This document shows, one piece after another, positions 1 to 64,000 of a stretch of 64,000 nt of DNA. Below the pieces are notes generated by a model that made no database searches, was not told where the DNA came from, and saw only the letters and a list, made by a program, of their open reading frames with translations. A program made the translations under genes and the position numbers. The DNA is taken from positions 5,370 through 69,369 of the forward strand of contig DATKAO010000141.1 in the NCBI GenBank assembly GCA_035498015.1, in the 5' to 3' direction. The stretch's first letter is position 1. Every line of letters starts with the position of its first letter. Origin of the DNA: Myxococcota bacterium. GTDB lineage: Bacteria; Myxococcota_A; UBA9160; SZUA-336.

Positions 1-599
1 AAGCCCCACAGCGCCTGTTCGAAGCCCGCGGTCGCGATCTCGGCGTCGAACGGCCGGTCGCCGTGCAGCTGCGGCAACAAGTGGCGGGCGCGCACGATCG
101 GGCCCGCCACCAGGTGCACGAACAGCGCGACCGCGGTGGCGAAGCGCAGCAGGCTCGGCTCGGGCTCGATCTCGCCGCGGTACACGTCGAGCACGTAGCT
201 CATGCTCTGGAACGTGTAGAACGAGATTCCGACCGGCAGCAGGATCTGCAGCGTGACTTCGGGCACCTCGAAGCCCAGCCAATGCGCCAGTCCGCGCGCC
301 GAGGCCACCCCGAAGTGGAAGTACTTGAAGAAGGCGAGCAGGGCCAGGTTGGTGGTGAGCGAGACCGCCAGCAGCCGGCGCCGGCGCCGCGGGTCGGGCA
401 TGCGGTACACCGCGCGCCCCACGAAGAAGTCGAGCGCGGTCTGGAACCAGAGCAGGGGCAGGAGCCTCCAGTCCCACCAGGCGTAGAAGAAGTAGCTCGC
501 CAAAAGCGTGAGCCACAGGCGCACGACGCCCCGTGTCGCGAGATAGGCGACGAAGAAGGCGGGGAAGAAGACGAGGAAGGCGAGGCTATTGAACAGCAA
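1..599 (-). CDS. MBOAT-family membrane-bound O-acyltransferase (AlgI/DltB-like), N-terminal part only; the gene continues past the window start
   Basis: Reverse-strand translation from TTG at 599 reads MLLFNSLAFLVFFPAFFVAYL...PVGISFYTFQSMSYVLDVYRGEIEP..., a hydrophobic N-terminus with the FYTFQS-type MBOAT motif. There is no stop before the window edge, which is why it is absent from the ORF track. The listed + strand ORF 63..746 is its Arg/Glu-rich antisense artefact. Confidence 0.6.
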   Translation of the reverse strand, partial: MLFNSLAFLVFFPAFFVAYLATRGVVRLWLTLLASYFFYAWWDWRLLPLLWFQTALDFFVGRAVYRMPDPRRRRRLLAVSLTTNLALLAFFKYFHFGVASARGLAHWLGFEVPEVTLQILLPVGISFYTFQSMSYVLDVYRGEIEPEPSLLRFATAVALFVHLVAGPIVRARHLLPQLHGDRPFDAEIATAGFEQALWG

Positions 600-620
600 T
601 CACGGCCCCGCCTCGCGACC

Positions 621-1091
621 TCAGTTGTCCTGCTTCTTCAGCTTGATCTTGAGCTCGTGTGTGAGGGAGTCCGTGCCCATCACGCCCGTCAAGGTGATCG
701 ACGTGCCCTTGCCGTTGACCGAGCCCGAGAGCGCGAACGCCGGTGAGGTGTTCGCCAGGTTCAAGTGGAAGTTTCCCACGAATCCCGACAGAGCGTTCAC
801 CGTGGTGGTGGTCGACGACGAGGTCGGGAGCGGATCGTCATAGCTGAAGGTCACCGCCAGCGCGTCGTCCTCTGCGCCCTGGGCGATCACCACCGACAGC
901 TTGGTGCTGAATTTCTTCTTGGGCTTGAGCGAGCCCGCGACGGACTGGTCCCAGTACGACGACTTCAGGCTGCCGCGCCAGGTTCCGGCCAGGAACGGCA
1001 CACCCGTGGAGTCGGCGATCGTCAGTGATGGCACGGCCAACACGGAGGCCAGGGTCACGACACCAATCAACAGAGCCGCGATTTTGCGCAC
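621..1091 (-). CDS. hypothetical secreted protein (N-terminal signal peptide)
   Basis: Internal GTG at 1091 is preceded by GGGAGGAAG 7 nt upstream and gives (M)RKIAALLIGVVTLASVLAVPSLTIA.... The upstream part of ORF 621..1334 is Arg/Cys-rich and not protein-like. Confidence 0.5.
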   Translation of the reverse strand: MRKIAALLIGVVTLASVLAVPSLTIADSTGVPFLAGTWRGSLKSSYWDQSVAGSLKPKKKFSTKLSVVIAQGAEDDALAVTFSYDDPLPTSSSTTTTVNALSGFVGNFHLNLANTSPAFALSGSVNGKGTSITLTGVMGTDSLTHELKIKLKKQDN

Positions 1092-1191
1092 AGAGGTCTT
1101 CCTCCCACATTCCCCACAAGATCGCGAGGATAGCCCCGGACTTTCGCGTCGCCAGCATCCGCCAGCGCCACGTGGGATATCCTGCGCGCGG

Positions 1192-1659
1192 ATGCAGCTC
1201 GATCCCAAGGTCGCGTACTGGACCGGTGCGTTCGTGAACATGGTCGCGGCGCTGGCGATCGCTGCATTCGGCGCCAGCCGGATTCGCCGCGCCGAGATCC
1301 CGAGCCACGCGCGCTCGATGAAGATCGCAGTCACCCTGGTGGTGCTCTTCGTGGTGTCCTACGCGGTGAAGCTGCGCGTCTTGGGACGCGAGGCGCTCGA
1401 GCTGTGGGAGCCGCGCTTCGTGCACGTGCTGCGCTTCCACGAGACGTGCATCGCGGTGATGGTGCTGGCCGGCGGCACGGCGCTGTATCTCGCCACGACC
1501 CGGCGCCTGGCCGACACGCCCGCGCCCGAGCGCATGGCCGAGCGCGCCCGGATCGCGCGCATCCACCGTGCCTGCGGCTGGACGGCCCTGGTGGCGTGCG
1601 GTCTGGGCGCGCTGAGCGCGGGCTACGTGCTCTACGGCATGTACGCGCGCCTGTCCTAG
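1192..1659 (+). CDS. DUF420-like small integral membrane protein (4 predicted TM helices)
   Basis: ATG at 1192 inside ORF 901..1659 gives MQLDPKVAYWTGAFVNMVAALAIAAFGA... with four hydrophobic segments. The upstream part of the ORF is not protein-like. The stop shares a CTAG with the convergent gene. Confidence 0.5.
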   Translation: MQLDPKVAYWTGAFVNMVAALAIAAFGASRIRRAEIPSHARSMKIAVTLVVLFVVSYAVKLRVLGREALELWEPRFVHVLRFHETCIAVMVLAGGTALYLATTRRLADTPAPERMAERARIARIHRACGWTALVACGLGALSAGYVLYGMYARLS

Positions 1660-3146
1660 GCCGCGCTGCGCAGTATCTCGACCATCTCGCGGCGCGTCGG
1701 ACCTTGGGCCAGCGGCGGCTTGCTGTGGCGCTCGTTCCAGGCCTTCAGCACGGCCTGGAAGACTTCGGGCCGTTTCATCAGGTCCTGCGGTGCGTCGAGC
1801 AGGGTCAGGACGCGCATGAACGCGCGCAGCACCATCATGTTCTCGCGCAGCGCGTGACCGAGGCCCTCGCGCATGAGCGAGCGCATGAAGGCCTTCGGGT
1901 CCTGCGAGCCGTCGGGGCGCTCCAACTGGAAGGGATTGCCGCCCGCGCGCTGGATCGCGTCGACCTCGATCGCGTCGCGGTCCTGCTGGAGCTGGATCTC
2001 GTACCAGGGCACGATCTCGCGCTCCACGAGTGAGTCGAGCAGGAGCGAGAGAGCGCGCGGGTCATCGGGCTCCTTGCGCAGCGCCTCGGCCAGCAGGAAG
2101 GCAGACACCCAGCCGAGCGAGCAGCCGCGGCCGGCGATCGGGTTGGTGTGGATCAGCGCGTCGCCGAGCGCGACCACGCCGGTCGCCAGCGGCTGGCCGT
2201 CGCGCACGAGATAGCGCCGCGTGTTGCGCAGGCCGGCCATGCCGTGCACGTCGGAAATCGGGTCCGCGACCGCGGGGTCGATCCAGCCGCGCAGGATCGG
2301 CAGCGCGGCGGCGGAGCGGTCGAAGCCGTGCGGGCGCAAGAGACTGCGCAGCACGTCGTCGTCGGGCGAGGCCGCGAGCGTGACCGAGAAGATGCGCGCG
2401 TCGCCCGGGAAGATGCCGACCTTCATGTAGCCCAGGTCCTGGCCCATGCCGTTGGTGAGTGGCGGTGGCGAGGCGCCTTCGCGCAGCTTGTAGAAGCGCG
2501 AGCTGTAGAAGATGCCGCAGGGCTCGGAGTCCTCGCGCGGCCGCTCGGCGCCGATCGCCTCGAGCCAGTCGGCGAGCTTCGAGCGCCGGCCGGTGGCGTC
2601 GACCACCAGGTCGGCGCCCAACAGCTCCTGCTCGCCGTCGCCGCGGTTCACGTGCACGCCGATCACGTGCGGCGGCCCTCCGCGCGAGTCACTGGCTTTC
2701 GCCAGGCCGATCACGTCGTCGCCGTCGCGGAAGTCGACGCGGCCGGAGTCGATCACGTGGCGGCGCAGCACGTACTCGAAGGTGATGCGCCGGCAGGCCA
2801 GCAGCACGATGTTCTCGTCGCCGGGCTCGGCCACCGCGTCGGGAATGGTGCGCCGCGCCATCTGCATGAGCGGCAGCTCCTCGGCGCCGCAGGCCACCAG
2901 CTTGTCGAGCAGGTCGGGCGCGTGGTCGCGGATGAGACAGTAGAGCCGCGCCAGCAGCGCGTGCGAGTGGCGCACCTGCGGCGAGCCGCGCCGGTCCCAG
3001 CGCTCGAAGGCCTCGACGTGCGACGCGGGCATGGGCGTGGCGTCGCGCTCGAGCACGGTGACGCGATGCCCCTCGTTCGAGAGCGCGAGGGCCGCACCCA
3101 GGCCCGTGACCGAGCCGCCGACCACGACGATGTGTTTCGGAGTCAC
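1656..3146 (-). CDS. FAD-dependent oxidoreductase (monooxygenase/halogenase-like Rossmann protein)
   Basis: N-terminus HIVVVGGSVTGLGAALALSNEGHRVTVLER is a βαβ FAD-binding motif. The start is GTG (GTGACTCCG). It is the last gene of the TetR–LLM–FAD operon. Confidence 0.7.
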   Translation of the reverse strand: MTPKHIVVVGGSVTGLGAALALSNEGHRVTVLERDATPMPASHVEAFERWDRRGSPQVRHSHALLARLYCLIRDHAPDLLDKLVACGAEELPLMQMARRTIPDAVAEPGDENIVLLACRRITFEYVLRRHVIDSGRVDFRDGDDVIGLAKASDSRGGPPHVIGVHVNRGDGEQELLGADLVVDATGRRSKLADWLEAIGAERPREDSEPCGIFYSSRFYKLREGASPPPLTNGMGQDLGYMKVGIFPGDARIFSVTLAASPDDDVLRSLLRPHGFDRSAAALPILRGWIDPAVADPISDVHGMAGLRNTRRYLVRDGQPLATGVVALGDALIHTNPIAGRGCSLGWVSAFLLAEALRKEPDDPRALSLLLDSLVEREIVPWYEIQLQQDRDAIEVDAIQRAGGNPFQLERPDGSQDPKAFMRSLMREGLGHALRENMMVLRAFMRVLTLLDAPQDLMKRPEVFQAVLKAWNERHSKPPLAQGPTRREMVEILRSAA

Positions 3147-3155
3147 GGCGCTCGC

Positions 3156-4328
3156 TCAGCTCTGCGTCTTCGCGCTCTGCTCGGCGGCGTGCTTCTGGAT
3201 TTCCTTCATCACCGCGCCGCCCGCCTCGGCCATGATGCGCGAGCGGTTCTCGATCGCGTAGTTCAGGCTCTTCTCGCGCAGGTCGTTGGTCTGCTGGAAG
3301 CGGGGCATCACGTGGCGCGCGATCAGCTCGTAGCTCTTGTGAGTCGCCTTCTGGTTCGCCCACTCGTGCGCGAGCTGCAGGAAGCAGCCGTAGCCGCCCG
3401 ACTGCTTCTCGAGTCTCTCGAGCTGCGCGATCGCGTCTTCCGGCGTGCCGATCACCGCCATGCCGATCTCGATCAGCCTGTCGATCGCCTGGTCGACGGG
3501 CACGCCCGCGTCGACCAGCGGCAGGGGCGAGATCTCGCGGAAGTAGCGGGCCCAGTTCAACAGGCCGAACTTCACGTCCTCGCGCGCCTGTTCGCGCGTC
3601 TCGGCCACGTGCATGGGCGCGACCAGGCGCCAGCCGCGGCGCGAGACGGTCTTGCCGAACTGCCGCGCGCGCTCCTCGCAGATGCCCCAGGTGTTGGCGA
3701 GCGCGTTGAAGCCGCCGGTGGTCGTGGCGCCGATCGACAAGAGCGACAGGCCGAACTCACCCGCGGCGCGCGCGCCCGCGGGAGACACCTGGTTCGCGAC
3801 CGCGATCTCGACGCCTTCCTCGGCGTAGGAGCGGAGCTGCAGGTGCGCTTCGCGCAGCTCGAACCACTCGGTCTTCATGCTGACCGTCTCGCCGTTGAGC
3901 AGCGGCACGAGCGCGCGCAGTGACTCGAGCATGCGGTCCCGCTGGGTCGAGGGGTCGATACCCATCATGAACGCGTCGGTCGGCAGCGCGCCGGGCCCGA
4001 CGCCGAACATGGTGCGGCCGCGCGTCTGCAGGTCGAGCTGGCGGATGCGGTCGGCCAGGATGAACGGGTGGTGGTAGGGCAGCGAGGCCACGCCCGTGCC
4101 GAGCTTGATGCGCCGCGTGCGCTCGGCGGCCGCGGCGATGAACACCTCGGGCGAGCCGATGATCTCGTAGCCGGCCGAATGGTGCTCGCCGATCCAGGCC
4201 TCGTCGTAGCCGAGCGAGTCCAGGTGCTCGACCAGCTCGAGGTCGCGCGCCAGCGCGAGCGCAGGGTTCTCGTGCTCGGGGTGGAACGGAGCCATGAAGA
4301 TGCCGAAGCGCAGTCGCGATTGAGTCAC
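3156..4328 (-). CDS. LLM-class (luciferase-like) flavin-dependent oxidoreductase
   Basis: (M)TQSRLRFGIFMAPFHPEHE...EAWIGEHH... is a luciferase-like monooxygenase signature. AGGAG lies 7 nt upstream of GTG 4328. The GTG overlaps the TetR stop (GTGA). The ORF-track N-terminal extension to 4733 is Arg-rich. Confidence 0.7.
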   Translation of the reverse strand: MTQSRLRFGIFMAPFHPEHENPALALARDLELVEHLDSLGYDEAWIGEHHSAGYEIIGSPEVFIAAAAERTRRIKLGTGVASLPYHHPFILADRIRQLDLQTRGRTMFGVGPGALPTDAFMMGIDPSTQRDRMLESLRALVPLLNGETVSMKTEWFELREAHLQLRSYAEEGVEIAVANQVSPAGARAAGEFGLSLLSIGATTTGGFNALANTWGICEERARQFGKTVSRRGWRLVAPMHVAETREQAREDVKFGLLNWARYFREISPLPLVDAGVPVDQAIDRLIEIGMAVIGTPEDAIAQLERLEKQSGGYGCFLQLAHEWANQKATHKSYELIARHVMPRFQQTNDLREKSLNYAIENRSRIMAEAGGAVMKEIQKHAAEQSAKTQS

Positions 4329-4939
4329 TTTCGATCTCCTGTGAGTCCGTGGAATACGACTTCGAAGAACTGGGCGCGCGCCTTCTCGGGAGTCACCTGG
4401 CCTTCCTGCCACACGCTGCCGGAGAGGATCGCCGCGGCGGTCGACATCACGACCGCCACGCACAGCCGCGGGTCGATGCCGCGCCGCAGCTCGCCGCGCT
4501 TCTGGCCCCGGCGCACCAGCTCCTCGAACAGGGCGTGCAGGTGGCGCTGCTCGGGCGGCGAGGTCGAGGCCTGCGGCGTGGCGAAGAACTCGCGCAAGAG
4601 CGCGGTCATGACGTCGGCCTGCGAGATCAGCCGCTCGGAGATGTGCTCGACCAGCGCGCGGATCTCGCTGACCGCGCTCTTGCGCGGCTCGTGCAGCCCG
4701 GCGCGGAAGTCGTCGGCGACCTGGCGGTTCCACTCCCAGAGCAGCGCCGACTTCGCGGGGAAGTGCAGGAAGAACGTGGCGCGCGCCACGTCGGCGGCGG
4801 CGCAGATCTGCTCCAGCGTGACGGCGTGGAAGCCGCGCCGGCCGAACAGCTCCATCGCCGCGGCGAAGATCTCCTGGCGCGTGCGCTCCTTCTTGCGCGC
4901 GCGGCGGGTCACCAGCGGGGCGGTGGCGGGGGCCGTCAC
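4325..4939 (-). CDS. TetR/AcrR-family transcriptional regulator
   Basis: N-terminal helix-turn-helix RQEIFAAAMELFGRRGFHAVTLEQICAAADVARATFFLHFPAKSALL. Its stop overlaps the start of the downstream LLM gene. Confidence 0.75.
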   Translation of the reverse strand: MTAPATAPLVTRRARKKERTRQEIFAAAMELFGRRGFHAVTLEQICAAADVARATFFLHFPAKSALLWEWNRQVADDFRAGLHEPRKSAVSEIRALVEHISERLISQADVMTALLREFFATPQASTSPPEQRHLHALFEELVRRGQKRGELRRGIDPRLCVAVVMSTAAAILSGSVWQEGQVTPEKARAQFFEVVFHGLTGDRK

Positions 4940-4963
4940 GAGCTGAATCCTATTCCATAACTA

Positions 4964-4973
4964 GACTCGAGTC
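4964..4973. promoter_or_regulatory. perfect 10-bp palindrome GACTCGAGTC in the TetR/ADH divergent intergenic region; candidate TetR operator
   Basis: Lies in the 76-bp, locally AT-richer spacer between the divergently transcribed TetR gene (start 4939) and ADH gene (start 5016). Confidence 0.3.
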
Positions 4974-5015
4974 CATTCGTGGTTCATGATGCATCCTCCC
5001 CAGGGAGGAGCCGTC

Positions 5016-6035
5016 ATGCACGCCGCCGTCTTCCACGGCATCGGAAAGCCACTCACGATCGAGGAACGCCCGGACCCCAAGCCCGGACCGGGCGAGCTGG
5101 TGCTGCGGGTGAAGAGCTGCGGGATCTGCGGCTCCGACCTGCACGCCGCTTCGCTTCCGCCGGGGCTCCCGGCCGGCACGGTCATGGGCCACGAGTTCTC
5201 CGGTGAGGTGGTCGAGGTCGGCTCCGAGCTGCGCGGGCTGTGGAAGCCTGGCGACCGCGCGTGCGCGCTGCCCTGCATCGGCTGCGGCAAGTGCCGCGCC
5301 TGCCTCGACGGCGACGTCGTCGCGTGCCCGGCGCTGCGCGCGACCGGTCTGGGTCAGATCCCGGGCGCCTACTCCGAGTACGTGCTCACGGGCGGGCCCG
5401 AGTCACTCAAGCTCCCGGCCGGCGTCTCCTTCCGCGAGGGCGCGCTGGTCGAGCCGCTGGCCGTCGGCCTGCACGCGGTGAACCTGTCGAAGCTCGTGCC
5501 GGGCGAGCGCGTGATGGTGATCGGCGCGGGGCCGATCGGCCTGGCCGTGACCGCCTGGGCGCGCTTCTTCGGCGCGCGCGCCGTGGTGGTGAACGAGAAG
5601 GCGCCCGGGCGGATCGCGCTGGCGGAGCGCTTCGGCGCGACGGCGGTGGCCGACGTCTCGAAGGAGGACCCGGTCAGCGTGTTCCAGCGCGAGACCGGCG
5701 GCCCGCCCGACGTCGTCTTCGAGTGTGTCGGCATCCCCGGTCTCCTGCAGCAGTGCATCGGCATGACGCGCTCGCGCGGGCGCGTGGTGGTGGTGGGGGT
5801 GTGCATGCAGCCCGACATGATCTTCCCGGCGATGGCGGTGATCAAAGAGGTCGAGGTCAAGTTCGTGGTCGCCTACCACCGCCGTGACTTCGAGCTCGCG
5901 ATCGAGATGCTCGATCGCGGGCGCATCGTGGCGCACGACATGATCACCGACGTGGTCGGCCTCGACGCGTTCCCCAGCGCCTTCGAGGCGCTGAAGATGC
6001 CCACCCACCAGTGCAAGGTGATCCTCGAGCCATGA
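5016..6035 (+). CDS. zinc-dependent alcohol dehydrogenase (MDR family)
   Basis: GHEFSGEVVEVG catalytic-zinc motif, structural-zinc cysteines (CIGCGKCRAC), GAGPIGL NAD(P) Rossmann motif. GGAGGA lies 6 nt upstream of ATG 5016. Confidence 0.8.
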   Translation: MHAAVFHGIGKPLTIEERPDPKPGPGELVLRVKSCGICGSDLHAASLPPGLPAGTVMGHEFSGEVVEVGSELRGLWKPGDRACALPCIGCGKCRACLDGDVVACPALRATGLGQIPGAYSEYVLTGGPESLKLPAGVSFREGALVEPLAVGLHAVNLSKLVPGERVMVIGAGPIGLAVTAWARFFGARAVVVNEKAPGRIALAERFGATAVADVSKEDPVSVFQRETGGPPDVVFECVGIPGLLQQCIGMTRSRGRVVVVGVCMQPDMIFPAMAVIKEVEVKFVVAYHRRDFELAIEMLDRGRIVAHDMITDVVGLDAFPSAFEALKMPTHQCKVILEP

Positions 6036-6970
6036 CCGACTTCCCGCAGCCGCGCTTCGTGCGCGCCAACGGCGTCCGCCTCGCGGTCTACGAGCAGGGC
6101 CGCGGCTTCCCCGTGGTGTTATCGCACGGCTTCCCGGAGCTCGCGTACTCGTGGCGCCACCAGCTGCCGGCGCTCGCCGCCGCCGGCTTCCGCGCGATCG
6201 CGCTCGACCAGCGCGGCTACGGCGCGAGTGACTCGCCGGAGGCGGTCGAGGCCTACGACATCGCGCAGCTCACCGGCGACCTCGCCGGGCTGCTCGACGC
6301 ACTCGACCTCGAGCGCGCGGTGTTCTGCGGCCACGACTGGGGCGGTATGGTGATCTGGACCATGGGCCAGCTGCACCCCTTGCGCGTCGCGGGGCTGATC
6401 GGCGTGAACACGCCCTTCCTGCCGCGGCCGCCGGTCCCGCCCCTGCAGATGCTCGAGCAGACCATGGGCCCCGACCACTACATCGTGCAATTCCAGAAGC
6501 GCGGCGACGCCGACGCGCGGCTCGCGAAGGACGTGCGCCGTGTGTTCGACGTGCTCATGCGCTGCGGCATCAAGCTCGGCGACCTGGATCTCACCGGCGG
6601 CATCCGCAACCTCGCGGCCGTGGTGGAAGAGGGCGTGGTGCGCGGCCGCCCGCTGCTCACGGACGCCGAGCGCGACGTGTTCGTGCGCGCGTTCGAGCGC
6701 ACGGGCTTCAGCGGCGGAATCAACTGGTACCGCAACATCGACCGCAACTGGCGACTCACCGAGCACGCGCCGCAGACACTCGACTGCCCCGCGCTCATGG
6801 TCACGGCCGAGGACGACTTCGCGCTCCCGCCGGCGCTCGCCGAGGGCATGGAAGCGCGCGTGCCCAGGGTCGAGAAGGTGATGATCCGCGACTGCGGTCA
6901 CTGGACGCAGCAGGAGCACCCCGCCGAGCTCAACCGGATCCTCGTCGACTGGCTGCGCCGGACTTACTGA
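6032..6970 (+). CDS. alpha/beta hydrolase, epoxide-hydrolase-like
   Basis: HGFPELAYSWRHQ (HGxP oxyanion region) and GHDWGG nucleophile elbow. ATG 6032 overlaps the ADH stop (ATGA). Confidence 0.75.
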   Translation: MTDFPQPRFVRANGVRLAVYEQGRGFPVVLSHGFPELAYSWRHQLPALAAAGFRAIALDQRGYGASDSPEAVEAYDIAQLTGDLAGLLDALDLERAVFCGHDWGGMVIWTMGQLHPLRVAGLIGVNTPFLPRPPVPPLQMLEQTMGPDHYIVQFQKRGDADARLAKDVRRVFDVLMRCGIKLGDLDLTGGIRNLAAVVEEGVVRGRPLLTDAERDVFVRAFERTGFSGGINWYRNIDRNWRLTEHAPQTLDCPALMVTAEDDFALPPALAEGMEARVPRVEKVMIRDCGHWTQQEHPAELNRILVDWLRRTY

Positions 6971-6996
6971 CGTTCGTCCGCCTGCGGCTCAGGCCG
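6967..6996. repeat. copy A of a roughly 30-nt intergenic repeat (CTGACG..TTCG..CGCCTGCGGCTC..GGCCG) at a convergent gene junction
   Basis: Near-identical to the copy at 27387..27420. Both begin at the TGA stop of a + strand gene and abut the stop of a − strand gene. Contains the short hairpin GCCTG-CGGCT-CAGGC. Confidence 0.35.
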
Positions 6997-7585
6997 TGCG
7001 GACGGACTGCGGCAGGATCGCCAGCGCGGCGCGCGTCACGGAGTCGACGAACTGCTTCGAGTCCGCGGGATCCGAGCACAGCCACATCTCGACGTGACCG
7101 TGCACGGTCATGATCAGCGCGCGCGAGATCGCGCGCGCCTCCTCGGCGCCGAAGTACTTGTCGAGCGCGCGCGTCGGCCGTTCGAGCACTTCCTCGAGTG
7201 ACTTGCGCATCAGCTCCGCGACCTGCGCGTCGCGCATGCTGAGCCCGATCAGCTCGTGGATGCAGCCCAGGAGCGTGCGGCGTTCCGGCGCGAAGATCGC
7301 CGCAATGGCGGCCTCCGTGCGCGAACGCGGCGAGGGGCCCTTTTCCGCCGGCTCGACGATCTCCCGGTACAGCCCGAGCGCGAGCTGCGCGACTTCGTGC
7401 AGCAAGTGCTCTCGCGACCCGAAGTGATACAGCACCGCGGGCTTGCTCGTGTTGGCCTCTTTCGCGACCGCCGCCAGCGACGCGCCACTCAGCCCCTCGC
7501 GACCGATCACGCGCACCGCTGCCTGGAGGATCGCCTCCCGAGAAGCCGCGCCGCGGCGAGAGGTCCCAGCGACTCCCTGCTTCAT
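6989..7585 (-). CDS. TetR-family transcriptional regulator
   Basis: HTH REAILQAAVRVIGREGLSGASLAAVAKEANTSKPAVLYHFGSRE. GGAGGA lies 8 nt upstream of ATG 7585. Confidence 0.7.
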   Translation of the reverse strand: MKQGVAGTSRRGAASREAILQAAVRVIGREGLSGASLAAVAKEANTSKPAVLYHFGSREHLLHEVAQLALGLYREIVEPAEKGPSPRSRTEAAIAAIFAPERRTLLGCIHELIGLSMRDAQVAELMRKSLEEVLERPTRALDKYFGAEEARAISRALIMTVHGHVEMWLCSDPADSKQFVDSVTRAALAILPQSVRTA

Positions 7586-7668
7586 CGCTCGATCCTCCAG
7601 AATCATTGCCACCCCGGCATCATACTCCCCCGCGCGAAACGAAGTGAAAGGGGGGTGCCGAACGGGTG

Positions 7669-7995
7669 TCAGACCGGAGGATCGATCTCCCCGGCGCGAC
7701 TCAGCTCGGCCTCGACCGCGCCCGCGATCTCTTCCAGCTGCTCGAGCGTCAGCGCGCGGCGCAGACGGGCCACCAGCGCGCTGAACGCTTGGGCGTCTTC
7801 CGTGAACGCCGAGTCAGTCACTCGGGTCTCGGTCTTGGGCGACTCGAGCATGGGCACGATGCGGATCACGTCGCCGTGGAGCTCGATGATGGCCGGCAGG
7901 GCCCGGCCGGTGGAGGGGTCTGCGACCTCGATCTCGCCGCGCCGGAGCAGCCGGCGCAGGTAGCCGGCCTGCTGTCGCGGGGTGGGGGTGGACAT
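7669..7995 (-). CDS. hypothetical protein (108 aa)
   Basis: ATG 7995 gives MSTPTPRQQAGYLRRLLRRGEIEVADPSTG..., non-repetitive in composition. The upstream ORF extension to 8739 is Arg/Gly-rich junk overlapping dedA. No convincing RBS. Resemblance to PilZ RxxxR/DxSxxG motifs is weak. Confidence 0.35.
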   Translation of the reverse strand: MSTPTPRQQAGYLRRLLRRGEIEVADPSTGRALPAIIELHGDVIRIVPMLESPKTETRVTDSAFTEDAQAFSALVARLRRALTLEQLEEIAGAVEAELSRAGEIDPPV

Positions 7996-8120
7996 CGCCG
8001 CAGGCCGGGTGCAAGCGACAGGCCAGTCACGCCGCGCGCGCCGCTGCCGCGCGGCGGTTCCCGACCGGCAACTCGTGCGCAACTCGGGGAAGCTCGCTTC
8101 CCTCGCAGTGGAAGCGCGAG

Positions 8121-8768
8121 TCAGCCCGGCTCGCCCGTGGCCTGCGCGAGCGCGCGCCGTGCCGCGCGCGCGACCAGGAACACCACCCCCGCCGTGACGG
8201 GCAGCCCGACCGCCAGCCGCCAGCCCCAGCCCGCCGTGGCCACGGCCGAGCCGAGATACACGTAGACGAACGTCCAGGGCAGCATGCCCGCGCACGCGAA
8301 CGCGTAGTCGAGGAAGCGCACGCGCGTGAGCCCGAGCAGGTAGTTCCCGGCCGCGAACGGGAACAGCGGCGAGAGCCGGAGCAGGAAGACGATCCAGAAG
8401 CCCTGCTCGCCGATCGCGCGATCGACCGCGCGGAAGCGCGGGTCGCCGGCCAGCCGGCGCTCGACCCAGCCGCGCAGGAAGGTGCGCGCCAGCAGGAACG
8501 CCGCGCATGCGGCGAGGCTCGCGCCCACGAACACGTACACCGTGCCGGCCGCGAGCCCGAAGACCGCGCCCGCGCTGAGCGTGAGCACGACGCCGGGCAC
8601 CAGGGCCAGCGCCGCCGCCACGTAGCCCGCGATGAACACGACCGGTCCCCAGGGCCCGAGCGTGGCGACCCAGCCCGACAGATCGTTGATCGCGCGCGCG
8701 ATCTCGGCGTGGTACCAGACCGCAGCGGCGACGAGACACAGCGGGATGAGAATGCGCAGGACCGACAT
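8121..8768 (-). CDS. DedA/TVP38-family membrane protein
   Basis: MSVLRILIPLCLVAAAVWYH...GFWIVFLLRLSPLFPFAAGNYLLGLT matches the DedA core. The ORF-track upstream extension is low complexity. Confidence 0.65.
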   Translation of the reverse strand: MSVLRILIPLCLVAAAVWYHAEIARAINDLSGWVATLGPWGPVVFIAGYVAAALALVPGVVLTLSAGAVFGLAAGTVYVFVGASLAACAAFLLARTFLRGWVERRLAGDPRFRAVDRAIGEQGFWIVFLLRLSPLFPFAAGNYLLGLTRVRFLDYAFACAGMLPWTFVYVYLGSAVATAGWGWRLAVGLPVTAGVVFLVARAARRALAQATGEPG

Positions 8769-8805
8769 CGGGAGAGATCCTCTCACAGGGTGATAGGATG
8801 CGCGC

Positions 8806-10302
8806 GTGGCCTGGCGCGCGTGGGGTTCGATCGCCGTCGCGGCGGCGCTGTGCGCCGCGCCCGCGCGCGCGAACGGGCCGATCGGCGACGCGCCGGTCTT
8901 CGCGCGCATCGAGGCGCTGCGTCCGGTCGCGGCGGCGCTCAGCGTCGACGGCGACGGCTCGGACTGGGGCGCGATCCCCAACTTCACCGACCCCGCCGGC
9001 GACGCGGGCGGCGACCCGTCGCGCGACATCGTGGGCTTCGCGATCGCGCCGCTCGCCGACTCACTGGTGGTGCGCATCCAGACGGCCGGGCCGCCTTCGA
9101 GCTACGACCTGTCGTTCTGGCTCGACATCGACTTCATGGGCCAGGAGCCGCTCGATCTCGAGATCGGCCTGTATGCCGGCTTCCCCGACATTCTGTGGAC
9201 CTACCCCGAAGGGGGTACGCCGTTCTTCCAGACCTTCAATGATTCGCAGCTCGCGATCGGCAACGTGGTCGAGGCGCGCATTCCCTACGCGGTGATCGCG
9301 CCGCTCCTGCCCGCCGACATGGCGGCGGCGCTCACCGGGCCGAACGCCCGCAGCTGGGTGCGAGTCACTCCGTTCACGATGGACTACTCGCAGGCCTCGG
9401 TGCCGCGCGTGGACACCGGACCCGCGGTGGCGTCGTTCCGGCTCGTGCCCACGCCCTACGCGCTCGACCCGCCGCTGCCTGCGCCCGGTACGCCCGTGCC
9501 GGTGCCGCCCGCGCTCGCCGACCAGATCTACGTGGGGCAGGGGGCGTTCGGCCTGGGGAGTCACGCCGGCTACTGGGCGTACGACCTGAACCAGGTCGAC
9601 GCGTTGCTCCACCCCGACGCGAACTCGCCGAGCCCCAACCTCGCCGACTACTACAGCTTCGGGAAGCCCGTGTACGCGCCGCTCGCCGGCGTCGTGACTT
9701 CGCTCGACAGCCACAATCCCGACCTGCCGCCGCGCAGCGCGGCCACGGGCAACCCCAACTTCGTGACGCTCGACATCGGCGGCGGCAACTCGCTGTTCTT
9801 CGATCACCTGAAGCAGGACAGCATCACCGTCGGGCTGAATCAGTCGGTCGCGGCGGGACAGCAGATCGGCAACGTGGGTCACTCGGGCTCGAACACCTGG
9901 CCGCACCTGCACCTGGGCGGCGTGCTCACGGCCGACAACTCACAGAGCTATCCGCTGGCGCACACCGAGGTCGAGGTCGGGTTGAACCCCACGCCCTCCG
10001 ACCCGTGGCTGCGCTGGCTCCCGGTCTGGGCGCTGCGCGAGGGCATGTTCGAGAAGCCGGCGGGCGCGCTGTGCGGCGACGTCCTGGTCGACCAGGTGCT
10101 GAACGCGGGCGACGTGTCCGCGCTGCGCGCGCGCCTCGCCAACCCGACCGGCGCCCCGCTCTCGGCCGACGGCGAGCACCGCTGCACCGTGATCGGCGCT
10201 CCGCACGCCTGCGGCGTCATCGACGCCACCATCGTGCGCCGCAAGCTCGCGACGCTCGCCCCCGGCATCTCCCAAGTCTGCCCCGCTGCACTGGGCACCT
10301 GA
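8806..10302 (+). CDS. secreted M23-family (lysostaphin-type) metallopeptidase-like protein
   Basis: GTG start after AGGA. Signal peptide (M)AWRAWGSIAVAAALCAAPARA. C-terminal GNVGHSGSNTWPHLHLG (HxH) and upstream H...D motif. Divergent from dedA, 37 bp apart. Confidence 0.6.
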   Translation: MAWRAWGSIAVAAALCAAPARANGPIGDAPVFARIEALRPVAAALSVDGDGSDWGAIPNFTDPAGDAGGDPSRDIVGFAIAPLADSLVVRIQTAGPPSSYDLSFWLDIDFMGQEPLDLEIGLYAGFPDILWTYPEGGTPFFQTFNDSQLAIGNVVEARIPYAVIAPLLPADMAAALTGPNARSWVRVTPFTMDYSQASVPRVDTGPAVASFRLVPTPYALDPPLPAPGTPVPVPPALADQIYVGQGAFGLGSHAGYWAYDLNQVDALLHPDANSPSPNLADYYSFGKPVYAPLAGVVTSLDSHNPDLPPRSAATGNPNFVTLDIGGGNSLFFDHLKQDSITVGLNQSVAAGQQIGNVGHSGSNTWPHLHLGGVLTADNSQSYPLAHTEVEVGLNPTPSDPWLRWLPVWALREGMFEKPAGALCGDVLVDQVLNAGDVSALRARLANPTGAPLSADGEHRCTVIGAPHACGVIDATIVRRKLATLAPGISQVCPAALGT

Positions 10303-10338
10303 GCGCGCCATCCGCGCCCGGGGCCGGGCTCGAGCGCC

Positions 10339-10371
10339 GGCGCGCGGCGCGCCCGAAAGCCCTTTTCTTTC
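10339..10371 (+). terminator. putative intrinsic terminator of the M23 peptidase gene
   Basis: GC hairpin GGCGCGCGGCGCGCC followed by CCCTTTTCTTTCC. T-runs are rare in this 70 % GC window. Confidence 0.4.
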
Positions 10372-10536
10372 CGAAGCCTTACACGGCTGCGCAAAAAATG
10401 ACTAAAGGAGTTGGCGACCCTGACGAAACGTTTTCATAGAGGGCGGGGCTGACCGGGGTTGATCGGTGGTGAAGGTCAAAAGACCCGCACAGACAAAGGC
10501 GGCCGCAAGGGCCGAACAATGGGGGGAGAATTCACA

Positions 10537-10746
10537 ATGGCGGAGAATCTGATCACGGTGCGCGAGGCGGCGAACTTCCTGCGCATCTCGGCGCGCACGG
10601 TCTATCGCCTGATCGAGTCAGGCCAGATCGGCGCGGTCCGGATCGGCAAGCAGTGGCGCATTCCGGCGAACGATCTTCCGGGAGTCACGATCGTCGACGG
10701 TCCCAACGGGCCGCAGCTGCAGACGCACGCAGCCTCGAACGCCTGA
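10537..10746 (+). CDS. excisionase-family helix-turn-helix DNA-binding protein
   Basis: MAENLITVREAANFLRISARTVYRLIESGQIGAVRIGKQWRI. GGGGGGAGAA lies upstream of ATG 10537. No integrase nearby. Sits in a locally AT-richer island. Confidence 0.55.
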   Translation: MAENLITVREAANFLRISARTVYRLIESGQIGAVRIGKQWRIPANDLPGVTIVDGPNGPQLQTHAASNA

Positions 10747-10767
10747 TCCAAGCAGGCGACTGAAACT

Positions 10768-10798
10768 CGCGCCGGCTCTCGAAGAGAGGGCCGGCGCG
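10768..10798. terminator. putative bidirectional terminator hairpin between convergent genes
   Basis: CGCGCCGGCTCTC-GAA-GAGAGGGCCGGCGCG forms a stem of about 12 bp with a GAA loop, between the excisionase-like gene and the kinase gene. Confidence 0.4.
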
Positions 10799-10805
10799 AA
10801 CTGTT

Positions 10806-12674
10806 TCAGGCGTCGTCCAGCCTGCGCAGCGGCCGGCCGGGGAACAGCTGCGACGCATCGCTCGCCTGCTTCGCCACGTCTTCGAGCTCCTCGCGCAGCT
10901 CTAAGCCGATCCCGTGCAGCGCGCGGCGCTCGTCTTCGGGCTCGAGCATGTCCTGCGCGCGCAGTCGCGACAGCGACGCCGCGCACTCGAGCATGGCCTG
11001 GACCAGACGGCTGCGCGCGCTGTGGTAGAGCGCGCGACTCTCCATGAGTCCGGGCGGCGGCTCGTTGCGGCGCTCGCCGTGGAGCTGCAGCGCGTCGAGC
11101 ACGCCGTCCTGGCGCGCCAGCTCACTCGCGGCGTCACAGCCGCACAACAGAACGGCCGTGAGCTCCGAGCGGGCGCCATCGGAGACCTCGCCCGCGCACA
11201 GGCGCACCCACAGGTCGCGGCCGATGCGCAGGAGCTCGATCAGGAGCTTGCGGCCCTGGCCGACCTGCAGGCGCGGCATGGCATCGGAGACCGCGCGCAC
11301 CAGCGCGGCGGGCGGCGGCGCGTCGCTCTTGTCGCCGAGCAACGTCTCGCGCTGGATCCACGCCCAGCCAGCGATCAGCGCCGCCACGGCCGGAACGATC
11401 GAAGCCAGGAGCAGGAGCGGGAAGCCCGCGTACGCGGCGCTCGCGCCGGCCAGCACGGTGGCGGCCGAGAGCGCCATGCTCCAGTAGGGCAGCGCCAGCC
11501 AGGCGCGGTCGAGGGGCAGCGCGCGTGACTCGACGCCCCGCCCGCGCAGCCGCATCACGAGCACTTCGGCGTGCGCGGCCGAGACACGCACCAGCGCGCG
11601 CTGGGCGTTGGCCGCGCTGCGCAGCGCGAGCTGAGTCGCGGGAATGCTGGTGAGCTCCGACAGCAGGCGTCGCTGCGCGTCGCGCGCCTCGCTGCCCTTC
11701 GCGGGCACGACCAGCACCAGGGTGTCGGCGGCGCCGCCTTCCACGTCCTCGCAGTGCGGGCACACGGCGCGGCCCAGGGTTCCCGGCCGGCGGCACAGCA
11801 CGCACACGCGCAGCGCGCGGCCCTCGCCCGAGTCCTCGCCGCGGCTCTCGAGCGAGCGCTGCGACAGCGCGCGGCCCAGGCGCTCCGCGGTCTCGAGCCG
11901 GTGACTCGGCTCGGCGCGCGTCGCGCGCGCCACGATCTCGTCGAGCCACTCGGGCACGTCGTCGCGTTTCTCGCGCGGGTGGTAGCCGCCCGCCAGCGGC
12001 GGCGGCGGCAGGTTCGGGCGCTGGCCCTTGGGCACGTGCCCCACGAGCGCGAAATACAGCACGAGCCCGAGCGAGTACACGTCGGAACGCGGGTCGGCGA
12101 GCTGGCCCTCGATCACCTCGGGCGGCAGGAACGCCGCCAGCGTGACCGGGTCCTCGGGCAGAGTGAGCAGCGCCTGGCCTTCGAGCCGCGCGCAGCCGAA
12201 GTCGGTGAGTCGCGCGCGGCCGCCCGCGTCGAGCAGGATGTTCTCGGGCTTCAGGTCGTGGTGCACGACCCCGCAGCGGTGCGCGGCGGACAGCGCCTCG
12301 GAGACCTCGATGCCCAGCCGCGCGACCGCGTCGGGATGCATCGGGCCGTCGGCCGCGATGGCCGCGGCGAGTGACCGCCCCGCGACCAGCTCCATCGCGA
12401 TCAGGCTCCACGAGCCGTGGTCGACGAGCTCGATCGGGCGGATGATCCCGGGGTGCGCGAGCGCGCGCACGATCTCGGACTCGCGGCGCAGGCGCTGGCG
12501 CGCGAAGTGAGCGGTCTCGGGCGCGAGCGCGAGCAGCTTCAGCGCGACGTCGCCGCCCGAGCGGCGGTCGCGCGCGCAGTACACGATCGAGCGTTCCCCG
12601 CGGCCGAGCTCACCGGTGAGCTCGTAGCGGTCGGCGACGATGGAGCCCGACGGCAGGCCGAGCGGCGCTTGCAT
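10806..12674 (-). CDS. Hanks-type serine/threonine protein kinase with zinc-ribbon and transmembrane C-terminal region
   Basis: YELTGELGRGERSIVY...ALK (G-loop and Lys), HHDLKPENILLD catalytic loop, DFGCA. A CxxC...CPHC ribbon and a hydrophobic segment lie downstream. Confidence 0.8.
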   Translation of the reverse strand: MQAPLGLPSGSIVADRYELTGELGRGERSIVYCARDRRSGGDVALKLLALAPETAHFARQRLRRESEIVRALAHPGIIRPIELVDHGSWSLIAMELVAGRSLAAAIAADGPMHPDAVARLGIEVSEALSAAHRCGVVHHDLKPENILLDAGGRARLTDFGCARLEGQALLTLPEDPVTLAAFLPPEVIEGQLADPRSDVYSLGLVLYFALVGHVPKGQRPNLPPPPLAGGYHPREKRDDVPEWLDEIVARATRAEPSHRLETAERLGRALSQRSLESRGEDSGEGRALRVCVLCRRPGTLGRAVCPHCEDVEGGAADTLVLVVPAKGSEARDAQRRLLSELTSIPATQLALRSAANAQRALVRVSAAHAEVLVMRLRGRGVESRALPLDRAWLALPYWSMALSAATVLAGASAAYAGFPLLLLASIVPAVAALIAGWAWIQRETLLGDKSDAPPPAALVRAVSDAMPRLQVGQGRKLLIELLRIGRDLWVRLCAGEVSDGARSELTAVLLCGCDAASELARQDGVLDALQLHGERRNEPPPGLMESRALYHSARSRLVQAMLECAASLSRLRAQDMLEPEDERRALHGIGLELREELEDVAKQASDASQLFPGRPLRRLDDA

Positions 12675-12764
12675 CTCGAGATTTTCGGCGCGCCGCTGTG
12701 TGAGCTTGACACCGTTTTGCGCACGGCTGCGCCAGCGCGCAGACCTGGCGCAGCTGACACGCAG

Positions 12765-13946
12765 CTAGCCGCCCGAGGTCGGGTCCTCGGCCTCCGCACC
12801 GGGCGGTGTCTCGTCGTCGGGATGCTCGAGCCAGCCCTCGGGCAGGGCCACGCGCTGGGTGCCGCCGCTCTTGCCGCGCGGCGCGCGCACGGCGACCGGC
12901 GAGAACGGCTCGTCGCGGTCGATCCCCGCCAGGATCCCGCCCAGCTCGGCCAGGCTGCGCACCTCGCACAGCCGCACGCGCAGCGCCTTGCTGTCGCGGA
13001 AGCCCTTCGTGTACCAGGTGGCGTGCTTGCGGAAGCCTCTCAGGCCGAAAGACTCGCCGAACCAGGCCGCCAGTAACTCCGCGTGCGCGGCCATCAGGTC
13101 GGCGACCTCGCCGAAGCGCGGCGGGTCCTGGGGCGCGCGGCCGTCGAACACGTCGGACAGGTCGCGGAACAGCCAGGGCCGGCCGAGACACCCGCGCCCC
13201 ACCACGACGCCGTCGCAGCCCGTGGTGCGCATCATGCGCAGCGCGTCCTCGGCCTCCCAGACGTCGCCGTTGCCCAGCACGGGAATGCCGCGCACGGCGT
13301 CCTTCAGGCGGGCGATCTCGTCCCAGCGCGCCGCGCCGTCGTAGAGCTGCGCGGCGGTGCGCGCGTGCAGGGCGATCGCGGCGCAGCCCTCGTCCCGGGC
13401 GATGCGGCCGCAGTCGAGATGGGTGGTGTGTTCGTCGTCGACGCCGATCCGGAACTTCAGCGTGACCGGCACGCCGCGCGCGCGAGTCACTGCGGCGCGC
13501 ACGATGTTGCGCAACAGCCGCGGGCGCAGCGGCAGCGCGGCCCCGCCGCCGCGGCGAGTCACCTTGCGCACGGGGCAGCCGAAGTTCATGTCGATGTGGT
13601 CGACGCGCGCCTCGCCCACCAGCCATTCGACCGCCCGGCCCACGTACTCCGGGTCGACGCCGTAGAGCTGCAGGCTGCGCGGCTTCTCCTCGGGCGCGAA
13701 GCCCGCGAGCCGCAGTGTCTTCTCGTTGCCCTCGACCAGCGCGCGCGCGGTGATCATCTCGGACACGTAGAGGCCGGCGCCGAAGCGCTTGCACAGCGTG
13801 CGGAAGGGCGCGTTCGTGACCCCGGCCATGGGCGCGAGCACGACCGGCGGCCAGACCTGGAGCGGACCGATCTCGAGCGCGCCGAACTCGCCGCGCCGGG
13901 CGGGCGGGACGTCGCGATTCAGCGCGCTGCGGTACTTCTCGTCCAT
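12765..13946 (-). CDS. dus: tRNA-dihydrouridine synthase
   Basis: VLAPMAGVTNAPFRTLCKRFGAGLYVSEMI...IDMNFGCPVRKV...LHARTAAQLY are Dus family signatures. ATG at 13946. The ORF-track extension to 15152 is Arg-rich. Confidence 0.8.
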   Translation of the reverse strand: MDEKYRSALNRDVPPARRGEFGALEIGPLQVWPPVVLAPMAGVTNAPFRTLCKRFGAGLYVSEMITARALVEGNEKTLRLAGFAPEEKPRSLQLYGVDPEYVGRAVEWLVGEARVDHIDMNFGCPVRKVTRRGGGAALPLRPRLLRNIVRAAVTRARGVPVTLKFRIGVDDEHTTHLDCGRIARDEGCAAIALHARTAAQLYDGAARWDEIARLKDAVRGIPVLGNGDVWEAEDALRMMRTTGCDGVVVGRGCLGRPWLFRDLSDVFDGRAPQDPPRFGEVADLMAAHAELLAAWFGESFGLRGFRKHATWYTKGFRDSKALRVRLCEVRSLAELGGILAGIDRDEPFSPVAVRAPRGKSGGTQRVALPEGWLEHPDDETPPGAEAEDPTSGG

Positions 13947-13979
13947 GCGGGCACGAAGCGTAGCGGTGCGCGATTCCCT

Positions 13980-15662
13980 ATGCTGCGCGGCCCCGGCCGG
14001 AGACACGGATTGCGCAAGCTCGGGCTTCTCCTCGCGCTGGGACTCCTGCCGCTCGCGGGGCTGGGCGCTACGGGCCTGCTCGACTACGACGAGGCGGCCT
14101 ACGGAGACATCGCGCGCGCGATGCTGGCCCGCGGCGACTGGCTCGTGCCGGTGATGTGCGGCGAGCCGTGGTTCGAGAAGCCGCCGCTCTTGTACTGGAC
14201 TTCGGCGCTGGGCATGAAGCTCGTCGGGATCGGCCCCGCGGGCGCGCGGCTGGGGACGCTTTTGGCCGGCGCCGCCGCGCCCATGGCGCTGTTCGCGCTC
14301 TCGCGCCGGCCCCTGGGCGAGCGTGCGGCGTTCGCGGCGGCGGTCGCGCTCGCGAGCGCGCTCGAGTTCGCGGTGCTGGCGCGCGTCGCGCTCACCGACA
14401 TGCTGCTGCTCCTGTGGCTCACCGTGTGTGTCGGCGCGCTGCACCATGCCTTCGAGGACCGCGCCCGAGACACACGCTGGTTCGCGCTGGCGTGTCTGGC
14501 CTGCGCGCTCGCGGTGCTGACCAAGGGACCGATCGGGCTCGCGCTGCCGGCGGCGGCGGGGCTCTTGGAGCTGCTCCTGCGCCGACGGCCGGGCGCGCTG
14601 CTGCGGCCGAGCTGGCTCCTGCTCGGCGTGGCGATCGTGGGCGGTCTCGGCGGCTCGTGGTATCTCGCGCTCGGGGCCGCCCACGGCTTCGGCTTCCTGC
14701 GCTCGCTCTTCGTCGAGCACAACGTGGGGCGCTTCGCCGAGCCCATGCAGGGCCACGGCGGTCCCCTCTGGTACTACGTGCCGGTGCTCCTGGGCGCGCT
14801 CTTCCCCTGGGCGCCGCTCCTGCCGCTGGCGGCGGCGCGCGCCGGCCTGGGCGCCGGCGACGAGCGCGCGAGACACTTGCGCCTGTTCGCGCTCTTTTCC
14901 GCGCTCGTGTTCGCGTTCTTCAGCCTCGCCGGTACGAAGCTGCCGAGCTACGTGGCGCCGGTGCTGCCGGGCTGCGCGCTCCTGGTCGGCGCGCTGGTGG
15001 CCCGGCCGAGTGACTCCGCCCGCGACCGCGCGTTCGCTGTCTCGCTCTGGGCGGTGTTCGCGCTGATGGCGCTGGTCTCGGTGGCGGTGACCCTGCTGCC
15101 GCTCGCGGCGCGCTTTCCGCCCTCGATGCTGTCGGACAAGACGGCGCTCCACCCCGGTCTAGACCAGCGGCTCGATCCGGGCCCGATGTGCGCGGCCGCG
15201 GGCTTCGCGCTGGCCGCCGGGGCGATCGCCGCGGCGCTGTGGTGGCAGGAGCGGCGCGAACGCGCCTGGCTCGCGCTGTGCGGCGGCGCGCTGGCCGGCT
15301 ACACGCTGCTCTCGGCCTTCGTGCTGCCGCGCGTCGACGCGCAGGTGAACGCGCCGCTGCGCCGGCTCGCCGCGCGCGCCGGAGCGCTCACCGGTCCCGA
15401 CGAGCGGCTGCTCGTGCTGGGCCTGCGCCACGCCGCGAGCATCTGCTTCTACTCCGGCCGGCCCACCGAGTACGTGAGTGACTCGGGCGGGAAATACTCC
15501 GAGGCCGTGGTGTTCGGCGAACAGCACCCGCGCATCGGCATCAGCGGCGGGCCGCAGCTCTCGCGCTTCGAGCACAGCGAACGGCTCGAGCTGCTCGAGC
15601 GCGACGGCGGCTACGTGCTGTTCCGGATCCCGGACACGAGCTCGGGCGTGCCGCCGCCCTGA
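13980..15662 (+). CDS. GT39-family glycosyltransferase (ArnT/PMT-like, polytopic membrane protein)
   Basis: GLLDYDEAAYGDIARAMLARGDWLVPVMCGEPWFEKPPLLYW plus many TM helices. Divergent from dus, 33 bp apart. Confidence 0.7.
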   Translation: MLRGPGRRHGLRKLGLLLALGLLPLAGLGATGLLDYDEAAYGDIARAMLARGDWLVPVMCGEPWFEKPPLLYWTSALGMKLVGIGPAGARLGTLLAGAAAPMALFALSRRPLGERAAFAAAVALASALEFAVLARVALTDMLLLLWLTVCVGALHHAFEDRARDTRWFALACLACALAVLTKGPIGLALPAAAGLLELLLRRRPGALLRPSWLLLGVAIVGGLGGSWYLALGAAHGFGFLRSLFVEHNVGRFAEPMQGHGGPLWYYVPVLLGALFPWAPLLPLAAARAGLGAGDERARHLRLFALFSALVFAFFSLAGTKLPSYVAPVLPGCALLVGALVARPSDSARDRAFAVSLWAVFALMALVSVAVTLLPLAARFPPSMLSDKTALHPGLDQRLDPGPMCAAAGFALAAGAIAAALWWQERRERAWLALCGGALAGYTLLSAFVLPRVDAQVNAPLRRLAARAGALTGPDERLLVLGLRHAASICFYSGRPTEYVSDSGGKYSEAVVFGEQHPRIGISGGPQLSRFEHSERLELLERDGGYVLFRIPDTSSGVPPP

Positions 15663-16804
15663 GGCGCGCGGACCAGCAGGCGCCACACGAGCCAGGCGAA
15701 CACGGCCAGCATGGCCGCACCGGCCATGCGCACGCCCCAGGTCGGCGCCGCGAGAAAGCGCGCCTCGGGCCGCGGCAGCGCCACGCCGTCCCAGCGCAGC
15801 ACCGGGTTGAGATACACCACGGCGCCGTGCGCGAGCACCTCGACGCGCACGTAGGGATCGTCGTCGCGCGGCGTGTAGCTGGCCTCTGCGCGGCCGAGCT
15901 CCTGGTAGCGCAGCACGCCGTGCGCGCCGTAGAAGCGGATCGCGTTGGCGCGCTCGCCCACGCGCACGTGCAGCGCGCCGTCCTCGAATTCGCAGCGCTC
16001 GAGCGCCAGCGGCGCCTCGTTCTGGCGCGTGTACAGGGCATGGAAGTGGCCTTCCTTCAGCGCCCGCAGAACCGCTTCGGGCGTACGCGCGTCGGCGTGG
16101 ATCACGAGCGCGCCGATCCCGATGTGACTGCCGGCGTCCTGGTCGGTCTGCGCGTGGCCGTCGTCGGCGGCGAGCCCCCAGACCGGCCGGCCCGCGGACA
16201 GCGCCGCGTCCCAGAAGTCGTCCCACACGCCGTACTTCGTGGCGACCTCGATCGCGTCGTAGCCGGAGAGCTTCTCCAGGTCGGCGATCGTGTACGAGCC
16301 CGCCTTCGTGGGGTGATTGATCGCGACGAACGGCGCGTCCGCGCGCAGCAGGTCGATCACGGACTGCTTCTGGCGGGTCGAGCCGCCGGCTGGATAGTCG
16401 AACCAGCTCACGTGACTGGCGCCGAGCACCGTCTGGTGGTGGCGACCCGGGGTGAAGCCGTGCTCGTAGCTCGACACGTACAGGTCGCCTGGCGCGTCGG
16501 GCGGAGACAGCGACATGTAGTCACTGATTCCGACCACGTCGTAGCCCTTGGCCTTGTACATGGCGTAGAGCTCGTGGCGCGGCGTGCTGCCGAAAGTGAG
16601 TCCGCCCCACGCTTCCGAGTGCGCGTGGAAGTTCGCGAGCAGCCCCCCTCCCGCGTAGCCGGCGTAGGGGTTGTACCAGTGGTCGCCGTGGAACGGCTCC
16701 GGGGGCGCGAAGGCGTAGAAGGGCGGCCAGGCGAACTCGAGATAGACGAGCGCCGCCGCTGCCACGAGCAGCACACCGGCCAGTCTGCGCGCCAGACGGG
16801 TCAC
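15611..16804 (-). CDS. PHP-domain metal-dependent phosphoesterase-like protein, membrane anchored
   Basis: N-terminal TM helix, NFHAHSEAWGG (HxH) and later His/Asp motifs. GTG 16804 overlaps the helicase stop (GTGA). Confidence 0.5.
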   Translation of the reverse strand: MTRLARRLAGVLLVAAAALVYLEFAWPPFYAFAPPEPFHGDHWYNPYAGYAGGGLLANFHAHSEAWGGLTFGSTPRHELYAMYKAKGYDVVGISDYMSLSPPDAPGDLYVSSYEHGFTPGRHHQTVLGASHVSWFDYPAGGSTRQKQSVIDLLRADAPFVAINHPTKAGSYTIADLEKLSGYDAIEVATKYGVWDDFWDAALSAGRPVWGLAADDGHAQTDQDAGSHIGIGALVIHADARTPEAVLRALKEGHFHALYTRQNEAPLALERCEFEDGALHVRVGERANAIRFYGAHGVLRYQELGRAEASYTPRDDDPYVRVEVLAHGAVVYLNPVLRWDGVALPRPEARFLAAPTWGVRMAGAAMLAVFAWLVWRLLVRAPQGGGTPELVSGIRNST

Positions 16805-19200
16805 GCGCCGGAGTCTTGCAAACGCCGGCCCGGGCCGCCGCGCCAGAACGCCGCCAGCTCGCGCGCGGGGTCCTCGCTGAGCACGATCTCATCGCGCCAC
16901 CAGCCGGGCAGCCGGTCGAAATACTCGGGCTCGGCGAAGCGGCGGTCGAGCAGGACGATCGCGCCCACGTCGTCGGGCCCTCGCAGCACGCGCCCGCCCG
17001 CCTGCACCGCGCGCGCCAGACCGGGGACGAGATACGCGTACTCGAAGCCGGCTCCCGTCTCGCGCTCGAAGTGGGCGCGCACCAGCTCGCGCTCGAGCTC
17101 GACCTTGGGCAGGCCCGGTCCGACGACGAACACGCCGATCGCCAGCTCGCCGGGATAGTCCACGCCTTCGGCCAACACACCCCCGTGTACCCCGCACACG
17201 AGCAGGGTCTGCGCGCCGCGGTTGGCGCGCAGGCGCGCGAAGATCGGCTCGACCGGCGCACCCGGGAGCTGCAAGAGCACGCGCGGGCCGCCCGGCGGCA
17301 GGTGGGCCACGACTTCGTCCCGGAAGGCGAAGCTCGGGAAGAAGGCGAGCCAGTTGCCGCGCCGGGTGGCGGCGCAGCGCGCGATCGTGCGCGCGAGCTC
17401 CGCGGCGTGCTCCGAGCGCACGCGGAAGCGCGTGTCGACCGCGGTCGAGGCCAGAAGCAGCCGATTCGCGCGCGGGAACGGGCAGGGCAGCTCGAGCGAC
17501 AGGCTGCGCGGGCCTTCGACGCCGAGCAGGCGCGCGTGGTGCTCGAGCGGCGCCAGCGTGGCGCTCATCAGCACCGCCGCGTGGAAGCTCTTGATGCGCG
17601 TGCCCAGCCACGGAGCGGGGTCGAGACACAGGAGCGATGCGCGGTCGGGAGACCAGAGCGCGGCGAACTGGTCCGGGTCCGCCTCGGCCGCGGCCGCGAA
17701 GTCACGCACGTCGGCCAGCGCCGACTGCACCGGATCGCGCAGCCGGGCGTCGCGGCCCTCGCGCCGCGGGGCGAGGCGCGAGTCGAGCGGCGCCGCGTGG
17801 GCCACGAGCGCCTGGGTCTCCATCTGCGACACGGCCGCGCGCAGGGCGACCGGCTCCCAGAAGCCGCGCGCCGGCGGCTCGACCCACGGCGCCACGGACT
17901 CCCGCTCCTGTGCCAGCCGCTCGGCCCCGCCGCGACAGTGACTCGCCACCTCGCGCAGGAGCTCCCCGGCACGCTGATACGCGGGCTCGATCTGCAGCTC
18001 GAGACAGGTGCCCAGCGACTCGAGCCGGTCCAGATCGAGCGCGGGCGAGAGCGCGCCGCGCGCGCGCTCGGGCAGGTCGTGGGCTTCGTCGACCACCAGG
18101 AGGTCGCGCCCCGACGCCTCGTTCAACAGGTGCCGCAGGGCGACCCGCGGGTCGAACACGTAGTTGAAGTCGCACACCACGGCCGTGGCGCGCTGCGCCA
18201 GCCGCAGCGTGACTTCGAACGGACACAGCTCGTGCGCGCGCGCCTCGACCGCCACCTCCTCGGCCGACATCACGCCGCGCGTCTCGAGTGAGTCGAGCAG
18301 ACCCGTGCGGGTCAGCCGCTCGACGAAGCGCCGGCCCCAGGGACAGCGGCGCTCGACGCAGCCCAGCCGCTCCTGCGGGCACACGCGCTCCTTGGCCGAG
18401 ATCTGCAAGCCGAGCGCGGGCCCGCCCGCCGGCAGCATGCGCCGCAGTGTCTCGAGCGCGAGCTCCTGCTGCGAGCCGCGCGAAGTCACGAAGAACACGC
18501 GGCGGTCGTGCGCGAGCGCGTCGCACAGGAAAGGGTGGAGCGCGGCGGCGGTCTTGCCCACGCCTGTCGGCGCGGCGCACAAGAGCACCAGCCCCGAGGC
18601 CGCGGCCCCGGCGACCTCGCGCAGCATGGCTTCCTGCACCGGGCGCGGCTCGCCGAACGGGAACGGCACCTCGAGCGTGCGGCGTCGGCGCGCCCGGCCG
18701 AGCTCGAGCTCCGCGCGCTGCGCCAGCTCGTCGAGCCGCCCGCGCAGCAGGTCTTCCCACGCCTCGCGCTTGAACACCAGGTCGGCGCGCGAGGCGCTGC
18801 CGTCGAGAGCGAGCTCGAGCACCGCTACCCGCGCGACCGACTCACCCGCGTACGAGAGCAGGAGCGCCGTGAAGCCCGCGCGCTCGAGCGCGCGCCCGGC
18901 GCCGTCGGGACCGCCGTCGGGCACCACGCGCAGCTGCTCGAGAGACGAGCCGTGCGCGCCCGGCCGCAGCACGTCGGCGGTACCGGACACGTGGAGCGTC
19001 CACTCACGCCAGGTGAGCGGCACCTCGAGCGCGACCTGGCAGCGCGCGCCCGAGGCCGCCGCCTGCGCGAGCGCCTCGGCGCGCAGCGGCGCGGCTTCGG
19101 GCGCCTCGTCGCGCGCGAAGCCGGCACCGTGCTCGCCGGCGTCGAGCAGGTCCTCGACGCCGAGCGAGAGCGTGCGCGCGCTCTCGTCGGCGACGATCAC
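16801..19200 (-). CDS. DinG/Rad3(XPD)-family ATP-dependent DNA helicase with a roughly 230-aa N-terminal extension
   Basis: Walker A LLCAAPTGVGKT, DEAH box VVDEAHDL, Cys cluster (CPQERLGCVERRCPWG) consistent with the Fe-S domain. The start is uncertain: a GTG at 19200 lies 13 nt after the ACAD stop. Confidence 0.6.
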   Translation of the reverse strand: MIVADESARTLSLGVEDLLDAGEHGAGFARDEAPEAAPLRAEALAQAAASGARCQVALEVPLTWREWTLHVSGTADVLRPGAHGSSLEQLRVVPDGGPDGAGRALERAGFTALLLSYAGESVARVAVLELALDGSASRADLVFKREAWEDLLRGRLDELAQRAELELGRARRRRTLEVPFPFGEPRPVQEAMLREVAGAAASGLVLLCAAPTGVGKTAAALHPFLCDALAHDRRVFFVTSRGSQQELALETLRRMLPAGGPALGLQISAKERVCPQERLGCVERRCPWGRRFVERLTRTGLLDSLETRGVMSAEEVAVEARAHELCPFEVTLRLAQRATAVVCDFNYVFDPRVALRHLLNEASGRDLLVVDEAHDLPERARGALSPALDLDRLESLGTCLELQIEPAYQRAGELLREVASHCRGGAERLAQERESVAPWVEPPARGFWEPVALRAAVSQMETQALVAHAAPLDSRLAPRREGRDARLRDPVQSALADVRDFAAAAEADPDQFAALWSPDRASLLCLDPAPWLGTRIKSFHAAVLMSATLAPLEHHARLLGVEGPRSLSLELPCPFPRANRLLLASTAVDTRFRVRSEHAAELARTIARCAATRRGNWLAFFPSFAFRDEVVAHLPPGGPRVLLQLPGAPVEPIFARLRANRGAQTLLVCGVHGGVLAEGVDYPGELAIGVFVVGPGLPKVELERELVRAHFERETGAGFEYAYLVPGLARAVQAGGRVLRGPDDVGAIVLLDRRFAEPEYFDRLPGWWRDEIVLSEDPARELAAFWRGGPGRRLQDSGA

Positions 19201-19213
19201 GCGCGCGCGCGAA

Positions 19214-20434
19214 TCACTTCGTGGCGGGGCCGGTCGGGATGTCGCGGAATGCGGTCTCCTTGTCGAGCCGCGGCTCGGGCGGCAGCCGCAGCACGCGCTC
19301 CGCCAGGATGTTCCGCATGATCTCGTCGGTGCCGCCCGCGATGCGCAGGCCTGGCGAGCCGAGATAGCCCTCCTGCGCCGGACCCATCGCACCACCCGCG
19401 AGGCCCTGGAGCTCCATCGCGAAGGCAGACACGTCCTGGCCCAGCGGCGCGCCGACCAGCTTGCCGATCGAGCTCTCCGGTCCCGGCGTGGTGCCGCGCG
19501 AGAGCGCGGTCAGGGTGCGGTAGCCGGTGTACTTCAGGCCCGAAGAGCGGATGTAGAAGTCCGCGATCTTCTGGCGCACCGCGCTGTCTTCCAGCGCCGG
19601 CCGGCCGTTCCAGTCGGCTTCGCGCGCCTGGCGGATCAGGTCCTCGGTGCGCATGCCGCCGCCGCCGCCGCCGATCGACGCGCGCTCGTTCATGAGCGTG
19701 GTCAGCGCCACGCGCCAGCCGTCGCCCACGCGCCCCAGGCGGTTGGAGTCGGGCACCTTCACGTCGCTGAAGAACACCTCGTTGAAGCCCGAGCCGCCGT
19801 TGATCTGCTTGATCTGGCGGATCTCGATGCCCGGTGACTCCATGTCGACGATGAAGTAGGTCAGGCCGGCGTGCTTCGCGACCGTCGGATCGGTGCGAGT
19901 CACGATCATGCCCCACTTGCTGAAGTGAGCGCCGGTGGTCCAGATCTTCTGGCCGTTGACGATCCAGTCGTTGCCCTTCTTCACGGCCGACGTGCGCAGA
20001 CCGGCGAGGTCCGAGCCCGCGGCCGGCTCGCTGAAGAGCTGGCACCAGATCTCTTCGCCGCGCGCCATCTTCTTGATGTACTTGTCCTTCTGCTCCTGCG
20101 TGCCGTGCGCCATGATGGTGGGGCCCAGCATGCCCAGGCCGATGCCGAACACCGCCGGCGGCGTGCGGTACTTGGCCTCTTCCTGGTTCCAGATCACCGA
20201 CTGGATGGGCGTGGCCTCGCGGCCCCCGAACTCCTTCGGCCAGGTCAGGACCGCCCAGCCGTTGTCGTACTTGGTGGCCTGCCACTGCTTCGCGCGCTTG
20301 AGCGAATCGGGATCGTCGCGCTCGGACAGCATGTTGTTCGCCTCGCCCTTGGCGAGCGGCTTGAGATGCTGGTCCAGGAAGGCCTTCGCCTGTGCGCGGA
20401 AGTCAGCCTCTGCCTTGGTGTCGTTGAAGTCCAC
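19214..20434 (-). CDS. acyl-CoA dehydrogenase family protein
   Basis: ACAD-like sequence throughout (…WIVNGQKIWTTGA…). AGGAG lies 8 nt upstream of GTG 20434. Confidence 0.8.
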   Translation of the reverse strand: MDFNDTKAEADFRAQAKAFLDQHLKPLAKGEANNMLSERDDPDSLKRAKQWQATKYDNGWAVLTWPKEFGGREATPIQSVIWNQEEAKYRTPPAVFGIGLGMLGPTIMAHGTQEQKDKYIKKMARGEEIWCQLFSEPAAGSDLAGLRTSAVKKGNDWIVNGQKIWTTGAHFSKWGMIVTRTDPTVAKHAGLTYFIVDMESPGIEIRQIKQINGGSGFNEVFFSDVKVPDSNRLGRVGDGWRVALTTLMNERASIGGGGGGMRTEDLIRQAREADWNGRPALEDSAVRQKIADFYIRSSGLKYTGYRTLTALSRGTTPGPESSIGKLVGAPLGQDVSAFAMELQGLAGGAMGPAQEGYLGSPGLRIAGGTDEIMRNILAERVLRLPPEPRLDKETAFRDIPTGPATK

Positions 20435-20445
20435 GAGTCAGTCTC

Positions 20446-21558
20446 CTAGGCCGCGCTCTTGGCGGCGAGTCTCTGAACCAGTTTCTCGCGCCAGTGCGAC
20501 GCGGTGCCGATCACCAGGCCCTGCTGCTTGGCCCGGCGATAGAACAGGTGGCAGTCGTACTCCCACGTGTAGCCGACGCCGCCGTGCATCTGCACCATCT
20601 CGACCGAGGTCAGGTCGAAGGCCTGCGTGGCCGACACGCGCGCCGCCGGCGCCGCGAAGGCCAGCTCGGGGTCGTTCTCGCTGAGCGCCCACGCGCCCCA
20701 GTAGCAGTTCGACTTGGCGAGCTCGAGCGCCACGTACTCGTCGGCCATGCGGTGCTTCAGCGCCTGGAACGACGCGATCGGCCGGCCGAACGCGTAGCGG
20801 CCCATGGTGAAGTCGCGCGTCATCTCGAACGCGCGCTCGGCCGAGCCGAGCTGCTCCCAGGCCAGGAGCACGGCCGCGCGGTCGAGCAGCTTCTCGAGCA
20901 GCTCGTGGCCCTTGCCCTCGGCGCCGAGCACCTCCGCGGGGGCGCCCGCGAAGTCGAGCTGCGCCACGGCCTGGGTCGGATCGATCGAGTCGGTGGCCTG
21001 GCGAGTCACTCCACCGGCCGCCAGGTCGACCAGCGCCAGCGTGACGCCCGAGCCCGACTTCGCGGCCACCACCGCGACGCTGGCGATGTTGCCGGCCGGG
21101 ACGCCGACCTTCTTGCCGGTCACCTTGCCGCCCGAGTAGCTGGTCTTCAGGCTGGCAGGCGAGGGGAAGCCCGGGCCTTCGGCCAGCGCCAGCGTGCCGA
21201 CCGCGCCGCCCGCGGCCAGCGCCGTGAGCCACTTCTTCTTCTGCGCGTCGCTGCCCGCGAGCAGGAGCGCCTCGGTGGCGAGATACACCGAGGGCGCGAA
21301 CGGGATCGGCGCCAGCGCGCGCCCGATCTCGGTCGCGATCAGCGACAGCTCGAGATACCCGAAGCCGGCGCCGCCGTAGCTCTCCGGGATGGCCGCGCCC
21401 TGCCAGCCCATCTGGGCGGTCTCCTTCCAGAGCTCGGGGTTCCAGTCCTTGCGGGACTCGAGCACCGCACGGTTCACGGACAGCGGCGAGTGCTCGGCCA
21501 GGAAGTCGCGCGCGGTCTTCTGAAGCAGCTTTTGGTCTTCCGAGAAATCGAAGTTCAT
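20446..21558 (-). CDS. acyl-CoA dehydrogenase family protein
   Basis: MNFDFSEDQKLLQKTARDF... is a typical ACAD N-terminus. An alternative TTG at 21585 would add 9 aa. Confidence 0.75.
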   Translation of the reverse strand: MNFDFSEDQKLLQKTARDFLAEHSPLSVNRAVLESRKDWNPELWKETAQMGWQGAAIPESYGGAGFGYLELSLIATEIGRALAPIPFAPSVYLATEALLLAGSDAQKKKWLTALAAGGAVGTLALAEGPGFPSPASLKTSYSGGKVTGKKVGVPAGNIASVAVVAAKSGSGVTLALVDLAAGGVTRQATDSIDPTQAVAQLDFAGAPAEVLGAEGKGHELLEKLLDRAAVLLAWEQLGSAERAFEMTRDFTMGRYAFGRPIASFQALKHRMADEYVALELAKSNCYWGAWALSENDPELAFAAPAARVSATQAFDLTSVEMVQMHGGVGYTWEYDCHLFYRRAKQQGLVIGTASHWREKLVQRLAAKSAA

Positions 21559-21624
21559 GGCGGCGATGATATCCAGCCGGTCCAAGCTAATTCAAACGCG
21601 CCTCCGGATGTGTATTCTCGGCCC

Positions 21625-22443
21625 GTGAAGCTAGAGGGGCGGGTCGCGGTGGTGACCGGAGCGGCCAGCGGCATCGGCCGGGCCGTCGCGCTCGAGCTGG
21701 CCAGGCGCGGCTGCTCGCTCGCGCTGGTGGACGTGAACGAGGCCGGCTTGCAGGAGACGGCCGACCGCGTGCGGGCGCTGGGGCGGAAGGTCTCGCTGCA
21801 CGGGGCCGACGTCTCGGACCGCACGCGCATGGAGCGCCTGCCGGCCGAGGTGCTGGCCGAGCACGGGCACGTGCACGTGCTGGTGAACAACGCGGGCGTC
21901 TCGGTCTCGGGTGAGCTCGCCGACCAGTCACTCGACGACTTCCACTGGATCGTCGGCATCAACTTCTGGGGCGTGGTGTACGGCTGCAAGCTGTTCCTGC
22001 CGCAGCTCCTGCGCGAGGACGAGGGTCAGATCGTGAACATCTCCTCGCTCTTCGGGCTGGTGGGCGTGCCCACGCAGGTGTCCTACAACGCCACCAAGTA
22101 CGCGGTGCGCGGCATCTCCGAAGCGCTGATCTCGGAGCTGTCGGGCACGCGCGTGGGAGTCACCTGCGTTCACCCGGGCGGGATCCGCACCAACATCGTG
22201 CGCGCCTCGCGCGGCTCGACGCCCCGGGACGTGGAAGACAACCGCAACACCGCCGAGCTGTTCGAGCGCTTCGCCATGCCGCCCGAGAAGGCGGCGCGCA
22301 AGATCGTGCGCGCGATCGAGCGCAACCGGGCGCGCGTGCGGATCGGCGTCGAGACCTACCTGGCTGACTGGCTGAAGCGGCTGGCGCCGGTGACCAGCCA
22401 GCGCCTGCTGGGCTGGGGCTGGAGGCGCTCCCGTCAGGGGTGA
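21625..22443 (+). CDS. SDR-family short-chain dehydrogenase/reductase
   Basis: VAVVTGAASGIGRA (TGxxxGxG), NNAG, SxnYxxxK (S...YNATK). Confidence 0.75.
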   Translation: MKLEGRVAVVTGAASGIGRAVALELARRGCSLALVDVNEAGLQETADRVRALGRKVSLHGADVSDRTRMERLPAEVLAEHGHVHVLVNNAGVSVSGELADQSLDDFHWIVGINFWGVVYGCKLFLPQLLREDEGQIVNISSLFGLVGVPTQVSYNATKYAVRGISEALISELSGTRVGVTCVHPGGIRTNIVRASRGSTPRDVEDNRNTAELFERFAMPPEKAARKIVRAIERNRARVRIGVETYLADWLKRLAPVTSQRLLGWGWRRSRQG

Positions 22444-23522
22444 GCCTTCTCCCAGGCGCGCACCTTGTGGCGCGCGGCGTCGAAGAGTCTCTCGTAGTTG
22501 CCTTTGCGCACCTTCTGGCGCGCGTCCGCGCGGAGGAGCGCCCACAGCGGGTCGTACTGGCGGTAGACGTGGAGATACGCGTCGGGGTCGGTGGGCCCGA
22601 CCTCGTCGGTGCCGAACAGGAAGCGATCCGGGAACTCGTTGATCACCTCGGCGGTGCGCCTCGTGGTCTCCGGGCTGGCCACGACCCACTTCGCGACCTC
22701 GTCCCAGGAGATGTCGAAGTAGACGTGCTTGAACTTGGGGTCGGAGAGGATCGACGAGACGATCTCGAGCTGGCCGGGGTTGCGCTCGGTCACTCCGGCC
22801 TGACTCGCCTGAACGGGATGGATCACGCGACCCAGCCCCATGTGCGCCCAGATGGTGGTGGCCTGTGGATGGCGCGCGAGCAGCGCCTTCATCTGCTCCA
22901 GGTACTCGGGCTTGCTGCCCTCCTTCGCGAACGGCACGTCGATGTCCTCGTGGATCAGCACGAGCAAGCCGGACTCGCCCGCGAAGCTGAAGATGCGGTC
23001 GAGCGCGGGGTCGGTCAGGCTCGCGGTGTCGCCCGCGACCTTCGAAGACACGAACTCCTTGTGGATCGTGAACTCGCCGATGCCCTCGAACACGCCCGGG
23101 AACACCTTCAGCACGCGCTGGATGTGCTCCACCGCGTACATGTCGGCCGGGTTGGAGCCGGTGATCATCGGGTCGAAGCGGGCGCGCTCCGCGGGTGTGA
23201 GTGACAGCCACTGCGAGGCGATCCACGCGTCGGTGAACGAGTAGTAGTAGAGCGGTGCGTCGGTGTGCAGATAGTAGGTCGGCTGGAAGTCGCCCGAGTT
23301 CTCGTACGACCAGGTCTGCTGCAGCGGAATGCCGAACAGAGTGGCACGCCCGACCTTCGTGCCCATGGTCTTCAGGAACGCGCGCGCGTCCGGGCCCTGC
23401 TGCACGTAGTTCGTGAGGTGCACGTGTGAGTCGTCGAGCTCGTAGCTCGACGAGTCGGCAGCCGGTGCGCGAGCGGCCAGGATCAGCAGCATTGCGACAG
23501 AAAGTCCCGTGGTCCAGGTCAT
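22434..23522 (-). CDS. secreted amidohydrolase-family metal-dependent hydrolase
   Basis: Signal peptide MTWTTGLSVAMLLILAARAPAAD. HxH (SHVHL) near the N-terminus. GGGGAAGG RBS. Confidence 0.6.
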   Translation of the reverse strand: MTWTTGLSVAMLLILAARAPAADSSSYELDDSHVHLTNYVQQGPDARAFLKTMGTKVGRATLFGIPLQQTWSYENSGDFQPTYYLHTDAPLYYYSFTDAWIASQWLSLTPAERARFDPMITGSNPADMYAVEHIQRVLKVFPGVFEGIGEFTIHKEFVSSKVAGDTASLTDPALDRIFSFAGESGLLVLIHEDIDVPFAKEGSKPEYLEQMKALLARHPQATTIWAHMGLGRVIHPVQASQAGVTERNPGQLEIVSSILSDPKFKHVYFDISWDEVAKWVVASPETTRRTAEVINEFPDRFLFGTDEVGPTDPDAYLHVYRQYDPLWALLRADARQKVRKGNYERLFDAARHKVRAWEKAHP

Positions 23523-23635
23523 GCGGCCTTCCCCCTGTTCGTCGATTCCAAGCCGTCGATTGTACTTTACGGAACGCGAGCTCCGACCCCAAGATGGCAA
23601 CGCTTCACCAACATTCCACCGGGGGAGGGCGAACC

Positions 23636-25066
23636 GTGAGGTCCAATCGCCTCAAGTGTCTCGCGGCGACGACGTGCGTGGCCGCGCTGATATCGAGTCA
23701 CTCGGGCCGGGCCGGCGCCGACGAGGCAGCCGACCTGCGCCAGCTCAAGGCAGAGATCGCCGCGGAGCGGCAGGCACTCTCCGACGAGCGCGCCGCGCTC
23801 GCGGAGCAGCGCAAGCGCATCGACCAGGCGCTGATCAGTCTCGAGGACCAGAAGGCAGGCGTCGAGAAGGTGAGCTACGGCGCCGGAGCAGTGCTGCCCG
23901 CCGTGGGCGCGGCCCAGCCGGCGCCCGGCAAGCCCAGCGCTTATCTCGACGTGTACGGCTTCCTGCAGCTCGACGGGATCTACGACTTCAACCGGGTGGA
24001 CCCGGCCTGGAACGCCACGCTGCGGCCTTCCAAGATCCCCGTGATCTGCCCGCAAGATCCGGGCTGCGGTCAGGACGGCGAGACGATCCTGAGCGTGCGC
24101 CAGTCACGGCTCGGCTTCAACGGCTTCATCCCGACCGCGGCGGGCGACATCAAGACCAAGTTCGAGTTCGACCTGTACGGCGTGGGCGTCGACGCGGGCA
24201 ACACCACCATGCGCGTGCGCCACATGTGGGGCGAGCTGGGCGAGTGGGGCGCGGGCCAGACCAACAGTCTGTTCATGGACGGCGATCTCTTCCCGAACAC
24301 GATCGACTACTGGGGGCCGCCGGGCATGGTGTTCCTGCGCAACCCGCAGATCCGCTGGACGCCGATCTCCGACGAGAACTGGAAGCTCGCCGTCGCCCTC
24401 GAAGCGCCGGGCGCCGGCATCGACTCCGGCAAGGCCGGGCTCGTCGACCCGGCGCTCACGGCCACGCCGTGGAACAAGTATCCCGATCTCACCGGCATGG
24501 TGCGCTACAACGACCGCTGGGGTCACTTGCAGCTCTCCGCGCTGCTGCGCTCGATCGGCATCGAGGGCACGCTCGGTACCGGGGACCAGTTCCACCGCCG
24601 CGTCGTCGGGTGGGGCCTGGACGTCGGCAACGTATTCGAGATGGGCTCGCTCGTCGAGTCACTGACCGGAGACCAGCTCATCTCGGGCGTGGTCTACGGC
24701 TATGGCATCGCGAACTACATGAACGACGGGGGCACCGACGTGGCGCCGGACGCCGGCCTGAGCGTGACCGCGGTGCCCACGCTGGGCTGGCTCCTGTACT
24801 ACAACCGCACCTGGGACGAGCACTGGACGAGCTCGCTCGGCTACAGCGCCCATCGGCAGTTCAACGTCGGGGGACAGCACTCGACGGCCATGAAGCAGAT
24901 CGACTACATGAGCATCAACGTGCTCTGGCACCCGGTGCCGCAGGTGTTCATCGGTCCGGAGATCCTCTGGGGCAAACGCAAGAACGAAGACAGCAACGAC
25001 AAGTCGGATACCCGCGTCCAGGTGTCCTTCCACTACAACTTCGATGGCCGCATCGGCGGTCGCTGA
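23636..25066 (+). CDS. outer-membrane porin-like protein with N-terminal coiled coil (DcaP-like)
   Basis: GGGGAGGG lies 6 nt upstream of GTG. Signal peptide VRSNRLKCLAATTCVAALISSHSGRAGA. Then a coiled coil (LRQLKAEIAAERQALSDERAALAEQRKRID), then an aromatic-rich beta-strand region ending ...SFHYNF. Confidence 0.5.
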   Translation: MRSNRLKCLAATTCVAALISSHSGRAGADEAADLRQLKAEIAAERQALSDERAALAEQRKRIDQALISLEDQKAGVEKVSYGAGAVLPAVGAAQPAPGKPSAYLDVYGFLQLDGIYDFNRVDPAWNATLRPSKIPVICPQDPGCGQDGETILSVRQSRLGFNGFIPTAAGDIKTKFEFDLYGVGVDAGNTTMRVRHMWGELGEWGAGQTNSLFMDGDLFPNTIDYWGPPGMVFLRNPQIRWTPISDENWKLAVALEAPGAGIDSGKAGLVDPALTATPWNKYPDLTGMVRYNDRWGHLQLSALLRSIGIEGTLGTGDQFHRRVVGWGLDVGNVFEMGSLVESLTGDQLISGVVYGYGIANYMNDGGTDVAPDAGLSVTAVPTLGWLLYYNRTWDEHWTSSLGYSAHRQFNVGGQHSTAMKQIDYMSINVLWHPVPQVFIGPEILWGKRKNEDSNDKSDTRVQVSFHYNFDGRIGGR

Positions 25067-25078
25067 GAGGAAACGAGC

Positions 25079-26089
25079 ATGAGCAAGTCACTGTCACTCC
25101 TGGCCGCGGTGATCTTCGCCGCTGCGACGGCCGGGGCCGCGCGCGCCGCCGAGGACGCCGCTGCCATCCAGAAGGCCCTGAACGACGCCCACGCCAAGTT
25201 CCAGGGCGTGACCGAGGGCAAGAACGCCGACTACATCCCGGCGCTCGCGAAGGTCGACTCCAAGCTGTTCGGCATCGCGCTCGTGACCACCGACGGCAAG
25301 TCGTATTCGGTCGGCGATGCCGACTCACTCTTCTCGATCCAGTCGATCTCAAAGGTGTTCACCATGGCGCGCGTGATCCAGGACGCGGGCGAAAAGAAGA
25401 TCGAGGACTCGGTCGGCGTCGACGCCACCGGCCAGGTCTTCAACTCGATCGTCGCGATCGAGCAGTACAAGGGCCACCAGATGAACCCACTGGTGAATCC
25501 CGGCGCGATCGCGACCACGGGCATGGTCGGCGGCAAGACCGATGCCGAGAAGTGGTCGAAGATCTTGTCGACCTACAGCGACTTCGCGGGCCGCTCGCTC
25601 GACGTCAACCAGGAGGTCTACAAATCCGAGGCCGAGACGAACCAGCGCAATCAGGCGATCGGCGCCCTGATGTACGCCTACGGTCTGATCACCGACGACT
25701 CGAAGATGGTGACCGACGTGTACACGCGTCAGTGCTCGGTGAACGTGTCGGCGAAGGACCTGGCGCAGATGGCCGCCACGCTCGCGAACGGCGGCAAGAA
25801 CCCGATCACCAAGAAGCAGGTGATCGACCCGAAGCACGTGCCGGGCATCCTCGCGGTCATGGCGACGGCGGGTCTGTACGACGACGCGGGCATCTGGCTG
25901 TATCACGTCGGCCTGCCGGCGAAGAGTGGCGTGGGTGGCGGCATCATCGCGGTGGCGCCGGGCCGCTTCGGCATCGCCGCGTTCTCGCCGCCGCTCGACG
26001 CCGCGGGCAACAGCGTGCGCGCGCAACGGGCGATCGGATGGGTCTCGGACCAGCTCCACGGCAACCTGTTCGCCTCGACGCCGCAGTGA
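25079..26089 (+). CDS. glsA: glutaminase (GlsA family) with signal peptide, predicted periplasmic
   Basis: Signal MSKSLSLLAAVIFAAATAGAARA. GKNADYIPAL, SIQSISKVF and other glutaminase A motifs. AGAGGAAA RBS. Confidence 0.75.
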   Translation: MSKSLSLLAAVIFAAATAGAARAAEDAAAIQKALNDAHAKFQGVTEGKNADYIPALAKVDSKLFGIALVTTDGKSYSVGDADSLFSIQSISKVFTMARVIQDAGEKKIEDSVGVDATGQVFNSIVAIEQYKGHQMNPLVNPGAIATTGMVGGKTDAEKWSKILSTYSDFAGRSLDVNQEVYKSEAETNQRNQAIGALMYAYGLITDDSKMVTDVYTRQCSVNVSAKDLAQMAATLANGGKNPITKKQVIDPKHVPGILAVMATAGLYDDAGIWLYHVGLPAKSGVGGGIIAVAPGRFGIAAFSPPLDAAGNSVRAQRAIGWVSDQLHGNLFASTPQ

Positions 26090-27390
26090 CTCGTGGCCTC
26101 CTCCTCGCCGCGCTCTGGGTGCTCCCGGGCGCGGCGAGGGGGGAGGAGCCGGCGCCCGCGCCCGCGCCCGTACAGGAGCCGGCCGAGGAGAGCTGGCACC
26201 TCGAGCACCGCTTCGCCTGGGACGGGGCGCCGACCTACGAGGTCTGGGCGCTGACTCCGGACCAGATCACGCAGGAGCTCAAGCTCGTTCAGGACTTCGG
26301 CATCGTGGGCCGGGTCGGAGCCAGCCTGTTCGTCGACTACGGCTACGACTGGTCCGCCAATCCCGACGACCGCAACGGCTGGGACGCCCAGCTCCGCCGG
26401 CTGCGCATCGAGACGCTCGGGCGCGTCTCGTACGGGATCGACACCTACTACAAGGTGTCTCTCGGTGCCGAAGAGGGGCGCTTCTATCTCAACGACTTCT
26501 GGCTCGGCTGGTACCCCACCGCGTGGTTCGAGCGGGTCCGCTTCGGGTACATCGACCCGCCGTTCTCGCTCGAGCAGCTCACCTCGAGCACGGAGCGCTC
26601 GTTCATGGAGGCCGCGGCGCCGGTCTCCGCGTTCGCGCCCGGCTATCGGCTCGGGCTCGAAGGCCGGAACCGCTGGCTCGACCCCGACGTGGCGCTGATC
26701 GGCAGTCTCTCGTCCGTCGGCCAGTCACAGCAGTTCAGCGACGCCTCGGACTCGCCCTTTCGCGCCTCGCTGCGCGCCGCCTGGCGGCCGGGTGGGGTGC
26801 CGGACGACCCCAACGCGGCGCTCTTGCACCTGGGGCTCTCGTTCGGATACTCGTTCTCGGGCTCGGGCGACATCCACTACCGCGCGCGTCCCGAGAGCTC
26901 GATCTCGCCCTATCTCGTCGACACCGGCGACATCCAAGGCGACGCGGCGCAGGTGGGCGTGGAGTTCGCGCGCCGCGCCGGCCCGCTCACCCTGCAGGGC
27001 GAGTGGATCGGGTCGTTCGTGAGCTCCAGTGACTTCGGATCGCGCTTCTTCCACGGCGGCTACTTCGAGACGGCCTACATGATGACCGGGGAGATCCGCC
27101 CCTACGACGCGCGCTCCGGCTTGTTCACTCCCATCCAGCCGAAGGTCCCCTTCGATTGGGACGAGCGCAGCTTCGGGAGCCTCGAGCTCGCCGCGCGTAT
27201 CTCCTACATCAATCTGAGCGACGGCCCCGTGCACGGCGGCTCGATGACCACGCTCAACGGCGGCGTGGTCTGGGGCCTGAACCGCTGGGCACGCATCCAC
27301 TTCGACGCGATCTGGGCCACCGTGCACGACCGGCCCGGCCCGGGCTCGAACCTGATCGGGCAGATGCGGATCGAGCTGAGTCTCAACTGA
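26086..27390 (+). CDS. phosphate-selective porin O/P (OprO/OprP)-like outer-membrane protein
   Basis: GTG 26086 overlaps the glsA stop (GTGA). Signal (M)TRGLLLAALWVLPGAARG. C-terminal beta-barrel-like sequence ends in an aromatic-rich strand. Confidence 0.5.
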   Translation: MTRGLLLAALWVLPGAARGEEPAPAPAPVQEPAEESWHLEHRFAWDGAPTYEVWALTPDQITQELKLVQDFGIVGRVGASLFVDYGYDWSANPDDRNGWDAQLRRLRIETLGRVSYGIDTYYKVSLGAEEGRFYLNDFWLGWYPTAWFERVRFGYIDPPFSLEQLTSSTERSFMEAAAPVSAFAPGYRLGLEGRNRWLDPDVALIGSLSSVGQSQQFSDASDSPFRASLRAAWRPGGVPDDPNAALLHLGLSFGYSFSGSGDIHYRARPESSISPYLVDTGDIQGDAAQVGVEFARRAGPLTLQGEWIGSFVSSSDFGSRFFHGGYFETAYMMTGEIRPYDARSGLFTPIQPKVPFDWDERSFGSLELAARISYINLSDGPVHGGSMTTLNGGVVWGLNRWARIHFDAIWATVHDRPGPGSNLIGQMRIELSLN

Positions 27391-27420
27391 CGACGTTCGC
27401 CTGCGGCTCGCGGGCCGGCC
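27387..27420. repeat. copy B of the same roughly 30-nt intergenic repeat
   Basis: CTGACGACGTTCGCCTGCGGCTCGCGGGCCGGCC, compared with copy A CTGACGTTCGTCCGCCTGCGGCTCAGGCCG. Confidence 0.35.
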
Positions 27421-28118
27421 TAGCGAGCGACTGACTTGGCGGTCTGTCCGAACAGGATCTTCTTCGCCTGCTCGTCCATGGTGCCCGGGGTGCGCAGCTC
27501 CTTGCCCACGTCGATGCCGCGGCGCACGGACGGGCGCTCCTTCACCGCGTCGTACCAGCGGCGCAGGTTCGGGAACTCGGCCAGGGTCTGGCCCAGGCGT
27601 TCGTGAGAGAGCAGCCAGGGCCAGCTCGCGCAGTCGGCGATCGAGAAATCGCCGCAGATGAAGTCACGGCCCGCGAGGCGCTTGTCGAGCACGCCGTACA
27701 GACGGTTCACCTCGTTCGTGTAGCGGTCGATGCCGTAGGCGATCTTCTCGGGCGCGTAGTTGCGGAAGTGATTCGCCTGGCCCGACATCGGGCCCAGCCC
27801 GCCCATCTGCCACATCAGCCACTCCTGCACCTCGGTGCGGCCGCGCAGGTCGCGCGGGCACAGCCTTCCGGTCTTGTCGGCGAGATACAAGAGGATCGCG
27901 CCCGACTCGAACACCGAGATCGGCTTGCCGCCGTCGGCCGGCGCGCGATCGACGATCGCCGGCATGCGGTTGTTCGGGCTGATCGCGAGAAACTCGGGCT
28001 GGAACTGCTCGCCGCGGCCGATGTTCACCGGCACGACCCGGTAGGGCAGGCCGAGCTCCTCGAGCGCGATCGAGATCTTCCAGCCGTTCGGCGTGGGCCA
28101 GTAGTGGAGATCGATCAT
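27420..28118 (-). CDS. glutathione S-transferase (Nu-class, YfcG/YghU-like)
   Basis: MIDLHYWPTPNGWKISIALEELGLPY... thioredoxin-like GST N-terminus. Confidence 0.8.
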   Translation of the reverse strand: MIDLHYWPTPNGWKISIALEELGLPYRVVPVNIGRGEQFQPEFLAISPNNRMPAIVDRAPADGGKPISVFESGAILLYLADKTGRLCPRDLRGRTEVQEWLMWQMGGLGPMSGQANHFRNYAPEKIAYGIDRYTNEVNRLYGVLDKRLAGRDFICGDFSIADCASWPWLLSHERLGQTLAEFPNLRRWYDAVKERPSVRRGIDVGKELRTPGTMDEQAKKILFGQTAKSVAR

Positions 28119-28143
28119 CGGGCCAGGGTAGCCGAGCGCAGCT

Positions 28144-29373
28144 CTAGAGTCTGATCCAGAGCTCGCGCAGCCCGCGCAGCACGATGCCCGGCTTCCACTC
28201 GGGTGACTCGTCGGCGAGCTTCATGTTCGGGAAGCGCGCGACCGCGGAGCCGAGCGCGATCTGGGCTTCGAGCCGCGCGAGCGCCGCGCCCAGGCAGAAG
28301 TGCGCGCCGAAGCCGAACGCCAGGTGGCGCGCGTCGCCGCGCGCGAGGTCGAGCCGGTCCGGGTGCGTCCACACGGCGGGGTCACGGTTGGCCCCGGCCA
28401 GCATCAGCGAGACCTCCTGGCCCGGCTCGATGCGTTCGCCGAGCAGCTCGCGCGCCACGGCGCCCGGGCGCCGCGAGGTGACCGTGACCGGTCCTTCGAA
28501 GCGCAGCAGCTCCTCGATCGCGGGCCCGATCAGCTCGGGCCGCGCGACCAGCTTCGCGAGCTCGCCGGGGTGGCGCAGCAGGGCGTGGAGCCCGTTCCCG
28601 ATCAGGTTGGTGGTGGTTTCGTGACCTGCGCCGAGCACGAGCACGACGGTCGAGAACAGCTCGTCGTCGGAGAGCTGGTCGCCCACCTCGCGCGCCGCGA
28701 TCAGTCGACTCAAGAGGTCGGTGCGCGGCTGCGCGCGGCGCTGCGCGATCAGGCCGTCGAGATACTCGCGCATCTCGAGACAGGCGCCGGCCGCGCCGGC
28801 CAGGCCGCCCGCGCGGATCGTGCCGTCGAGGAAGGTGGCGATCGCGTCCGACCAGCGCTTCAGGTCGGCGTGGCGCTCGAGCGGGACGCCGAACAGCTCG
28901 GCGATCACGATGATCGGCAGGGGCATGCCCAGGTCCTCGATCGCGTCGAACTCGCCGCGGCCCGCCGCGGCGTCGAGCAGCTCGTCGGCGATCGCCTGCA
29001 CGCGCGGCCGCAGCTCGGCCACGACGCGCGGCGTGAACGCCTTGTTCACGAGCGTGCGCAGGCGCGCGTGATCGGCGCCGTCCTTCAGCAGCATCATGTG
29101 CAGGGCCGTGCGCGCCACCACGCTGAACGGCGCCTGCGGGTCCGCAGCCACGGTGGCGAGCACCGACGCGGGGAATTTCGCGGCCGACCAGCTCGGGTCG
29201 CGCAGCAGCGCCGCGCAGTCGACGTGGCGGGTCAGGATCCACGCCACGTTCCCGTCGGCTTCCAAGTGGCGGTGGATCGGCCCCGCGTCGCGCAAGCGCG
29301 CGAGGTGAGGATGCGGGTTGGCCTGGACTTCGGGCGAAGCGGGGTCCCAGCGGGGCTCGCGGCGGGCGCTCAT
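28144..29373 (-). CDS. cytochrome P450
   Basis: FGFGAHFCLGAALAR heme-binding loop, AGHETT I-helix, EELLRF. GGAGGA lies 5 nt upstream of ATG 29373 (GGAGGAGTGACATG). Confidence 0.8.
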   Translation of the reverse strand: MSARREPRWDPASPEVQANPHPHLARLRDAGPIHRHLEADGNVAWILTRHVDCAALLRDPSWSAAKFPASVLATVAADPQAPFSVVARTALHMMLLKDGADHARLRTLVNKAFTPRVVAELRPRVQAIADELLDAAAGRGEFDAIEDLGMPLPIIVIAELFGVPLERHADLKRWSDAIATFLDGTIRAGGLAGAAGACLEMREYLDGLIAQRRAQPRTDLLSRLIAAREVGDQLSDDELFSTVVLVLGAGHETTTNLIGNGLHALLRHPGELAKLVARPELIGPAIEELLRFEGPVTVTSRRPGAVARELLGERIEPGQEVSLMLAGANRDPAVWTHPDRLDLARGDARHLAFGFGAHFCLGAALARLEAQIALGSAVARFPNMKLADESPEWKPGIVLRGLRELWIRL

Positions 29374-29477
29374 GTCACTCCTCCATTGCACCGGAAACGT
29401 CCCGGTGCAATGGCCGCGCCAGCGCCGCGCATGCGTCCGCGGCGTGCGTGGGCCCGCGGGCCGCAATCACTTCGCTG

Positions 29478-30134
29478 CTAGCTGGAGCGCTCGGACTGCG
29501 CCTGGGCGTTCTTCTCGTGCAGCGTCTGGATCAGGTTCGCGACGCCCTTCTGGGTCACGATCTCCTGGACCTGCGAGCGGAAGTTCCCGATCAGGCTCAC
29601 GCCTTCGGGAATCACGTCGATCACCAGCCAGCGTTCACCGTTCTGGCGCAGGCGGTAGTCGATGCGCACGCCGTCGGGTGGCGCGCTGCCGCCGGACAGG
29701 TTCATGCGGATCGTCACGTCCTTGTTGGTCTCGAGCCGCGCGTCGCTGACGGCGATCTTCTCGCCCCCGGTGTAGCGGTCGAAGGTGCGCCCGTAGGTGA
29801 GCGTCAGGTGCTGCTTGAACTCTTCCAGGAACTGAGCCTGCTGCTCGGGCGTGAGCTGCGAGCGGTTCTTGCCGAGAACGAACTGCGCCATCTTCGGGAA
29901 GTCGAAGCGGTCGTTGGCGATCGCCTCGAGCTTCCGCACGCGCGCGTCGTGACTCAGTGACTTGTCGTTCAGGATCGCGAGCGTGTCGTCGACGGTCTGC
30001 TGGAACGATGCCTTGGCTGCCGCCAGATCGTCGGCTGCGAACGCGCGCGGCGCCGCGGCGAGGCACAGCAGCACGAGCAGCGCCGCGGCGCTACTCCGGC
30101 AGGCTCTCGCTGTCGTCGCTCTCGTACAGGTCAT
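29478..30134 (-). CDS. mlaC: MlaC-like periplasmic phospholipid-binding protein (Tgt2/MlaC family)
   Basis: Signal ...RACRSSAAALLVLLCLAAAPRAFA. FDFPKMAQFVLGKN..LTPEQQ is MlaC-like. Start choice (ATG 30134 after GGAGAA) is uncertain and overlaps the mlaA 3' end by 44 nt. Confidence 0.55.
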   Translation of the reverse strand: MTCTRATTARACRSSAAALLVLLCLAAAPRAFAADDLAAAKASFQQTVDDTLAILNDKSLSHDARVRKLEAIANDRFDFPKMAQFVLGKNRSQLTPEQQAQFLEEFKQHLTLTYGRTFDRYTGGEKIAVSDARLETNKDVTIRMNLSGGSAPPDGVRIDYRLRQNGERWLVIDVIPEGVSLIGNFRSQVQEIVTQKGVANLIQTLHEKNAQAQSERSS

Positions 30135-30900
30135 TGTCGGGTTTCTCCACGGGCTCCGCGCCGTTTCGGATGTCGCGCTCGCGCGCCTGGAAATACAGGT
30201 CGCGCGCGGAGCTGTACCAGTCCACCGCCGCATCGCGCGCCGCCTTGAGGTCGGCGTCGACCAGCGCGCGCCGGTTGATGTCGCGCAGCATGGTCTCGCC
30301 GTAGGGCGCGAACAGCGGCCAGAAGTAGCCGTCGCCCACGTTCAAGAGCCAGTCGAACGGCATGCCCACGAGATCGCGCGCGCAGCTGCGCGGCGCCAGC
30401 ACCGGCAGCACGAGGTACGGCCCGGGCGTCATGCCCCAGACGCCGAGTGTCTGACCCATGTCCTCGCGCCGTGCGCGCAGGTGGAGATAGTGGTCGGCCG
30501 GGTCGAAGATGCCCGCGATGCCGACGGTCGTGTTGATGCCGAAGCGGGCCAGCGCGATGCCCGACTGCTTCGGGTCGAGCTGCAGCAGCGGATACACCAC
30601 GTACCCGGGTGAGTTCAGGTTGTCGACGAACTGCTCCAGGTGGATGCGCACGGTGAGTGGCGTGATGAACATCCAGCCGTGCGCGAGCGGCCCGTAGATG
30701 TAGGCGTCGAGCACGTCGTTGTTGACCCAGAACATGGCCCGGTTGAAGGGCTGGAACGGGTCGTAGACGGCGTCGGGCGAATCGGTGGAGACCATCGCGT
30801 GCCCGGCCAGCTCCGGCTGCGCGGGACCGTTCGCCTCCGCGCACGCGAAGCACGCGCTGGCGGCGCCCGCGATCAGCAGCCGCGACAGGCGAAAGCTCAC
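30091..30900 (-). CDS. mlaA: MlaA/VacJ-family outer-membrane lipoprotein
   Basis: GGAGGAAA lies 6 nt upstream of GTG. Lipoprotein signal VSFRLSRLLIAGAASAC. FNRAMFWVNNDVLDAYIYGPLAHGW is MlaA-like. GTG overlaps the mlaD stop (GTGA). Confidence 0.65.
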   Translation of the reverse strand: MSFRLSRLLIAGAASACFACAEANGPAQPELAGHAMVSTDSPDAVYDPFQPFNRAMFWVNNDVLDAYIYGPLAHGWMFITPLTVRIHLEQFVDNLNSPGYVVYPLLQLDPKQSGIALARFGINTTVGIAGIFDPADHYLHLRARREDMGQTLGVWGMTPGPYLVLPVLAPRSCARDLVGMPFDWLLNVGDGYFWPLFAPYGETMLRDINRRALVDADLKAARDAAVDWYSSARDLYFQARERDIRNGAEPVEKPDNDLYESDDSESLPE

Positions 30901-31421
30901 GAGCCCTTTCCTCCGCTCGGGGCTTTGCCGCCGTCGCCGCTTCCGCCCCCGCCGCTGCTGTTGCTGCTGCCGCCCAGGCTCTGGATCACCTTTCCGATCA
31001 GACGCTCGATCACGACCGCACTCTGCGTGTAGGCGATCTCTCCGCCCTGGGCCAGGAAGGTGTCGGATCCGCCCGGAGAGAGCCCGACGTACTGGTTGCC
31101 GAGCACGCCCTGGGTCAGCACGGCCGCCTGGGTGTCGTCGGGGAGCTTCAGGTTCTTGTCCACGTCCATCTTGACGCGCGCGCGGAAGCTCCCGTCCTTC
31201 GCCAGCTCGATGCCCGTGACCTGGCCGACCTTCACGCCGCCGATCACCACCGGGGAGCGCTTGGCCAGCCCGCCGATCTCGTCGAAGTTGGCGTAGAGCG
31301 TGAGCCCGCCCGGGCCCGAGTACGCGGCCCCGCCCAGCTCGATCGAGAGATAGGCGAGCGCAGCCAGCCCGGAGAGCACGAACACCCCCACGAGTAAGTC
31401 GCGAATCGGCGAGCGACTCAT
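30897..31421 (-). CDS. mlaD: MlaD (MCE-domain) protein
   Basis: N-terminal TM helix then MCE domain (TLYANFDEIGGLAKRSPVVIGGVKVGQVTGIEL). Gly/Ser-rich tail. ATG overlaps the mlaE stop (ATGA). Confidence 0.7.
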   Translation of the reverse strand: MSRSPIRDLLVGVFVLSGLAALAYLSIELGGAAYSGPGGLTLYANFDEIGGLAKRSPVVIGGVKVGQVTGIELAKDGSFRARVKMDVDKNLKLPDDTQAAVLTQGVLGNQYVGLSPGGSDTFLAQGGEIAYTQSAVVIERLIGKVIQSLGGSSNSSGGGGSGDGGKAPSGGKGS

Positions 31422-32200
31422 ACCCCAACCCCCCAGAGTGCGGTGATCACGTAGTCGAACATCAGTGTGGCCACCGAAGCTTGCACCACTGCGCCCGTGG
31501 TCGCACGGCTGACCCCCGCGGAGTTCGGCGCCGACGTGTAGCCGCGCCAGGTGGCCACCAGGCCGACCAGCGCGCCGAACACCACCGACTTCAGCAGGCT
31601 GCCCAGCACGTCGTTGCGGAAGTCGATGTTGTTCTCGAGGCTCGAGAGATACGTGCCCGCGTCGACGCCCAGCAGGCCCACGCCCACGAGATACCCGCCG
31701 AACAGGCCGAACACGATGAACAGCGCGGAGAGCAGCGGCATGGCGAGCGCGAGCGCCAGCGCCTTGGGCTGGGTCACGAAGTCCAGCGGGTCGACCGACA
31801 TCATGCGCAGCCCGTCGAGCTGCTCGGTCGCGACCATGGCGCCGATCTCCGCAGCCACCGCCGAGCCGGCGCGGCCGGTCACGAGCAGCGCGGTGAGCAC
31901 CGGGCCGAGCTCGCGCACGAGCGAGAGACCCACCACCGCGCCCACGCTCTGCTCGGCGCCGAAGCGCACCAGCGTGTTGTAGCCCTGCAGCCCGAGCACC
32001 AGCCCCACCGCCAGGCCCGACGTGCACACGATCGCGAGTGACAGCACGCCCGTGTTGTAGAGCTCGTCGATCACACGGCGCAGCCGGTACGGCGGCACCA
32101 AGGTCTCGTAGACCAGCCGTGAGCCGAACAGCGTGATTCCGCCCAGGCCGTGGACGTTCTCGATCGTGCGCCAGCCGACGTCGCGAACCAGCTCGAACAT
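31418..32200 (-). CDS. mlaE: MlaE ABC transporter permease
   Basis: MFELVRDVGWRTIENVHGLGGITLFG... is an MlaE-family permease. The start overlaps the mlaF stop by 1 nt. Confidence 0.8.
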   Translation of the reverse strand: MFELVRDVGWRTIENVHGLGGITLFGSRLVYETLVPPYRLRRVIDELYNTGVLSLAIVCTSGLAVGLVLGLQGYNTLVRFGAEQSVGAVVGLSLVRELGPVLTALLVTGRAGSAVAAEIGAMVATEQLDGLRMMSVDPLDFVTQPKALALALAMPLLSALFIVFGLFGGYLVGVGLLGVDAGTYLSSLENNIDFRNDVLGSLLKSVVFGALVGLVATWRGYTSAPNSAGVSRATTGAVVQASVATLMFDYVITALWGVGV

Positions 32201-32970
32201 CAGCTCGCGTCCTCGAGCGCGGGGCCGGTCCCGGCGGCCACGAGAAAGCGCTGGAGGCGCGGGTCGGGACTCTCCTTGATCTCCTTCACGGTGCCGGAGA
32301 TCGCCGCGCCATCGACCAGGAAGACCACCTCGTCGGCCATGCGCATGGTGGACCCGATGTGGTGATTGGTGAGGATCATCGTGAGTCCCTTCGTGTGGTT
32401 CACCTCGACGAGCAGCGCTTCGATCAGGCGCACCGCGAGCGGGTCGAGACCCGAGAATGGCTCGTCGATCAAGAGGATCTCGGGCTCGGTGACCATGGCG
32501 CGCGCGAGCGCGGCGCGCTTCTTCATGCCGCCGGACAGCTCTCCGGGCAAGAGCGAGTCGACGCGCTTCAGGCCCACCGCCTCGAACTGGGCGTGCACGC
32601 GCTCGGCGATCTCCTTCTCGCGCAGGCGCGTGCGCTCGCGCAGCGGCAGGGCCACGTTGTCGAACACGGTCATCGAGTCGAGCAGCGCGCCGCCCTGGAA
32701 CATCATGCCCAGGCGCTTGCGCACGCGGCGCATCTGGCGCTCGGGCAGACGCGAGATCTCCTCTTCGCCGATCCAGATGTCGCCGTAGTTGGGCCGCTGC
32801 AGGCCCGCCATGAGTCGCAGGAGCGTGCTCTTGCCGACGCCGCTCGCGCCCAGGATCACCGAGATCTTCGCCTGCGAGAAGCGGCACGACAGGCCGTCGA
32901 ACACGCGGCGGTCGCCGAATGCGAGCCGCACCGACACCACGTCGACCCGCGAATTTCCCCGGTCGGGCAT
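32200..32970 (-). CDS. mlaF: MlaF ABC transporter ATP-binding protein
   Basis: Walker A GASGVGKST, LSGGMKKRAALARA signature, Walker B LLIDEP. Confidence 0.8.
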   Translation of the reverse strand: MPDRGNSRVDVVSVRLAFGDRRVFDGLSCRFSQAKISVILGASGVGKSTLLRLMAGLQRPNYGDIWIGEEEISRLPERQMRRVRKRLGMMFQGGALLDSMTVFDNVALPLRERTRLREKEIAERVHAQFEAVGLKRVDSLLPGELSGGMKKRAALARAMVTEPEILLIDEPFSGLDPLAVRLIEALLVEVNHTKGLTMILTNHHIGSTMRMADEVVFLVDGAAISGTVKEIKESPDPRLQRFLVAAGTGPALEDAS

Positions 32971-33022
32971 CTCTACCGTCGTGGGCAAGCCGCGCGTATA
33001 TCGCGGACTTCGCGCATCGCCG

Positions 33023-33880
33023 CTAGGCCGAGATCCCGACGAGCTTCTCGCTCGCCTCCCACAGGCGGCGCGCCGCCGCGTCGTCCCGCGCGTTGGCGTG
33101 CGGCGCAGTCTCGCGCCGGTCGCCGAAGTAGCGGCCAGTGACTCCCTCGAGCTCGGGCGCGCTGCAGGCCCAGATCGAGGTCTCCGCGCCCTGCTCGGGC
33201 GAGCGAAAGAGCGGGCGCGCCAGCTTGGTCAGGAACTTGAGCACCGGGGCGTGGTTGTTCTGGCCGAGGCCCGTGCGCACCATCCCCGGATGGAGCGCGT
33301 TCACGGTGACTCCCGAGCCCGCCAGGCGCCGCGCCAGCTCGCGCGTGAACAAGAGGTTCGCGAGCTTCGAGCGGCCGTAGACGCCCCACGCCGAGTAGCG
33401 CTTCGACGCGCCCAGGTCGTCGAAGTCGAGCGGGCCGCCCATCTTGTGCGCGTCGGAGGCCACGTTCACGATGCGCGCGGGCGCGCTCTCGCGGATGCGC
33501 TCCAAGAGCAGGAGCGTGAGCAGGAAGTAGGCGAGGTGATTCACCGCGAAGGTGGTCTCGATCCCGTCGCGCGTCTCGCTGCGCGCGAGCTCCATCACGC
33601 CCGCGTTGTTCAGCAGGATGTGCAGCGGCTCGCCGTGAGACAGGAACTCGGCCGCGGCGCGGCGCACCTCGGCCTGTGAGCCGAGGTCCGCCAGCAGCAC
33701 GTTCACCTCCGCGCGCGGCGACTCATTCTCGATCTCCGCACGCGTGTCCTCGGCGCGGCCCGCGTCGCGCGCCACCAGCCACAGGCGCGCGCCCATGCGC
33801 GCGAGCGCGCGCGCCGACGCGCGGCCGATGCCGTTGGTCGCGCCGGTCACGAGCGCCGTCTTGCCGCGCAGGTCGGTCAC
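33023..33880 (-). CDS. SDR-family oxidoreductase
   Basis: TALVTGATNGIGRA, NNAG, YxxxK (YGRSK). GTG 33880 overlaps the quinone oxidoreductase stop (GTGA). The ORF-track extension to 34888 is Arg-rich. Confidence 0.7.
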   Translation of the reverse strand: MTDLRGKTALVTGATNGIGRASARALARMGARLWLVARDAGRAEDTRAEIENESPRAEVNVLLADLGSQAEVRRAAAEFLSHGEPLHILLNNAGVMELARSETRDGIETTFAVNHLAYFLLTLLLLERIRESAPARIVNVASDAHKMGGPLDFDDLGASKRYSAWGVYGRSKLANLLFTRELARRLAGSGVTVNALHPGMVRTGLGQNNHAPVLKFLTKLARPLFRSPEQGAETSIWACSAPELEGVTGRYFGDRRETAPHANARDDAAARRLWEASEKLVGISA

Positions 33881-34899
33881 GGCACGAGCACCACCTTCCC
33901 GATGTTCTTGCGGTCTTGGATGTAGTGGTGCGCCTCGGCGGCACGGTCGAGCGGGAAGCTCGCGCTGATCAGCGGCGCGATCTCGCGCCGGTTCCAGCAG
34001 CCCAGGAGCGCGTCGAGCCAGCCGTTCACCCGGTCGATCTCCTCCCACAGGTGGGCCAGGTTCACGCCGAACACGCCCTTGTTCTCGCTGATGAGGCGGG
34101 CGGGGCCGAAGGCCAGCCAGGGCATGCGCGCCGCGGTCCACGCCACCTTGAACAGGTTCCGGCGCTTGCCGGTGGCGGCCGCCGAGAGCCCGAACATGGC
34201 CATGCGGCCGGTCGGCGAGAGCGAGCGGTAGCTCTGGCGGAACGACTTCCCGCCGACCGCGTCGAGCGCCAGGTCGACGCCCCGGCCGCGCGTGTACTCG
34301 CGCACGCGCTGCTCGAAGTCGTCGTGGTACGGATCGATCGCGAAGTCGAGGCCGAGGCGCTTCAGCGCGTCGTGCTTGCCCGACGAGGCCGTGCCGATCG
34401 TGGTCGCGCCGATGCGCTTGGCGAGCTGCAGCGCGGCGATCCCGACGCCGCCGCCCGCGGAGTGGATCAGCACGGTCATGCCCGCGCGCAGGCCGCCCAT
34501 GACCTCGAGGATCTGCCAGGCCGTCAGGTAGTTCACGGGCAGCGCGGCGCCCTGCGGGGCGCTCATGTCCGCGGGCCGCGTCGCGAGCTGGACCTCCGGC
34601 ACGCACACGGTGTCGGCGTAGCCGCCAAAGCGGGTCAGGGCGAGGATGTCGCGCCCGATCCAATCGGGCTCGACCTCGGCGCCCACCGCGTCGACACGCC
34701 CCGCGATCTCGTAGCCAGGCACCACCGGGCGCTTGGGCAGATCGGGGTAGAGCCCGAGCCGGCCCATCACGTCGGCGAAGTTCACGCCGATCGCCTCGAC
34801 GCGGACCCGGACCTGGCGCGGCCCCGGCATCGGGTCGGGCGCCTCGCGCAGTCGGAGCACCTCGGGCCGGCCGAAGCGCTCGATCCACACCTGTCTCAC
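33877..34899 (-). CDS. NAD(P)H:quinone oxidoreductase-like MDR (zinc-binding dehydrogenase family)
   Basis: Qor-like sequence with GGVGIAALQLAK Rossmann motif. GGAGG lies 7 nt upstream of the second GTG (34899). GTG 34905 is an alternative start. Confidence 0.7.
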   Translation of the reverse strand: MRQVWIERFGRPEVLRLREAPDPMPGPRQVRVRVEAIGVNFADVMGRLGLYPDLPKRPVVPGYEIAGRVDAVGAEVEPDWIGRDILALTRFGGYADTVCVPEVQLATRPADMSAPQGAALPVNYLTAWQILEVMGGLRAGMTVLIHSAGGGVGIAALQLAKRIGATTIGTASSGKHDALKRLGLDFAIDPYHDDFEQRVREYTRGRGVDLALDAVGGKSFRQSYRSLSPTGRMAMFGLSAAATGKRRNLFKVAWTAARMPWLAFGPARLISENKGVFGVNLAHLWEEIDRVNGWLDALLGCWNRREIAPLISASFPLDRAAEAHHYIQDRKNIGKVVLVP

Positions 34900-34953
34900 G
34901 TCCACCCCTCCGGAGCGTCCGATTCTAGAGGTCGGAGACGGAGGGCGCCGGGT

Positions 34954-35673
34954 TCAGTCGGCCTCGGCGTCCTCGATGTCCTCGGGCTCGACCGGGCCGA
35001 ACTGGCTCGAGAGCTCCTGGTAGCGCGCCAACACCGACAACAGGTACGGCGGCCGCGGCGTCCGCCCGCGCGCGACCATGCGCTGCACGCGGTAGGGACC
35101 CAGGTTGTAGGCCGAGATCGCGAGCGCCGGGTCGGTGTACATGTCGAACATCTCGCCCAGGTAGCAGGCGCCGATCGCCACGTTGGCCGCCGGGTCGAGC
35201 AGCGTGCGCTTGCCCGTGAAGGGGATGCCGTGGCGCTTCGCGACGTCGCGCGCCACGAACGGACGCACCTGCATGAGGCCGATCGAGCCACCCCGACCGT
35301 GCGCATGCGGGTCGAAGCCACTCTCCTGCTCGATGATCGCCAGCACGAGCGACGGGTCGAGCTGATGCGCCTGCACGGCGTCTTCGATCGCGGCCGCGAC
35401 GCGTGCGCGGTCGACCGGAGTCAGGTCGGGCGCTCGCACCACCAAGAGCCCGGCGATGCGCTCGGAGAGCCGCGGGCGCTGGAGCGCCGGCGCGGGCCGA
35501 GCCTGCGGCTGCGGGGAGGGGCGAGTGAGTTCCGCGGGTGCCGGGGCCAGGGCGACCTGGCTCGAGGCCGGCGCGGCCTGCTCGCGCAATACCGCCGCTG
35601 CGAACGGCGTCTGACATGCAGACGCGATCAGCCCGAAAGCGGCGACCGTGATGGCCAGCAGCGCTCGCTGCAC
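34954..35673 (-). CDS. lytic transglycosylase (SLT-domain) lipoprotein
   Basis: GGGAG lies 6 nt upstream of GTG 35673. Lipobox (M)QRALLAITVAAFGLIASAC. SLT motif EQESGFDPHAHGRGGSIGLMQV. Confidence 0.65.
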   Translation of the reverse strand: MQRALLAITVAAFGLIASACQTPFAAAVLREQAAPASSQVALAPAPAELTRPSPQPQARPAPALQRPRLSERIAGLLVVRAPDLTPVDRARVAAAIEDAVQAHQLDPSLVLAIIEQESGFDPHAHGRGGSIGLMQVRPFVARDVAKRHGIPFTGKRTLLDPAANVAIGACYLGEMFDMYTDPALAISAYNLGPYRVQRMVARGRTPRPPYLLSVLARYQELSSQFGPVEPEDIEDAEAD

Positions 35674-35796
35674 AGGTGCTCCCTGATTTCCCCCGCCGGA
35701 ATTGAAGGCTCCGGCCGCCTGCCCGGATCGAGTCCACCAAACGGGTGCCATGCGAGCTGTGATCGGAGTCACCCGGGCCGGGCCGTGTGATCGGCC

Positions 35797-38691
<2,895 letters not shown>

Positions 38692-38714
38692 TCGCGGCGA
38701 AACCTAGCAGTGAC

Positions 38715-39644
38715 GTGCCCGGCGGTCTCGGGCATCCTCCTGTGGTGACACCCCGTGGTGACGCTCGCGTTCCGGCGCTCGTGGTTTCGGGCTTCCTCGG
38801 CTCGGGCAAGACCACGCTCGTGCGCCGCCTGCTAGAGGACGCACACGAGCGGGGCCTGCGGCTCGCGATCGTGTCGAACGAGTTCGGCGAGGTCGGCATC
38901 GACCGCGCCCTGCTCGGCGGCGGCGACGAGACTTTCGTCGAGCTGGGCGGCGGCTGTGTCTGCTGCCGGCTCTCGGACGAGCTGGTCACCACGCTCGAGC
39001 GGCTGCGCGAGAAAGTGAGTCCCGACCGCGTGCTGATCGAGACCTCGGGCGTGGCGCTGCCCTACGACGTGCAGGTGCACTTCTACCGCGAGCCTCTGGT
39101 GCGCTGGATCGGCGAGGACCTGACCGCGGTGCTGGTGAACGCCGAGCAGCTCGCCGCCGGGCGCGACCTCGACGACACCTTCGAGGACCAGGTGACTTCC
39201 GCGGACCTCCTGGTGCTGAACAAGACCGACCTGGTCGCGCCCGCGGATCTGCCCGGTCTGGAGGCGCGGCTGCGCGCGCTCGAGCCCGACGCCCCGATCG
39301 TGCGCGCGCGACACGGCGACGTGTCACCCGACCTGCTGTTTCCGCCGGGCGCGGCCGAGGTGGCGCGCCGCGCCGACCGCGTGGCCCAGGCGCGCGCGCC
39401 GCACTCGCACGAGCAGTTCAGCGCCGAGGTGCGCGAGATCGCTCCCGGGCTGGCTCCGGCCGCGCTCGTCGAGTCACTGCGCGCCGAGAAAGCCCTGCGC
39501 GCCAAGGGCTTCGTCGAGACTTCCGAAGGCCTGCGCCTGGTGCAGGGCGTAGGGCCGCGCATCGAGCTTGTGGTGCCCGACGCGCCGCCGCCGCGCGAGC
39601 TCGTGGGCCGCGTGGTGCTGATCCGGCGCGGGGCGGCGCATTGA
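38715..39644 (+). CDS. COG0523/CobW-family G3E GTPase (putative metallochaperone)
   Basis: GFLGSGKTTL P-loop and GGCVCC (CxCC) motif. Start ambiguous: GTG at 38715, 38742 or 38745, none with a clear SD. Confidence 0.65.
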   Translation: MPGGLGHPPVVTPRGDARVPALVVSGFLGSGKTTLVRRLLEDAHERGLRLAIVSNEFGEVGIDRALLGGGDETFVELGGGCVCCRLSDELVTTLERLREKVSPDRVLIETSGVALPYDVQVHFYREPLVRWIGEDLTAVLVNAEQLAAGRDLDDTFEDQVTSADLLVLNKTDLVAPADLPGLEARLRALEPDAPIVRARHGDVSPDLLFPPGAAEVARRADRVAQARAPHSHEQFSAEVREIAPGLAPAALVESLRAEKALRAKGFVETSEGLRLVQGVGPRIELVVPDAPPPRELVGRVVLIRRGAAH

Positions 39645-42181
39645 GCGAGCCGGCGCGGCTCGACTCACTGGCGCAGCCGCGCGGCCTGCCGCCCGCCGAG
39701 GTCCTGGCGCGCTTCGTGGGCTGGTGCGAGGGCCGCGGCTTGCGCCCGTACCCGGCGCAGGAGGAGGCGTTCCTCGAGCTGCTCGAAGGCAAACACGTGG
39801 TGCTGGCCACGCCCACGGGCTCGGGCAAGTCACTCGTGGCGCAGCTCCTGCACTTCAAGGCGCTGTGCGAGGGCGCGCGCTCCTTCTACAGCTCGCCGAT
39901 CAAGGCGCTGGTCTCGCAGAAGTTCTTCGCGCTGTGCGCCGATTTCGGCGCCGAGAACGTGGGCATGCTCACCGGCGACGCCAGCATCAACCCCGCGGCG
40001 CCGATCGTGTGCTGCACCGCCGAGGTGCTGGCCAACATGGCGCTGCGCCGCGGCGACGAGATGGACCTGCCTTACGCGGTGCTCGACGAGTTCCACTTCT
40101 ACGCCGATCCCGCGCGCGGCTGGGCCTGGCAGGTGCCACTGCTCATGCTGTCGAAGACCACGTTCCTGCTCATGTCGGCTACGCTCGGAGACACGAAGGA
40201 GATCCGTGCCGACCTGGCGCGGCGCACCGAGCGCCCGGTCGCGCTGGTGACTTCCGACGAGCGCCCCGTGCCGCTCGACTTCTCCTACCGCGAGACACCG
40301 CTGCACGAGACCGTCTCCGATCTGCTCGAAGAGGGCAAGGCGCCGGTCTACGTGGTGAGCTTCACGCAGCGCGAGACCGCGGAGCTGGCGCAGAGCCTGA
40401 CGAGCCTGTCGGTCGCGACGCGCGCCGAGCGCGACGCGATCGCGCGGGCGCTGGCCGACTTCGACTTCGACAGCCCCTACGGCAAGGAGCTGGCGCGGCT
40501 GGTGCGCGCCGGCATCGGCATCCACCACGCGGGGCTCCTGCCGAAGTACCGGCTGCTGGTCGAGCAGCTGTCGCAGAAGAGTCTGCTCAAGGTCATCTCG
40601 GGCACCGACACGCTCGGCGTGGGCGTGAACATCCCGATCCGCACGGTGCTGTTCACCAAGCTCGCGAAGTTCGACGGCACGCGCGTGGGCCCGCTGCGCG
40701 TGCGTGAGTTCCGGCAGATCGCGGGCCGCGCCGGGCGCAAGGGCTTCGACGACCGCGGCAGCGTGGTGTGCCAGGCGCCGGAGCACGTGATCGAGAACAA
40801 GCGCATGAGGAACCGCGCCGGTCAGGGCGGCAGGAAGAAACGCGAGGTCACCAAGAAGCCGCCGCCGGGCTTCGTGGGCTGGAACGAGGACACGTTCCAC
40901 AAGCTGATCGAGCGCCCGCCCGAGCCGCTGCAGTCGCGCTTCCGTGTGACTCACGGCATGCTGATCCTGCTGCTGCGCCACGGCGAGGAGCTCCCCGACC
41001 CGCGCCGCAGCTGGCGGCTGGTCGCGGAGCTGATCGCGACCAGTCACGAAGACGAGCGCCGCAAGCGGCGCCTGCTGCGCGACGCCGCGAAGCTGTTCCG
41101 CGGGCTGCGCGCGGCCGACATCGTGCGCATCGAGCGCGACTCGGCGAGCGGCCTGCGGCGCGTGCGCGTGGCCGACGACTTGCAGTGGGACTTCTCGCTC
41201 CACCACGCGCTCTCGCTGTATCTGGTCGAGGCGATCTCCTACGTCGAGGCGCGCGACGAGGCGTTCGCGCTCGAGCTGCTCTCGCTGGTCGAGGCGGTGC
41301 TGGAAGACCCGCGCGCGATCCTGATGCGCCAGGTCGACCGGCTGAAGAGCGACTTGATGGCGCGCCTCAAGGCCGAGGGCGTGCCGTTCGAGGAGCGCAT
41401 CCGCCGGCTCGACGAGGTCGAGCCGCCCGCGCCCAGCCGCGCCTTCATCGAGCAGACCTTCGACTACTTCTGCCGCCGCCACCCCTGGGTGCAGCGCGAG
41501 GACGTGCGCCCGAAGTCGATCGCGCGCGAGCTGGTCGAGGGTTACTGGGACTTCGACCACTACGTGCGCTTCTACGGCTTGCAGCGCGTCGAGGGCCTCT
41601 TGCTGCGCTATCTCGGCGAAGTCTACGGATCACTCGTGCAGACCGTGCCCGCCGCCGCCAAGACCGACGCCGTCCACGACGTGATCGCCTACCTGCGCGC
41701 GCTGATCGAGCGCGTCGACTCGAGCCTGGTCGCGGAGTGGGAGAGTCTCTTGCACCCCGACCCGGTTGCACAGCCCGCCGCGCCCGTGCTGCGCGCGTAC
41801 GACCTGGCCGCCGACCCGCGCGAGCTGCGCGCGCGCGTGCGCGCCGAGCTGCATCGACTCACCCGCGCGCTCGCGCAGCGCGACTTCGAGGAGGCGGCGC
41901 GCTGCGTGCACCAGGACCCCGACGATCGCTGGACGCCCGAGCGCTTCGCGCGCGCGCTCGAGCCGTTCCGCACTGACTACGGCGAGATCGTGTTCACGCC
42001 CCGCGCGCGGGAGAACCAGTGGACCCGGCTCGAGCCCGACGGCGCGCGGCGCTGGCGCGCCAGCCAGGTGCTGCTGGACCGCGAGAACGACAACCTGTGG
42101 CACATCGCGGCCGTGGTCGACCTCGGCGGCGAGCGCGACCCGGTCGGCCCGCTCCTGCGAGTCACTCGGATCGGTACCTGA
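39641..42181 (+). CDS. DEAD/DEAH-box (Ski2-like) helicase with C-terminal DUF3516-like domain
   Basis: ATPTGSGKS, DEFH box, helicase C (GTDTLGVGVNIP...AGRAGRKG). TTG start overlaps the COG0523 stop (TTGA). Confidence 0.7.
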   Translation: MSEPARLDSLAQPRGLPPAEVLARFVGWCEGRGLRPYPAQEEAFLELLEGKHVVLATPTGSGKSLVAQLLHFKALCEGARSFYSSPIKALVSQKFFALCADFGAENVGMLTGDASINPAAPIVCCTAEVLANMALRRGDEMDLPYAVLDEFHFYADPARGWAWQVPLLMLSKTTFLLMSATLGDTKEIRADLARRTERPVALVTSDERPVPLDFSYRETPLHETVSDLLEEGKAPVYVVSFTQRETAELAQSLTSLSVATRAERDAIARALADFDFDSPYGKELARLVRAGIGIHHAGLLPKYRLLVEQLSQKSLLKVISGTDTLGVGVNIPIRTVLFTKLAKFDGTRVGPLRVREFRQIAGRAGRKGFDDRGSVVCQAPEHVIENKRMRNRAGQGGRKKREVTKKPPPGFVGWNEDTFHKLIERPPEPLQSRFRVTHGMLILLLRHGEELPDPRRSWRLVAELIATSHEDERRKRRLLRDAAKLFRGLRAADIVRIERDSASGLRRVRVADDLQWDFSLHHALSLYLVEAISYVEARDEAFALELLSLVEAVLEDPRAILMRQVDRLKSDLMARLKAEGVPFEERIRRLDEVEPPAPSRAFIEQTFDYFCRRHPWVQREDVRPKSIARELVEGYWDFDHYVRFYGLQRVEGLLLRYLGEVYGSLVQTVPAAAKTDAVHDVIAYLRALIERVDSSLVAEWESLLHPDPVAQPAAPVLRAYDLAADPRELRARVRAELHRLTRALAQRDFEEAARCVHQDPDDRWTPERFARALEPFRTDYGEIVFTPRARENQWTRLEPDGARRWRASQVLLDRENDNLWHIAAVVDLGGERDPVGPLLRVTRIGT

Positions 42182-42194
42182 GCGGGCTCGGCAG

Positions 42195-44708
42195 TCAGCC
42201 CGCGCTCGCGCCCACCAGCCGCTTCAGGGCCTCGGCGCTCGCGAAGTACAGAGCGACCAGCCCCAGCATGGCGCCCAGCAGCGCGGGCGGCAACGGCGCG
42301 AAGCCGAGCGGGCCGGCGAGCGGCGAGTACGGCAGCGCGAGCGCGATCGCGCCCACGGCGACGCTCGACGCGACCAGCGCCCGGCTGGGCCGGCTGCGCC
42401 CCAGCGGCAACGCAGTCCGCAGCGCGAACACGACGCTCACTTCGGAGAGCACCGACTCGACGAACCAGCCGCTGCGGAACAGCGTGGCGTCGGCCTTCAG
42501 CGCCAGCAGCAGCAGCGCAAAGCAACACAGGTCGAAGACGGAGCTCTGCGCGCCGAACAGCAGCATGAAGCGGCGGATGAAGCGCACGTTCCAGCGGCGC
42601 GGCGCGGCGAGTGTCTCGTCCTCGACCCGGTCGCCCGCGATCGTGAGCTGGGCGAGGTCACCCAGGAAGTTCAGCAGCAGGATCTGCTTGGGCAGCATCG
42701 GCAGGAAGGGGATGAACAGCGATGCGGCCGCGACCGAGAGCATGTTGCCGAAGTTCGAGCTCGTGGCCATGAACACGTACTTCTGCGTGTTCGCGAACGT
42801 GCGCCGGCCTTCGAGGATCCCGTCGCGCAGCGCAGACAACTCGCGGTCGAGCAGCACGATCTCGGCCGCCTCCTTCGCGACGTCGGTCGCCGAGTCCACC
42901 GAGATCCCGACGTCGGCGACGTGGAGCGCACCCGCGTCGTTGATGCCGTCGCCGAGAAAGCCCGCGACCCGGCCGGCGCGCTTGAGCGCCAGAATCACGC
43001 GCTCCTTCTGCGCCGGCTCGACCTCCGCGATCACGTCCGCTTGCACGGCGCGCGCGGCGAGCGCGTCCGCGGTGAGCTCGCGCAGCTCCTCGCCGGTGAG
43101 CACGCGCGGCTCCTTCAGCCCGACCTGACGCGCCACGTGACTGGCGACCCAGCGATTGTCACCCGTCAGGATCTTCAGCTCCACGCCGAGCTCGCGAAGC
43201 GAGGCGACGACGGCGGCGCTGTCCTCTTTCAGCCGGTCCGCGAACACCAGGAGGCCGATGAAGACCAGGTCGCGCTCGTCGCCGCGCTCGGCGCGCGTCT
43301 GCGCGCCCAGGTCGCGCACGGCCACCGCCAGGGCGCGCGCGCCGCGTTCGGACAGCGCGCGGAAGCGCGCCTCGATCGCCTCGCGGTGCGCCGCGATCGG
43401 CTCGCGGCCGCCGTCCGGCCGCTCGAGCTCGGTCGCGACCTCGAGCACCTTCGGGATCGGCCCCTTGGTGACCAGCAGGTTCCGGCCATCGAGCCGCACG
43501 AGCACGCTCTCGCGCTTGCGCACGAAGTCCCAGGGCACCTCGTCGAGCTTTGCCGCGGGGTCGGGCGCCGGGACGCCGGTGCACAGCGCGTCGTCGAGCG
43601 GGTTGCTGAAGCTGGTCGCGAACGCCGCGTTCAGGCGCGCGAGCGCGAGCACGCGCGCGCTCTCGCCGCCGAACGGGTCGCACGCCGCTTCCAGGCGCAC
43701 GATGCCCTCGGTCAACGTGCCGGTCTTGTCGGAGCACAGGACGTCCATGCTGCCCAGGTTCTCGATCGCGGAGAGCCGTTTCACGATCACGCGCCTCTGG
43801 GCCATGGCCCGGGCTCCTCGCGCGAGACACAGCGCGAGGATGGCCGGCAAGAGCTGCGGCGCCAGCCCGATCGCGAGCGCGAGCGAGAACAGGAGTGAGT
43901 CGAGCACGGGGCGCGCGAGCGCGACGTTGGCCGCGAAGATCAGCATCGTGAGCGCCAGAGTGACCTCGACGAGCAAGAGGCCGAAGCGGAACAGCCCGTG
44001 CTCGAACTCCGGCTCCGGCGCCGCGCGCGCCAGGCGCGCGGAGATGTCGCCGAGCGCGGTGCGGCGCCCCACCGCGACCACGAGCGCGCGCGCAGCGCCG
44101 CTGGCCACGTGGGTGCCGAGGAAGACCGAGTTCGCCCGGCCCGGCAGCGGCGTGTCCGGCGCGAGCGGCGCGTGGTGCTTCTCGACGGGGAATGACTCGC
44201 CGGTGAGCGCCGCCTCGACGCAGAACAAGTCGTGCGCGTCGAGCAGCCGGCAGTCCGCGGGCACGAGCGAGCCCGCGCTCAGCACCACCACGTCGCCGGG
44301 CACCAGCTCGTCCGGCGGCAGCTCGAGCTCGACGCCGTCGCGCAGCACGCGGCACTTCGCGCGGACGGTCTCGAGCAGCGCCTCGACGGCGCGCTCCGCG
44401 CCGCTCTCCTGCCAGGCGCCGACCACTACGCTCGCCGCCAGGATCCCGACGATGATCGCGGCGTCGGTCCGCTCCGCGAACACGAAGGAGAGGGTCGCCG
44501 CGAACACCAGCAAGAGCAGGATCGGGCTCCCGAGCTGGCGCAGCACCACGCGCGCGAGGCCGTGGCGCCGCGCGGCGGGCAGCGCATCGCCTGCGAGCAG
44601 CGCGCGCCGGCGCGCCGCCTCCACGCTCGACAGGCCCGCGTGACTCGTGTCGAGCCGCAGACAGGCGGCGTCGCAGTCCTCGCTCCAGAACGCCCCTGGG
44701 TCGTTCAC
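42195..44708 (-). CDS. mgtA: magnesium-translocating P-type ATPase (MgtA-like)
   Basis: DKTGTLT, TGDN, GDGINDAGAL, C-terminal PRRWNVRFIRRFMLLFG as in MgtA. GTG 44708 overlaps the nth stop (GTGA). The in-frame TTG 44820 was rejected because it would overlap nth by 114 nt. Confidence 0.65.
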   Translation of the reverse strand: MNDPGAFWSEDCDAACLRLDTSHAGLSSVEAARRRALLAGDALPAARRHGLARVVLRQLGSPILLLLVFAATLSFVFAERTDAAIIVGILAASVVVGAWQESGAERAVEALLETVRAKCRVLRDGVELELPPDELVPGDVVVLSAGSLVPADCRLLDAHDLFCVEAALTGESFPVEKHHAPLAPDTPLPGRANSVFLGTHVASGAARALVVAVGRRTALGDISARLARAAPEPEFEHGLFRFGLLLVEVTLALTMLIFAANVALARPVLDSLLFSLALAIGLAPQLLPAILALCLARGARAMAQRRVIVKRLSAIENLGSMDVLCSDKTGTLTEGIVRLEAACDPFGGESARVLALARLNAAFATSFSNPLDDALCTGVPAPDPAAKLDEVPWDFVRKRESVLVRLDGRNLLVTKGPIPKVLEVATELERPDGGREPIAAHREAIEARFRALSERGARALAVAVRDLGAQTRAERGDERDLVFIGLLVFADRLKEDSAAVVASLRELGVELKILTGDNRWVASHVARQVGLKEPRVLTGEELRELTADALAARAVQADVIAEVEPAQKERVILALKRAGRVAGFLGDGINDAGALHVADVGISVDSATDVAKEAAEIVLLDRELSALRDGILEGRRTFANTQKYVFMATSSNFGNMLSVAAASLFIPFLPMLPKQILLLNFLGDLAQLTIAGDRVEDETLAAPRRWNVRFIRRFMLLFGAQSSVFDLCCFALLLLALKADATLFRSGWFVESVLSEVSVVFALRTALPLGRSRPSRALVASSVAVGAIALALPYSPLAGPLGFAPLPPALLGAMLGLVALYFASAEALKRLVGASAG

Positions 44709-45379
44709 GCGTTCTGGGGACGCCGCGCGGCTCGCCCTCGCTCGCGCGTGGCCCGGGCCCGGCTCGCGGCCCAGCTGCAGATCGGACAGCGCGAGAAGTC
44801 GTGTGACCGGGCGGGGCAATGACTGCGGCCGAAGTAGATGATCTGCAGGTGGCGCCGGATCCACTCGTTCTCGGGAAACAGCGCCTTCAGGTCGCGCTCG
44901 GTCTGGACCACGTTGCGCCCGCTCGAGAGACCCCAGCGCGCCGCGAGCCGGTGGATGTGCGTGTCGACCGGGAAGGCCGGCACGCCGAACGCGTGCGCCA
45001 TGACCACGCTCGCCGTCTTGTGACCCACGCCGGGCAGCGCCTCGAGCTCTTCGAAGCTCTTGGGCACGCGCCCGCCGTGCTCGGCCACGAGCTTCTTCGA
45101 GAGCGCGTGGATGTGGGCCGACTTCGCGGGCGAGAGACCGCAGGGCTTGATGATCTCGCGGATCGCCGGCACCGGGAGACGGCTCATGGCGGCCGGGTTG
45201 TTGGCCCGGGCGAACAGCGCGGGCGTCGTGCGATTCACGCGCTCGTCGGTGCACTGCGCGGACAGCACCACCGCGATCAAGAGCGTGTACGGGTCTTCGT
45301 GGGCGAGCGGGATGTCGGGCATGGGGTAGAGCTCGTCGAGGATCTTCCCGATGCGGTCGGCCTTCTCCTGGCGGGTCAT
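44705..45379 (-). CDS. nth: endonuclease III
   Basis: HhH-GPD (LPGVGHKTASVV) and 4Fe-4S loop HCPARSHDFSRCPIC. ATG overlaps the hemH stop (ATGA). The ORF-track upstream extension is Arg-rich. Confidence 0.8.
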   Translation of the reverse strand: MTRQEKADRIGKILDELYPMPDIPLAHEDPYTLLIAVVLSAQCTDERVNRTTPALFARANNPAAMSRLPVPAIREIIKPCGLSPAKSAHIHALSKKLVAEHGGRVPKSFEELEALPGVGHKTASVVMAHAFGVPAFPVDTHIHRLAARWGLSSGRNVVQTERDLKALFPENEWIRRHLQIIYFGRSHCPARSHDFSRCPICSWAASRARATRERGRAARRPQNA

Positions 45380-46401
45380 CGGATCCTTTCTGCGAGGAAG
45401 CGCACGAACGCGGGGTGGGCGTTCGCGCAGGGCACGAGCTCGAGCGCCTCGCCGCCCGCCGCCTGCCACTGCGCGCGGCCGCGCACGCCGATCTCCTCGA
45501 GCGTCTCGAGACAGTCGGCCGCGAACGAGGGGCACAGCACGGCCAGGCGCTTCACGCCCGCGCGCGCGAGCTCGGGCAGACGCACGTCGGTGTGGGGCTG
45601 GATCCAGGGCTCCCGGCCGAGCCGCGACTGGAAGGCGAACGAGTGACTCCCCGGCGCGAGCCCGAGCGCGTTCACCAGCGCGCGCGTGGTCGCGACGCAC
45701 TGCGCGCGGTAGCAGCGCGCATTGGCGAAGCCGATCGCGTTGCAGCAGTCGGCGGAGCGCAGACAGTGTGTCCCGCTGCGGTCGCCGGCGCGCATGTGGC
45801 GCTCGGGCAGGCCGTGGTAGGAGAACAGCACGTGGTCGGGGCGGAAGGCCGCGAGCCGCGGGCGCGCGATCTCGGCCAGCGCGCCGATGAAGCCCGCTGC
45901 GTCGTAGAACTCGCCCAGCGCCTCGAGCGGCGGCACGTTGTTCTGCGCGCCCGCGAGCTCGAACAGCTTGGCGAGCCCCGAGCCCAGCGACGACGACGCG
46001 TACTGCGGAAACAGCGGCACGGCGACGATGCGCGCCGCGCCGGCCGCGATCAGCGACCCCAGCGCGTTCCCGAGCGACGGCTGGCCGTAGCGCATGCCGA
46101 GCCGCACCGAGTGACTCGGGCCGAGCTCGGCTTCGAGCGCCGCGGCGAGCGCCTCGCCGTGCACGAGCTGCGGGGAGCCTTCGGGTCCCCAGATCTTGCG
46201 GTAGAGCTCCGCGGAGCGCGGCGCGCGGAACGGCGCGATCACCAGGTTCACCAGCGGCCAGCGCAGGACGGCCGGCATGTCGAGCACGCGCGGGTCCATG
46301 AGAAACTCGCGCAGATAGGCGCGCACGTGGGCTGGCCGCGCCGAGCGCGGCGTGCCCAGGTTGAGCAGCAGCACGCCGGTCTTCTCGCCCGTCCGGGTCA
46401 C
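45376..46401 (-). CDS. hemH: ferrochelatase
   Basis: (M)TRTGEKTGVLLLNLGTPRS...PLFPQYASSS...FSYHGLP are ferrochelatase family motifs. GTG start (GCGTGACCCGG). Confidence 0.8.
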   Translation of the reverse strand: MTRTGEKTGVLLLNLGTPRSARPAHVRAYLREFLMDPRVLDMPAVLRWPLVNLVIAPFRAPRSAELYRKIWGPEGSPQLVHGEALAAALEAELGPSHSVRLGMRYGQPSLGNALGSLIAAGAARIVAVPLFPQYASSSLGSGLAKLFELAGAQNNVPPLEALGEFYDAAGFIGALAEIARPRLAAFRPDHVLFSYHGLPERHMRAGDRSGTHCLRSADCCNAIGFANARCYRAQCVATTRALVNALGLAPGSHSFAFQSRLGREPWIQPHTDVRLPELARAGVKRLAVLCPSFAADCLETLEEIGVRGRAQWQAAGGEALELVPCANAHPAFVRFLAERIR

Positions 46402-46500
46402 GCGCGAAGCAAACCGGAAATCCGCCGTCCTGTCGACCCCTTCGGCTTGACTCGCGCGCGGCTTCCTGGCCTGCTCTCGGAGAACTCGAGGAGGCACCCG

Positions 46501-48183
46501 ATGGCGGAGCTCGATCTCGCGATTCGCGGCGGAACGATCGTCGACGGCACGGGGGCGCCGGCTCGCCGGGGCGACGTGGGGATCCGAGCCGGGCGGATCG
46601 CCGAGCTCGGCACGCTCTCGGGCCGCGCTGCGCGCGAGCTCGACGCCAGCGGCTGCGTGGTCGCGCCCGGCTTCGTCGACATCCACACGCACTACGACGC
46701 CCAGGTCTTCTGGGACCGCATGCTCACGATCTCGCCCTGGCACGGAGTGACTTCCGTGGTGATGGGCAACTGCGGCTTCGGCGTGGCGCCGACCCGGCCC
46801 GCGCACCGCGAGCTGATCATGCGCACGCTCGAGAACGTGGAGGGCATGTCGCTCGAGGCGCTGCGCGCGGGCATCGGGCCCGACTGGCCGTTCGAGACCT
46901 TCCCGCAGTATCTCGACGCGCTCGAGGCGCGCGGCACGGCGATCAACGTGGGGGCGCTCGTGGGTCACACGCCCGTGCGGCTGTACGTGATGGGCGAGGA
47001 GGCGACCGAGCGCGAGGCGACCGAGGACGAGATCGCGCAGATGGAGCGCATCGTGGCCGAAGCCGTGCGCGCCGGCGCGGTGGGCTTCGCGACCAGCAAG
47101 TCGGCCACGCACGTGGGCTACGCGGGCCGGCCGGTGCCGAGCCGCGCGGCCTCGCTCGCGGAGATCGAGAGACTCGCCTCGACGCTCGGCGCGCAGGGCC
47201 GCGGCATCGTGCAGGCCACGATCGGCCGCGGCTTCTTCACCGCCGAGCTCGCGGAGCTGGCGCGCAAGACCGGTCGTCCGGTGTCGTGGACGGCGCTGCT
47301 GGCGGGCGCGCTCGGTCCCGACGGACACCGGAAAGTGTTGGAGGACCACGAGAGGCTCCAGCGCCAGGGCGTGCCGGTCTACCCGCAGGTGGCGTGTCGG
47401 CCGCTCAACTTCGAGTTCCAGTGGAAGGCGCCGTTCCCGTACGAGAGCATGCAGATCTTCCAGCCGGTGTCTCGCGCCGACCACGCGGGCAAGAAGAAGA
47501 TCTACGCCGACCCGGAGTTCCGCGCCGCGTTCCGCGAGCGCGGCAGCAAGGGCGGGATCGCCGGCCGCTGGGAAGACACCGTGGTCTCGAGCTATGCGCC
47601 CGACCCGAGTCTCGAGGAGCGCAACGTGGCGCAGCTGGCGGCCGAGCGCGGCGTGCACCCGGTCGACCTGGTGCTCGACATGGGTCTCGAGACCAACCTC
47701 GAGGCGCGCTTCCGCATCGCCGTCATGAACACCGACGAAGGCGCGGTGCGCGAGCTGCTCGCGCACCCGTCGGTGGTGCTCGGCCTGTCCGACGCGGGCG
47801 CCCACGCGAGTCAGCTGTGCGACGGCTGCTTCTCGACGCACCTGCTCGCGCACTGGGTGCGCGAGCAGGGCGCGCTGTCCATGGAGCAGGGCGTGCGGCT
47901 GCTCAGCTCGCGCTCGGCCGAGGTCTTCGGCATCACCGACCGCGGCCGGCTCGCGCCGGGCCTCGCCGGCGACGTGGCCGTGTTCGACCCCGACACCGTC
48001 GGGTGTAGCCCGCTGCGCCGCGTCTACGATCTGCCCGCGGGTCAGGACCGGCTGGTGGCCGATGCCGAAGGCATGCGCGCGGTGGTCGTGAACGGCGTGC
48101 TGCTGCGCGAGAACGGGCGCGACGCGGTGGATCCGGCCGGAAAGCTGCCGGGGCGCGTGCTGCGCGGCGGCGTCGCCGTCTGA
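46501..48183 (+). CDS. N-acyl-D-amino-acid deacylase (D-aminoacylase)-like amidohydrolase
   Basis: AGGAGG lies 6 nt upstream of ATG. GFVDIHTHYD metal-binding motif and D-aminoacylase-like sequence throughout. Confidence 0.65.
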   Translation: MAELDLAIRGGTIVDGTGAPARRGDVGIRAGRIAELGTLSGRAARELDASGCVVAPGFVDIHTHYDAQVFWDRMLTISPWHGVTSVVMGNCGFGVAPTRPAHRELIMRTLENVEGMSLEALRAGIGPDWPFETFPQYLDALEARGTAINVGALVGHTPVRLYVMGEEATEREATEDEIAQMERIVAEAVRAGAVGFATSKSATHVGYAGRPVPSRAASLAEIERLASTLGAQGRGIVQATIGRGFFTAELAELARKTGRPVSWTALLAGALGPDGHRKVLEDHERLQRQGVPVYPQVACRPLNFEFQWKAPFPYESMQIFQPVSRADHAGKKKIYADPEFRAAFRERGSKGGIAGRWEDTVVSSYAPDPSLEERNVAQLAAERGVHPVDLVLDMGLETNLEARFRIAVMNTDEGAVRELLAHPSVVLGLSDAGAHASQLCDGCFSTHLLAHWVREQGALSMEQGVRLLSSRSAEVFGITDRGRLAPGLAGDVAVFDPDTVGCSPLRRVYDLPAGQDRLVADAEGMRAVVVNGVLLRENGRDAVDPAGKLPGRVLRGGVAV

Positions 48184-49031
48184 CGGCCCTGTCGCTCGTC
48201 GACGGCCGCACGCTCGCGTGGGCGGAGTTCGGCGAGCCCACCGGGCGCCCGCTCCTCTTCTTCCACGGCACGCCGGGCTCACGCCTCGGCGCCAGCGCCC
48301 TCGACGACGTGGCACGGACACGCGGCGTGCGTGTCATTGCGCCGGACCGGCCGGGTTGCGGCAAATCGCAGCCGAAGCCCGGTCGCGCGCTGGTCGACTG
48401 GCCGGACGACGTGCGCGCGCTCGCCGACTCACTCGCCATCGATCGTTTCTCGATCGCGGGCATCTCTGGCGGCGGTCCGTATGCCGCGGTGTGTGCCTGG
48501 GCTCTTCCCGAGCGGGTGAGCGGCGCGGCGATCCTCTCGGGGATCGGACCCACCGATCACCCGGGAGCCACCCGCGACATGCTGTGGACGAATCGACTCT
48601 CGCTCTGGCTCGCGCGGCACGCGCCCCCGCTCGCGCGGGCGCTCCTCGGACTGACGCGCAGCCAGCTGCGCAACCCCGAGCGCGCGCTGACGCGCATGGC
48701 GAGCACGCTTCCCGCGCCCGATCGCGCGATCCTCGCGCAGCCGCTCCACCGCGACCGCCTGATCGCGGAGTTCCGAGAGGCCATCTCGTCCACTACCGAG
48801 GGCGCGATCGCCGACTTGCGGATCTTCGCTTCGCCTTGGGGCTTCGCGCCGGAGGAGATCCGAGTCCCTGTCCACATGTGGCACGGCGAGCTCGATCGCA
48901 ACAGCCCGATCGCGCTCGCGCGCCGGCTGGCGGCGGCGATTCCCGGCTGCCGGACGACGTTCGCTCCGGACGGCGGTCACCTGTTCCCACTGCTGCACCT
49001 GGACGAGGTGCTGAAGTCACTCGGGCTCTAG
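48180..49031 (+). CDS. alpha/beta hydrolase (proline-iminopeptidase-like, HGxPGS), probably initiating at CTG
   Basis: The conserved N-terminus LTALSLVDGRTLAWAEFGEPTGRPLLFFHGTPGSRL lies in frame upstream of the first canonical start (GTG 48309). The only candidate initiator is CTG 48180 in a CTGA overlap with the upstream stop. Nucleophile GISGGG. Confidence 0.5.
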   Translation: MTALSLVDGRTLAWAEFGEPTGRPLLFFHGTPGSRLGASALDDVARTRGVRVIAPDRPGCGKSQPKPGRALVDWPDDVRALADSLAIDRFSIAGISGGGPYAAVCAWALPERVSGAAILSGIGPTDHPGATRDMLWTNRLSLWLARHAPPLARALLGLTRSQLRNPERALTRMASTLPAPDRAILAQPLHRDRLIAEFREAISSTTEGAIADLRIFASPWGFAPEEIRVPVHMWHGELDRNSPIALARRLAAAIPGCRTTFAPDGGHLFPLLHLDEVLKSLGL

Positions 49032-49939
49032 CTCTTCACGAGGTCCCGGCAGAAGGAGCGGATCGCCCCGTTCAGCACGTCGGCGGCCTCCCACTGCAGG
49101 AAGTGACCCGCGTCGCGCACCAGGAACGGGCCGACGTGGTCGGGGAAGACGGCTGCGGCCATGCGGTCGAACTCCGGGTAGATCACGTGGTCCGAAGTGC
49201 CGAACAGGATCAGCGCGTGCGTCGGGTTGGGACCCAGCATCGGCGGCTCGCTGCGCTTCTCGGGCTTGAACACCGACTCGTAGCCGCCGAAGCCGGAGCG
49301 CAGCTTCGCGGCGTCGGCGAAGGGCTCGGTCATGAAGTCGACGGCCTCGCGCGCGAAGTGACCCGGGTGCGCCCAGAAGCGCGAGCCGTAGAAGCTCGCG
49401 ATGTAGCGCCGGCGCTCTTCGGGCGTGCCGAGCTCGCTCGCCAGCGCGTCGGCGTCGGTGCCCTGGCGCAGGAAGTAGTCGGCCGCTTCGGCGGCCGGGC
49501 GCGAGCGCAAGCCCGCCATCTTGTCCTTCAGATAGGGCAGGGGCGAGTTGAAGATCACCAGCCGCTCGACCCGCTCGGGGAAACGCAGCGAGAAGTCCTG
49601 GATCACCGCGCCGCCCAGGTCGCCGCCCACCAGCACCACCCGCCGCACGCCCAGGGCGTCGAGCAGGGCGGCCAGGTCGCGGCTGTGACTCGGCGTGTCG
49701 GCGAAGCCGTCGGGCGCGACGTCGCTCTCGCCGAAGCCCCGCAGGTCGGGCGCGATCACGCGGAAGCCCGCGGCCGCGAGCGGCGCGACGTTGCGCCACC
49801 AGATGCGCTTGGTCTCGGGCCAGCCGTGCACGAGCAGGAGCGGGAAGCCCTGGCCCTCGTCGACGGTCACCTGCCCGAAGCCGCGCGGCGACTCGCGACG
49901 AATCCGGAACCGTGCCGGATCGAGCTCGCCCTCGCTCAA
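49028..49939 (-). CDS. alpha/beta hydrolase (epoxide hydrolase / haloalkane dehalogenase-like)
   Basis: LLLVHGWPE, GGDLGG elbow. TTG start overlaps the bolA stop (TTGA). Its stop shares a CTAG with the convergent hydrolase. Confidence 0.6.
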   Translation of the reverse strand: MSEGELDPARFRIRRESPRGFGQVTVDEGQGFPLLLVHGWPETKRIWWRNVAPLAAAGFRVIAPDLRGFGESDVAPDGFADTPSHSRDLAALLDALGVRRVVLVGGDLGGAVIQDFSLRFPERVERLVIFNSPLPYLKDKMAGLRSRPAAEAADYFLRQGTDADALASELGTPEERRRYIASFYGSRFWAHPGHFAREAVDFMTEPFADAAKLRSGFGGYESVFKPEKRSEPPMLGPNPTHALILFGTSDHVIYPEFDRMAAAVFPDHVGPFLVRDAGHFLQWEAADVLNGAIRSFCRDLVKS

Positions 49940-50193
49940 GGCGCGCGCGTCTCGAGCACGTCGATCGCGTGCACCGGCGCGCCCTCGCCCTTCATCAGGT
50001 GCGCGATCGCGCCCAGCACGAGCCTCTGCTTGGCCAGCGTGTTCTTGCCCGCGAACGCGGCCGAGCTGACGCGGATCTCGAAGTGACCGCCGCTGCCGCG
50101 CACGTCGAGCGAGTCACAAAGCAGCGCCGCCTCGATGGCGGCGCGGATCTGGCCGATCACCTCGGAAGGCGGCGGGTGGATCTGCAGGGCCAA
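49936..50193 (-). CDS. BolA-family protein
   Basis: SGGHFEIRVVS...HRLV...IHAL BolA signature. Start codon uncertain (TTG 50193). Confidence 0.6.
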   Translation of the reverse strand: MALQIHPPPSEVIGQIRAAIEAALLCDSLDVRGSGGHFEIRVSSAAFAGKNTLAKQRLVLGAIAHLMKGEGAPVHAIDVLETRAP

Positions 50194-50201
50194 GGCGGGG
50201 G

Positions 50202-51134
50202 TCAGTAGCGGGGCACCGACGGGTCGATCTCACGCGACCACGCGTCGATCCCGCCGGCCAGGTTGTGGACGTTCGAGAAGCCCTGCGCCGCGAAGTGCTC
50301 GGCCGCCGCCTGGCTGCGTCCGCCGTGGTGGCAGTGGAACACGATGCGCGTGTCGCGCGGCAGCTTCTCGATCTCGGCCGCGACCTGCGGGTCGACCAGC
50401 GTCGCGCCCGCGATGCACGCCTTGCGCTGCTCTTCGGGCGTGCGCACGTCGTAGAGCCGCAGCGGCGCGCCGGAGTCGAGCAGTGCCTTCAGCTCGCGCA
50501 CGGAGAGCTGATTCACTGGGGCGGCCTTGGGGGCGTTGGGGTTGTCGACCGCCAGCGCCTTGCGGCCGCCGCCCGAGTCGACCGCGTCGATCGTGAGCCC
50601 GTCGGCGCGCTGCGCCGAGTCGTGGTCGAAGAGCAGGGTGAGTCCGTTGCTCTCGGCCGCGACCTCGTGACCCGCGCGCGGCCCGAGCGAGAGCGAGTGC
50701 TTGAAGCCGGCGTCGATCGCCACGTGCAGGTCCCCCGGCTGGCGCGCCTGCGCCTCGCGCAGGAGCTGCGCCGCGGCATCGGTCACGGTGACACGGGGCG
50801 GTGTCACCTGCGCGAGCTCGAGCCCGAGCGCCTGGTGCAGCTCGCCGCTCGCGTACATCTCCTTCACGATGTCGCAGCCGCCCTGGAACTCGCCCCCGAT
50901 GTAGAGCTGGGGGATGGTCGGCCAGTTCGAGAACTCCTTGATGCCCTCGCGCACCTCGCGATCCGAAAGCACGTCGAAGCTGCCGTAGCCGGGCAGCAGC
51001 CGGTTCAGGATCGAGACGACCTGTGCGGAGAAGCCGCACTGGGGCGCGTCCGGGTTGCCCTTCATGAACAGGACCACCCGGTCCGAGGCCACGATCGACT
51101 GGATGCGCTCGCGGAGCTGGGGAGACAGCGACAT
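50202..51134 (-). CDS. three-domain fusion protein: Grx4-type monothiol glutaredoxin (CGFS), Cys-less IscA/HesB-like domain, and rhodanese
   Basis: VVLFMKGNPDAPQCGFS (CGFS active site). Middle domain ITVTDAAA...LHVAIDAGF...LTIDAV...NPNA matches an A-type-carrier fold but lacks the three Cys. C-terminal rhodanese with CHHGGRS. AGGAAGGG RBS. Confidence 0.7.
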   Translation of the reverse strand: MSLSPQLRERIQSIVASDRVVLFMKGNPDAPQCGFSAQVVSILNRLLPGYGSFDVLSDREVREGIKEFSNWPTIPQLYIGGEFQGGCDIVKEMYASGELHQALGLELAQVTPPRVTVTDAAAQLLREAQARQPGDLHVAIDAGFKHSLSLGPRAGHEVAAESNGLTLLFDHDSAQRADGLTIDAVDSGGGRKALAVDNPNAPKAAPVNQLSVRELKALLDSGAPLRLYDVRTPEEQRKACIAGATLVDPQVAAEIEKLPRDTRIVFHCHHGGRSQAAAEHFAAQGFSNVHNLAGGIDAWSREIDPSVPRY

Positions 51135-51210
51135 CGGGAATTCCCTTCCTTGCCGGCCCGTTCGATGCCGGCCCGCGCAGTCTAATTTCGCTAACGTGCG
51201 CCGGCCAGCC

Positions 51211-51285
51211 GACCCCATCGTCTAGCCTGGCCCAGGACGTCGGCCTTTCACGCCGAGAACGCGGGTTCGAATCCCGCTGGGGTCA
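51211..51285 (+). tRNA. tRNA-Glu (anticodon TTC)
   Basis: Cloverleaf folds by eye: acceptor GACCCCA/TGGGGTC, anticodon stem TCGGC/GCCGA with loop CTTTCAC, T-arm GCGGG-TTCGAAT-CCCGC. Discriminator A, and CCA is encoded (51286-51288). Confidence 0.85.
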
Positions 51286-51288
51286 CCA

Positions 51289-51338
51289 CTTCTCCCGCCC
51301 CGGCGCCCTCGCCGGGGTCCGGGGCCAGAGGTGAGAAG
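51289..51338 (+). terminator. hairpin structure immediately 3' of tRNA-Glu (probable terminator)
   Basis: CTTCTCCCGCCCCGGCGCCCTCGCCGGGG...GAGAAG contains nested inverted repeats (CCCCGGCG/CGCCGGGG; CTTCTC/GAGAAG). Confidence 0.35.
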
Positions 51339-51434
51339 TTTCTCAGCCCCTGAGTCGATCCGCCCCCCAGGGTCACTCATGGCCGGCAATGCTTCGCTCG
51401 TGTCCGTGATCGCCGCCGCAGTCACTGCGAGCCC

Positions 51435-51851
51435 GTGTGCCGGCTCGGGCGGCGGGAGGATCTCGCCGACTCGGCGGACCTGCGGGTCGAGGTGCCCGCG
51501 GGCTGGAGCGTGACTGCGAAGCCCGTGGACGCGCGCGGCGTGCACACCTACGAGCTCCGGCCCTCCGACGGCACCAGGGAGATCGTGCTCGTGAGCGCGT
51601 TCGACGCGCACCACCAGCGCGCGCGGTCGTGGGTGGAAGGCAGCAGCCGCTCGGCGCCGACGCAATCGGTCGAGGGCACGCTCGCCGTCGAGTCCATGTG
51701 TCCGGGCAAGGACGGCGGCTACTACCGCGCGCCCGAGCCCGATGGCTACCGCTACATGACCCAGGTCGCGCTCGTGCACCTGAATCACGCGGTGACTCTG
51801 GCGTGCGACGGCGCGCCGCCGGCAGCCTCGATCAGAGTCAGCATCCGCTAG
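51435..51851 (+). CDS. hypothetical protein (138 aa); possibly the frameshifted body of a secreted protein
   Basis: Non-repetitive composition. An ATG at 51379 in the adjacent frame encodes a signal-peptide-like MAGNASLVSVIAAAVTASPCAGSGGG that runs into this ORF across a G-rich run (GGCGGCGGGAGG). Its stop shares a CTAG with the convergent GST. Confidence 0.35.
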   Translation: MCRLGRREDLADSADLRVEVPAGWSVTAKPVDARGVHTYELRPSDGTREIVLVSAFDAHHQRARSWVEGSSRSAPTQSVEGTLAVESMCPGKDGGYYRAPEPDGYRYMTQVALVHLNHAVTLACDGAPPAASIRVSIR

Positions 51852-52498
51852 GCGCGCATGCCTCCTGCCTTCGCCACCGGGTGGAGGCTGGCCTCGGCGC
51901 TCGGCCGCTTGCCGATGCGCTCGAACAGCGCGTTCACGTTCTTGAAGGCCGGATTGCGGGCCTGACCCACGCCCGCACCGAAGTCGAGCGCGCAGTACAA
52001 GCAGATGTCGGCCAGCGTGAAGCGCTTGCCGCATACCCACTCCTTGCCCGCGAGCAGGCCGTCGAGCTTCTGCAGGTAGTACTGCGACATGTTCTTCAGC
52101 CCCTGCGCGGCCTCGGGAATCGTGAACAAGCGGTCCTTGAACATTCCCAGGCCCTCGGCGAAGCGGAAGCCGTTGGCGAGCGGCTCGGTGATGCCGAACT
52201 CGATGCGCCGGATCCACATACGGGTCTCCGCGCGCTCTTCCGGCGTGGCGCCAATCAGCGCCGGCTTCGGGTTCTTCTCCTCGAGGTACTCGCAGATCGT
52301 GACCGTCTCGCCGAGCACGAAGCCGTTGTCGAGCTCGAGCGCGGGCATCTGGCCGGCCGGGTTCTTGTCGGTGTAGGGCGGCCGGCGGTTCGCACCGCCC
52401 ATGATGTCCACCTGCTCCGTCGGGAGCTGCAGGTTCTTCTCCAGCAGGAACATGCGCACCAGACGCGGGTTCGGGCCGAGCGAGTCGTAGAACTTCAA
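51848..52498 (-). CDS. glutathione S-transferase
   Basis: GGAGA lies upstream of TTG 52498, giving (M)KFYDSLGPNPRLVRMFLLEKNL..., a GST N-terminal domain. The upstream part of ORF 51848..52678 is not protein-like. Confidence 0.7.
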   Translation of the reverse strand: MKFYDSLGPNPRLVRMFLLEKNLQLPTEQVDIMGGANRRPPYTDKNPAGQMPALELDNGFVLGETVTICEYLEEKNPKPALIGATPEERAETRMWIRRIEFGITEPLANGFRFAEGLGMFKDRLFTIPEAAQGLKNMSQYYLQKLDGLLAGKEWVCGKRFTLADICLYCALDFGAGVGQARNPAFKNVNALFERIGKRPSAEASLHPVAKAGGMRA

Positions 52499-52562
52499 GG
52501 TCGTCTCCTTTGAATGGGCGCAGCGCGGCCCGCGGCTATGATACGCGCTCGGGGGTGGAATT

Positions 52563-53870
52563 TTGGACCTGGGCGCCGCGCTTCCCGTCTGGACCGTCTT
52601 GCCGTTCGCCGGCCTCTTGCTCGCCATCGCGCTCTTGCCGCTGTTCGCCGGGCACTTCTGGGAGCAGAACCGCAACAAGGCGCTGGTGGCCGCGCTGTTC
52701 TCGCTGCCCGTGGTGCTCGAGCTCGCGAGCTTCGGTCACCCGGGCCTGCACCAGCTGGTCGAGAAGGGGCAGGAGTATCTCTCGTTCATCCTGCTCCTGC
52801 TCGCGCTGTTCGTGATCACCGGCGGCATCGTGGTGCGCGGGTCACTCAGCGGCACACCGCTGGTGAATACCGGGATTTTCGGGCTGGGCGCCGTGCTCGC
52901 GAACGTGATCGGCACGACCGGCGCGTCGGTGCTCTTGATCCGCCCCGTCCTGCGCGCCAACGCGCCGCGCGAGCGCAAGGTGCACATCGTGGTGTTCTTC
53001 ATCTTCATCGTGTCCAACTGCGGCGGGCTGCTCACTCCGCTGGGTGACCCGCCGCTGTTTCTCGGCTTCCTGAAGGGCGTGCCGTTCGAGTGGACGTTCT
53101 CGCTCTGGAAGGAGTGGCTGCTCGTGAACGGCGCGCTGCTCGTGCTGTTCAACGTGTGGGACCAGCGCGTGCTCGACCAGGAGGAGCTGGAGCGCCCCGG
53201 CTCCCAGCTCGAAGAGGTCATGCACCACGCGCCGCTGCGCATCGAGGGCCTGCGCAACGCCGCGTTTCTCGCCGGCGTGGTGGCCTTGATCTTCTACGCC
53301 GGCCGCGCCGAGCTGCCCTACGGCGTGCCCCAGGCCGCCATGGCGCTGCTCGCCGTCACCGCCTATCTCGTGACTCCCGAGAGACTCCGGCGCGACAACG
53401 GCTTTACCTGGGGACCGATCGTCGAGGTGGCGGTGCTGTTCGCAGGCATCTTCGTGACCATGGCGCCGGCGCTGCTGCTCCTGAACACGCATGCCGCGAG
53501 CGTGGGCCTGCGCGAGCCCTGGCAGTTCTACTGGGCTTCGGGCCTGCTCTCGAGCTTCCTCGACAACGCGCCCACCTACCTCACGTTCTCGGCCGCGGCC
53601 GCGGGGCTGCACGGGCTCTCGCTCGAGGGCCGCTATCTCGCGGAGCTGCTCGCGCAGGGTGACTCGGGCGCGAGGCTCGTGGCGGCGATCTCCTGCGGCT
53701 CGGTCATGATGGGCGCGAACTCGTACATCGGGAACGGGCCCAACTTCATGGTGAAGGCGATCGCCGAGGAGGCCGGCGTGCGCATGCCGTCGTTCTTCGG
53801 CTACATGGCATACTCGGTGGGGATCCTGATCCCGCTGTTCGTCGTGATCACGTTCATGTTCATGCGCTGA
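52563..53870 (+). CDS. ArsB/NhaD-superfamily ion transporter (sodium:proton antiporter-like)
   Basis: About 12 TM helices. Repeated GxxxG-rich segments (FGLGAVLANVIGTTGASVLLIRP...). GGGGGTGG lies upstream of TTG 52563. Confidence 0.55.
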   Translation: MDLGAALPVWTVLPFAGLLLAIALLPLFAGHFWEQNRNKALVAALFSLPVVLELASFGHPGLHQLVEKGQEYLSFILLLLALFVITGGIVVRGSLSGTPLVNTGIFGLGAVLANVIGTTGASVLLIRPVLRANAPRERKVHIVVFFIFIVSNCGGLLTPLGDPPLFLGFLKGVPFEWTFSLWKEWLLVNGALLVLFNVWDQRVLDQEELERPGSQLEEVMHHAPLRIEGLRNAAFLAGVVALIFYAGRAELPYGVPQAAMALLAVTAYLVTPERLRRDNGFTWGPIVEVAVLFAGIFVTMAPALLLLNTHAASVGLREPWQFYWASGLLSSFLDNAPTYLTFSAAAAGLHGLSLEGRYLAELLAQGDSGARLVAAISCGSVMMGANSYIGNGPNFMVKAIAEEAGVRMPSFFGYMAYSVGILIPLFVVITFMFMR

Positions 53871-53884
53871 CCGGGAGGCCAAGG

Positions 53885-54802
53885 ATGAAGCGCTTCCTTC
53901 CGCCCAACGAGCTCGCTCGGGACTCGCGCTTCAAGCGCGCGGGCGCGCGCAACCAGCTCGTGCCATCGCTACCCGACGACGTGGACCAGGTGGTGGCGGT
54001 GCTCGAGGCGATCGCGCCGAAGATCCGCCAGCGCGTGGAGGGCACGGCGCTCGAGCAGATGTACGACGAGCTCGGCCCGGGCTTCGCCTTCCTGATGAAC
54101 GCCGTGCAGCCCAAGCCCGGCTCGCCCGACGCCGAGCGCCAGCTGCGGCTGCGCCTGCACGGCATCTACGTGGGCGAGCTGCAGGCGCTCGAGGCCGCGG
54201 GCCGCACGCTCTGGGACTTCCCCGACGCGCCCTGGGAGTTCAAGCTGAACATGGCGCGCCAGTGCTGGGACGAGACGCGCCACGTGCAGGTGTACGAGAA
54301 GCTGCTCGAGCGCGCGGGCGGCGCGGTCGGCGAGTATCCCGAGAACACTTTCCTGTTCGAGGCGTCGTGTCATGACGACCCGCTCCTGCGAGTCACCGGC
54401 GTGAACCGCTGTCTCGAGGGTCTGGCCTGCGACGTGTTCCGCCAGCTGATCGACTACGGGCACAAGACGGGCGACGAGGTGCTCGCGCAGGCCGTCGACT
54501 TCGTCCTGGCCGACGAGCTCACCCACGTGCGCTTCGGCAGTGACTGGCTGCGCGAGTGGACGAAGGGCGATCCCGAGCGCGCGCGGCGCGCGCACGAGTT
54601 CCAGCGCGAGGTCGACCGGCGCTTCACGTTCGGCGGCGCGCGCACGATCGCGCGCGAGGAGCGGCTCGAGGCCGGCTTCAGCGAGGCCGAGCTCGACGAG
54701 CTGTCGGCCACGCAGGGCGGCGGGCCGAGCCGCGAAACGCTGGTGCGGGCGGCCGAGATCGCGCGCGAGCGTCACCTGGCCAGGCGCTCGCCACAGCCCT
54801 GA
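53885..54802 (+). CDS. DUF455-like ferritin-like-superfamily protein
   Basis: GGGAGG lies 7 nt upstream of ATG. Conserved E/H-containing helices (WDETRHVQ...DELTHVRFG). Confidence 0.55.
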   Translation: MKRFLPPNELARDSRFKRAGARNQLVPSLPDDVDQVVAVLEAIAPKIRQRVEGTALEQMYDELGPGFAFLMNAVQPKPGSPDAERQLRLRLHGIYVGELQALEAAGRTLWDFPDAPWEFKLNMARQCWDETRHVQVYEKLLERAGGAVGEYPENTFLFEASCHDDPLLRVTGVNRCLEGLACDVFRQLIDYGHKTGDEVLAQAVDFVLADELTHVRFGSDWLREWTKGDPERARRAHEFQREVDRRFTFGGARTIAREERLEAGFSEAELDELSATQGGGPSRETLVRAAEIARERHLARRSPQP

Positions 54803-56202
54803 GCCGAGCCGCCCGCGTCTGGCTGACCGCGCTCCTCGCGGCGACGGCAGCCTGCGCCGTCCCTGCGCCCGTGCTCGAGACGGCCCAGGACGACGCCCAG
54901 GCCGGCGCCGAGGCGAGCCGGCAGGTCGAAGCCATGATCGGGTTCGTGCAGGACCCGAGGCTGCGCCAGTACCTGCAGTCACTCGGCGAGAAGCTGGTGC
55001 GCTTCGCGCCCGCGCAGCCGTTCGAGTACCGGTTCCAGGTCGTCGACCAGTGGAGCCCGAACGCCTTCGCGCTCCCCGGGGGACAGATCTTCGTGTCGCG
55101 CGGCCTGCTCGCGCTGACCAACTCGGAGGACGAGCTCGCGTGCGTGCTGGGGCACGAGATCACCCACGCGGCCGAGCGCCACGCCGCGAGTCAGCAGGCG
55201 TTCAGCCAGCAGCTGAGTCCCTTCTCGCTGGCGCTGCCGCGCCAGGCGATCGTGGCGAAGTACGCGCGCGATCAGGAGCGCGCGGCCGACACGGGCGGGC
55301 AGCGCATCTGCTCCGCGGCAGGATACGATCCGCGCGCGCTGTCCAGCTTCCTCGAGTCACTCGGCGGGATCGACCGGCTGCAGATGGGCGTCTCACGCAT
55401 TCCGACCTTTCTCGACAGTCACCCGGGCACCCCCGAGCGCATCGCCACCACGGCGGCCTTCGCTTCGACCCTGCCCCCGCCCGGGCCGCGCGATCCGGTG
55501 CGGGCGCGCGAGGCCTATCTGGCCCGCCTGGAAGGGCTCTTGCTCGGGGCCGACCCCAGCGAAGGCGTGATCCTGGGCTCGCGCTTCGTGCATCCCGACC
55601 TGGGCTTCTCGGTCACCTTCCCGGAGGGCTGGCGGGTGGTGAACACGGCCAGCGCGGTGGTCGCGCGCTCGCCGCGCCGCGACGCCCGCTTCGCGCTCGA
55701 GCCGGCCGGCCCGGGCAGCGACCCGCGGGCCGTGGCCGAGCCCTACCTCGCCCAGCGCGTGCAGGAGTGGCGCGCGGTGCTCGATTTCCAGGGCGCGGAG
55801 GCGACGCCCTGCTGCGCGGCGTACGTGGTGCGCGGGTCGGTCGAGTCGACGCAGGGAGTGATTGCGGGCCAGCTGGCGTGGGTCGTGCTCGCCGGCCGCG
55901 TGTATCGCCTGTCCGCCGCTTTCGTGCCCACGGCTTCCGAGAAGTACGCCGAGCGCGCGCGTCAGATGGTGCAGAGCTTCCGGCCACTCACCGACGAGGA
56001 GCGCGCCGGGATCCGAGTCAACCGCCTGCACCTGGCCCGAGCCCGCGCCGGCGAGAGCTTGGCTTCGTTCTCGGCGCGCACGGGCAACGTCTACGACGCG
56101 CAGCCGACGGCGCTCGCCAACGGGCTCGCGCCCGGCACGAGGCTGTCGGCGGGTCAGCTGCTGAAGATCGGCGTGCAGAAGACCTACGAGCCGCAGAAGT
56201 GA
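54799..56202 (+). CDS. M48-family metallopeptidase with signal peptide and C-terminal LysM-like segment, probably initiating at CTG
   Basis: HEITHAAERH zinc motif. An in-frame signal peptide (L/M)SRAARVWLTALLAATAACAVPAPV precedes the first canonical start. CTG 54799 overlaps the DUF455 stop (CTGA). The track's ATG 54556 extension is Arg-rich and overlaps DUF455 by 247 nt. Confidence 0.55.
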   Translation: MSRAARVWLTALLAATAACAVPAPVLETAQDDAQAGAEASRQVEAMIGFVQDPRLRQYLQSLGEKLVRFAPAQPFEYRFQVVDQWSPNAFALPGGQIFVSRGLLALTNSEDELACVLGHEITHAAERHAASQQAFSQQLSPFSLALPRQAIVAKYARDQERAADTGGQRICSAAGYDPRALSSFLESLGGIDRLQMGVSRIPTFLDSHPGTPERIATTAAFASTLPPPGPRDPVRAREAYLARLEGLLLGADPSEGVILGSRFVHPDLGFSVTFPEGWRVVNTASAVVARSPRRDARFALEPAGPGSDPRAVAEPYLAQRVQEWRAVLDFQGAEATPCCAAYVVRGSVESTQGVIAGQLAWVVLAGRVYRLSAAFVPTASEKYAERARQMVQSFRPLTDEERAGIRVNRLHLARARAGESLASFSARTGNVYDAQPTALANGLAPGTRLSAGQLLKIGVQKTYEPQK

Positions 56203-56220
56203 ACGACTGAGCGCGAGTCA

Positions 56221-56246
56221 CGCGGCGATTTCTGCATTTCGCCGCG
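56221..56246 (+). terminator. putative terminator hairpin downstream of the M48 peptidase gene
   Basis: CGCGGCG-ATTTCTGCATTT-CGCCGCG forms a 7-bp GC stem. No T-tract, as usual at this GC content. Confidence 0.3.
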
Positions 56247-56361
56247 GCCCTGGTTCCCTTCTCGGGTGAGGTGATTCACGCAGGTCGGATCGCGGCTGGC
56301 GCGGCCCTTGCACATCGGCGGGTGACTCGACCCACCAACCACTCACCCCAGCGAGGATTCC

Positions 56362-57438
56362 ATGACCCGACTGTCTCGGTGCGCTCTACTCGTCGTTCTG
56401 TGTGCGGGCTTCGGCACCACGGCTCTGGCTGCGACCGTGGTCGTATCCAACGACGGCGTCGATTCCGACACCTGCGGCGCCAAGACGGCGCCTTGCCGAT
56501 CGATCAGCAGAGGCATCGCGCGCGCAAACGCGGGTGATCAGGTGATCGTGGGTCCGGGCCGCTACGGAGAGCTTACGAACGACGGCGACTTCACCGACCC
56601 CGGCGAGGAGCTGAACGGCGGCGGCGGCATGATCGTGATCGACAAGGCCGTGAGCGTGAGGTCGGTCTCCGGCGCCACGCTCACCGTGATCGACGCGCGC
56701 GGCCTGTCCGACGTCGCGGTGGCGATCACCGCCAACGGGGCCGAGTTCGGCGGCGTCAAGAAGGGCTTCACGGTGACTGGCGCAGGAGCCACGGCGATCC
56801 AGAGTGACGGCTCGGGCATCACCGTCGCGGGCAACCTGGCGCTCGGCAACGGCGGCGGCACGGGCTACTCGATCGCGGGCAGCGACGCGACGGTGTTCGG
56901 AAACTTCTCGCTCGCGAACGAGATCGGCTTTTCGGTCTCGGCCAGCGACAGCGTGGTGCGCGGGAACACCGCGTGGCTCAACACGCTGGTGGGCTACTCG
57001 GTGTCGGGCGACGGAAACACGCTCGACCGCAACCTGGCGGTGTCGAACGGCACGAGCGGCTTCAACGTCGCGGTCGCGACCTCGGGCGGCAGCGTGACTG
57101 GCAACGCGGCGATCGCGAACGGCGAGAACGGCATCGCGCTCACCGGGCCCGGCTTCACCATCCGCGACAACTCGGCGATCGGGAACGACCAGAACGGCCT
57201 CGGCTTCTCCGACGCGTCGTCGGACCCGAGCGGCGGCAACCTGTTCGGCAATCTCGGCTGCGGCCTGCGCAACGCGTCGGACGGCGCTTCGAACGCGCGG
57301 CACATCTACTTCGGCTCGAAGGACGGCCCGAGTGACACCGATCCGGCGGACCGCGTGTGCAACATCGGGGCGTCGACGACGGACAGCGACCCGTTCGCGA
57401 CCAGGCCCGCCAAGCTCAAGGTCAAGACCCTTTTCTGA
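56362..57438 (+). CDS. secreted right-handed parallel beta-helix repeat protein
   Basis: Signal MTRLSRCALLVVLCAGFGTTALA. Repeated about 22-aa Gly/Asn-rich units (G.S.A..VGN.......G) typical of beta-helix/pectate-lyase-like folds. AGGA RBS. Confidence 0.6.
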   Translation: MTRLSRCALLVVLCAGFGTTALAATVVVSNDGVDSDTCGAKTAPCRSISRGIARANAGDQVIVGPGRYGELTNDGDFTDPGEELNGGGGMIVIDKAVSVRSVSGATLTVIDARGLSDVAVAITANGAEFGGVKKGFTVTGAGATAIQSDGSGITVAGNLALGNGGGTGYSIAGSDATVFGNFSLANEIGFSVSASDSVVRGNTAWLNTLVGYSVSGDGNTLDRNLAVSNGTSGFNVAVATSGGSVTGNAAIANGENGIALTGPGFTIRDNSAIGNDQNGLGFSDASSDPSGGNLFGNLGCGLRNASDGASNARHIYFGSKDGPSDTDPADRVCNIGASTTDSDPFATRPAKLKVKTLF

Positions 57439-57439
57439 G

Positions 57440-58177
57440 TCACCGGGCCGCGGAGGAACGCGAGTCGCGCGCGAGCTTCACGAACACGTCGCGCGCCTCG
57501 CGGGCCTCGACGTCGCGGCCGAAAGGCACGTAGCACAGCGCGTCCGGCGCGCGCGTGCGCATCAGGAAGCCGGCGGTCTCCACCGCCGTGATGCGCGCGC
57601 CCGCCGGACGCTCGCCCGTGCGCGCCGCGGCGATGTCGCACAGCGCGCTCTCGTGGTCGCCGTTCATGTGCTCGATCACGCGCCCGGCCGCCTCGCGCCA
57701 GCCGCGCCCGAGCGGGTCACACACGAGGCTGTCGGGCGGGAGCCAGCGGATCGCCCCGAACCCGCCGATCGCGCGCAGCTTCAGCGGCGCGAGCTCCCAG
57801 AACGTGAAATCGTGCGCGCCGCCGTACCCGGGCGCGCCGGGCACGCGCGCGGCGTAGCGCGCGTGGAGCTCTTCGAGCTCGTCGCCTTCGACGTCGAGCC
57901 GCCGGGCCCGCGCCAGCACGGTGACTCGCCAGCTGGCCTGCGCATCGGGGCGCGCGTCGCCCTCGGGGTCGCGCACGAACAGCGAGCAGCGCGGGTCGCG
58001 CTCGAGATTGCGCGTGTGCTGCGCGATCGCCGAGATCAGCACGAACGGCGTGCCGTCGGCGCGCAGCGCGAACGGCGCCAGCGAGCCGAAGGGGAAGCCG
58101 GCGACCTCGGGCTCGGCCGCGATCGTGCATAGCGCCGCGTTGCGAGCGCCGAGCAGCCAGGCGCGCGCTTCGCTCAC
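57440..58177 (-). CDS. pyridoxamine 5'-phosphate oxidase-like FMN-binding split-barrel protein with DUF2470-like C-terminus (HugZ-like)
   Basis: N-terminus ARNAALCTIAAEPEVAGFPFGSLAPFAL is typical of PNPOx-like proteins. GTG 58177 overlaps the sulfatase stop (GTGA). Confidence 0.55.
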   Translation of the reverse strand: MSEARAWLLGARNAALCTIAAEPEVAGFPFGSLAPFALRADGTPFVLISAIAQHTRNLERDPRCSLFVRDPEGDARPDAQASWRVTVLARARRLDVEGDELEELHARYAARVPGAPGYGGAHDFTFWELAPLKLRAIGGFGAIRWLPPDSLVCDPLGRGWREAAGRVIEHMNGDHESALCDIAAARTGERPAGARITAVETAGFLMRTRAPDALCYVPFGRDVEAREARDVFVKLARDSRSSAAR

Positions 58178-59691
58178 GCGAGCCCCAGCCGCACGAGCTG
58201 GTCTTCCGGCGCCTCGACCGAGGCCAGCGCCGCGCGCAGCAACTCTTCCGCGCGCCGCTCCTCGGCCCCGCCCACGAGGTTGCGTGACTCGCTCGGGTCC
58301 TCGCGCAGGTCGTACAGGTGACTGCCGCGGAACGGCCCGAGCGCCCAGTAGGGCAGGAAGTCACCGGGCCCGAAGGTCTGCCGGATCACCGGCACCTTCG
58401 AGCCGGGCATGCGGTCGAGGCGCGCGCGGTCGTCGGGCAGCGGCAGGCGCAGGTCCGGCAGGCGGTGGATGGGCATGGTCGACCAGCGGTTCGAGAACAG
58501 CGACAGGGGCGCGTTCGGACCGGCCGGGGCGCGCGAGTACTTCGTGCGCCCGTCGATCACCTGGACCTCGCGGCCCCAGTAGCCGGCGAGCGCCCACTCG
58601 CGGATCGAGTCGCGCTCGCCGCGCAGGAGCGGCGTGAGCGACTGCCCGTGCGTGCGGTGGCGTGCGCTGGCGCCGAACAGCTCGAGCAGCGTGGCGTGCA
58701 GGTCGACGTTGGTGGTGAGCGCCGTGCACGTCCCCGCCGCCACGCCCGGCCAGGCCACCAGCAGGGGAATGTGACCCAGCGGCTCGAACACGGGCAGCGC
58801 GGGCTTGCCGAAGGCGTCGCGCTCGCCGAGATAGTGACCGTGGTCGGTGCACACGAACACCGCCGTGCTGGCCCACAGGCCCGTGCGGTCGAGCGCGTCG
58901 AGCAGCCGCCCGAACCAGCGGTCGATCATGGTGAGCTTTCCGCCGTAGCTCGCGCGCAGCTGCCGCGCCTGCCGCTCGCTGATCACGCCGCTCGCGACAC
59001 CGGATGGTGTATAGGGCGGCCAGATCAGGTGCGGCCCCTGCCAGTCGGGGTCGTACATGGACGCGTAGGGCTCCGGCGTGTCGAAGGGCTCGTGCGGGTC
59101 GAACTCGTCCACGAACAGGAGGAAGCGCTCGTGCTGGGGCGCGTCGCGCTCGAGCCAGGCGGCGGCGGCCGCGAGCGTGCGCGGCCCGGGGAAGTCGCTC
59201 TCGCCCCGGAACCAGCCGCGCGAGTCGTCGTAGGCCGTGTGGCCGCGCCCGAACGACGGCGCGCCGAGCCAGCTCGGGTCGGGCCGCGTGCGCCACGGAT
59301 CGCTCTCGTGACCGCGCTGGTAGTCCCAGGCCGTGAAGTCGGTGTGGTAGTTCTCGCCGCCCACCTCGAACAGGTGCGGGTGGTCGGACACCAACAGGGT
59401 GGTGACTCCCGCGCGCCGCAGCGCGGCGGTGATCGGCTCCTCCCAGAGCTCGATCGAGCCCCACGGCTTCCACAGGAAGTCGAGCGCGCCGCACAACAGG
59501 TCGTGGCGCGCGGGGATGCACGGCAACGAACCCGCGAAATGAGCGTCGAACCGGATGGCACGCCGCGCGAACCGGTCCAGGTTCGGCGTGTCGAACTCGC
59601 GCGCTCCATACGCGCCCAGCAGATGCCGATTCAGACTGTCGAGCAGGACGACCACGGCGTTTCGTGGCGCGGACGGCGGCGTCTCCGACAT
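58174..59691 (-). CDS. sulfatase / alkaline-phosphatase-superfamily protein
   Basis: VVVLLDSLNRH...SLPCIPARHDLL (C-x-P-x-R-like) and metal-binding Asp/His motifs (VCTDHGH). Confidence 0.6.
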   Translation of the reverse strand: MSETPPSAPRNAVVVLLDSLNRHLLGAYGAREFDTPNLDRFARRAIRFDAHFAGSLPCIPARHDLLCGALDFLWKPWGSIELWEEPITAALRRAGVTTLLVSDHPHLFEVGGENYHTDFTAWDYQRGHESDPWRTRPDPSWLGAPSFGRGHTAYDDSRGWFRGESDFPGPRTLAAAAAWLERDAPQHERFLLFVDEFDPHEPFDTPEPYASMYDPDWQGPHLIWPPYTPSGVASGVISERQARQLRASYGGKLTMIDRWFGRLLDALDRTGLWASTAVFVCTDHGHYLGERDAFGKPALPVFEPLGHIPLLVAWPGVAAGTCTALTTNVDLHATLLELFGASARHRTHGQSLTPLLRGERDSIREWALAGYWGREVQVIDGRTKYSRAPAGPNAPLSLFSNRWSTMPIHRLPDLRLPLPDDRARLDRMPGSKVPVIRQTFGPGDFLPYWALGPFRGSHLYDLREDPSESRNLVGGAEERRAEELLRAALASVEAPEDQLVRLGLA

Positions 59692-59727
59692 CGCGGCATT
59701 CTCTCACGACCGAATGGAGGTAAGGCC

Positions 59728-61056
59728 TTGGCCCGCAAGCTCTCGCATCTGGCAGCGCTCATCCTGTGCGTCGTGGCCGGCACCGCGCGCGCCGAGGTGC
59801 AGGTCGGCGACACGATCACGGCCGCGAACAAGGAGAAGGTGCGCGGCCTCGTGCCCGACGAGTTCTACACCTACGCGATCGAGGACTTCCCCGACCTCTC
59901 GATGAAGATCGTCGCCACCCAGGACTACCCGGTGCACCCGAAGTATGTCGAAGCGACCGTGCAGTTCGCGTGTCAGGCGACGCTCGACGAGAAGGGCACG
60001 CTCAAGAACTACAGCGCGGGTCAGCCGTTCCCGTACTCGGAGTGGGCGAAGCAGGCCACCCATCACCGGTGCGACCTCACGCCCGACGACCCGCAGTTCG
60101 CGCTCAAGCTGGCCTGGGACGTGAACTACCGCTGGCAGGGCGGCTCGGGCTTCAACCTGCCGCACTGGGGCTTCGCGAACCTGCGCAACAAGGGGCGCGA
60201 GCAGTGGCGGCTCTCGCAGGGCGAGTACCGCCGCACCTACTTCAGCGCGCGCGCCGACCTCCTGCCCGAGACGACCGAGCTCGAGAAGGGCACCAACGTG
60301 GAGTGGGCCGAGTATTTCGACGTGAAGTCACCCTTCGACCTGCGCGGCACGATGTTCCTGCTCTACCGCTACCGCGACGGCAAGGACGACGACACCTGGG
60401 CGTACATCCCGGCGCTGCGCCGCGTGCGCCGCATCGCGGCCACGCAGAAGAGTGACTCGCTGCTCGGCACCGAGTTCACGCTCGAGGACTTCTACTGCTT
60501 CTCGGGCTACGTCTGGGACCACTCGTGGGAGTTCAAGGGCGAGAGCACGCTCTTGTCCGTCCCCGACAGCGCGCGCACCTGCTTCCCGAAGGCCTCGGGC
60601 GCGATCTCGGCCAGGCAGATGGTGCGGCTCGGCACCGACGAGGAGTGGCGCGCCTGCCGCTTCGACCCGTACGGGGTCATGCCCATGGTGGGTGAGTCGT
60701 GGCAGAAGCGGGCGTCGTTCGAGCTCGACGACATCCCCAAGCAGGAAGGCCACCCCTACAGCCGCAAGAAGATCTGGTACGACAAAGAGACCATGTCGCC
60801 CGGCCTGGCCGTGGCCTACGACCGCGCCGGCAAGGTCTACAAGCTGATCGGCGGCGTCGGCCGCTGGAGCGAGAGCTCGGGCATCCCCGAGAACAAGGGC
60901 CGGCAGGTGCTGCTCGGCACCTCGGTCATGATCGTCAACGTGCAGAGCGGCAACTCGAACCTGGGTCAGTTCGACGGCATGAACGCCATGGAGTTCGACA
61001 TCACCGAGAGCCGCAAGTACTACGACACGACCAAGCTGAAGACCACGGGGCGCTAG
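59728..61056 (+). CDS. DUF1329-family secreted protein (LolA-like outer-membrane lipoprotein-sorting fold)
   Basis: GGAGG lies 7 nt upstream of TTG 59728. Signal (M)ARKLSHLAALILCVVAGTARA. DUF1329-like sequence throughout. The ORF-track extension back to 58318 is antisense to the sulfatase gene. Confidence 0.55.
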   Translation: MARKLSHLAALILCVVAGTARAEVQVGDTITAANKEKVRGLVPDEFYTYAIEDFPDLSMKIVATQDYPVHPKYVEATVQFACQATLDEKGTLKNYSAGQPFPYSEWAKQATHHRCDLTPDDPQFALKLAWDVNYRWQGGSGFNLPHWGFANLRNKGREQWRLSQGEYRRTYFSARADLLPETTELEKGTNVEWAEYFDVKSPFDLRGTMFLLYRYRDGKDDDTWAYIPALRRVRRIAATQKSDSLLGTEFTLEDFYCFSGYVWDHSWEFKGESTLLSVPDSARTCFPKASGAISARQMVRLGTDEEWRACRFDPYGVMPMVGESWQKRASFELDDIPKQEGHPYSRKKIWYDKETMSPGLAVAYDRAGKVYKLIGGVGRWSESSGIPENKGRQVLLGTSVMIVNVQSGNSNLGQFDGMNAMEFDITESRKYYDTTKLKTTGR

Positions 61057-61898
61057 CGCTCGCCGTACTTCTTCCAGCTCTCGGGCCGCGCCTCGAGGCC
61101 GCGCACCAGGAGTGACTGCGAGGAGTGGCCGATCGGGCCGCGTTCGTCGAGCAGCCGCGCGTGTGCGGTGCCCGAGCCGTTGTCGACGTAGGTCGCGCGC
61201 GCGTCGAGGCAGATCCACTCGCCCAGCGCGGGGCGGTGCAGGTTCAGCGTAGTATCGGGGTTGATCGCCACGAACGGGCGGGCGGCCATCCCCTTCATGT
61301 CGCGGCTCGCCATGCGCATGAGCGGCACCGAGTAGGTCATGTCGGAGACGAAGGCCACGCGCACCAGCGGCGAGTTGGCCTCGCCCGCGACCAGCGGCAC
61401 GCGCAGTCGCAGCCAGGCGGTCGGTGACTCGAAGCCGGGCACGGGCCGCATCTCGAGCACGCGCTGCAGCGGGTTCTCGGCGTCGCCGCGCGAGTCACTC
61501 CAGGGGAAGCGCATGGCCGTCGCGGGCAGGGCGGGCGGGCGCTCGGGCGAGAGCTCCTCGGGCACCCGCACGGTCGCGACGCGGAAACGCAGGGCGCTGG
61601 CGCGCGCGAACACCTCGCCGCCCGCGCACAGCTCCGCCTCGAGCACGTCGACCGACCCGCCGCTGCGCACCACCCGCGCCCGCGTCTCCACGCGCGCCAA
61701 CGGCGCCGCGCGCATCAGGTCGACGGTGAGCCGGGTGATCTGTGACTCGCGCTCCGCGGGCACGCGCTCCACGGCGCGCGCCAGAAGGCCCAACATGGGG
61801 CTCCCGTGCTGGGTGTTCGGATACCACGGCCCGCGCGCGAGCTCCGTGGGCACGAAGCCGTCGCCGTCGGGCGCGAACACGAACTCGGGGGCCGGCAC
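61053..61898 (-). CDS. thioesterase-like (hotdog-fold, TesB-like) protein
   Basis: GTG start. Family assignment by general resemblance only. Confidence 0.4.
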   Translation of the reverse strand: MPAPEFVFAPDGDGFVPTELARGPWYPNTQHGSPMLGLLARAVERVPAERESQITRLTVDLMRAAPLARVETRARVVRSGGSVDVLEAELCAGGEVFARASALRFRVATVRVPEELSPERPPALPATAMRFPWSDSRGDAENPLQRVLEMRPVPGFESPTAWLRLRVPLVAGEANSPLVRVAFVSDMTYSVPLMRMASRDMKGMAARPFVAINPDTTLNLHRPALGEWICLDARATYVDNGSGTAHARLLDERGPIGHSSQSLLVRGLEARPESWKKYGER

Positions 61899-61937
61899 GG
61901 CGCGCAGCCTAGCACGCGCGCGGGGTATGCTCTGGCC

Positions 61938-62651
61938 ATGGAGATCCGAACCGAGCAGGCCCAGGTGAAGACGCCCGACGGCTCACTGCCCGTCTACCTC
62001 GCGGAGCCCACCGCGCCCGGCCGCTATCCCGCGGTGCTCGTGATCCAGGAGATCTTCGGCGTGAACGGCCACATCGCCGACGTCACGCGCCGCATTGCCG
62101 CCGAGGGCTACGTCGCGCTCGCGCCCGATCTCTTCTACCGCGACGCCAAGGGGGTCGTGATTCCCTACGACCAGATCCCCAAGGCGATCGAGTACGCCAT
62201 GCGCCTGAAGGAAGAGGGGCTGGTCGCCGACCTGCGCGCGTCGCTCGACTTCCTGGCCGCGCGGCCCCAGGTGTCGGGTGCGAAGGCGGGAATCACCGGC
62301 TTCTGCATGGGCGGGCGCATCGCGTTCCTGGCCGCGTGCGCGCTGCCCGACCGGATCGCCGCCGCGGCGCCGTTCTACGGCGGCGGCACCGTGCAGCTCC
62401 TGCCCCGGGCCGAGTCGATCCGCGCGCCCATGCAGTTCTTCTTCGGCGCGCTCGACGCGCACATCCCGCAGAACCAGGTGAAGGCCATCGACGCGCGTCT
62501 TGCGGAGCTCGGGAAGGACTACAAGATCGAGGTGTATCCCGGCGCCGATCATGGCTTCTTCTGCAACGACCGCGCGAGCTACAACGAGAAGGCGGCGTCC
62601 GACGCCTGGACCACGCTGAAGGCGTTCTTCGCCAAGCACCTGGGTAAGTGA
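61938..62651 (+). CDS. dienelactone hydrolase family protein
   Basis: MEIRTEQAQVKTPDGSLPVYLAEP...VIQEIFGVNGHI...GFCMGG nucleophile elbow...DHGF. Confidence 0.7.
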   Translation: MEIRTEQAQVKTPDGSLPVYLAEPTAPGRYPAVLVIQEIFGVNGHIADVTRRIAAEGYVALAPDLFYRDAKGVVIPYDQIPKAIEYAMRLKEEGLVADLRASLDFLAARPQVSGAKAGITGFCMGGRIAFLAACALPDRIAAAAPFYGGGTVQLLPRAESIRAPMQFFFGALDAHIPQNQVKAIDARLAELGKDYKIEVYPGADHGFFCNDRASYNEKAASDAWTTLKAFFAKHLGK

Positions 62652-63079
62652 CCCGGCGGGCGCTGCTCGCGTTCGTTCCAGCACTGACCGGGTGCCTGCC
62701 GCTCCCGATCCCGCACCGCGTCGCGGTGCAGCCGGGGTTGACCGGGAGGATCGTCGACGAGCACCGGGTGCCGATCTCCGGAGCGGACATCGAGCTTCGG
62801 GCCGGGGACGCGCTCTACTCGGCACAGAGCGGCCAGGACGGACGCTTTCGCATCGACCCCGTGGTCGAGTGGCGCTACGTCGTGTGGCTCCCGCTCGTCC
62901 CGATAGACTATTTTCACGGGTGCAGCCCCGCGGAGGTGAGCGTGAAACGGGGCGACCGCATCTTCTGCGGGATCGCTCCGAAGATCTGTGGTGTCGTGCC
63001 GGATGAGTCTCCCGCATGGGCGGGGGAGCATCTCGGAGAGCTCGGAGACATTCCTCTCTGCCCTGCGAAGGAGTCCTGA
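62648..63079 (+). CDS. lipoprotein (carboxypeptidase-regulatory-like beta-sandwich?)
   Basis: GTG overlaps the upstream stop (GTGA). Lipobox MTRRALLAFVPALTGC. Confidence 0.5.
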   Translation: MTRRALLAFVPALTGCLPLPIPHRVAVQPGLTGRIVDEHRVPISGADIELRAGDALYSAQSGQDGRFRIDPVVEWRYVVWLPLVPIDYFHGCSPAEVSVKRGDRIFCGIAPKICGVVPDESPAWAGEHLGELGDIPLCPAKES

Positions 63080-64000
63080 TGTCCCGTCCATTCCCGAGTG
63101 ACCCGTATCTCGAGGGCAACTTCGCGCCGCTGTCCTTCGAGGCCGACGCGAACGATCTGGTGGTCTACGGCGAGATTCCTCGCTGTCTCGAAGGCACGCT
63201 GTACCGAAACGGCGCCAACCCGCAATTCGCGCCGCGCGGGCGCTACCACTGGTTCTCGGGCGACGGCATGATCCACGGCTTCTTCTTCGAGAACGGCCGG
63301 GTCTCGTACAAGAATCGCTGGGTGCGCACCGAGCGCTGGAAGGCGGAGCGCGCCGCGGGCGAGGCGCTGTTCGGCGGAATCACCGACCCGGGCAACAACG
63401 ACCCGCGCGTCGAGGGCATCTCGGGCAACACCGCGAACACCAACATCGTGTGGCACGCCGGCCGGCTTCTGGCGCTGTGGGAGGCGGGCTTGCCGACCGA
63501 GCTCGACCCCGTGACGCTCGAGACGCGCGGCACCTGGGACTTCGCGGGACGGCTGACTCGCCGCAATCATCCCAGCGGCATCATGACCGCGCACCCGAAG
63601 TTCGACCCGCGCACGGGCGAGATGCTGATGTTCGGCTACAGCCCGGTCGAGCCGTATCTCGTCTACAACGTGGTCGACAGCAAAGGGAAGCTCGTGAAGA
63701 GCGTCGAGCTCGACGTGCCCTGGCCGAGCATGATGCACGACTTCATCACTACGGCCGAACACGTGGTCTTCCCGGTGTTTCCGGTCGTGTTCGACCTGGC
63801 GGCGATGGCCAACGGGGGCAACGTCATGTCGTGGCAGCCCGAGCGCGGGACGATGCTCGGAGTCATGCCGCGCAACGGCGAGGCCAAGGACCTGCGCTGG
63901 TTCCAGACCGACCCGTGCTACGTGTTCCATCCGATGAACGCGCACACGGAGGGCTCGCGCGTGATCGCCGAGGTCGCGCGCTTCCCGGTGCTGCCGCTGT
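63079..64000 (+). CDS. carotenoid oxygenase (RPE65/CCD family), 5' part only; the gene continues beyond the window end
   Basis: AAGGAG lies 7 nt upstream of ATG 63079, which overlaps the upstream stop (TGATG). Translation MSRPFPSDPYLEGNFAPLSFEADANDLVVYGEIPRCLEGTLYRNGANPQFAPRGRYHWFSGDGMIHGFF...HPMNAH... has no stop before the window edge. It is absent from the ORF track for that reason. Confidence 0.7.
   Translation, partial: MSRPFPSDPYLEGNFAPLSFEADANDLVVYGEIPRCLEGTLYRNGANPQFAPRGRYHWFSGDGMIHGFFFENGRVSYKNRWVRTERWKAERAAGEALFGGITDPGNNDPRVEGISGNTANTNIVWHAGRLLALWEAGLPTELDPVTLETRGTWDFAGRLTRRNHPSGIMTAHPKFDPRTGEMLMFGYSPVEPYLVYNVVDSKGKLVKSVELDVPWPSMMHDFITTAEHVVFPVFPVVFDLAAMANGGNVMSWQPERGTMLGVMPRNGEAKDLRWFQTDPCYVFHPMNAHTEGSRVIAEVARFPVLPL

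Follow-up and report, generated by a model that had tools for sequence, protein, structure and literature searches.

A short palindrome, GAGTSACTC, enriched at the DNA level in the genes of a soil myxobacterium: a possible genome tag of the HIP1 kind

Why does one short palindrome recur again and again in ordinary genes of a bacterium? The question is raised by a stretch of 64,000 nucleotides from an uncultured soil myxobacterium (the window; 71.1% GC), in which GAGT(C/G)ACTC and its near-copies are found at a density of about one per kb. By computer, 56 heptamers GAGTCAC/GTGACTC were counted (24 and 32, respectively); a previous sequence-only reading had arrived by eye at about 50, split 24/29. 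The core AGTSACT is present in 38 copies (594 per Mb). For GAGTSACTC the earlier estimate of about 15 agreed with the recount of 15 (234 per Mb), with starts at 5400, 6226, 9362, 15008 (absent from the examples listed before), 15476, 21003, 23695, 36268, 37378, 42159, 45641, 46109, 55354, 60450 and 61492. Flanking C/G lengthen seven of these copies to the 11-mer CGAGTSACTCG. At least six 11-mers had been proposed; the site at 37377 had been missed and two starts had to be corrected, from 23695 to 23694 and from 42168 to 42158. The perfect copies are given below without strand; signs in brackets refer to the genes, and L004 and L003 are related genomes.

6225..6235, perfect 11-mer CGAGTGACTCG, in an alpha/beta-hydrolase gene (6032-6970, +)
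23694..23704, perfect 11-mer CGAGTCACTCG, in a DcaP-like porin gene
36267..36277, perfect 11-mer in an SNF2 helicase gene (35797-38691, -); orthologous sites: L004 GAGCGATTC, L003 GAGGGACTC
37377..37387, perfect 11-mer in the same SNF2 helicase gene (35797-38691, -); orthologous sites: L004 CAGTGACTC, L003 GAGCGCTTC
42158..42168, perfect 11-mer close to the 3' end of a DUF3516 DEAD-box helicase gene (39641-42181, +)
46108..46118, perfect 11-mer in a ferrochelatase gene (45376-46401, -)
55353..55363, perfect 11-mer in an M48 peptidase gene (54871-56202, +)
5400..5408, 9-mer GAGTCACTC, in a Zn-dependent alcohol dehydrogenase gene
9362..9370, 9-mer GAGTCACTC, in an M23 peptidase gene
15008..15016, 9-mer GAGTGACTC, in a PMT-type glycosyltransferase gene (14010-15662, +)
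15476..15484, 9-mer GAGTGACTC, in the same glycosyltransferase gene (14010-15662, +); orthologous site: L004 GAGCGAGGC
21003..21011, 9-mer GAGTCACTC, in an acyl-CoA dehydrogenase gene; orthologous sites: L004 GCGTGACGC, L003 GCGTGACCG
45641..45649, 9-mer GAGTGACTC, in the ferrochelatase gene (45376-46401, -)
60450..60458, 9-mer GAGTGACTC, in a DUF1329 gene (59728-61056, +)
61492..61500, 9-mer GAGTCACTC, in a 4HBT thioesterase gene (61053-61898, -)

Gene starts on GTGACTC, as noticed before, were seen for 1656-3146 (-) and 26086-27390 (+) as called in independent assemblies, and the ribosome-binding site of the P450 gene does carry the motif (GGAGGAGTGACATG). An assembly or adapter artefact was ruled out: the same sites are present in two other assemblies with 99.4-99.9% identity, and no Illumina adapter strings were found in the sequence.

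The counts were compared with several backgrounds. Synonymous codons were shuffled inside each gene, with protein sequence and codon usage kept (300 shuffles). Under this null 9.5 +/- 2.2 heptamers (maximum 17) are expected versus 56 observed, 5.3 AGTSACT versus 38, 0.68 9-mers versus 15 and 0.25 11-mers versus 7, i.e. a 6- to 28-fold excess with z = 14-22 for the motif words. Markov models of orders 0-3 predict 6-11 heptamers, 0.3-0.7 9-mers and 0.04-0.19 11-mers; the hexamer AGTCAC alone occurs 94 times versus 24 expected at order 3. The order-5 model matches the heptamer count (57.5 expected), which does not refute the enrichment, since its hexamers already contain the signal, and it is still exceeded for the 9-mer (15 vs. 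9.8) and the 11-mer (7 vs. 2.9). Compared with real high-GC relatives the excess is 20- to 90-fold, with 47 copies versus 1.2 for AGTCACT and 28 versus 0.3 for AGTCACTC. Thus, the over-representation claimed from the sequence withstood both the Markov models of orders 0-3 and the codon-aware shuffle.

Ordinary genes of the chromosome harbour the copies, which lie on either strand and in every frame that does not create an in-frame TGA. Within genes lie 93% of the sites; the intergenic ones (7 of 103) match the non-coding share of about 8%, and no excess at intergenic or terminator positions was detected among the 103 sites of the window. Together with orthologue substitutions that converge on the word (see below), the codon-aware null and the placement in all frames and on both strands show that enrichment acts at the DNA level and not via the protein, as the sequence-only reading had proposed. 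All 8-kb bins of the window contain sites, and their spacing is slightly more even than random (CV 0.72 vs. 0.97, P ~0.01). The 12.8 kb of flanks beyond the window are enriched as well (29 7-mers, five 9-mers). The term genome-wide is used here as an extrapolation, because it is based on about 77 kb of the source genome and 21 kb of a sister genome.

The enriched unit comprises at least 7 bp, (G)AGTSACT(C), and no sequence conservation was found around the sites past +/-5 bp. GAGTCAC and GAGTGAC are each about 5-fold enriched, and about one third of the GAGTSAC copies run on into TC, which completes the palindrome. C and G are equally frequent as central base (24 and 25), whereas AGTWACT with a central A or T is rare (2 copies vs. 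38 AGTSACT). The word is palindromic and its two-fold symmetry is real. Chi, KOPS and strand-skewed architecture octamers resemble it as over-represented short words in genes, but Chi and KOPS are asymmetric and co-oriented with replication. The earlier argument against a Chi-like signal, a lack of strand skew, is borne out by the palindromy and the balanced central base and also speaks against KOPS; the class of Chi, KOPS and AIMS was ruled out, given the missing skew of the heptamers (24 vs. 32) and of the centre.

A Tsp45I-type site (GTSAC) or a CcrM-type site (GANTC) had also been suggested as the relevant unit. This did not hold: outside the extended motif neither 5-mer is enriched (GTSAC 85 observed vs. 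94 expected; GASTC 119 vs. 115), and CcrM- or Tsp45I-type methylation or restriction 5-mers were rejected as the enriched unit. Imperfect copies with intact GTSAC core are frequent, 34 matching at eight and 54 at seven of nine positions; perfect and imperfect GTSAC-core sites add up to 103 versus 36 expected. The outer positions 1/9 tolerate deviations, as do positions 3/7, whereas positions 4/6 and the centre do not. Related words, namely GACTCAC, GAGACAC and GAGAGAC, are enriched, too. Such a graded word family is easier to reconcile with a DNA-binding protein of graded affinity than with the strict site of a methyltransferase. Furthermore, the otherwise abundant one-off word CGTCAC is 4-fold depleted (20 vs. 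84) and AGTCAC is gained (113 vs. 7.5), as expected from a conversion of near-cognate sites.

The same depletion could be read without any protein that recognizes the word. The motif would then have arisen as a side effect of mutation that depends on sequence context, of codon-pair preferences found in this lineage only, or because other words (e.g. CGTCAC/TGACG) are avoided; the lineage does have further unusual word biases (TAT-CTC for Tyr-Leu, GCGCGC 2.2-fold, GTAC 0.71). We regard this as very unlikely. The gain of AGTCAC (~105) is larger than the loss of CGTCAC (~64), GTCACT rises without a loss of GTCACG and total GTSAC is nearly doubled. Changes of several mutational types all lead to the one symmetric 9-mer, and completion of the palindrome goes far beyond the expectation for independent half-words. 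Codon-pair effects cannot account for the motif, since it is independent of frame and strand.

Orthologous sequences were examined regarding the origin of the word. In the tree ((window, L004), L003), L005 the enrichment is strong, strong, weak and absent, respectively; the syntenic 21 kb of L004 are enriched like the window. Strong enrichment was detected in the organism of the window and in the MAG SMAG_U15181, weak enrichment in SMAG_U15179, and none in more distant Myxococcota or in 415 kb of other high-GC DNA. The distribution tracks phylogeny and is very narrow and apparently recent. Orthologous sites in L003 and L004 differ through substitutions alone, without indels, and these are both synonymous and non-synonymous. 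For codons under the motif, differences to the L003 orthologue amount to 0.40 (synonymous) and 0.34 (non-synonymous) versus a background of 0.21 in each case. Thus, the word is made by point substitution and not by insertion. Among the polarised changes, C>T, C>A, C>G, A>G and A>T all occur; therefore, no single mutational signature is responsible. REP, MITE and NTS/dRS3 hairpin repeats, the latter targets of Ssn nuclease, are likewise multi-copy palindromic DNA, but these hairpins of 20-40 bp occupy intergenic positions and are propagated as whole units (PMC11893778), whereas GAGTSACTC (9-11 bp) is intragenic and made in place. Small mobile repeats of the REP/MITE type were ruled out by the lack of indels at orthologous sites, the lack of conservation past +/-5 bp and the intragenic position of 93% of the sites.

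In the two sister lineages 35 and 28 motif 7-mers were found, of which 10 are common, so that each lineage has many private sites; the word is still being gained independently in both and is missing from relatives only slightly further away. Of 35 motif 7-mers, 10 are conserved between the window and L004 (0.29), compared with 0.34 for all 7-mers. In this small sample conservation above background was not found for the motif sites, most of which may be younger than the split of the two lineages. Selection on individual sites is therefore not supported.

Selection on overall site density and spacing would be conceivable if an abundant nucleoid-associated or chromosome-organising dimer with a helix-turn-helix (e.g. 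a TetR-like protein such as SlmA) bound the motif. The palindromic site, the graded enrichment of the half-sites GAGT, GAGA and GACT and the slightly regular spacing agree with this. Known specific sites of nucleoid proteins (SlmA, MatP, Noc, ParB) occur in tens of copies per genome, while GAGTSACTC would reach thousands; SlmA-binding sites are far sparser along the E. coli chromosome, tens in all. The inner GAGT/ACTC arms are identical to those of the E. coli SlmA-binding sequence GTGAGTACTCAC, also a chromosomal palindromic protein-binding site (PMC3020112), but that site lacks a central base, has other flanks and is recognized by a TetR-family protein of Gammaproteobacteria. We take the resemblance as no more than a lead. 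As site conservation is not above background and it is hard to explain why a close relative, about 80% identical at the nucleotide level, manages without the motif, this model seems quite unlikely.

The best explanation, to which we give slightly less than even chances, is that GAGT-S-ACTC (core AGTSACT, often CGAGTSACTCG) represents a tag at the DNA level, present genome-wide, specific to this lineage and of the same kind as HIP1, with a protein reader. A protein that binds a specific sequence as a dimer would recognize the symmetric site; the most likely candidate is a DNA methyltransferase that is Type-II-like and probably orphan, perhaps together with a second protein that recognizes the modified site. 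Alleles with the word would be favoured in repair or recombination, so that copies pile up. The drive could lie in mismatch correction that is methyl-directed or biased in some other way, or tagged DNA could be preferentially taken up and recombined. Near-cognate sequences would step by step be converted into GAGTSACTC. The reader protein, a possible methylation and the kind of drive are our inferences; the target of a methyltransferase and the site of a dimeric binding protein, both raised before, are the leading candidates. No DNA methyltransferase, nickase or competence genes were found within the 77 kb examined. In cyanobacteria, methylated HIP1 sites increase transformation efficiency (bioRxiv 10.1101/2024.09.10.611283; 10.64898/2026.06.24.733823).

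HIP1 (Highly Iterated Palindrome 1, GCGATCGC) is one of several HIP words that different lineages may carry (PMC4390886, PMC5861425). Like these, GAGTSACTC is a short perfect, hyper-abundant palindrome, located between genes and within them in all frames beyond what peptide or codon usage explains, and created and spread by nucleotide substitution instead of transposition, with imperfect copies enriched too (PMC4390886, PMC5861425). Its deviations avoid the inner core, as one-nucleotide deviations of HIP1 are biased outward and leave the methyltransferase core intact (PMC4390886). The 7-mer core AGTSACT with about 590 copies per Mb falls within the 300-2700 per Mb reported for HIPs; with an excess above the HIP threshold of about 15-fold and hundreds of copies per Mb, the word sits near the lower limit of what HIPs show. 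In contrast to HIP1, the host belongs to another phylum, the Myxococcota, and the word has an odd number of bases with S as its degenerate centre and is A/T-rich within a genome of 71% GC. The perfect GAGTSACTC is less over-represented (234 per Mb; 15 copies vs. 0.4-0.7 expected, about 22- to 37-fold depending on the model). Conservation of HIP1 sites exceeds the background (PMC5861425), an excess not detected for the GAGTSACTC sites, and the distribution of the latter is very restricted and apparently young.

A classical DNA-uptake sequence would give a similar picture. Here, a competence protein (a minor pilin or another DNA receptor) would bind the word without methylation, and conspecific uptake and recombination would enrich it by molecular drive. 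About one site per kb with imperfect copies included, equal orientations, copies within genes in all frames, enriched imperfect copies, fairly even spacing, origin by substitution and a lineage-specific distribution are all in line with it. The uptake sequences known so far have an orientation and are not palindromes, and their perfect cores outnumber one-off copies; GAGTSACTC is palindromic and the ratio is reversed (15 perfect vs. 51 one-off copies). Uptake sequences of Pasteurellaceae (USS) and Neisseriaceae (DUS) show the same pattern of words of about 9-11 bp, about one per kb, in both orientations and all frames of coding DNA, gained by point mutation and with enriched imperfect copies (PMC2817400, PMC1939737). 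Their asymmetric word, dominant perfect copies, frequent pairing at terminators and family-wide sharing are absent here: the motif is a mostly imperfect palindrome restricted to a small clade, and neither a surplus between genes nor an excess of inverted pairs at terminators was found (7 of 103 sites intergenic). With competence genes also not found in the 77 kb region, we consider an uptake sequence of this type unlikely.

A published description of the GAGTSACTC motif was not found in the literature. For the HIP1-like reading, we tentatively propose that a genome tag resembling HIP1 or an uptake sequence has originated independently, and recently in evolutionary terms, among soil Myxococcota. 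If this is true, a simple comparison of the gene contents of a few MAGs could reveal which protein writes or reads tags of this type, because sister genomes at about 80-84% nucleotide identity span the range from a strong motif to almost none. This would show how hyper-abundant words arise, a question unsettled after three decades of work on HIP1.

Copies of the palindrome GAGTSACTC (S being C or G) were recounted by computer in the window, which comprises 64,000 bases with 71.1% GC, flat in composition and without GC skew. The heptamer was found 56 times (24 GAGTCAC, 32 GTGACTC), the core AGTSACT 38 times, the nine-mer GAGTSACTC 15 times and the eleven-mer CGAGTSACTCG seven times, so the by-eye tallies of the sequence-only reading were essentially correct. 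Its coordinates were mostly right as well; two eleven-mers had been mistyped (23695 for 23694, 42168 for 42158), and one eleven-mer (37377) and one nine-mer (15008) had been overlooked.

Markov models of orders 0 to 3 predicted 6-11 heptamers, 2.3-3.3 AGTSACT, 0.3-0.7 nine-mers and 0.04-0.19 eleven-mers. The hexamer AGTCAC occurred 94 times versus 24 expected at order 3. At order 5 the heptamer count was matched, which is circular because the hexamers of this model already contain the signal; nine-mers (15 vs 9.8 expected) and eleven-mers (7 vs 2.9) were still in excess. As codon-aware null, synonymous codons were shuffled 300 times within each of 57 genes called by a codon-usage model; these calls are approximate and agree with those of public assemblies where such exist. 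The shuffles gave 9.5 ± 2.2 heptamers (maximum 17), 5.3 AGTSACT, 0.68 nine-mers and 0.25 eleven-mers, and the observed counts had z scores of 14-22. This null is conservative, since the rare codons contributed by the motif are retained. Against a real background, 456 kb of high-GC relatives, the window together with the sister MAG SMAG_U15181 (85 kb in all) contained 47 AGTCACT versus 1.2 expected, 66 GAGTCAC versus 2.9 and 28 AGTCACTC versus 0.3. The claimed over-representation is confirmed, and chance or composition was ruled out by Markov orders 0-4, synonymous codon shuffling and the high-GC relatives.

Alignment of all 38 AGTSACT copies on the central base resulted in the consensus c-G-A-G-T-S-A-C-T-C-g, with conservation ending at position ±5. 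GAGTCAC and GAGTGAC were both enriched about 5-fold. The centre was C in 24 and G in 25 of the 49 best sites. AGTAACT and AGTTACT were each found once in the window, and no otherwise perfect nine-mer with A or T in the centre was present there. Therefore, the word is a true palindrome and not an oriented heptamer. Copies with one mismatch (51 vs 16.7 expected) were uneven by position.

Enrichment of one-mismatch copies by mismatch position
Positions 1/9: 6.4-fold enriched
Positions 3/7: 5.1-fold enriched, mostly G to C
Positions 2/8: 2.7-fold enriched
Positions 4/6: 1.3-fold, not enriched

Hence, the indispensable core is (A)GTSAC(T). A Tsp45I-type (GTSAC) or GANTC site had been proposed as the unit. 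Outside the extended motif, neither bare GTSAC (85 vs 94 expected) nor GASTC (119 vs 115) was enriched in the window, and both were therefore dropped.

Sites that agree with the nine-mer at 7 or more of its 9 positions number 103; of these, 96 are genic and 7 intergenic, in proportion to the DNA share. Every 8-kb bin of the window has sites, and the spacing is slightly more even than random (CV 0.72 vs 0.97, P about 0.01, for a few dozen sites). As had been described, the copies use both strands and all frames, save for one combination which places TGA in frame. A peptide or codon effect was thereby ruled out. ACT/AGT trinucleotides exceed those of relatives by about 200-270 per 100 kb, and the motif copies contribute, as roughly estimated, a similar number; thus, a general codon shift is not apparent. 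Gene ends are 12 nt or less away from only 8 of the 103 sites, which is explained by GTG and TGA inside the word, and a link to gene starts or stops was ruled out. The same applies to a mobile mini-element, since conservation stops at ±5 bp and indels are absent. Remnants of a sequencing adapter (TruSeq ...CTCCAGTCAC) were rejected too: no such strings occur in the window, and the sites recur in independent assemblies. Two gene boundaries coincide with the word.

4325-4328: stop of a TetR gene, within GTGACTC
26086-26089: overlapping stop and start codons (GTGA) supplied by the motif; at 26086 the glutaminase gene ends in a TGA that shares bases with the GTG at which the porin gene downstream begins (called so in two public assemblies)

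The gene set is ordinary chromosomal, with dihydrouridine synthase, ferrochelatase, an Mla lipid-transport operon, an endonuclease-III-like glycosylase, SNF2, DinG-like and DUF3516 helicases, a P-type ATPase, glutaminase, a P450, a Ser/Thr kinase and tRNA-Glu, the sole RNA gene detected in the window. The genes of the region examined were found to include none for a DNA methyltransferase, a restriction enzyme or competence.

51211-51288, + strand: tRNA-Glu (anticodon TTC)

By exact-protein look-ups the same organism was found with 99.4-99.9% identity in ENA assembly ERZ27256607 and JGI metagenome 3300033004; look-ups with two other genes gave no match. The closest genomes are MAGs of uncultured soil Myxococcota. 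Two ENA contigs reach 4.9 kb and 7.9 kb past the window and carry 29 more motif 7-mers and 5 nine-mers. Therefore, the enrichment spans at least 77 kb. Altogether, the analysis covered about 77 kb of the source genome plus 21 kb from one sister genome. None of the 46 strain-level differences between the window and L001/L002 is located at a motif site.

Counts of shared differences gave the tree ((window, L004 = SMAG_U15181), L003 = SMAG_U15179), L005. Motif density was compared in these relatives and is high in the window and L004, low in L003 and at background in the rest.

GTGACT + GTCACT per 100 kb
Window: 239
L004: 158
L003: 33
Four further high-GC relatives (L005, L006, L008, L019): 11
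Caulobacter: 10

Unrelated high-GC loci, 415 kb from a metagenome scan in which the SNF2 protein hit nothing but distant homologues (identity up to 73%), served purely as negative control and contained zero nine-mers and only 7 AGTSACT. A weak excess was observed in the 21-kb locus of L003, with 43 AGTCA per 100 kb (outgroups: 12-14) and 7 AGTSAC versus about 2.4 estimated from the outgroup rate. The same process may be seen here at an early stage or, alternatively, as a remnant in decay.

The origin of the copies was examined with L003 and L004, which are syntenic with the window at 15.3-38.6 kb. At orthologous positions these genomes have ordinary sequence instead of the motif, 1-3 substitutions apart and never with an indel (e.g. 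GAGTCACTC vs GCGTGACGC; TAGTCACTG vs TAATCGCTG). For codons under the motif, synonymous difference to L003 was 0.40 and non-synonymous difference 0.34, versus a background of 0.21 in each case. Polarised changes were of mixed substitution types, so a single mutational signature was ruled out. The near-cognate NCGTCAC, a word that is common by nature, is depleted 4-fold (20 vs 84 expected) and NAGTCAC is increased (113 vs 7.5), which resembles a conversion of near-cognate sites; more was gained than lost in this way, and total GTSAC is almost doubled. Only 10 motif 7-mers are common to the window and L004, out of 35 and 28, respectively. For these few dozen sites sharing is no higher than the 0.34 conservation of any 7-mer. 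Thus, each lineage went on gaining private copies after the split, and the comparison gives no support for selection on individual sites. One small clade is acquiring a symmetric word of 9-11 bp in its DNA by convergent point substitutions, in any frame or strand and partly at the cost of protein sequence. That the word is a compositional by-product without any reader appears very unlikely: the completed palindromes, the mixed spectrum of substitutions and the net gain in sites all speak against it.

The symmetry of the word points to a dimeric reader, and a dimeric protein would read it. One such reader may be a nucleoid protein, as the SlmA-binding sequence GTGAGTACTCAC has the same arms (PMC3020112); we consider this unlikely. 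Tentatively, we favour a tag like HIP1, the highly iterated palindrome of cyanobacteria, which would be read by a candidate methyltransferase and whose copies would spread through biased repair or recombination. This preference is based on an inner core that is strict while outer deviations are tolerated, which parallels HIP1, where the inner bases are a methyltransferase site (PMC4390886), and on recent work reporting more efficient transformation with methylated HIP1 sites (bioRxiv 10.1101/2024.09.10.611283; 10.64898/2026.06.24.733823). An uptake sequence independent of methylation is a rather unlikely alternative. Like HIP1, the motif is a hyper-abundant, substitution-made palindrome in all frames, and it is of the same kind as the HIPs. 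It differs in the phylum (Myxococcota instead of cyanobacteria), the word itself (odd-length, with degenerate centre, A/T-rich within a GC-rich genome), its strength at the low end of the HIP range, the lack of detectable site conservation among a few dozen sites, and the very recent and narrow distribution. The defining features of Chi/KOPS, REP/MITE and Ssn/NTS-type hairpin targets were not found in the motif, the latter differing in size and location. A literature search revealed no paper with the word in a relevant context, and a survey of abundant oligonucleotides mentions neither myxobacteria nor palindromes.

Other words are unusual in this lineage. GAGATAC/GTATCTC (18 vs 3.8 by codon shuffle; 28 vs 3.9 against relatives) may be a second lineage-specific word. 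Nearly all copies lie in one antisense-strand frame, with Tyr-Leu as TAT-CTC; CTC follows 28 of 66 TAT codons. L003 orthologues mostly have CAGGTA, i.e. TAC-CTG on the sense strand. The bias is present in L004 and absent in L003, with TACCT depleted in parallel. One-step neighbours of the motif are enriched versus relatives, also in L004: GACTCAC (32 vs 4.7), GAGACAC (27 vs 2.4), GAGAGAC (13 vs 3.0) and AGTGAGTC (16 vs 1.2). Jointly, GAGWNAC is about 10-fold up and GAGSNAC about 0.7-fold, which suggests graded recognition of the half-sites GAGT, GAGA and GACT.

GAGATAC, + strand: 15809, 17029, 21280, 21352, 22572, 27882, 31688 (examples)
GAGATAC, - strand: 1485, 14660, 46908, 63654 (examples)
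GACTCAC: 18839, 25322, 38423 (examples)
GAGACAC: 13185, 14467, 43824 (examples)
GAGAGAC: 18940, 44925, 47167 (examples)

Furthermore, CGTCA/TGACG is depleted about 3-fold (81 vs 124-287 per 100 kb in relatives) and GACGTC is halved. Alternating GC runs are about 2.2-fold above related high-GC genomes (GCGCGC 1264 vs 567 expected, window and L004). The palindromic 8-mer GCTCGAGC occurs 74 times versus 25 under codon shuffle, mostly as CTC-GAG in frame on either strand; under the same null, GTAC is under-represented (118 vs 166) and TTAA is absent (0 vs 2.8).

Few non-coding signals of bacterial genomes are stronger than hyper-abundant short words such as HIP1 and the DNA uptake sequences DUS and USS. 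Their origin is still debated and, for HIP1, the function as well. Each is common to a whole large clade; hence, a comparison of carriers with non-carriers cannot reveal the machinery. The present motif also shows that HIP-like palindromes occur outside cyanobacteria, and the word is specific enough that it might mark contigs and mobile elements of this clade for binning. Here the motif is caught in mid-expansion, with two sister lineages gaining private copies, a trace in the next relative and none one further out. With this contrast, existing MAGs and metagenome reads allow tests of which gene is causal and which way the drive runs. The main value of the finding is this natural contrast of motif-rich and motif-poor sister genomes, which should permit finding the responsible gene.

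Follow-up and report, generated by a model that had tools for sequence, protein, structure and literature searches.

Four-nucleotide overlaps of the NUGA type (ATGA, GTGA, and TTGA) couple the translation of neighboring genes by termination-reinitiation (PMC6728339; PMC12548453; bioRxiv 10.1101/2022.06.01.494293). In such overlaps as described, the first base is A or G and, in rare cases, U, and the annotated NUGA overlaps of M. tuberculosis are stated to have "no CUG starts" (bioRxiv 10.1101/2022.06.01.494293), which counts against the use of CUG at such a junction. The same holds for the reported performance of CTG as an initiator: its expression in E. coli is about ten times below that of TTG (Hecht et al., as cited in PMC11983097), it is not enriched at the Ribo-RET initiation sites of M. 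tuberculosis (PMC9094748), and among the start codons recovered by selection in M. smegmatis its share is 0.03% (PMC4633059). A CTG start has been proven, by N-terminal sequencing and CTG-to-CTC mutation, for the RepFIB rep gene (plasmids P307, F, and pO157), in which it is free-standing, is served by a ribosome-binding site (GGAGG), and is presumed to keep expression low (PMC11983097). Another near-cognate start, the AUU of infC (IF3), is conserved and lies just behind the stop codon of the cistron before it, and restart contributes to its use (PMC3592434). No description of CTGA or CUGA coupling or reinitiation was found in the full-text literature searched, which was a limited collection.

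We analyzed a 64-kb stretch of DNA (the window) from a soil Myxococcota genome, an uncultured MAG, in which an alpha/beta-hydrolase gene, intact and conserved to judge from its sequence and its relatives, most likely begins at a rare CTG. Its junction with the upstream gene shares with NUGA coupling the co-directional genes, the 4-nt overlap with UGA inside the start codon plus one base, and a downstream gene without a Shine-Dalgarno motif, whereas N is C, which suggests that the CUGA junction is a variant of the known translational coupling. With RepFIB rep, it shares a conserved CTG that would start an essential N-terminus and a start routinely mis-annotated to a downstream GTG; it differs in lacking a ribosome-binding site, in the overlap of its CTG with a stop codon, and in being supported by sequence comparison. 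Compared with infC, the near-cognate start near a preceding stop is the common feature, whereas infC has AUU with a Shine-Dalgarno motif, autoregulation through IF3, and a start that does not overlap the stop.

The upstream gene (46501..48183, plus strand) encodes an amidohydrolase of the Amidohydro_3 family (560 aa; Pfam PF07969, E=4e-39), and its orthologue on contig L001 likewise has 560 aa. The preliminary description of the window had called it a D-aminoacylase gene, and this D-aminoacylase-like identity was retained, with the start being placed at the ATG at 46501, preceded by GAGGAGG with a 6-nt spacer, and not at the mechanical ORF start at 45415. Its stop TGA occupies 48181-48183, and the sequence at 48180-48183 reads CTGA, as had been described, so that the proposed CTG start of the hydrolase (48180..48182, plus strand) overlaps this stop. 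The hydrolase frame is open from 48009, behind an in-frame stop at 48006-48008, to the TAG at 49029-49031, and a frame scan found no ATG, GTG, or TTG in it between the 48006-48008 stop and the GTG at 48309..48311 (plus strand), the first canonical in-frame codon, from which the product would be 240 aa. The earlier claim that no such codon occurs between 48180 and 48309 was thereby confirmed, and the N-terminal peptide quoted with it, LTALSLVDGRTLAWAEFGEPTGRPLLFFHGTPGSRLGASALDDVAR, matched the hydrolase frame exactly. The claim that the frame is open back to the upstream TGA was also correct, but the frame extends 57 codons further 5' of the CTG, and these codons represent Arg-rich off-frame sequence within the amidohydrolase gene. 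Read from the CTG, the full coding sequence comprises 283 codons plus TAG (48180..49031, plus strand) and is supported by Pfam Abhydrolase_1, an AF2 model, and Foldseek.

The chance of one CTGA in the right frame is about 1 in 6, which is not improbable alone, and the above-chance signal arises because the lack of a canonical start, a unique coding signature, and a geometry kept in six lineages combine. Upstream of GTG 48309, the GC content at codon positions 1, 2, and 3 was 0.77, 0.59, and 0.95, a coding signature that no other ORF in the window has ahead of its first canonical start; when the window was searched by GC3 for more genes with such a 5' extension of the coding sequence, the hydrolase alone stood out. 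The window contains about 17 four-base junctions, two of which are CUGA-coupled candidates; at least 14 are canonical NTGA couplings, in agreement with the likeness in geometry that had been pointed out.

The junction was compared in six lineages (the window, L001, L003, L004, L044, and L046; 65-88% amino-acid identity), the sequences of which come from independent JGI, ENA, and Logan assemblies. CTGA occupies the same aligned column in 6/6 lineages, and the distance from the CTG to the stop is exactly 283 codons in all of them, whereas the flanks vary, the preceding codon being GTC, ATC, GTC, CTC, TCC, and GCC and the codon after the CTG being ACG, ACG, ACG, ACC, AGC, and AAG, respectively. 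No in-frame ATG, GTG, or TTG was found before the HG motif (see below) in the window, L003, L004, and L044, and a canonical start further upstream, inside the amidohydrolase gene, was considered and rejected, being absent from the open frame of any lineage. Between codons -20 and +30, the six lineages have no near-cognate codon in common apart from the CTG at position 0, and the next one in L004 and L044 is at codon +24. Furthermore, the amidohydrolase and hydrolase genes adjoin in every lineage inspected.

The dN/dS of codons 2-43 was 0.09-0.43, compared with 0.19-0.36 for the rest of the hydrolase, indicating by this measure that purifying selection acts on codons 2-43 as it does on the remainder of the protein; the raw synonymous divergence (pS) between lineages was 0.23-0.70 for the N-terminal segment and 0.24-0.50 for the remaining codons. 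At hydrolase-frame positions 1, 2, and 3, the variable columns numbered 27/39, 14/39, and 10/39 on the 5' side of the CTG and 23/78, 20/78, and 56/78 on its 3' side, and the peak of position-3 variation begins in the first bin past the CTGA. On these alignments, the frame of selection was demonstrated to switch at the conserved CTGA, and the N-terminus, which has no canonical start, to be under selection at the protein level.

These comparisons also bear on the ways in which the preliminary description might have been wrong, and on each of these points it was upheld. In the alignment of homologues, none starts at the equivalent of 48309, and the full-length ones (288 aa) begin five codons upstream of the CTG position. 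The independent assemblies of the six lineages keep the CTGA and reveal no hidden canonical start, and an identical JGI contig, L020, has the same junction; therefore, an indel or sequencing error is excluded. A pseudogene or truncated product was ruled out by the dN/dS values, the position-3 pattern, the structure model, and the invariance of S96, D239, H267, and H29-G30. In scans of genome and metagenome contigs, the matches listed besides the identical L020 (metagenome) reached at most 58% identity over the best local segment, and the full-length relatives among them at most 50%.

The encoded protein is a member of the alpha/beta hydrolase fold by its profile matches and predicted structure, and its catalytic activity is predicted. 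PF00561 (Abhydrolase_1) gave 61.5 bits (cut-off 25.8) and PF12697 gave 56.4 bits (cut-off 26.3), and in the Abhydrolase_1 match residues 24-272 align to positions 2-243 of the 245-position profile. The nucleophile Ser96 (TCT; 48465..48467, plus strand) lies in G-I-S-G-G, and Asp239 (48894-48896) and His267 (48978-48980, both plus strand), with codons read directly, complete the triad; G94, S96, G98, D239, and H267 are invariant across 56 homologues, and so is the HG oxyanion-hole motif His29-Gly30 (CAC GGC; 48264..48269, plus strand). The NCBIfam matches (3-oxoadipate enol-lactonase and proline iminopeptidase) are far below the curated cut-offs, and no equivalog-level NCBIfam match was found. 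The AF2 model of the 283-residue protein has a pLDDT of 94.7 and a pTM of 0.93, and Foldseek returned 1817 matches in the PDB (E<=0.001). The best of them, 9wlv (TMq 0.94), an alpha/beta-fold hydrolase of Microlunatus sagamiharensis, is a solved 290-residue chain that aligns over the whole model with 38% identity and an rmsd of 1.7 over 286 columns; the likeness is in the protein, which is full length with the N-terminal strands, and not in the start.

The 42 codons without a canonical start (48183..48308, plus strand) encode, in the AF2 model, strands 2-5, 11-18, and 23-28, the HG loop following strand 23-28, and the start of helix 35-47. They hold 6/22 invariant residues of the family (R10, G18, G22, H29, G30, and P32). 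As had been argued, a start at 48309 would delete the HG motif; it would also remove the three strands and most of helix 35-47. The form read from the CTG matches the Abhydrolase_1 profile from position 2, whereas the 240-aa form matches it only from position 27.

A second case, missed in the preliminary description, was found in the same window. The upstream gene (53885..54802, plus strand) encodes a DUF455 protein (Pfam PF04305, E=2.8e-28), with an ATG preceded by GGGAGG and a stop TGA at 54800-54802. The proposed CTG start (54799..54801, plus strand), again in a CTGA overlap, opens a 467-codon Peptidase_M48 gene (BepA/LoiP-like; 54799..56202, plus strand; Pfam PF01435, E=4.8e-30), which NCBIfam BepA and LoiP also match, below their curated cut-offs. 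The CTGA is conserved in 3/3 lineages (the window, L053 at 76% identity, and L054 at 70% identity), in which no canonical in-frame start preserving the N-terminus was found. Residues 1-19, (L)SRAARVWLTALLAATAAC, have a charged n-region, a hydrophobic h-region, and a lipobox Cys (codon 54853-54855), and hence constitute a predicted lipoprotein-type signal peptide. This segment can be aligned position by position with canonical homologues such as MLRRRRSFGLLAVLLAAC, which carry an N-terminal M..R..hydrophobic..AAC. An in-frame NTG located 81 codons 5' in all three lineages was rejected as the start: it has no Shine-Dalgarno motif, it arises incidentally from a Glu-Trp pair (GAR TGG) conserved in DUF455, and selection across these 81 codons is in the DUF455 frame only. 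The M48 gene is, on this comparison, independent support, because a signal peptide, which has to stand at the N-terminus, begins at its CTG.

Taken together, these features probably reflect restart, at both junctions, of ribosomes that end at UGA on the overlapping CUG, that is, NUGA coupling with N = C. Ribosomes would translate the well-initiated amidohydrolase gene, terminate at the UGA at 48181-48183, and stay on the mRNA, and a fraction of them would shift by one nucleotide onto the CUG and restart. The initiator tRNA would presumably read the CUG, giving a 283-residue enzyme with Met replacing Leu1, and the M48 lipoprotein at 54799 would be made by the same process. Both genes are co-directional with their upstream partners, whose stops lie inside the NTGA (48180-48183 and 54799-54802), and the proposed start codon at the junctions is CTG, not ATG, GTG, or TTG, in every lineage (six for the hydrolase and three for M48). 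In the 22 nt before each CTG, no Shine-Dalgarno-like motif of >=4 nt was found, and roughly half of the window's canonical NTGA junctions likewise have none, which fits restart rather than fresh initiation. That the CUG is read as the start, by fMet-tRNA and in dependence on upstream translation, is what we infer from this arrangement.

The main alternative, which we consider unlikely, is that ribosomes restart at the junction without recognizing the CUG, by using another near-cognate codon (ACG at 48183-48185) or by resumption with an elongator tRNA, in which case the CTG would be a mere by-product. Only the C of the CTGA is free, because the upstream stop suffices to account for the T, G, and A. 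A synonymous third position is invariant across the same six lineages at 21/101 control sites (21%), and therefore the retention of the C by itself is not significant. This alternative is further favored by the ACG that directly follows the CTG in three lineages (the window, L001, and L003) and by the poor performance of CTG as an initiator elsewhere. However, the ACG becomes ACC, AGC, and AAG in L004, L044, and L046, respectively, and CTG(0) is the sole common near-cognate, L004 and L044 having no other before codon +24. To our knowledge, moreover, start-codon-independent restart has been described only under impaired ribosome recycling. Replacing the C by G, A, or T would yield a canonical start without altering the amidohydrolase, and none of these replacements was seen, which counts against a weak CTG start.

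Restart on the CUG is also to be weighed against use of the CTG as a start to which ribosomes bind afresh, by uncoupled, Shine-Dalgarno-independent initiation. RepFIB indicates that a CTG can work de novo (PMC11983097), and many genes in the window have no clear Shine-Dalgarno motif; RepFIB needs its GGAGG to offset the CTG, however, while neither CTG here has such a site, and the position of both cases exactly on a stop codon would be a coincidence, so that we regard fresh binding as improbable. A programmed -1 frameshift in the 3'-terminal part of the amidohydrolase gene, producing an amidohydrolase-hydrolase fusion for which no start codon is needed, seems slightly less probable still. It would agree with the two enzymes always adjoining and with the hydrolase frame being the -1 frame of the amidohydrolase, open for at least 57 codons upstream in all lineages, but at 71% G+C chance alone would be expected to leave the -1 frame open. 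There is no conserved X XXY YYZ heptamer in the last 117 nt: none occurs in the window, L001, L003, and L044, and isolated heptamers occur in L004 and L046 only, at different, non-homologous places. No conserved RNA structure was found (RNAalifold covariation term +2.83, unfavorable, with many pairs broken), the hydrolase frame is not under selection 5' of the CTG, and no fused homologue is present among the 120 matches listed, all of at most 364 aa. The M48 parallel could not function as a fusion, because a signal peptide has to be at the N-terminus. A decaying gene, a product truncated at GTG 48309 or 48327, or an assembly error is very improbable, since the public gene calls at 48327 (P0001) or equivalent positions that agree with it are opposed by the purifying selection on codons 2-43, the position-3 pattern right after the CTGA, the invariant catalytic and HG residues, the loss of three core strands on truncation, and the same geometry in six independent assemblies.

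As for the history of the preferred CUG junction, the genes of L048, a relative, stand in the same order, with a TAG stop, an AGATC spacer, and a GTG start. A 24-nt deletion from an L048-like ancestor would remove the canonical start and five codons, and the present arrangement is consistent with such an event. In a neighbor-joining tree (300 bootstraps), however, L044 and L046 group with the canonical L048 and P0006 (84%), and the group of the window joins P0015 and P0021 (86%). The CTGA lineages are thus not monophyletic in this tree, which counts against the best explanation, and the CTGA state may have had one origin or two. Judging from the synonymous divergence reached in the CTGA state, a gene may persist long after the deletion of its start codon.

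Public annotations cut off the N-terminus of both proteins, and the hydrolase thereby loses its oxyanion loop. P0001, in which the hydrolase is 100% identical, is called from GTG 48327 with a product of 234 aa, the NCBI call of M48 begins at GTG 54871 with loss of the signal peptide, and several further homologues of both families have similarly truncated calls. A rule allowing CTG on an upstream TGA when homology demands it would recover such proteins. It is possible, although we propose this tentatively, that in this Myxococcota lineage, and perhaps widely in high-G+C bacteria, ribosomes terminating at UGA restart on CUG, so that NUGA would couple with any N. If so, there would be a hidden class of CUGA-coupled genes that gene callers systematically truncate or flag as pseudogenes, and start-codon proofreading would be relaxed in reinitiation compared with fresh initiation. 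The control of start-codon specificity in post-termination scanning is an open question according to a 2025 review (PMC12548453), and a conserved CUGA junction without a Shine-Dalgarno motif offers a clean substrate for asking whether ribosomes are less selective about the codon when they reinitiate than when they initiate afresh.

Four further CTGA sites in the window were considered and set aside. Those at 53867 and 50205 (minus strand) are ordinary, with GGGAGG and an ATG six codons later and with a TTG four codons later, respectively; the junction at 32203 (minus strand) is actually TGATG, and the frame at 15659 is an antisense shadow. On the other side of the hydrolase gene, a second alpha/beta-hydrolase gene (49028..49939, minus strand) is convergent with it, the stops of the two overlapping in the palindrome CTAG (49028-49031), and the start of this minus-strand gene is a conserved TTGA overlap.

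Direct reading of the frames bore out the preliminary description, which had placed a CTGA overlap at the start of the alpha/beta-hydrolase gene (48180..49031, +) and had found no ATG, GTG or TTG before GTG 48309. No stop interrupts the hydrolase frame from 48009 until the TAG at 49029-49031, and the CTGA at 48180-48183 reads ...GCC GTC TGA in the frame of the upstream gene and ...CGT CTG ACG GCC CTG TCG... in that of the hydrolase, confirming a hydrolase frame that lacks a canonical start and has CTG in the overlap. The N-terminal peptide quoted earlier also matched the window translation exactly. The upstream gene matched Amidohydro_3 in Pfam (E=4e-39), and its true start is ATG 46501, with GAGGAGG ahead of it. 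At the other end, the hydrolase gene and a convergent second alpha/beta-hydrolase gene finish at a CTAG palindrome (49028-49031) with TAG on each strand, the two stop codons sharing two bases in a 4-nt overlap of both coding sequences; the same overlap of gene calls was observed in the relatives' contigs L001 (3813-3816), L003 (966-969) and L044 (1474-1477). The sole tRNA in the window is a tRNA-Glu (anticodon TTC) at 51211-51288 (+).

The 43 codons preceding 48309 belong to the hydrolase protein. Residues 24-272 of the form starting at CTG aligned with positions 2-243 of the Abhydrolase_1 profile (Pfam), whereas the alignment of the 240-aa form began only at profile position 27. Among 56 aligned homologues, R10, G18, G22, H29, G30 and P32 were invariant, and the catalytic Ser96, Asp239 and His267 were likewise so. 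An AlphaFold2 model (pLDDT 94.7) contained, in the N-terminal stretch, strands 2-5, 11-18 and 23-28, the HG loop and helix 35-47, and was superposed on a solved alpha/beta-hydrolase of 290 residues (PDB 9wlv) over 286 columns with a TMq of 0.94. Homologues did not start at the equivalent of 48309, a possibility raised in the preliminary description; full-length ones, of 288 aa, begin five codons 5' of the CTG position (e.g. VVDAAPRKLSLTDGRTLAW).

To the closest proteins, among the matches listed, truncated calls had been given: P0001 (100% identity, 234 aa), P0003 (88%), P0002 (87%), P0005 (83%), P0022 (65%) and P0014 (65%). In relatives' contigs drawn from independent JGI, ENA and Logan assemblies, the amidohydrolase gene lay upstream of the hydrolase in every contig retrieved, and CTGA was at the same aligned column in all six lineages (the window, L001, L003, L004, L044 and L046), forming an invariant island between variable flanks. 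The last amidohydrolase codon differed (GTC, ATC, GTC, CTC, TCC and GCC), as did the codon following CTG (ACG, ACG, ACG, ACC, AGC and AAG), and the length from CTG to the stop was exactly 283 codons in each lineage. Lineage-specific GTG codons were found at codon 12 in L001 and codon 23 in L046.

From codon -20 to +30, CTG was the only near-cognate codon common to the six lineages, and the next one in L004 and L044 was at +24, within strand 3. The T, G and A of CTGA are explained by the upstream stop; since the C occupies a wobble position and invariance across the lineages also held for 21 of 101 comparable synonymous sites, the case for CTG rests on elimination and recurrence, not on conservation statistics. 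Taken together, the comparative evidence supports the proposed reading of CTG as the probable start. The likeliest mechanism, which we favor with moderate confidence, would be termination-reinitiation, in which ribosomes terminating at UGA would restart on the overlapping CUG. No Shine-Dalgarno-like motif precedes the hydrolase CTG; of the window's 14 canonical NTGA junctions, roughly half likewise have none. A -1 frameshift, which would yield an amidohydrolase-hydrolase fusion, has no positive support, because neither a conserved slippery heptamer nor a conserved RNA structure was found across the lineages.

A second case was found at 54799, where a DUF455 gene (PF04305; 53885..54802, +) ends in a stop that overlaps the proposed start CTG of an M48 protease gene (54799..56202, +). 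The frame from this CTG reads (L)SRAARVWLTALLAATAAC|AVPAP, followed by a Peptidase_M48 domain (Pfam). All full-length M48 homologues carry lipoprotein signal peptides, whose lipobox Cys aligns with Cys19 of the window protein, whereas the NCBI call ('M48 family metalloprotease [Myxococcota bacterium]') starts at GTG 54871 without the signal peptide. The CTGA with DUF455 was kept in the relatives L053 (76% identity) and L054 (70%), neither of which has a canonical start preserving the signal peptide. An in-frame NTG exactly 81 codons upstream (GTG at window 54556, ATG at L053 2165 and GTG at L054 2159) was rejected as the start, as it is a by-product of a conserved DUF455 Glu-Trp (GAR TGG), with no Shine-Dalgarno and no M48-frame selection. 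Because a signal peptide must be N-terminal, this case favors separate initiation at the junction over a frameshift fusion. Coupling at a CUGA junction would be a previously undescribed form of the known NUGA coupling; it has two supported cases in the window, and these lead to truncated public annotations. Many public gene calls in the M48 lipoprotein family begin within or after the signal peptide, leaving none (P0122, P0127, P0147 and P0150) or a stub (P0124, P0128, P0129, P0136, P0142, P0144 and P0145), and the family may hold more mis-called or non-canonical starts.

Selection on the hydrolase frame was evident from the junction onward. The dN/dS (Nei-Gojobori) was 0.09-0.43 for codons 2-43 in all pairs and 0.19-0.36 for the remainder of the gene. 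Upstream of CTG, variable columns at hydrolase-frame positions 1, 2 and 3 numbered 27/39, 14/39 and 10/39, position 1 being the amidohydrolase wobble position; downstream, they numbered 23/78, 20/78 and 56/78, with position 3 dominating already within the first 30-nt bin past CTGA. This switch places the onset of protein-level constraint on the hydrolase frame at the junction and no earlier, which rules out a selected N-terminal extension upstream of CTG and, together with the dN/dS, a pseudogene, as had been considered in the preliminary description. Sequencing error, including an indel hiding a canonical start, is excluded, since independent assemblies of six lineages share the CTGA geometry and, in four of the six, no canonical codon precedes the HG motif in frame.

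CTG is a poor start in E. coli, as PMC11983097 relates in citing Hecht et al., in M. tuberculosis Ribo-RET (PMC9094748) and in M. smegmatis selection experiments (PMC4633059); none of these measurements addressed restart after termination, for which a 2025 review regards start-codon specificity as unresolved (PMC12548453). No CUG is among the annotated NUGA overlaps of M. tuberculosis (bioRxiv 10.1101/2022.06.01.494293), and full-text literature searches of limited coverage found no description of CUGA coupling. The plasmid gene RepFIB, whose CTG start is proven, provides a precedent for CTG initiation (PMC11983097).

A GC3-guided survey of 4-nt junctions in the window yielded 3 ATGA, about 9-10 GTGA and 2 TTGA junctions, all canonical, and six CTGA: the supported 48180 and 54799, the ordinary 53867, 50205(-) and 32203(-), and the spurious 15659. 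CTGA 53867 (53867-53887) has GGGAGG and ATG 53885 downstream, and 50205(-) (50193-50205) has TTG four codons downstream in a BolA-like gene. The TTGA at the BolA/second-hydrolase junction was present in 4/4 lineages (window 49936-49939 (-), L001 4721-4724, L003 1874-1877 and L044 2385-2388), kept via a rare CCT codon at a genome GC3 of about 90% or higher, which suggests that the N of NTGA is generally stable, or tuned. A CTGA junction reading LTKDDDGDGNIDQYGLGVEPSIIRL was also observed near 1080 on the minus strand of L007 and L030, a Gaiellaceae MAG and a matching metagenome contig; the next canonical start is 17 codons downstream, and the gene may be frameshifted or mis-called.

As to the origin of the arrangement, L048, a relative with 68% identity, a canonical GTG start and the same gene order, has the junction GCC GCC TAG AGATC GTG GTC GAC GCC GCG CCG AGG AAG CTG TCC. 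If the 24 nt that separate the T of TAG from the G of CCG are taken out, GCC GCC TGA GG... remains, the exact CTGA geometry, and we infer that a 24-nt deletion from an L048-like ancestor could be its source. The CTGA lineages were not monophyletic in an NJ tree of the hydrolase family, in which L044 and L046 grouped with the canonical-start L048 and P0006 (84%) and the window's group lay beside P0015 and its relative P0021 (86%). Therefore, one origin and two both stand: the same deletion geometry may have arisen on two occasions, recombination may have occurred, or the tree may be wrong. In L047 (2950-3003; P0015, 62% identity, NCBI GCA_973790005.1), a related hydrolase lies behind an alcohol dehydrogenase gene and has no canonical start at the family start position, where ATC is found (IAESAPRTLSLAGGR aligned with VVDAAPRKLSLTDGR). 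This ATC, 8 nt ahead of the end of the dehydrogenase stop and with the first ATG 15 codons downstream, may be another non-canonical restart.

Follow-up and report, generated by a model that had tools for sequence, protein, structure and literature searches.

The late network of iron-sulfur (Fe-S) cluster delivery comprises monothiol glutaredoxins, BolA proteins, A-type carriers and NfuA, and the way these recognize one another and their clients is debated. GrxD is known to bind a [2Fe-2S] cluster with glutathione (GSH); it copurifies with BolA and cooperates with NfuA, whose degenerate A-type domain targets apo-proteins (PMC8593673). In E. coli, GrxD passes clusters to ErpA under iron limitation (PMC11327457). 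Rhodaneses form another group of proteins touching upon this process. In vitro, they are able to donate the sulfur needed to reconstitute Fe-S clusters, and one of them, RhdA, takes sulfur from IscS; their roles in Fe-S assembly in vivo are poorly established, the accepted sulfur source being the cysteine desulfurases (PMC8614886).

In 2009, Alves, Vilaprinyo, Sorribas and Herrero (BMC Evol Biol 9:66; PMC2679010) described a bacterial CGFS 'frataxin-rhodanese-GRX' triple fusion. The non-Grx part was seen by them as a cassette and was tied to Fe-S metabolism (PMC2679010). The supplement of that study holds the Xanthomonas proteins Q3BPF6 and Q5H3X7, which are members of the family analysed here; their Grx domain and 3' coding end (…GVAKY*) match our Xanthomonas member L013. 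The 2009 triple fusion is very probably the same protein family as the fusion reported below. No functional study of any member of the family was found in the literature searched.

The window, i.e., the whole 64-kb stretch of DNA that was analysed, carries one such fusion gene, with the following features:

50202..51134, minus strand: grx4-ATC*-rhodanese fusion gene, 310 aa, stop codon included in the coordinates (from the ORF list and the sequence)
51143..51151, minus strand: Shine-Dalgarno-like AAGGAAGGG, about 8 nt upstream of the fusion-gene ATG (read from the sequence)
50826..51134, minus strand: class II (CGFS) monothiol glutaredoxin domain, residues 1-103 (TIGR00365)
51027..51038, minus strand: CGFS active-site motif with Cys33, the presumed cluster ligand (codon 51038..51036)
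50526..50807, minus strand: Cys-less A-type-carrier-fold domain (ATC*), residues 110-203
50205..50516, minus strand: single-domain rhodanese of the sulfurtransferase type, residues 207-310, with a conserved C-terminal SVPRY
50313..50333, minus strand: rhodanese active-site loop CHHGGRS, a six-residue C-X4-R loop with Cys268 (codon 50333..50331)

The gene runs from the ATG at 51134..51132 to the TGA at 50204..50202. A longer open reading frame starts at the ATG at 51218, but it would overlap a tRNA-Glu gene on the plus strand (51211..51288); this overlap, together with the support of AAGGAAGGG, makes 51134 the credible start. A promoter scan of 48900..51400 returned no promoter-like site, and a terminator scan of the same interval returned one terminator-like hairpin, which lies inside bolA and is at chance level. 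No paralogues of the three domains were found elsewhere in the window.

The first-pass annotation had read this gene as a CGFS glutaredoxin fused to an IscA-like domain lacking all three cluster-ligating cysteines and to a rhodanese with an intact active-site Cys, with bolA immediately downstream on the same strand. Its coordinates and motifs are exact (PQCGFS, CHHGGRS and RVTVTDAAA...IDAGF...NPNAP were all found in the sequence), and its three domain assignments are borne out by Pfam and NCBIfam searches as well as by family-level profiles, as detailed below. The alternative that it named, an assembly artefact or frameshift joining separate genes, fails. The fusion recurs as a single ORF in hundreds of independent assemblies, complete chromosomes included, and the AlphaFold2 model of the 310-aa protein is confident throughout (mean pLDDT 94.9, pTM 0.69). 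Searching this model against the PDB with Foldseek gave single-domain matches only. Across 121 homologues, the conserved Cys columns are only C33, C87 and C268, and both active-site cysteines (C33 and C268) are under purifying selection.

The N-terminal domain shows all the sequence features that mark CGFS glutaredoxins of class II. It scores 132.5 bits against NCBIfam TIGR00365 (the Grx4 family; cutoff 117.1) over residues 9-104, while Pfam Glutaredoxin gives 65 bits on the fusion protein. It is 51% identical to Arabidopsis GrxS14 (E 1.5e-32), with FMKG, CGFS, WPTIPQ and GGCDI aligned, and Foldseek superposes it on the same protein with a TM of 0.92. The motifs of the glutathione/cluster site (FMKG Lys, WPT[IF]PQ, GG[C]D) are invariant or almost so across the family; Cys33 is kept in 121/121 homologues and CGFS in all 61 genome-derived members. 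By analogy, this domain and glutathione would hold a [2Fe-2S] cluster. The dimer that does so may consist of two copies of the fusion protein or of one copy paired with the BolA encoded by the neighbouring gene, as is established for E. coli GrxD-BolA/IbaG and the eukaryotic counterparts.

For the middle domain, Pfam Fe-S_biosyn (gathering score 26.3) reaches 19 bits when the entire protein is searched and 22.3 bits when the domain is searched alone; the IscA-like call from the single window sequence is, thus, below the Pfam threshold. The family evidence makes the IscA-like identity solid, since 29 of 29 diverse middle domains match PF01521 (best E 9.5e-11) and the family profile matches solved IscA/HesB-family chains, namely HI1723 (1.2e-8) and Aq_1857, along with the IscA proteins of E. 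coli and T. elongatus. The frataxin/CyaY identity given to this domain in 2009 was considered and rejected; the profile searches indicate that the label should read IscA-like. The window protein is devoid of Cys from residue 88 to residue 240 and hence has none in 104-206. Similarly, 55 of the 61 genome-derived members have no Cys in the domain, which contains no conserved Cys column. When aligned with IscA-family chains, ATC* has the first Cys loop deleted and the CxC tail replaced. As the ligating pattern C-Xn-C-X-C is absent, this is a domain with the A-type-carrier fold and not a functional A-type carrier.

The fusion was at first called unusual, which overstates its rarity and novelty: it belongs to a large, conserved family with members already present in the 2009 dataset. 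The protein search gave more than 120 full-length homologues at 57-92% identity. Taking protein clusters (more than 120) and species genomes (about 60) together, the single ORF recurs at 40-92% identity, and the window gene is an ordinary member of this widespread three-domain family. Among the carriers are Xanthomonas and Sorangium, both with complete genomes, numerous further Lysobacterales (Xanthomonadales), and Myxococcota and Acidobacteriota MAGs. In databases, these proteins are named solely 'Grx4 family monothiol glutaredoxin'.

An ATC* profile found 724 representative proteins, and the architectures of the best 150 were counted. There were 46 ATC*-Rhd, 34 Grx-ATC*-Rhd and 31 Grx-ATC* proteins in this set. 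It also held ATC*-ATC-Nfu (P0126) and Grx-ATC*-ATC-Nfu (P0183 and P0137, the latter with just the C-terminal part of the Grx domain), as well as ATC* joined to FeS_assembly_P, a SufT-like domain (P0162, P0174). Among these 150 proteins, the only partners of ATC* were Fe-S trafficking domains. The extra C-terminal residues of P0146 and P0191 come from frameshifted gene calls and were not accepted as new architectures. One ATC*-Rhd gene that stands alone, preceded by an upstream region of its own, was confirmed as real. As this cassette exists alone, the Grx fusion probably joined two pre-existing interacting partners. A further reading of these architectures, unlikely when taken as a whole, is that the Cys-less ATC* is a dedicated and so far unrecognised adaptor of bacterial Fe-S trafficking. 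It would plug Grx, rhodanese, Nfu and SufT-like modules onto one partner, for instance by mimicking a protomer of the ErpA/IscA dimer. The rhodanese persulfide and the Grx-BolA site would then suffice, as one unit, to rebuild or repair [2Fe-2S] clusters and to feed A-type carriers independently of Isc/Suf.

Two genes follow the fusion gene on the same strand:

49936..50193, minus strand: bolA/ibaG-like gene, 85 aa, TTG start, beginning 8 nt after the fusion-gene stop (PF01722)
49028..49939, minus strand: alpha/beta-hydrolase gene (PF00561, 105.8 bits), with a TTG start that overlaps the stop codon of bolA (TTGA)

The first of these scores 38.3 bits against PF01722 (threshold 25.7), and among solved structures its product comes closest to XC975 of Xanthomonas campestris (1xs3, E 8e-7), with BOLA1 and YrbA/IbaG next. 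In alignment with these three, the GGHF and VHAID histidines are kept. The pair of fusion gene and bolA, with a gap of 2-8 nt, is retained in relatives at 89%, 60% and 62% identity, in which the other neighbours differ. The hydrolase gene is probably co-transcribed with bolA and is specific to the lineage of the window. Its 4-nt overlap with bolA also occurs in L081/L082, and its position is taken by a DUF2255 gene in L083 and by a ROK gene in L085, because of which it probably lies outside the conserved unit.

The adjacency of bolA is not universal in the family. It is seen in 12 of the 63 species-genome loci, and no bolA was found within 4 kb of the fusion gene in Lysobacterales. Stand-alone grx4 genes adjoin bolA as well in Alpha- and Betaproteobacteria. 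For a wider view, the ORFs of the 63 loci were clustered, though the search was swamped by spurious high-GC ORFs. The real recurrent neighbours are order-specific (GDSL-type hydrolase-like, DUF924-like and amidohydrolase-like, named by eye), and none is Fe-S related; of the genes for Fe-S assembly, isc, suf, erpA and nfuA included, bolA alone was a conserved neighbour. The low count of bolA and this lack of other Fe-S genes nearby speak against the carrier reading favoured below. The long open frames at L019, L027 and L031, which suggested a four-domain Grx-ATC*-Rhd-BolA fusion, lie in a frame other than that of grx and were dismissed as a high-GC effect.

The pairing of grx and bolA, where conserved, might also reflect an iron or redox sensor. 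In such a protein, the cluster occupancy of Grx-BolA would report the iron status, as in the Grx3/4-Fra2 complex; the rhodanese Cys would switch in response to redox state or persulfide, and a regulatory target would be bound by ATC*. There is precedent for this, as Grx-BolA heterodimers are known regulators in fungi (PMC8593673) and the cluster binding of E. coli GrxD responds to iron limitation (PMC11327457). However, the protein lacks a DNA-binding domain, and no conserved neighbour encodes a regulator. The Nfu and SufT-like domains that accompany ATC* in other proteins serve as carriers and maturation factors rather than regulators, and Lysobacterales retain the fusion without an adjacent bolA. 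A sensor appears very unlikely.

The C-terminal domain is a rhodanese of the sulfurtransferase type with the catalytic Cys, and its activity is predicted. It scores 63.8 bits against Pfam PF00581 (threshold 22.2). In NCBIfam, it best matches GlpE and the rhodanese domains at the C-termini of MoeB and MoeZ, the alignment to the latter two running to their last residue; in the PDB, it matches 6mxv and GlpE (1gmx). Cys268 is kept in 121/121 homologues, and a loop of the C-X4-[RS]-S type in 59/59 three-domain genome-derived members. The length of this loop bears on one alternative, in which the protein would be an Acr2/Cdc25-type arsenate reductase or phosphatase that is reduced by its own glutaredoxin domain. 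Arsenate reductases of the Acr2 type have the rhodanese fold and use glutaredoxin and GSH, and a CitMHS_2 permease of the ion-transporter superfamily is encoded 1.4 kb from the fusion gene. Yet CHHGGRS is a six-residue C-X4-R loop and not the seven-residue HC-X5-R of Cdc25/Acr2, and the loop length disfavours this reading. The Grx is, moreover, of the CGFS class and not a dithiol/CPYC reductant, no ars genes are found among the neighbours, and the nearest relatives are GlpE and the rhodanese domain of MoeZ. Such an enzyme is extremely improbable.

It is also conceivable, though unlikely, that the protein is a glutathione-linked sulfurtransferase and not a cluster carrier. The rhodanese would then be the catalytic part, moving sulfur from thiosulfate or a persulfide to GSH to give GSSH, as in enzymes of the TSTD1/RDL1 type. 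The Grx would bind and present glutathione or resolve the persulfide, ATC* would be a spacer, and the role would lie in persulfide/sulfide detoxification or signalling. The invariant sulfurtransferase-type loop fits this, and among the nearest solved structures are GlpE, TSTD1 (6bev) and rhodanese domains from fusions with persulfide dioxygenase. The occurrence of the ATC*-Rhd cassette without Grx and a glutathione S-transferase gene upstream of the fusion gene (51848..52678) point the same way. Against it stands the Grx domain, which is canonical CGFS class II and 51% identical to GrxS14; glutaredoxins of this class are poor thiol-disulfide oxidoreductases and good cluster binders. The bolA linkage and the Nfu and SufT-like partners of ATC* point to Fe-S trafficking, and no genes of sulfide or thiosulfate oxidation (sqr, pdo, sox) were found among the neighbours examined.

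On balance, we lean, by analogy, towards a multidomain [2Fe-2S] carrier of the GrxD/Grx4 type that pairs with BolA, uses ATC* for docking and employs the rhodanese as a persulfide relay. The mechanism proposed at first (sulfur from the rhodanese, handover by Grx/BolA, an IscA-like adaptor) is reasonable and remains the preferred reading, though it is drawn from domain co-occurrence and analogy. In such a carrier, ATC* would bind no cluster itself and would be a docking module, much as the degenerate A-type domain is in NfuA. Its partners may be client apo-proteins or a true A-type carrier, for example ErpA. The persulfide on Cys268 would provide sulfur for rebuilding or repairing the cluster at the carrier, or, alternatively, the rhodanese may link the carrier to the glutathione/persulfide pool.

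That one polypeptide combines a Grx and a rhodanese with a ligand-less A-type domain is a genetic hint of partnerships within the delivery network, and the Nfu and SufT-like fusions of the same ligand-less domain add to it. The fusion also hints at a possible physiological role of rhodaneses in Fe-S metabolism. Xanthomonas, Stenotrophomonas, Lysobacter and Sorangium carry the gene, are cultivable and, in some cases, genetically tractable; the question is, thus, directly testable. The fusion family itself was already noted in 2009, and the profile searches assign its middle domain as IscA-like and not frataxin.

Several known systems can be set beside this protein. Its rhodanese domain shares the fold and the six-residue catalytic loop with GlpE and with the C-terminal domains of MoeB, MoeZ and Uba4. 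The NCBIfam MoeB/MoeZ models align to its C-terminus including the terminal P-x-Y, GlpE is matched at E 6e-8 and Uba4 was found via Foldseek. Unlike MoeB, MoeZ and Uba4, the fusion protein has no adenylyltransferase domain, its fusion partners are Fe-S trafficking domains, and no ThiS/MoaD-like gene was found among the called genes of three neighbourhoods examined. Unlike the fused ATC*, DsrR of Allochromatium vinosum (PDB 2k4z) stands alone and belongs to the dsr sulfur-oxidation operon, and no close sequence relationship between the two was found.

NfuA is similar in that a cluster-carrying domain is joined to an A-type-fold domain that has lost its cluster ligands. ATC* aligns end to end with the N-domain of E. 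coli NfuA (hhalign E 1.4e-4, probability 53%), and P0183, a relative of the window protein, is itself a Grx-ATC*-ATC-Nfu fusion. The differences are that Pfam finds no NifU/Nfu domain in the window protein (its relatives P0126, P0137 and P0183 have one), that the cluster module is Grx with ATC* C-terminal to it, and that a rhodanese is added. ATC* lacks all three cysteines and the first Cys loop, and its similarity to the NfuA N-domain is weak. As this likeness is no stronger than that to the IscA family, the docking role is an analogy and not a shared ancestry of function.

The Grx domain resembles E. coli GrxD (Grx4), yeast Grx5, human GLRX5 and plant GrxS14, at 43-51% identity and a TM of 0.81-0.94. 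These are single-domain proteins of about 110 aa, whereas the fusion protein has about 200 extra residues, contributed by ATC* and the rhodanese. Like the GrxD-type proteins, it carries a CGFS site and scores above the cutoff of the Grx4 equivalog model; it is encoded next to a bolA-family gene, and its cluster binding is a prediction from this likeness.

The fusion gene encodes a CGFS glutaredoxin (Grx), a Cys-less IscA-like domain, here called ATC* on the model of the "degenerated A-type domain" of NfuA, and a rhodanese (Rhd). It lies beside a tRNA gene:

51134 to 50202, minus strand: fusion gene, ATG to TGA, 310 codons plus stop
51211..51288, plus strand: tRNA-Glu(TTC) gene, divergent, 76 nt upstream of the fusion gene

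A mechanical ORF list places the start further upstream, at ATG 51218; this start was rejected because the ORF would run into the tRNA gene. A Shine-Dalgarno-like AAGGAAGGG lies about 8 nt upstream of ATG 51134, and the homologues (303-320 aa) share the same MSL... N-terminus. Thus, the coordinates in the first-pass annotation are exact.

The two outer domains are clear. Pfam Glutaredoxin (65 bits) and Rhodanese (63.8 bits) both score far over threshold, and the NCBIfam equivalog for Grx4-family monothiol glutaredoxins gives 132.5 bits against a cutoff of 117.1. The Grx domain shares 51% identity with Arabidopsis GrxS14 (E 1.5e-32), with FMKG, CGFS, WPTIPQ and GGCDI all aligned, and its model superposes with TM 0.81-0.94 on GrxS14, human GLRX3/5 and E. 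coli Grx4. The rhodanese domain is of the single-domain sulfurtransferase type; its top sequence matches are GlpE and the C-terminal rhodanese domains of MoeB/MoeZ, aligned through the last residue. Its catalytic loop, CHHGGRS, has the six-residue C-X4-R form. An Acr2-type arsenate reductase with a built-in Grx was also considered, but this loop and the CGFS class disfavour it, and it is regarded as highly improbable. The protein has cysteines at 33, 87, 240 and 268 and no others; the conserved Cys columns across the family are 33, 87 and 268 only.

The middle domain was the weak point of the earlier finding. On the window protein, PF01521 (Fe-S_biosyn) reaches 19 bits with the whole sequence and 22.3 bits with the isolated domain, both below the gathering score of 26.3. 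An alignment, A1, was built from 29 diverse middle domains, and PF01521 matches all 29 (best E 9.5e-11). Against solved chains, the A1 profile finds HI1723 (1.2e-8), then Aq_1857, E. coli IscA and T. elongatus IscA, and, weakly, DsrR. Because of these matches to PF01521 and to solved IscA/HesB-family chains, the middle domain is, on sequence grounds, homologous to the A-type carriers. The ATC* of the window protein holds no cysteine by the full inventory. HMMER alignments place a 4-6 residue deletion precisely at the first-ligand loop (GGGCSG) of real carriers, and ATC* terminates at NPNAP, directly before their C-terminal CxC position. The structural interpretation originally put forward, in which a Cys-less IscA-like domain is followed by a rhodanese with its active-site Cys intact, is right; profile annotation leaves the IscA-like call sub-threshold on the single protein and supports it through the family.

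It had been allowed that the fusion might be an assembly artefact, and this is ruled out. Among 5.8 billion proteins searched, more than 120 full-length clusters matched (57-92% identity, 303-320 aa), drawn from many independent assemblies; those labelled are mostly Myxococcota, plus Thermoanaerobaculia and Terriglobales. With one genome scanned per species, about 60 loci had full or near full-length matches. The carriers include Lysobacterales (Xanthomonadales: Xanthomonas, Stenotrophomonas, Lysobacter, Luteimonas, Thermomonas, Arenimonas, Rhodanobacter, Dyella, Luteibacter, Fulvimonas), Myxococcota (Sorangium cellulosum, Labilithrix, Byssovorax, Sandaracinus, Polyangiaceae), Marinicella and several more MAGs, and among them are the complete chromosomes CP094243.1, NZ_CP012673.1 and NZ_CP183975.1. 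CGFS is present in 61 of 61 translated members, the rhodanese Cys in all 59 having that domain, and ATC* is without Cys in 55 of 61. AlphaFold2 models the full-length protein with confidence over its whole length (pLDDT 94.9, pTM 0.69). The fusion is real and is under selection. To call it unusual was an overstatement: the family is widespread, very probably already in the literature, and annotated at source as "Grx4 family monothiol glutaredoxin" and nothing more.

When 1.84 billion representative proteins were searched with the A1 profile, 724 matched at E <=1e-3 and 178 at E <=1e-10; ATC* is thus a discrete sub-family, not a generic IscA. Architectures were assigned for the best 150 of the 724 with family-built domain HMMs, plus Pfam on selected cases:

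ATC*-Rhd: 46
ATC* without detected Grx or Rhd (fragments, stand-alone, fusions to other domains): 35
Grx-ATC*-Rhd: 34
Grx-ATC*: 31
ATC*-ATC-Nfu: protein P0126
Grx-ATC*-ATC-Nfu: P0183, and P0137 with the C-terminal part of Grx only
ATC*-FeS_assembly_P (SufT-like): P0162 and P0174

The contigs of the last five proteins are short; P0183 (locus L088, 201..1484) is a complete 427-aa ORF. By their predicted domains, the partners of ATC* are all concerned with Fe-S or sulfur trafficking. P0172 (locus L087, 149..754) is a complete stand-alone ATC*-Rhd gene of 201 aa, preceded by a promoter-like TTGACA/TAGAAT-type region and a GGAGG ribosome-binding site, with no Grx remnant upstream. Thus, ATC*-Rhd behaves as a cassette that also exists by itself.

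A BolA gene had been reported directly downstream on the same strand, and it is indeed there. The surrounding genes are as follows:

50193..49936, minus strand: BolA-family gene (PF01722), TTG start, 85 codons, 8 nt past the fusion-gene stop
49939..49028, minus strand: alpha/beta-hydrolase gene (PF00561), TTG start overlapping the bolA stop as TTGA
48309..49031, plus strand: second alpha/beta hydrolase, downstream
46450..48183, plus strand: Amidohydro_3 protein, downstream
45376..46398, minus strand: ferrochelatase (hemH), downstream
51848..52678, minus strand: glutathione S-transferase (GST), upstream of tRNA-Glu; longest ORF, TTG start at 52678
52563..53870, plus strand: CitMHS_2 transporter, opposite in orientation to the GST

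The BolA protein (PF01722, 38.3 bits against the Pfam threshold of 25.7) keeps the GGHF and VHAID histidines, and its nearest solved relative is XC975 of Xanthomonas campestris (1xs3, E 8e-7). The TTGA overlap suggests a three-gene operon of fusion gene, bolA and hydrolase. The same arrangement is present in L081/L082 at 89% identity; in more distant relatives, a DUF2255 or ROK gene holds the hydrolase position. L081/L082 also share the ferrochelatase and amidohydrolase in synteny and have a GST near the fusion gene. The GST gene probably begins further in than TTG 52678, because the longest ORF overlaps the CitMHS_2 start by about 116 nt. Within the bolA coding region, a GC-rich hairpin with a T-rich stretch after it (50124..50144, minus strand) is probably not meaningful: chance alone predicts 0.8 such sites, and one was found.

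Across relatives, bolA lies 2-8 nt downstream in P0004 (89% identity), P0083 (60%) and P0063 (62%), while the other neighbourhood genes differ. A BolA-like ORF is directly downstream in 12 of 63 species-genome loci, mostly Myxococcota and related MAGs; none was found within 4 kb in the Lysobacterales loci. The Xanthomonas phaseoli fusion (L013, 4001..4924) has no adjacent bolA, though XC975 itself is from Xanthomonas; these genomes probably encode the BolA partner at another site. In Candidatus Multivorans and a Polyangiaceae MAG (L056, 4001..4606; L059, 4001..4612), bolA comes directly after genes for two-domain Grx-ATC* proteins of 204-206 aa that lack the rhodanese. Stand-alone grx4 genes from the same scan also adjoin bolA (upstream in Alphaproteobacteria, downstream in Betaproteobacteria), so this lineage has retained a pairing that is general to Grx4 and BolA.

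The GrxD homodimer is known to bind a [2Fe-2S] cluster with glutathione (GSH), BolA copurifies with GrxD and forms a cluster-bridged heterodimer with it, and GrxD passes clusters to ferredoxin and cooperates with NfuA (PMC8593673). Supplying ErpA with clusters under iron limitation requires GrxD (PMC11327457). We somewhat favour an Fe-S carrier as the function of the fusion protein, and offer its mechanism as a reasoned hypothesis: the Grx domain would carry the cluster, by itself or with the neighbouring BolA, and ATC* would dock the carrier onto clients or a true A-type carrier. An iron or redox sensor linked to BolA is quite unlikely. Rhodaneses can act as sulfur donors when Fe-S clusters are reconstituted in vitro, and RhdA takes sulfur from IscS; the relevance of these reactions in vivo is unsettled (PMC8614886). 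In the carrier proposed here, the rhodanese would hold a persulfide that feeds cluster rebuilding or repair, or would couple the carrier to the GSH/persulfide pool; this specific role is much less certain. That the protein is instead a GSH-dependent sulfurtransferase, its Grx serving just to present GSH, is rather unlikely.

No functional study of the fusion was found in the literature searched, and solved structures cover at most a single domain of the model (best query TM 0.33). In Alves et al. 2009 (PMC2679010), a bacterial triple fusion of the CGFS class, labelled "frataxin-rhodanese-GRX", is reported among multidomain glutaredoxins, and its frataxin-rhodanese part is treated as a supra-domain. 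Their supplement includes Xanthomonas Q3BPF6 and Q5H3X7, to which the text gives no architecture tag. Since the Grx domain and 3' coding end (…GVAKY*) of both match the Xanthomonas member L013, we infer, from entries without that tag, that the triple fusion is very probably this family. The window gene is a new member of a known, uncharacterised family. The domain order differs from their description, being Grx, ATC*, Rhd, and the middle domain is IscA-like instead of frataxin; no search gave any frataxin similarity. The present analysis moves the middle-domain assignment accordingly, and shows ATC* recurring as a module joined to Grx, rhodanese, Nfu and SufT-like domains and, with Rhd, as a stand-alone cassette. 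The nearest functional analogue is NfuA, whose degenerate A-type domain binds no cluster and targets NfuA to apo-proteins (PMC8593673); ATC* aligns over the entire NfuA N-domain, weakly (hhalign E 1.4e-4, probability 53%, with a provisional NfuA sequence).
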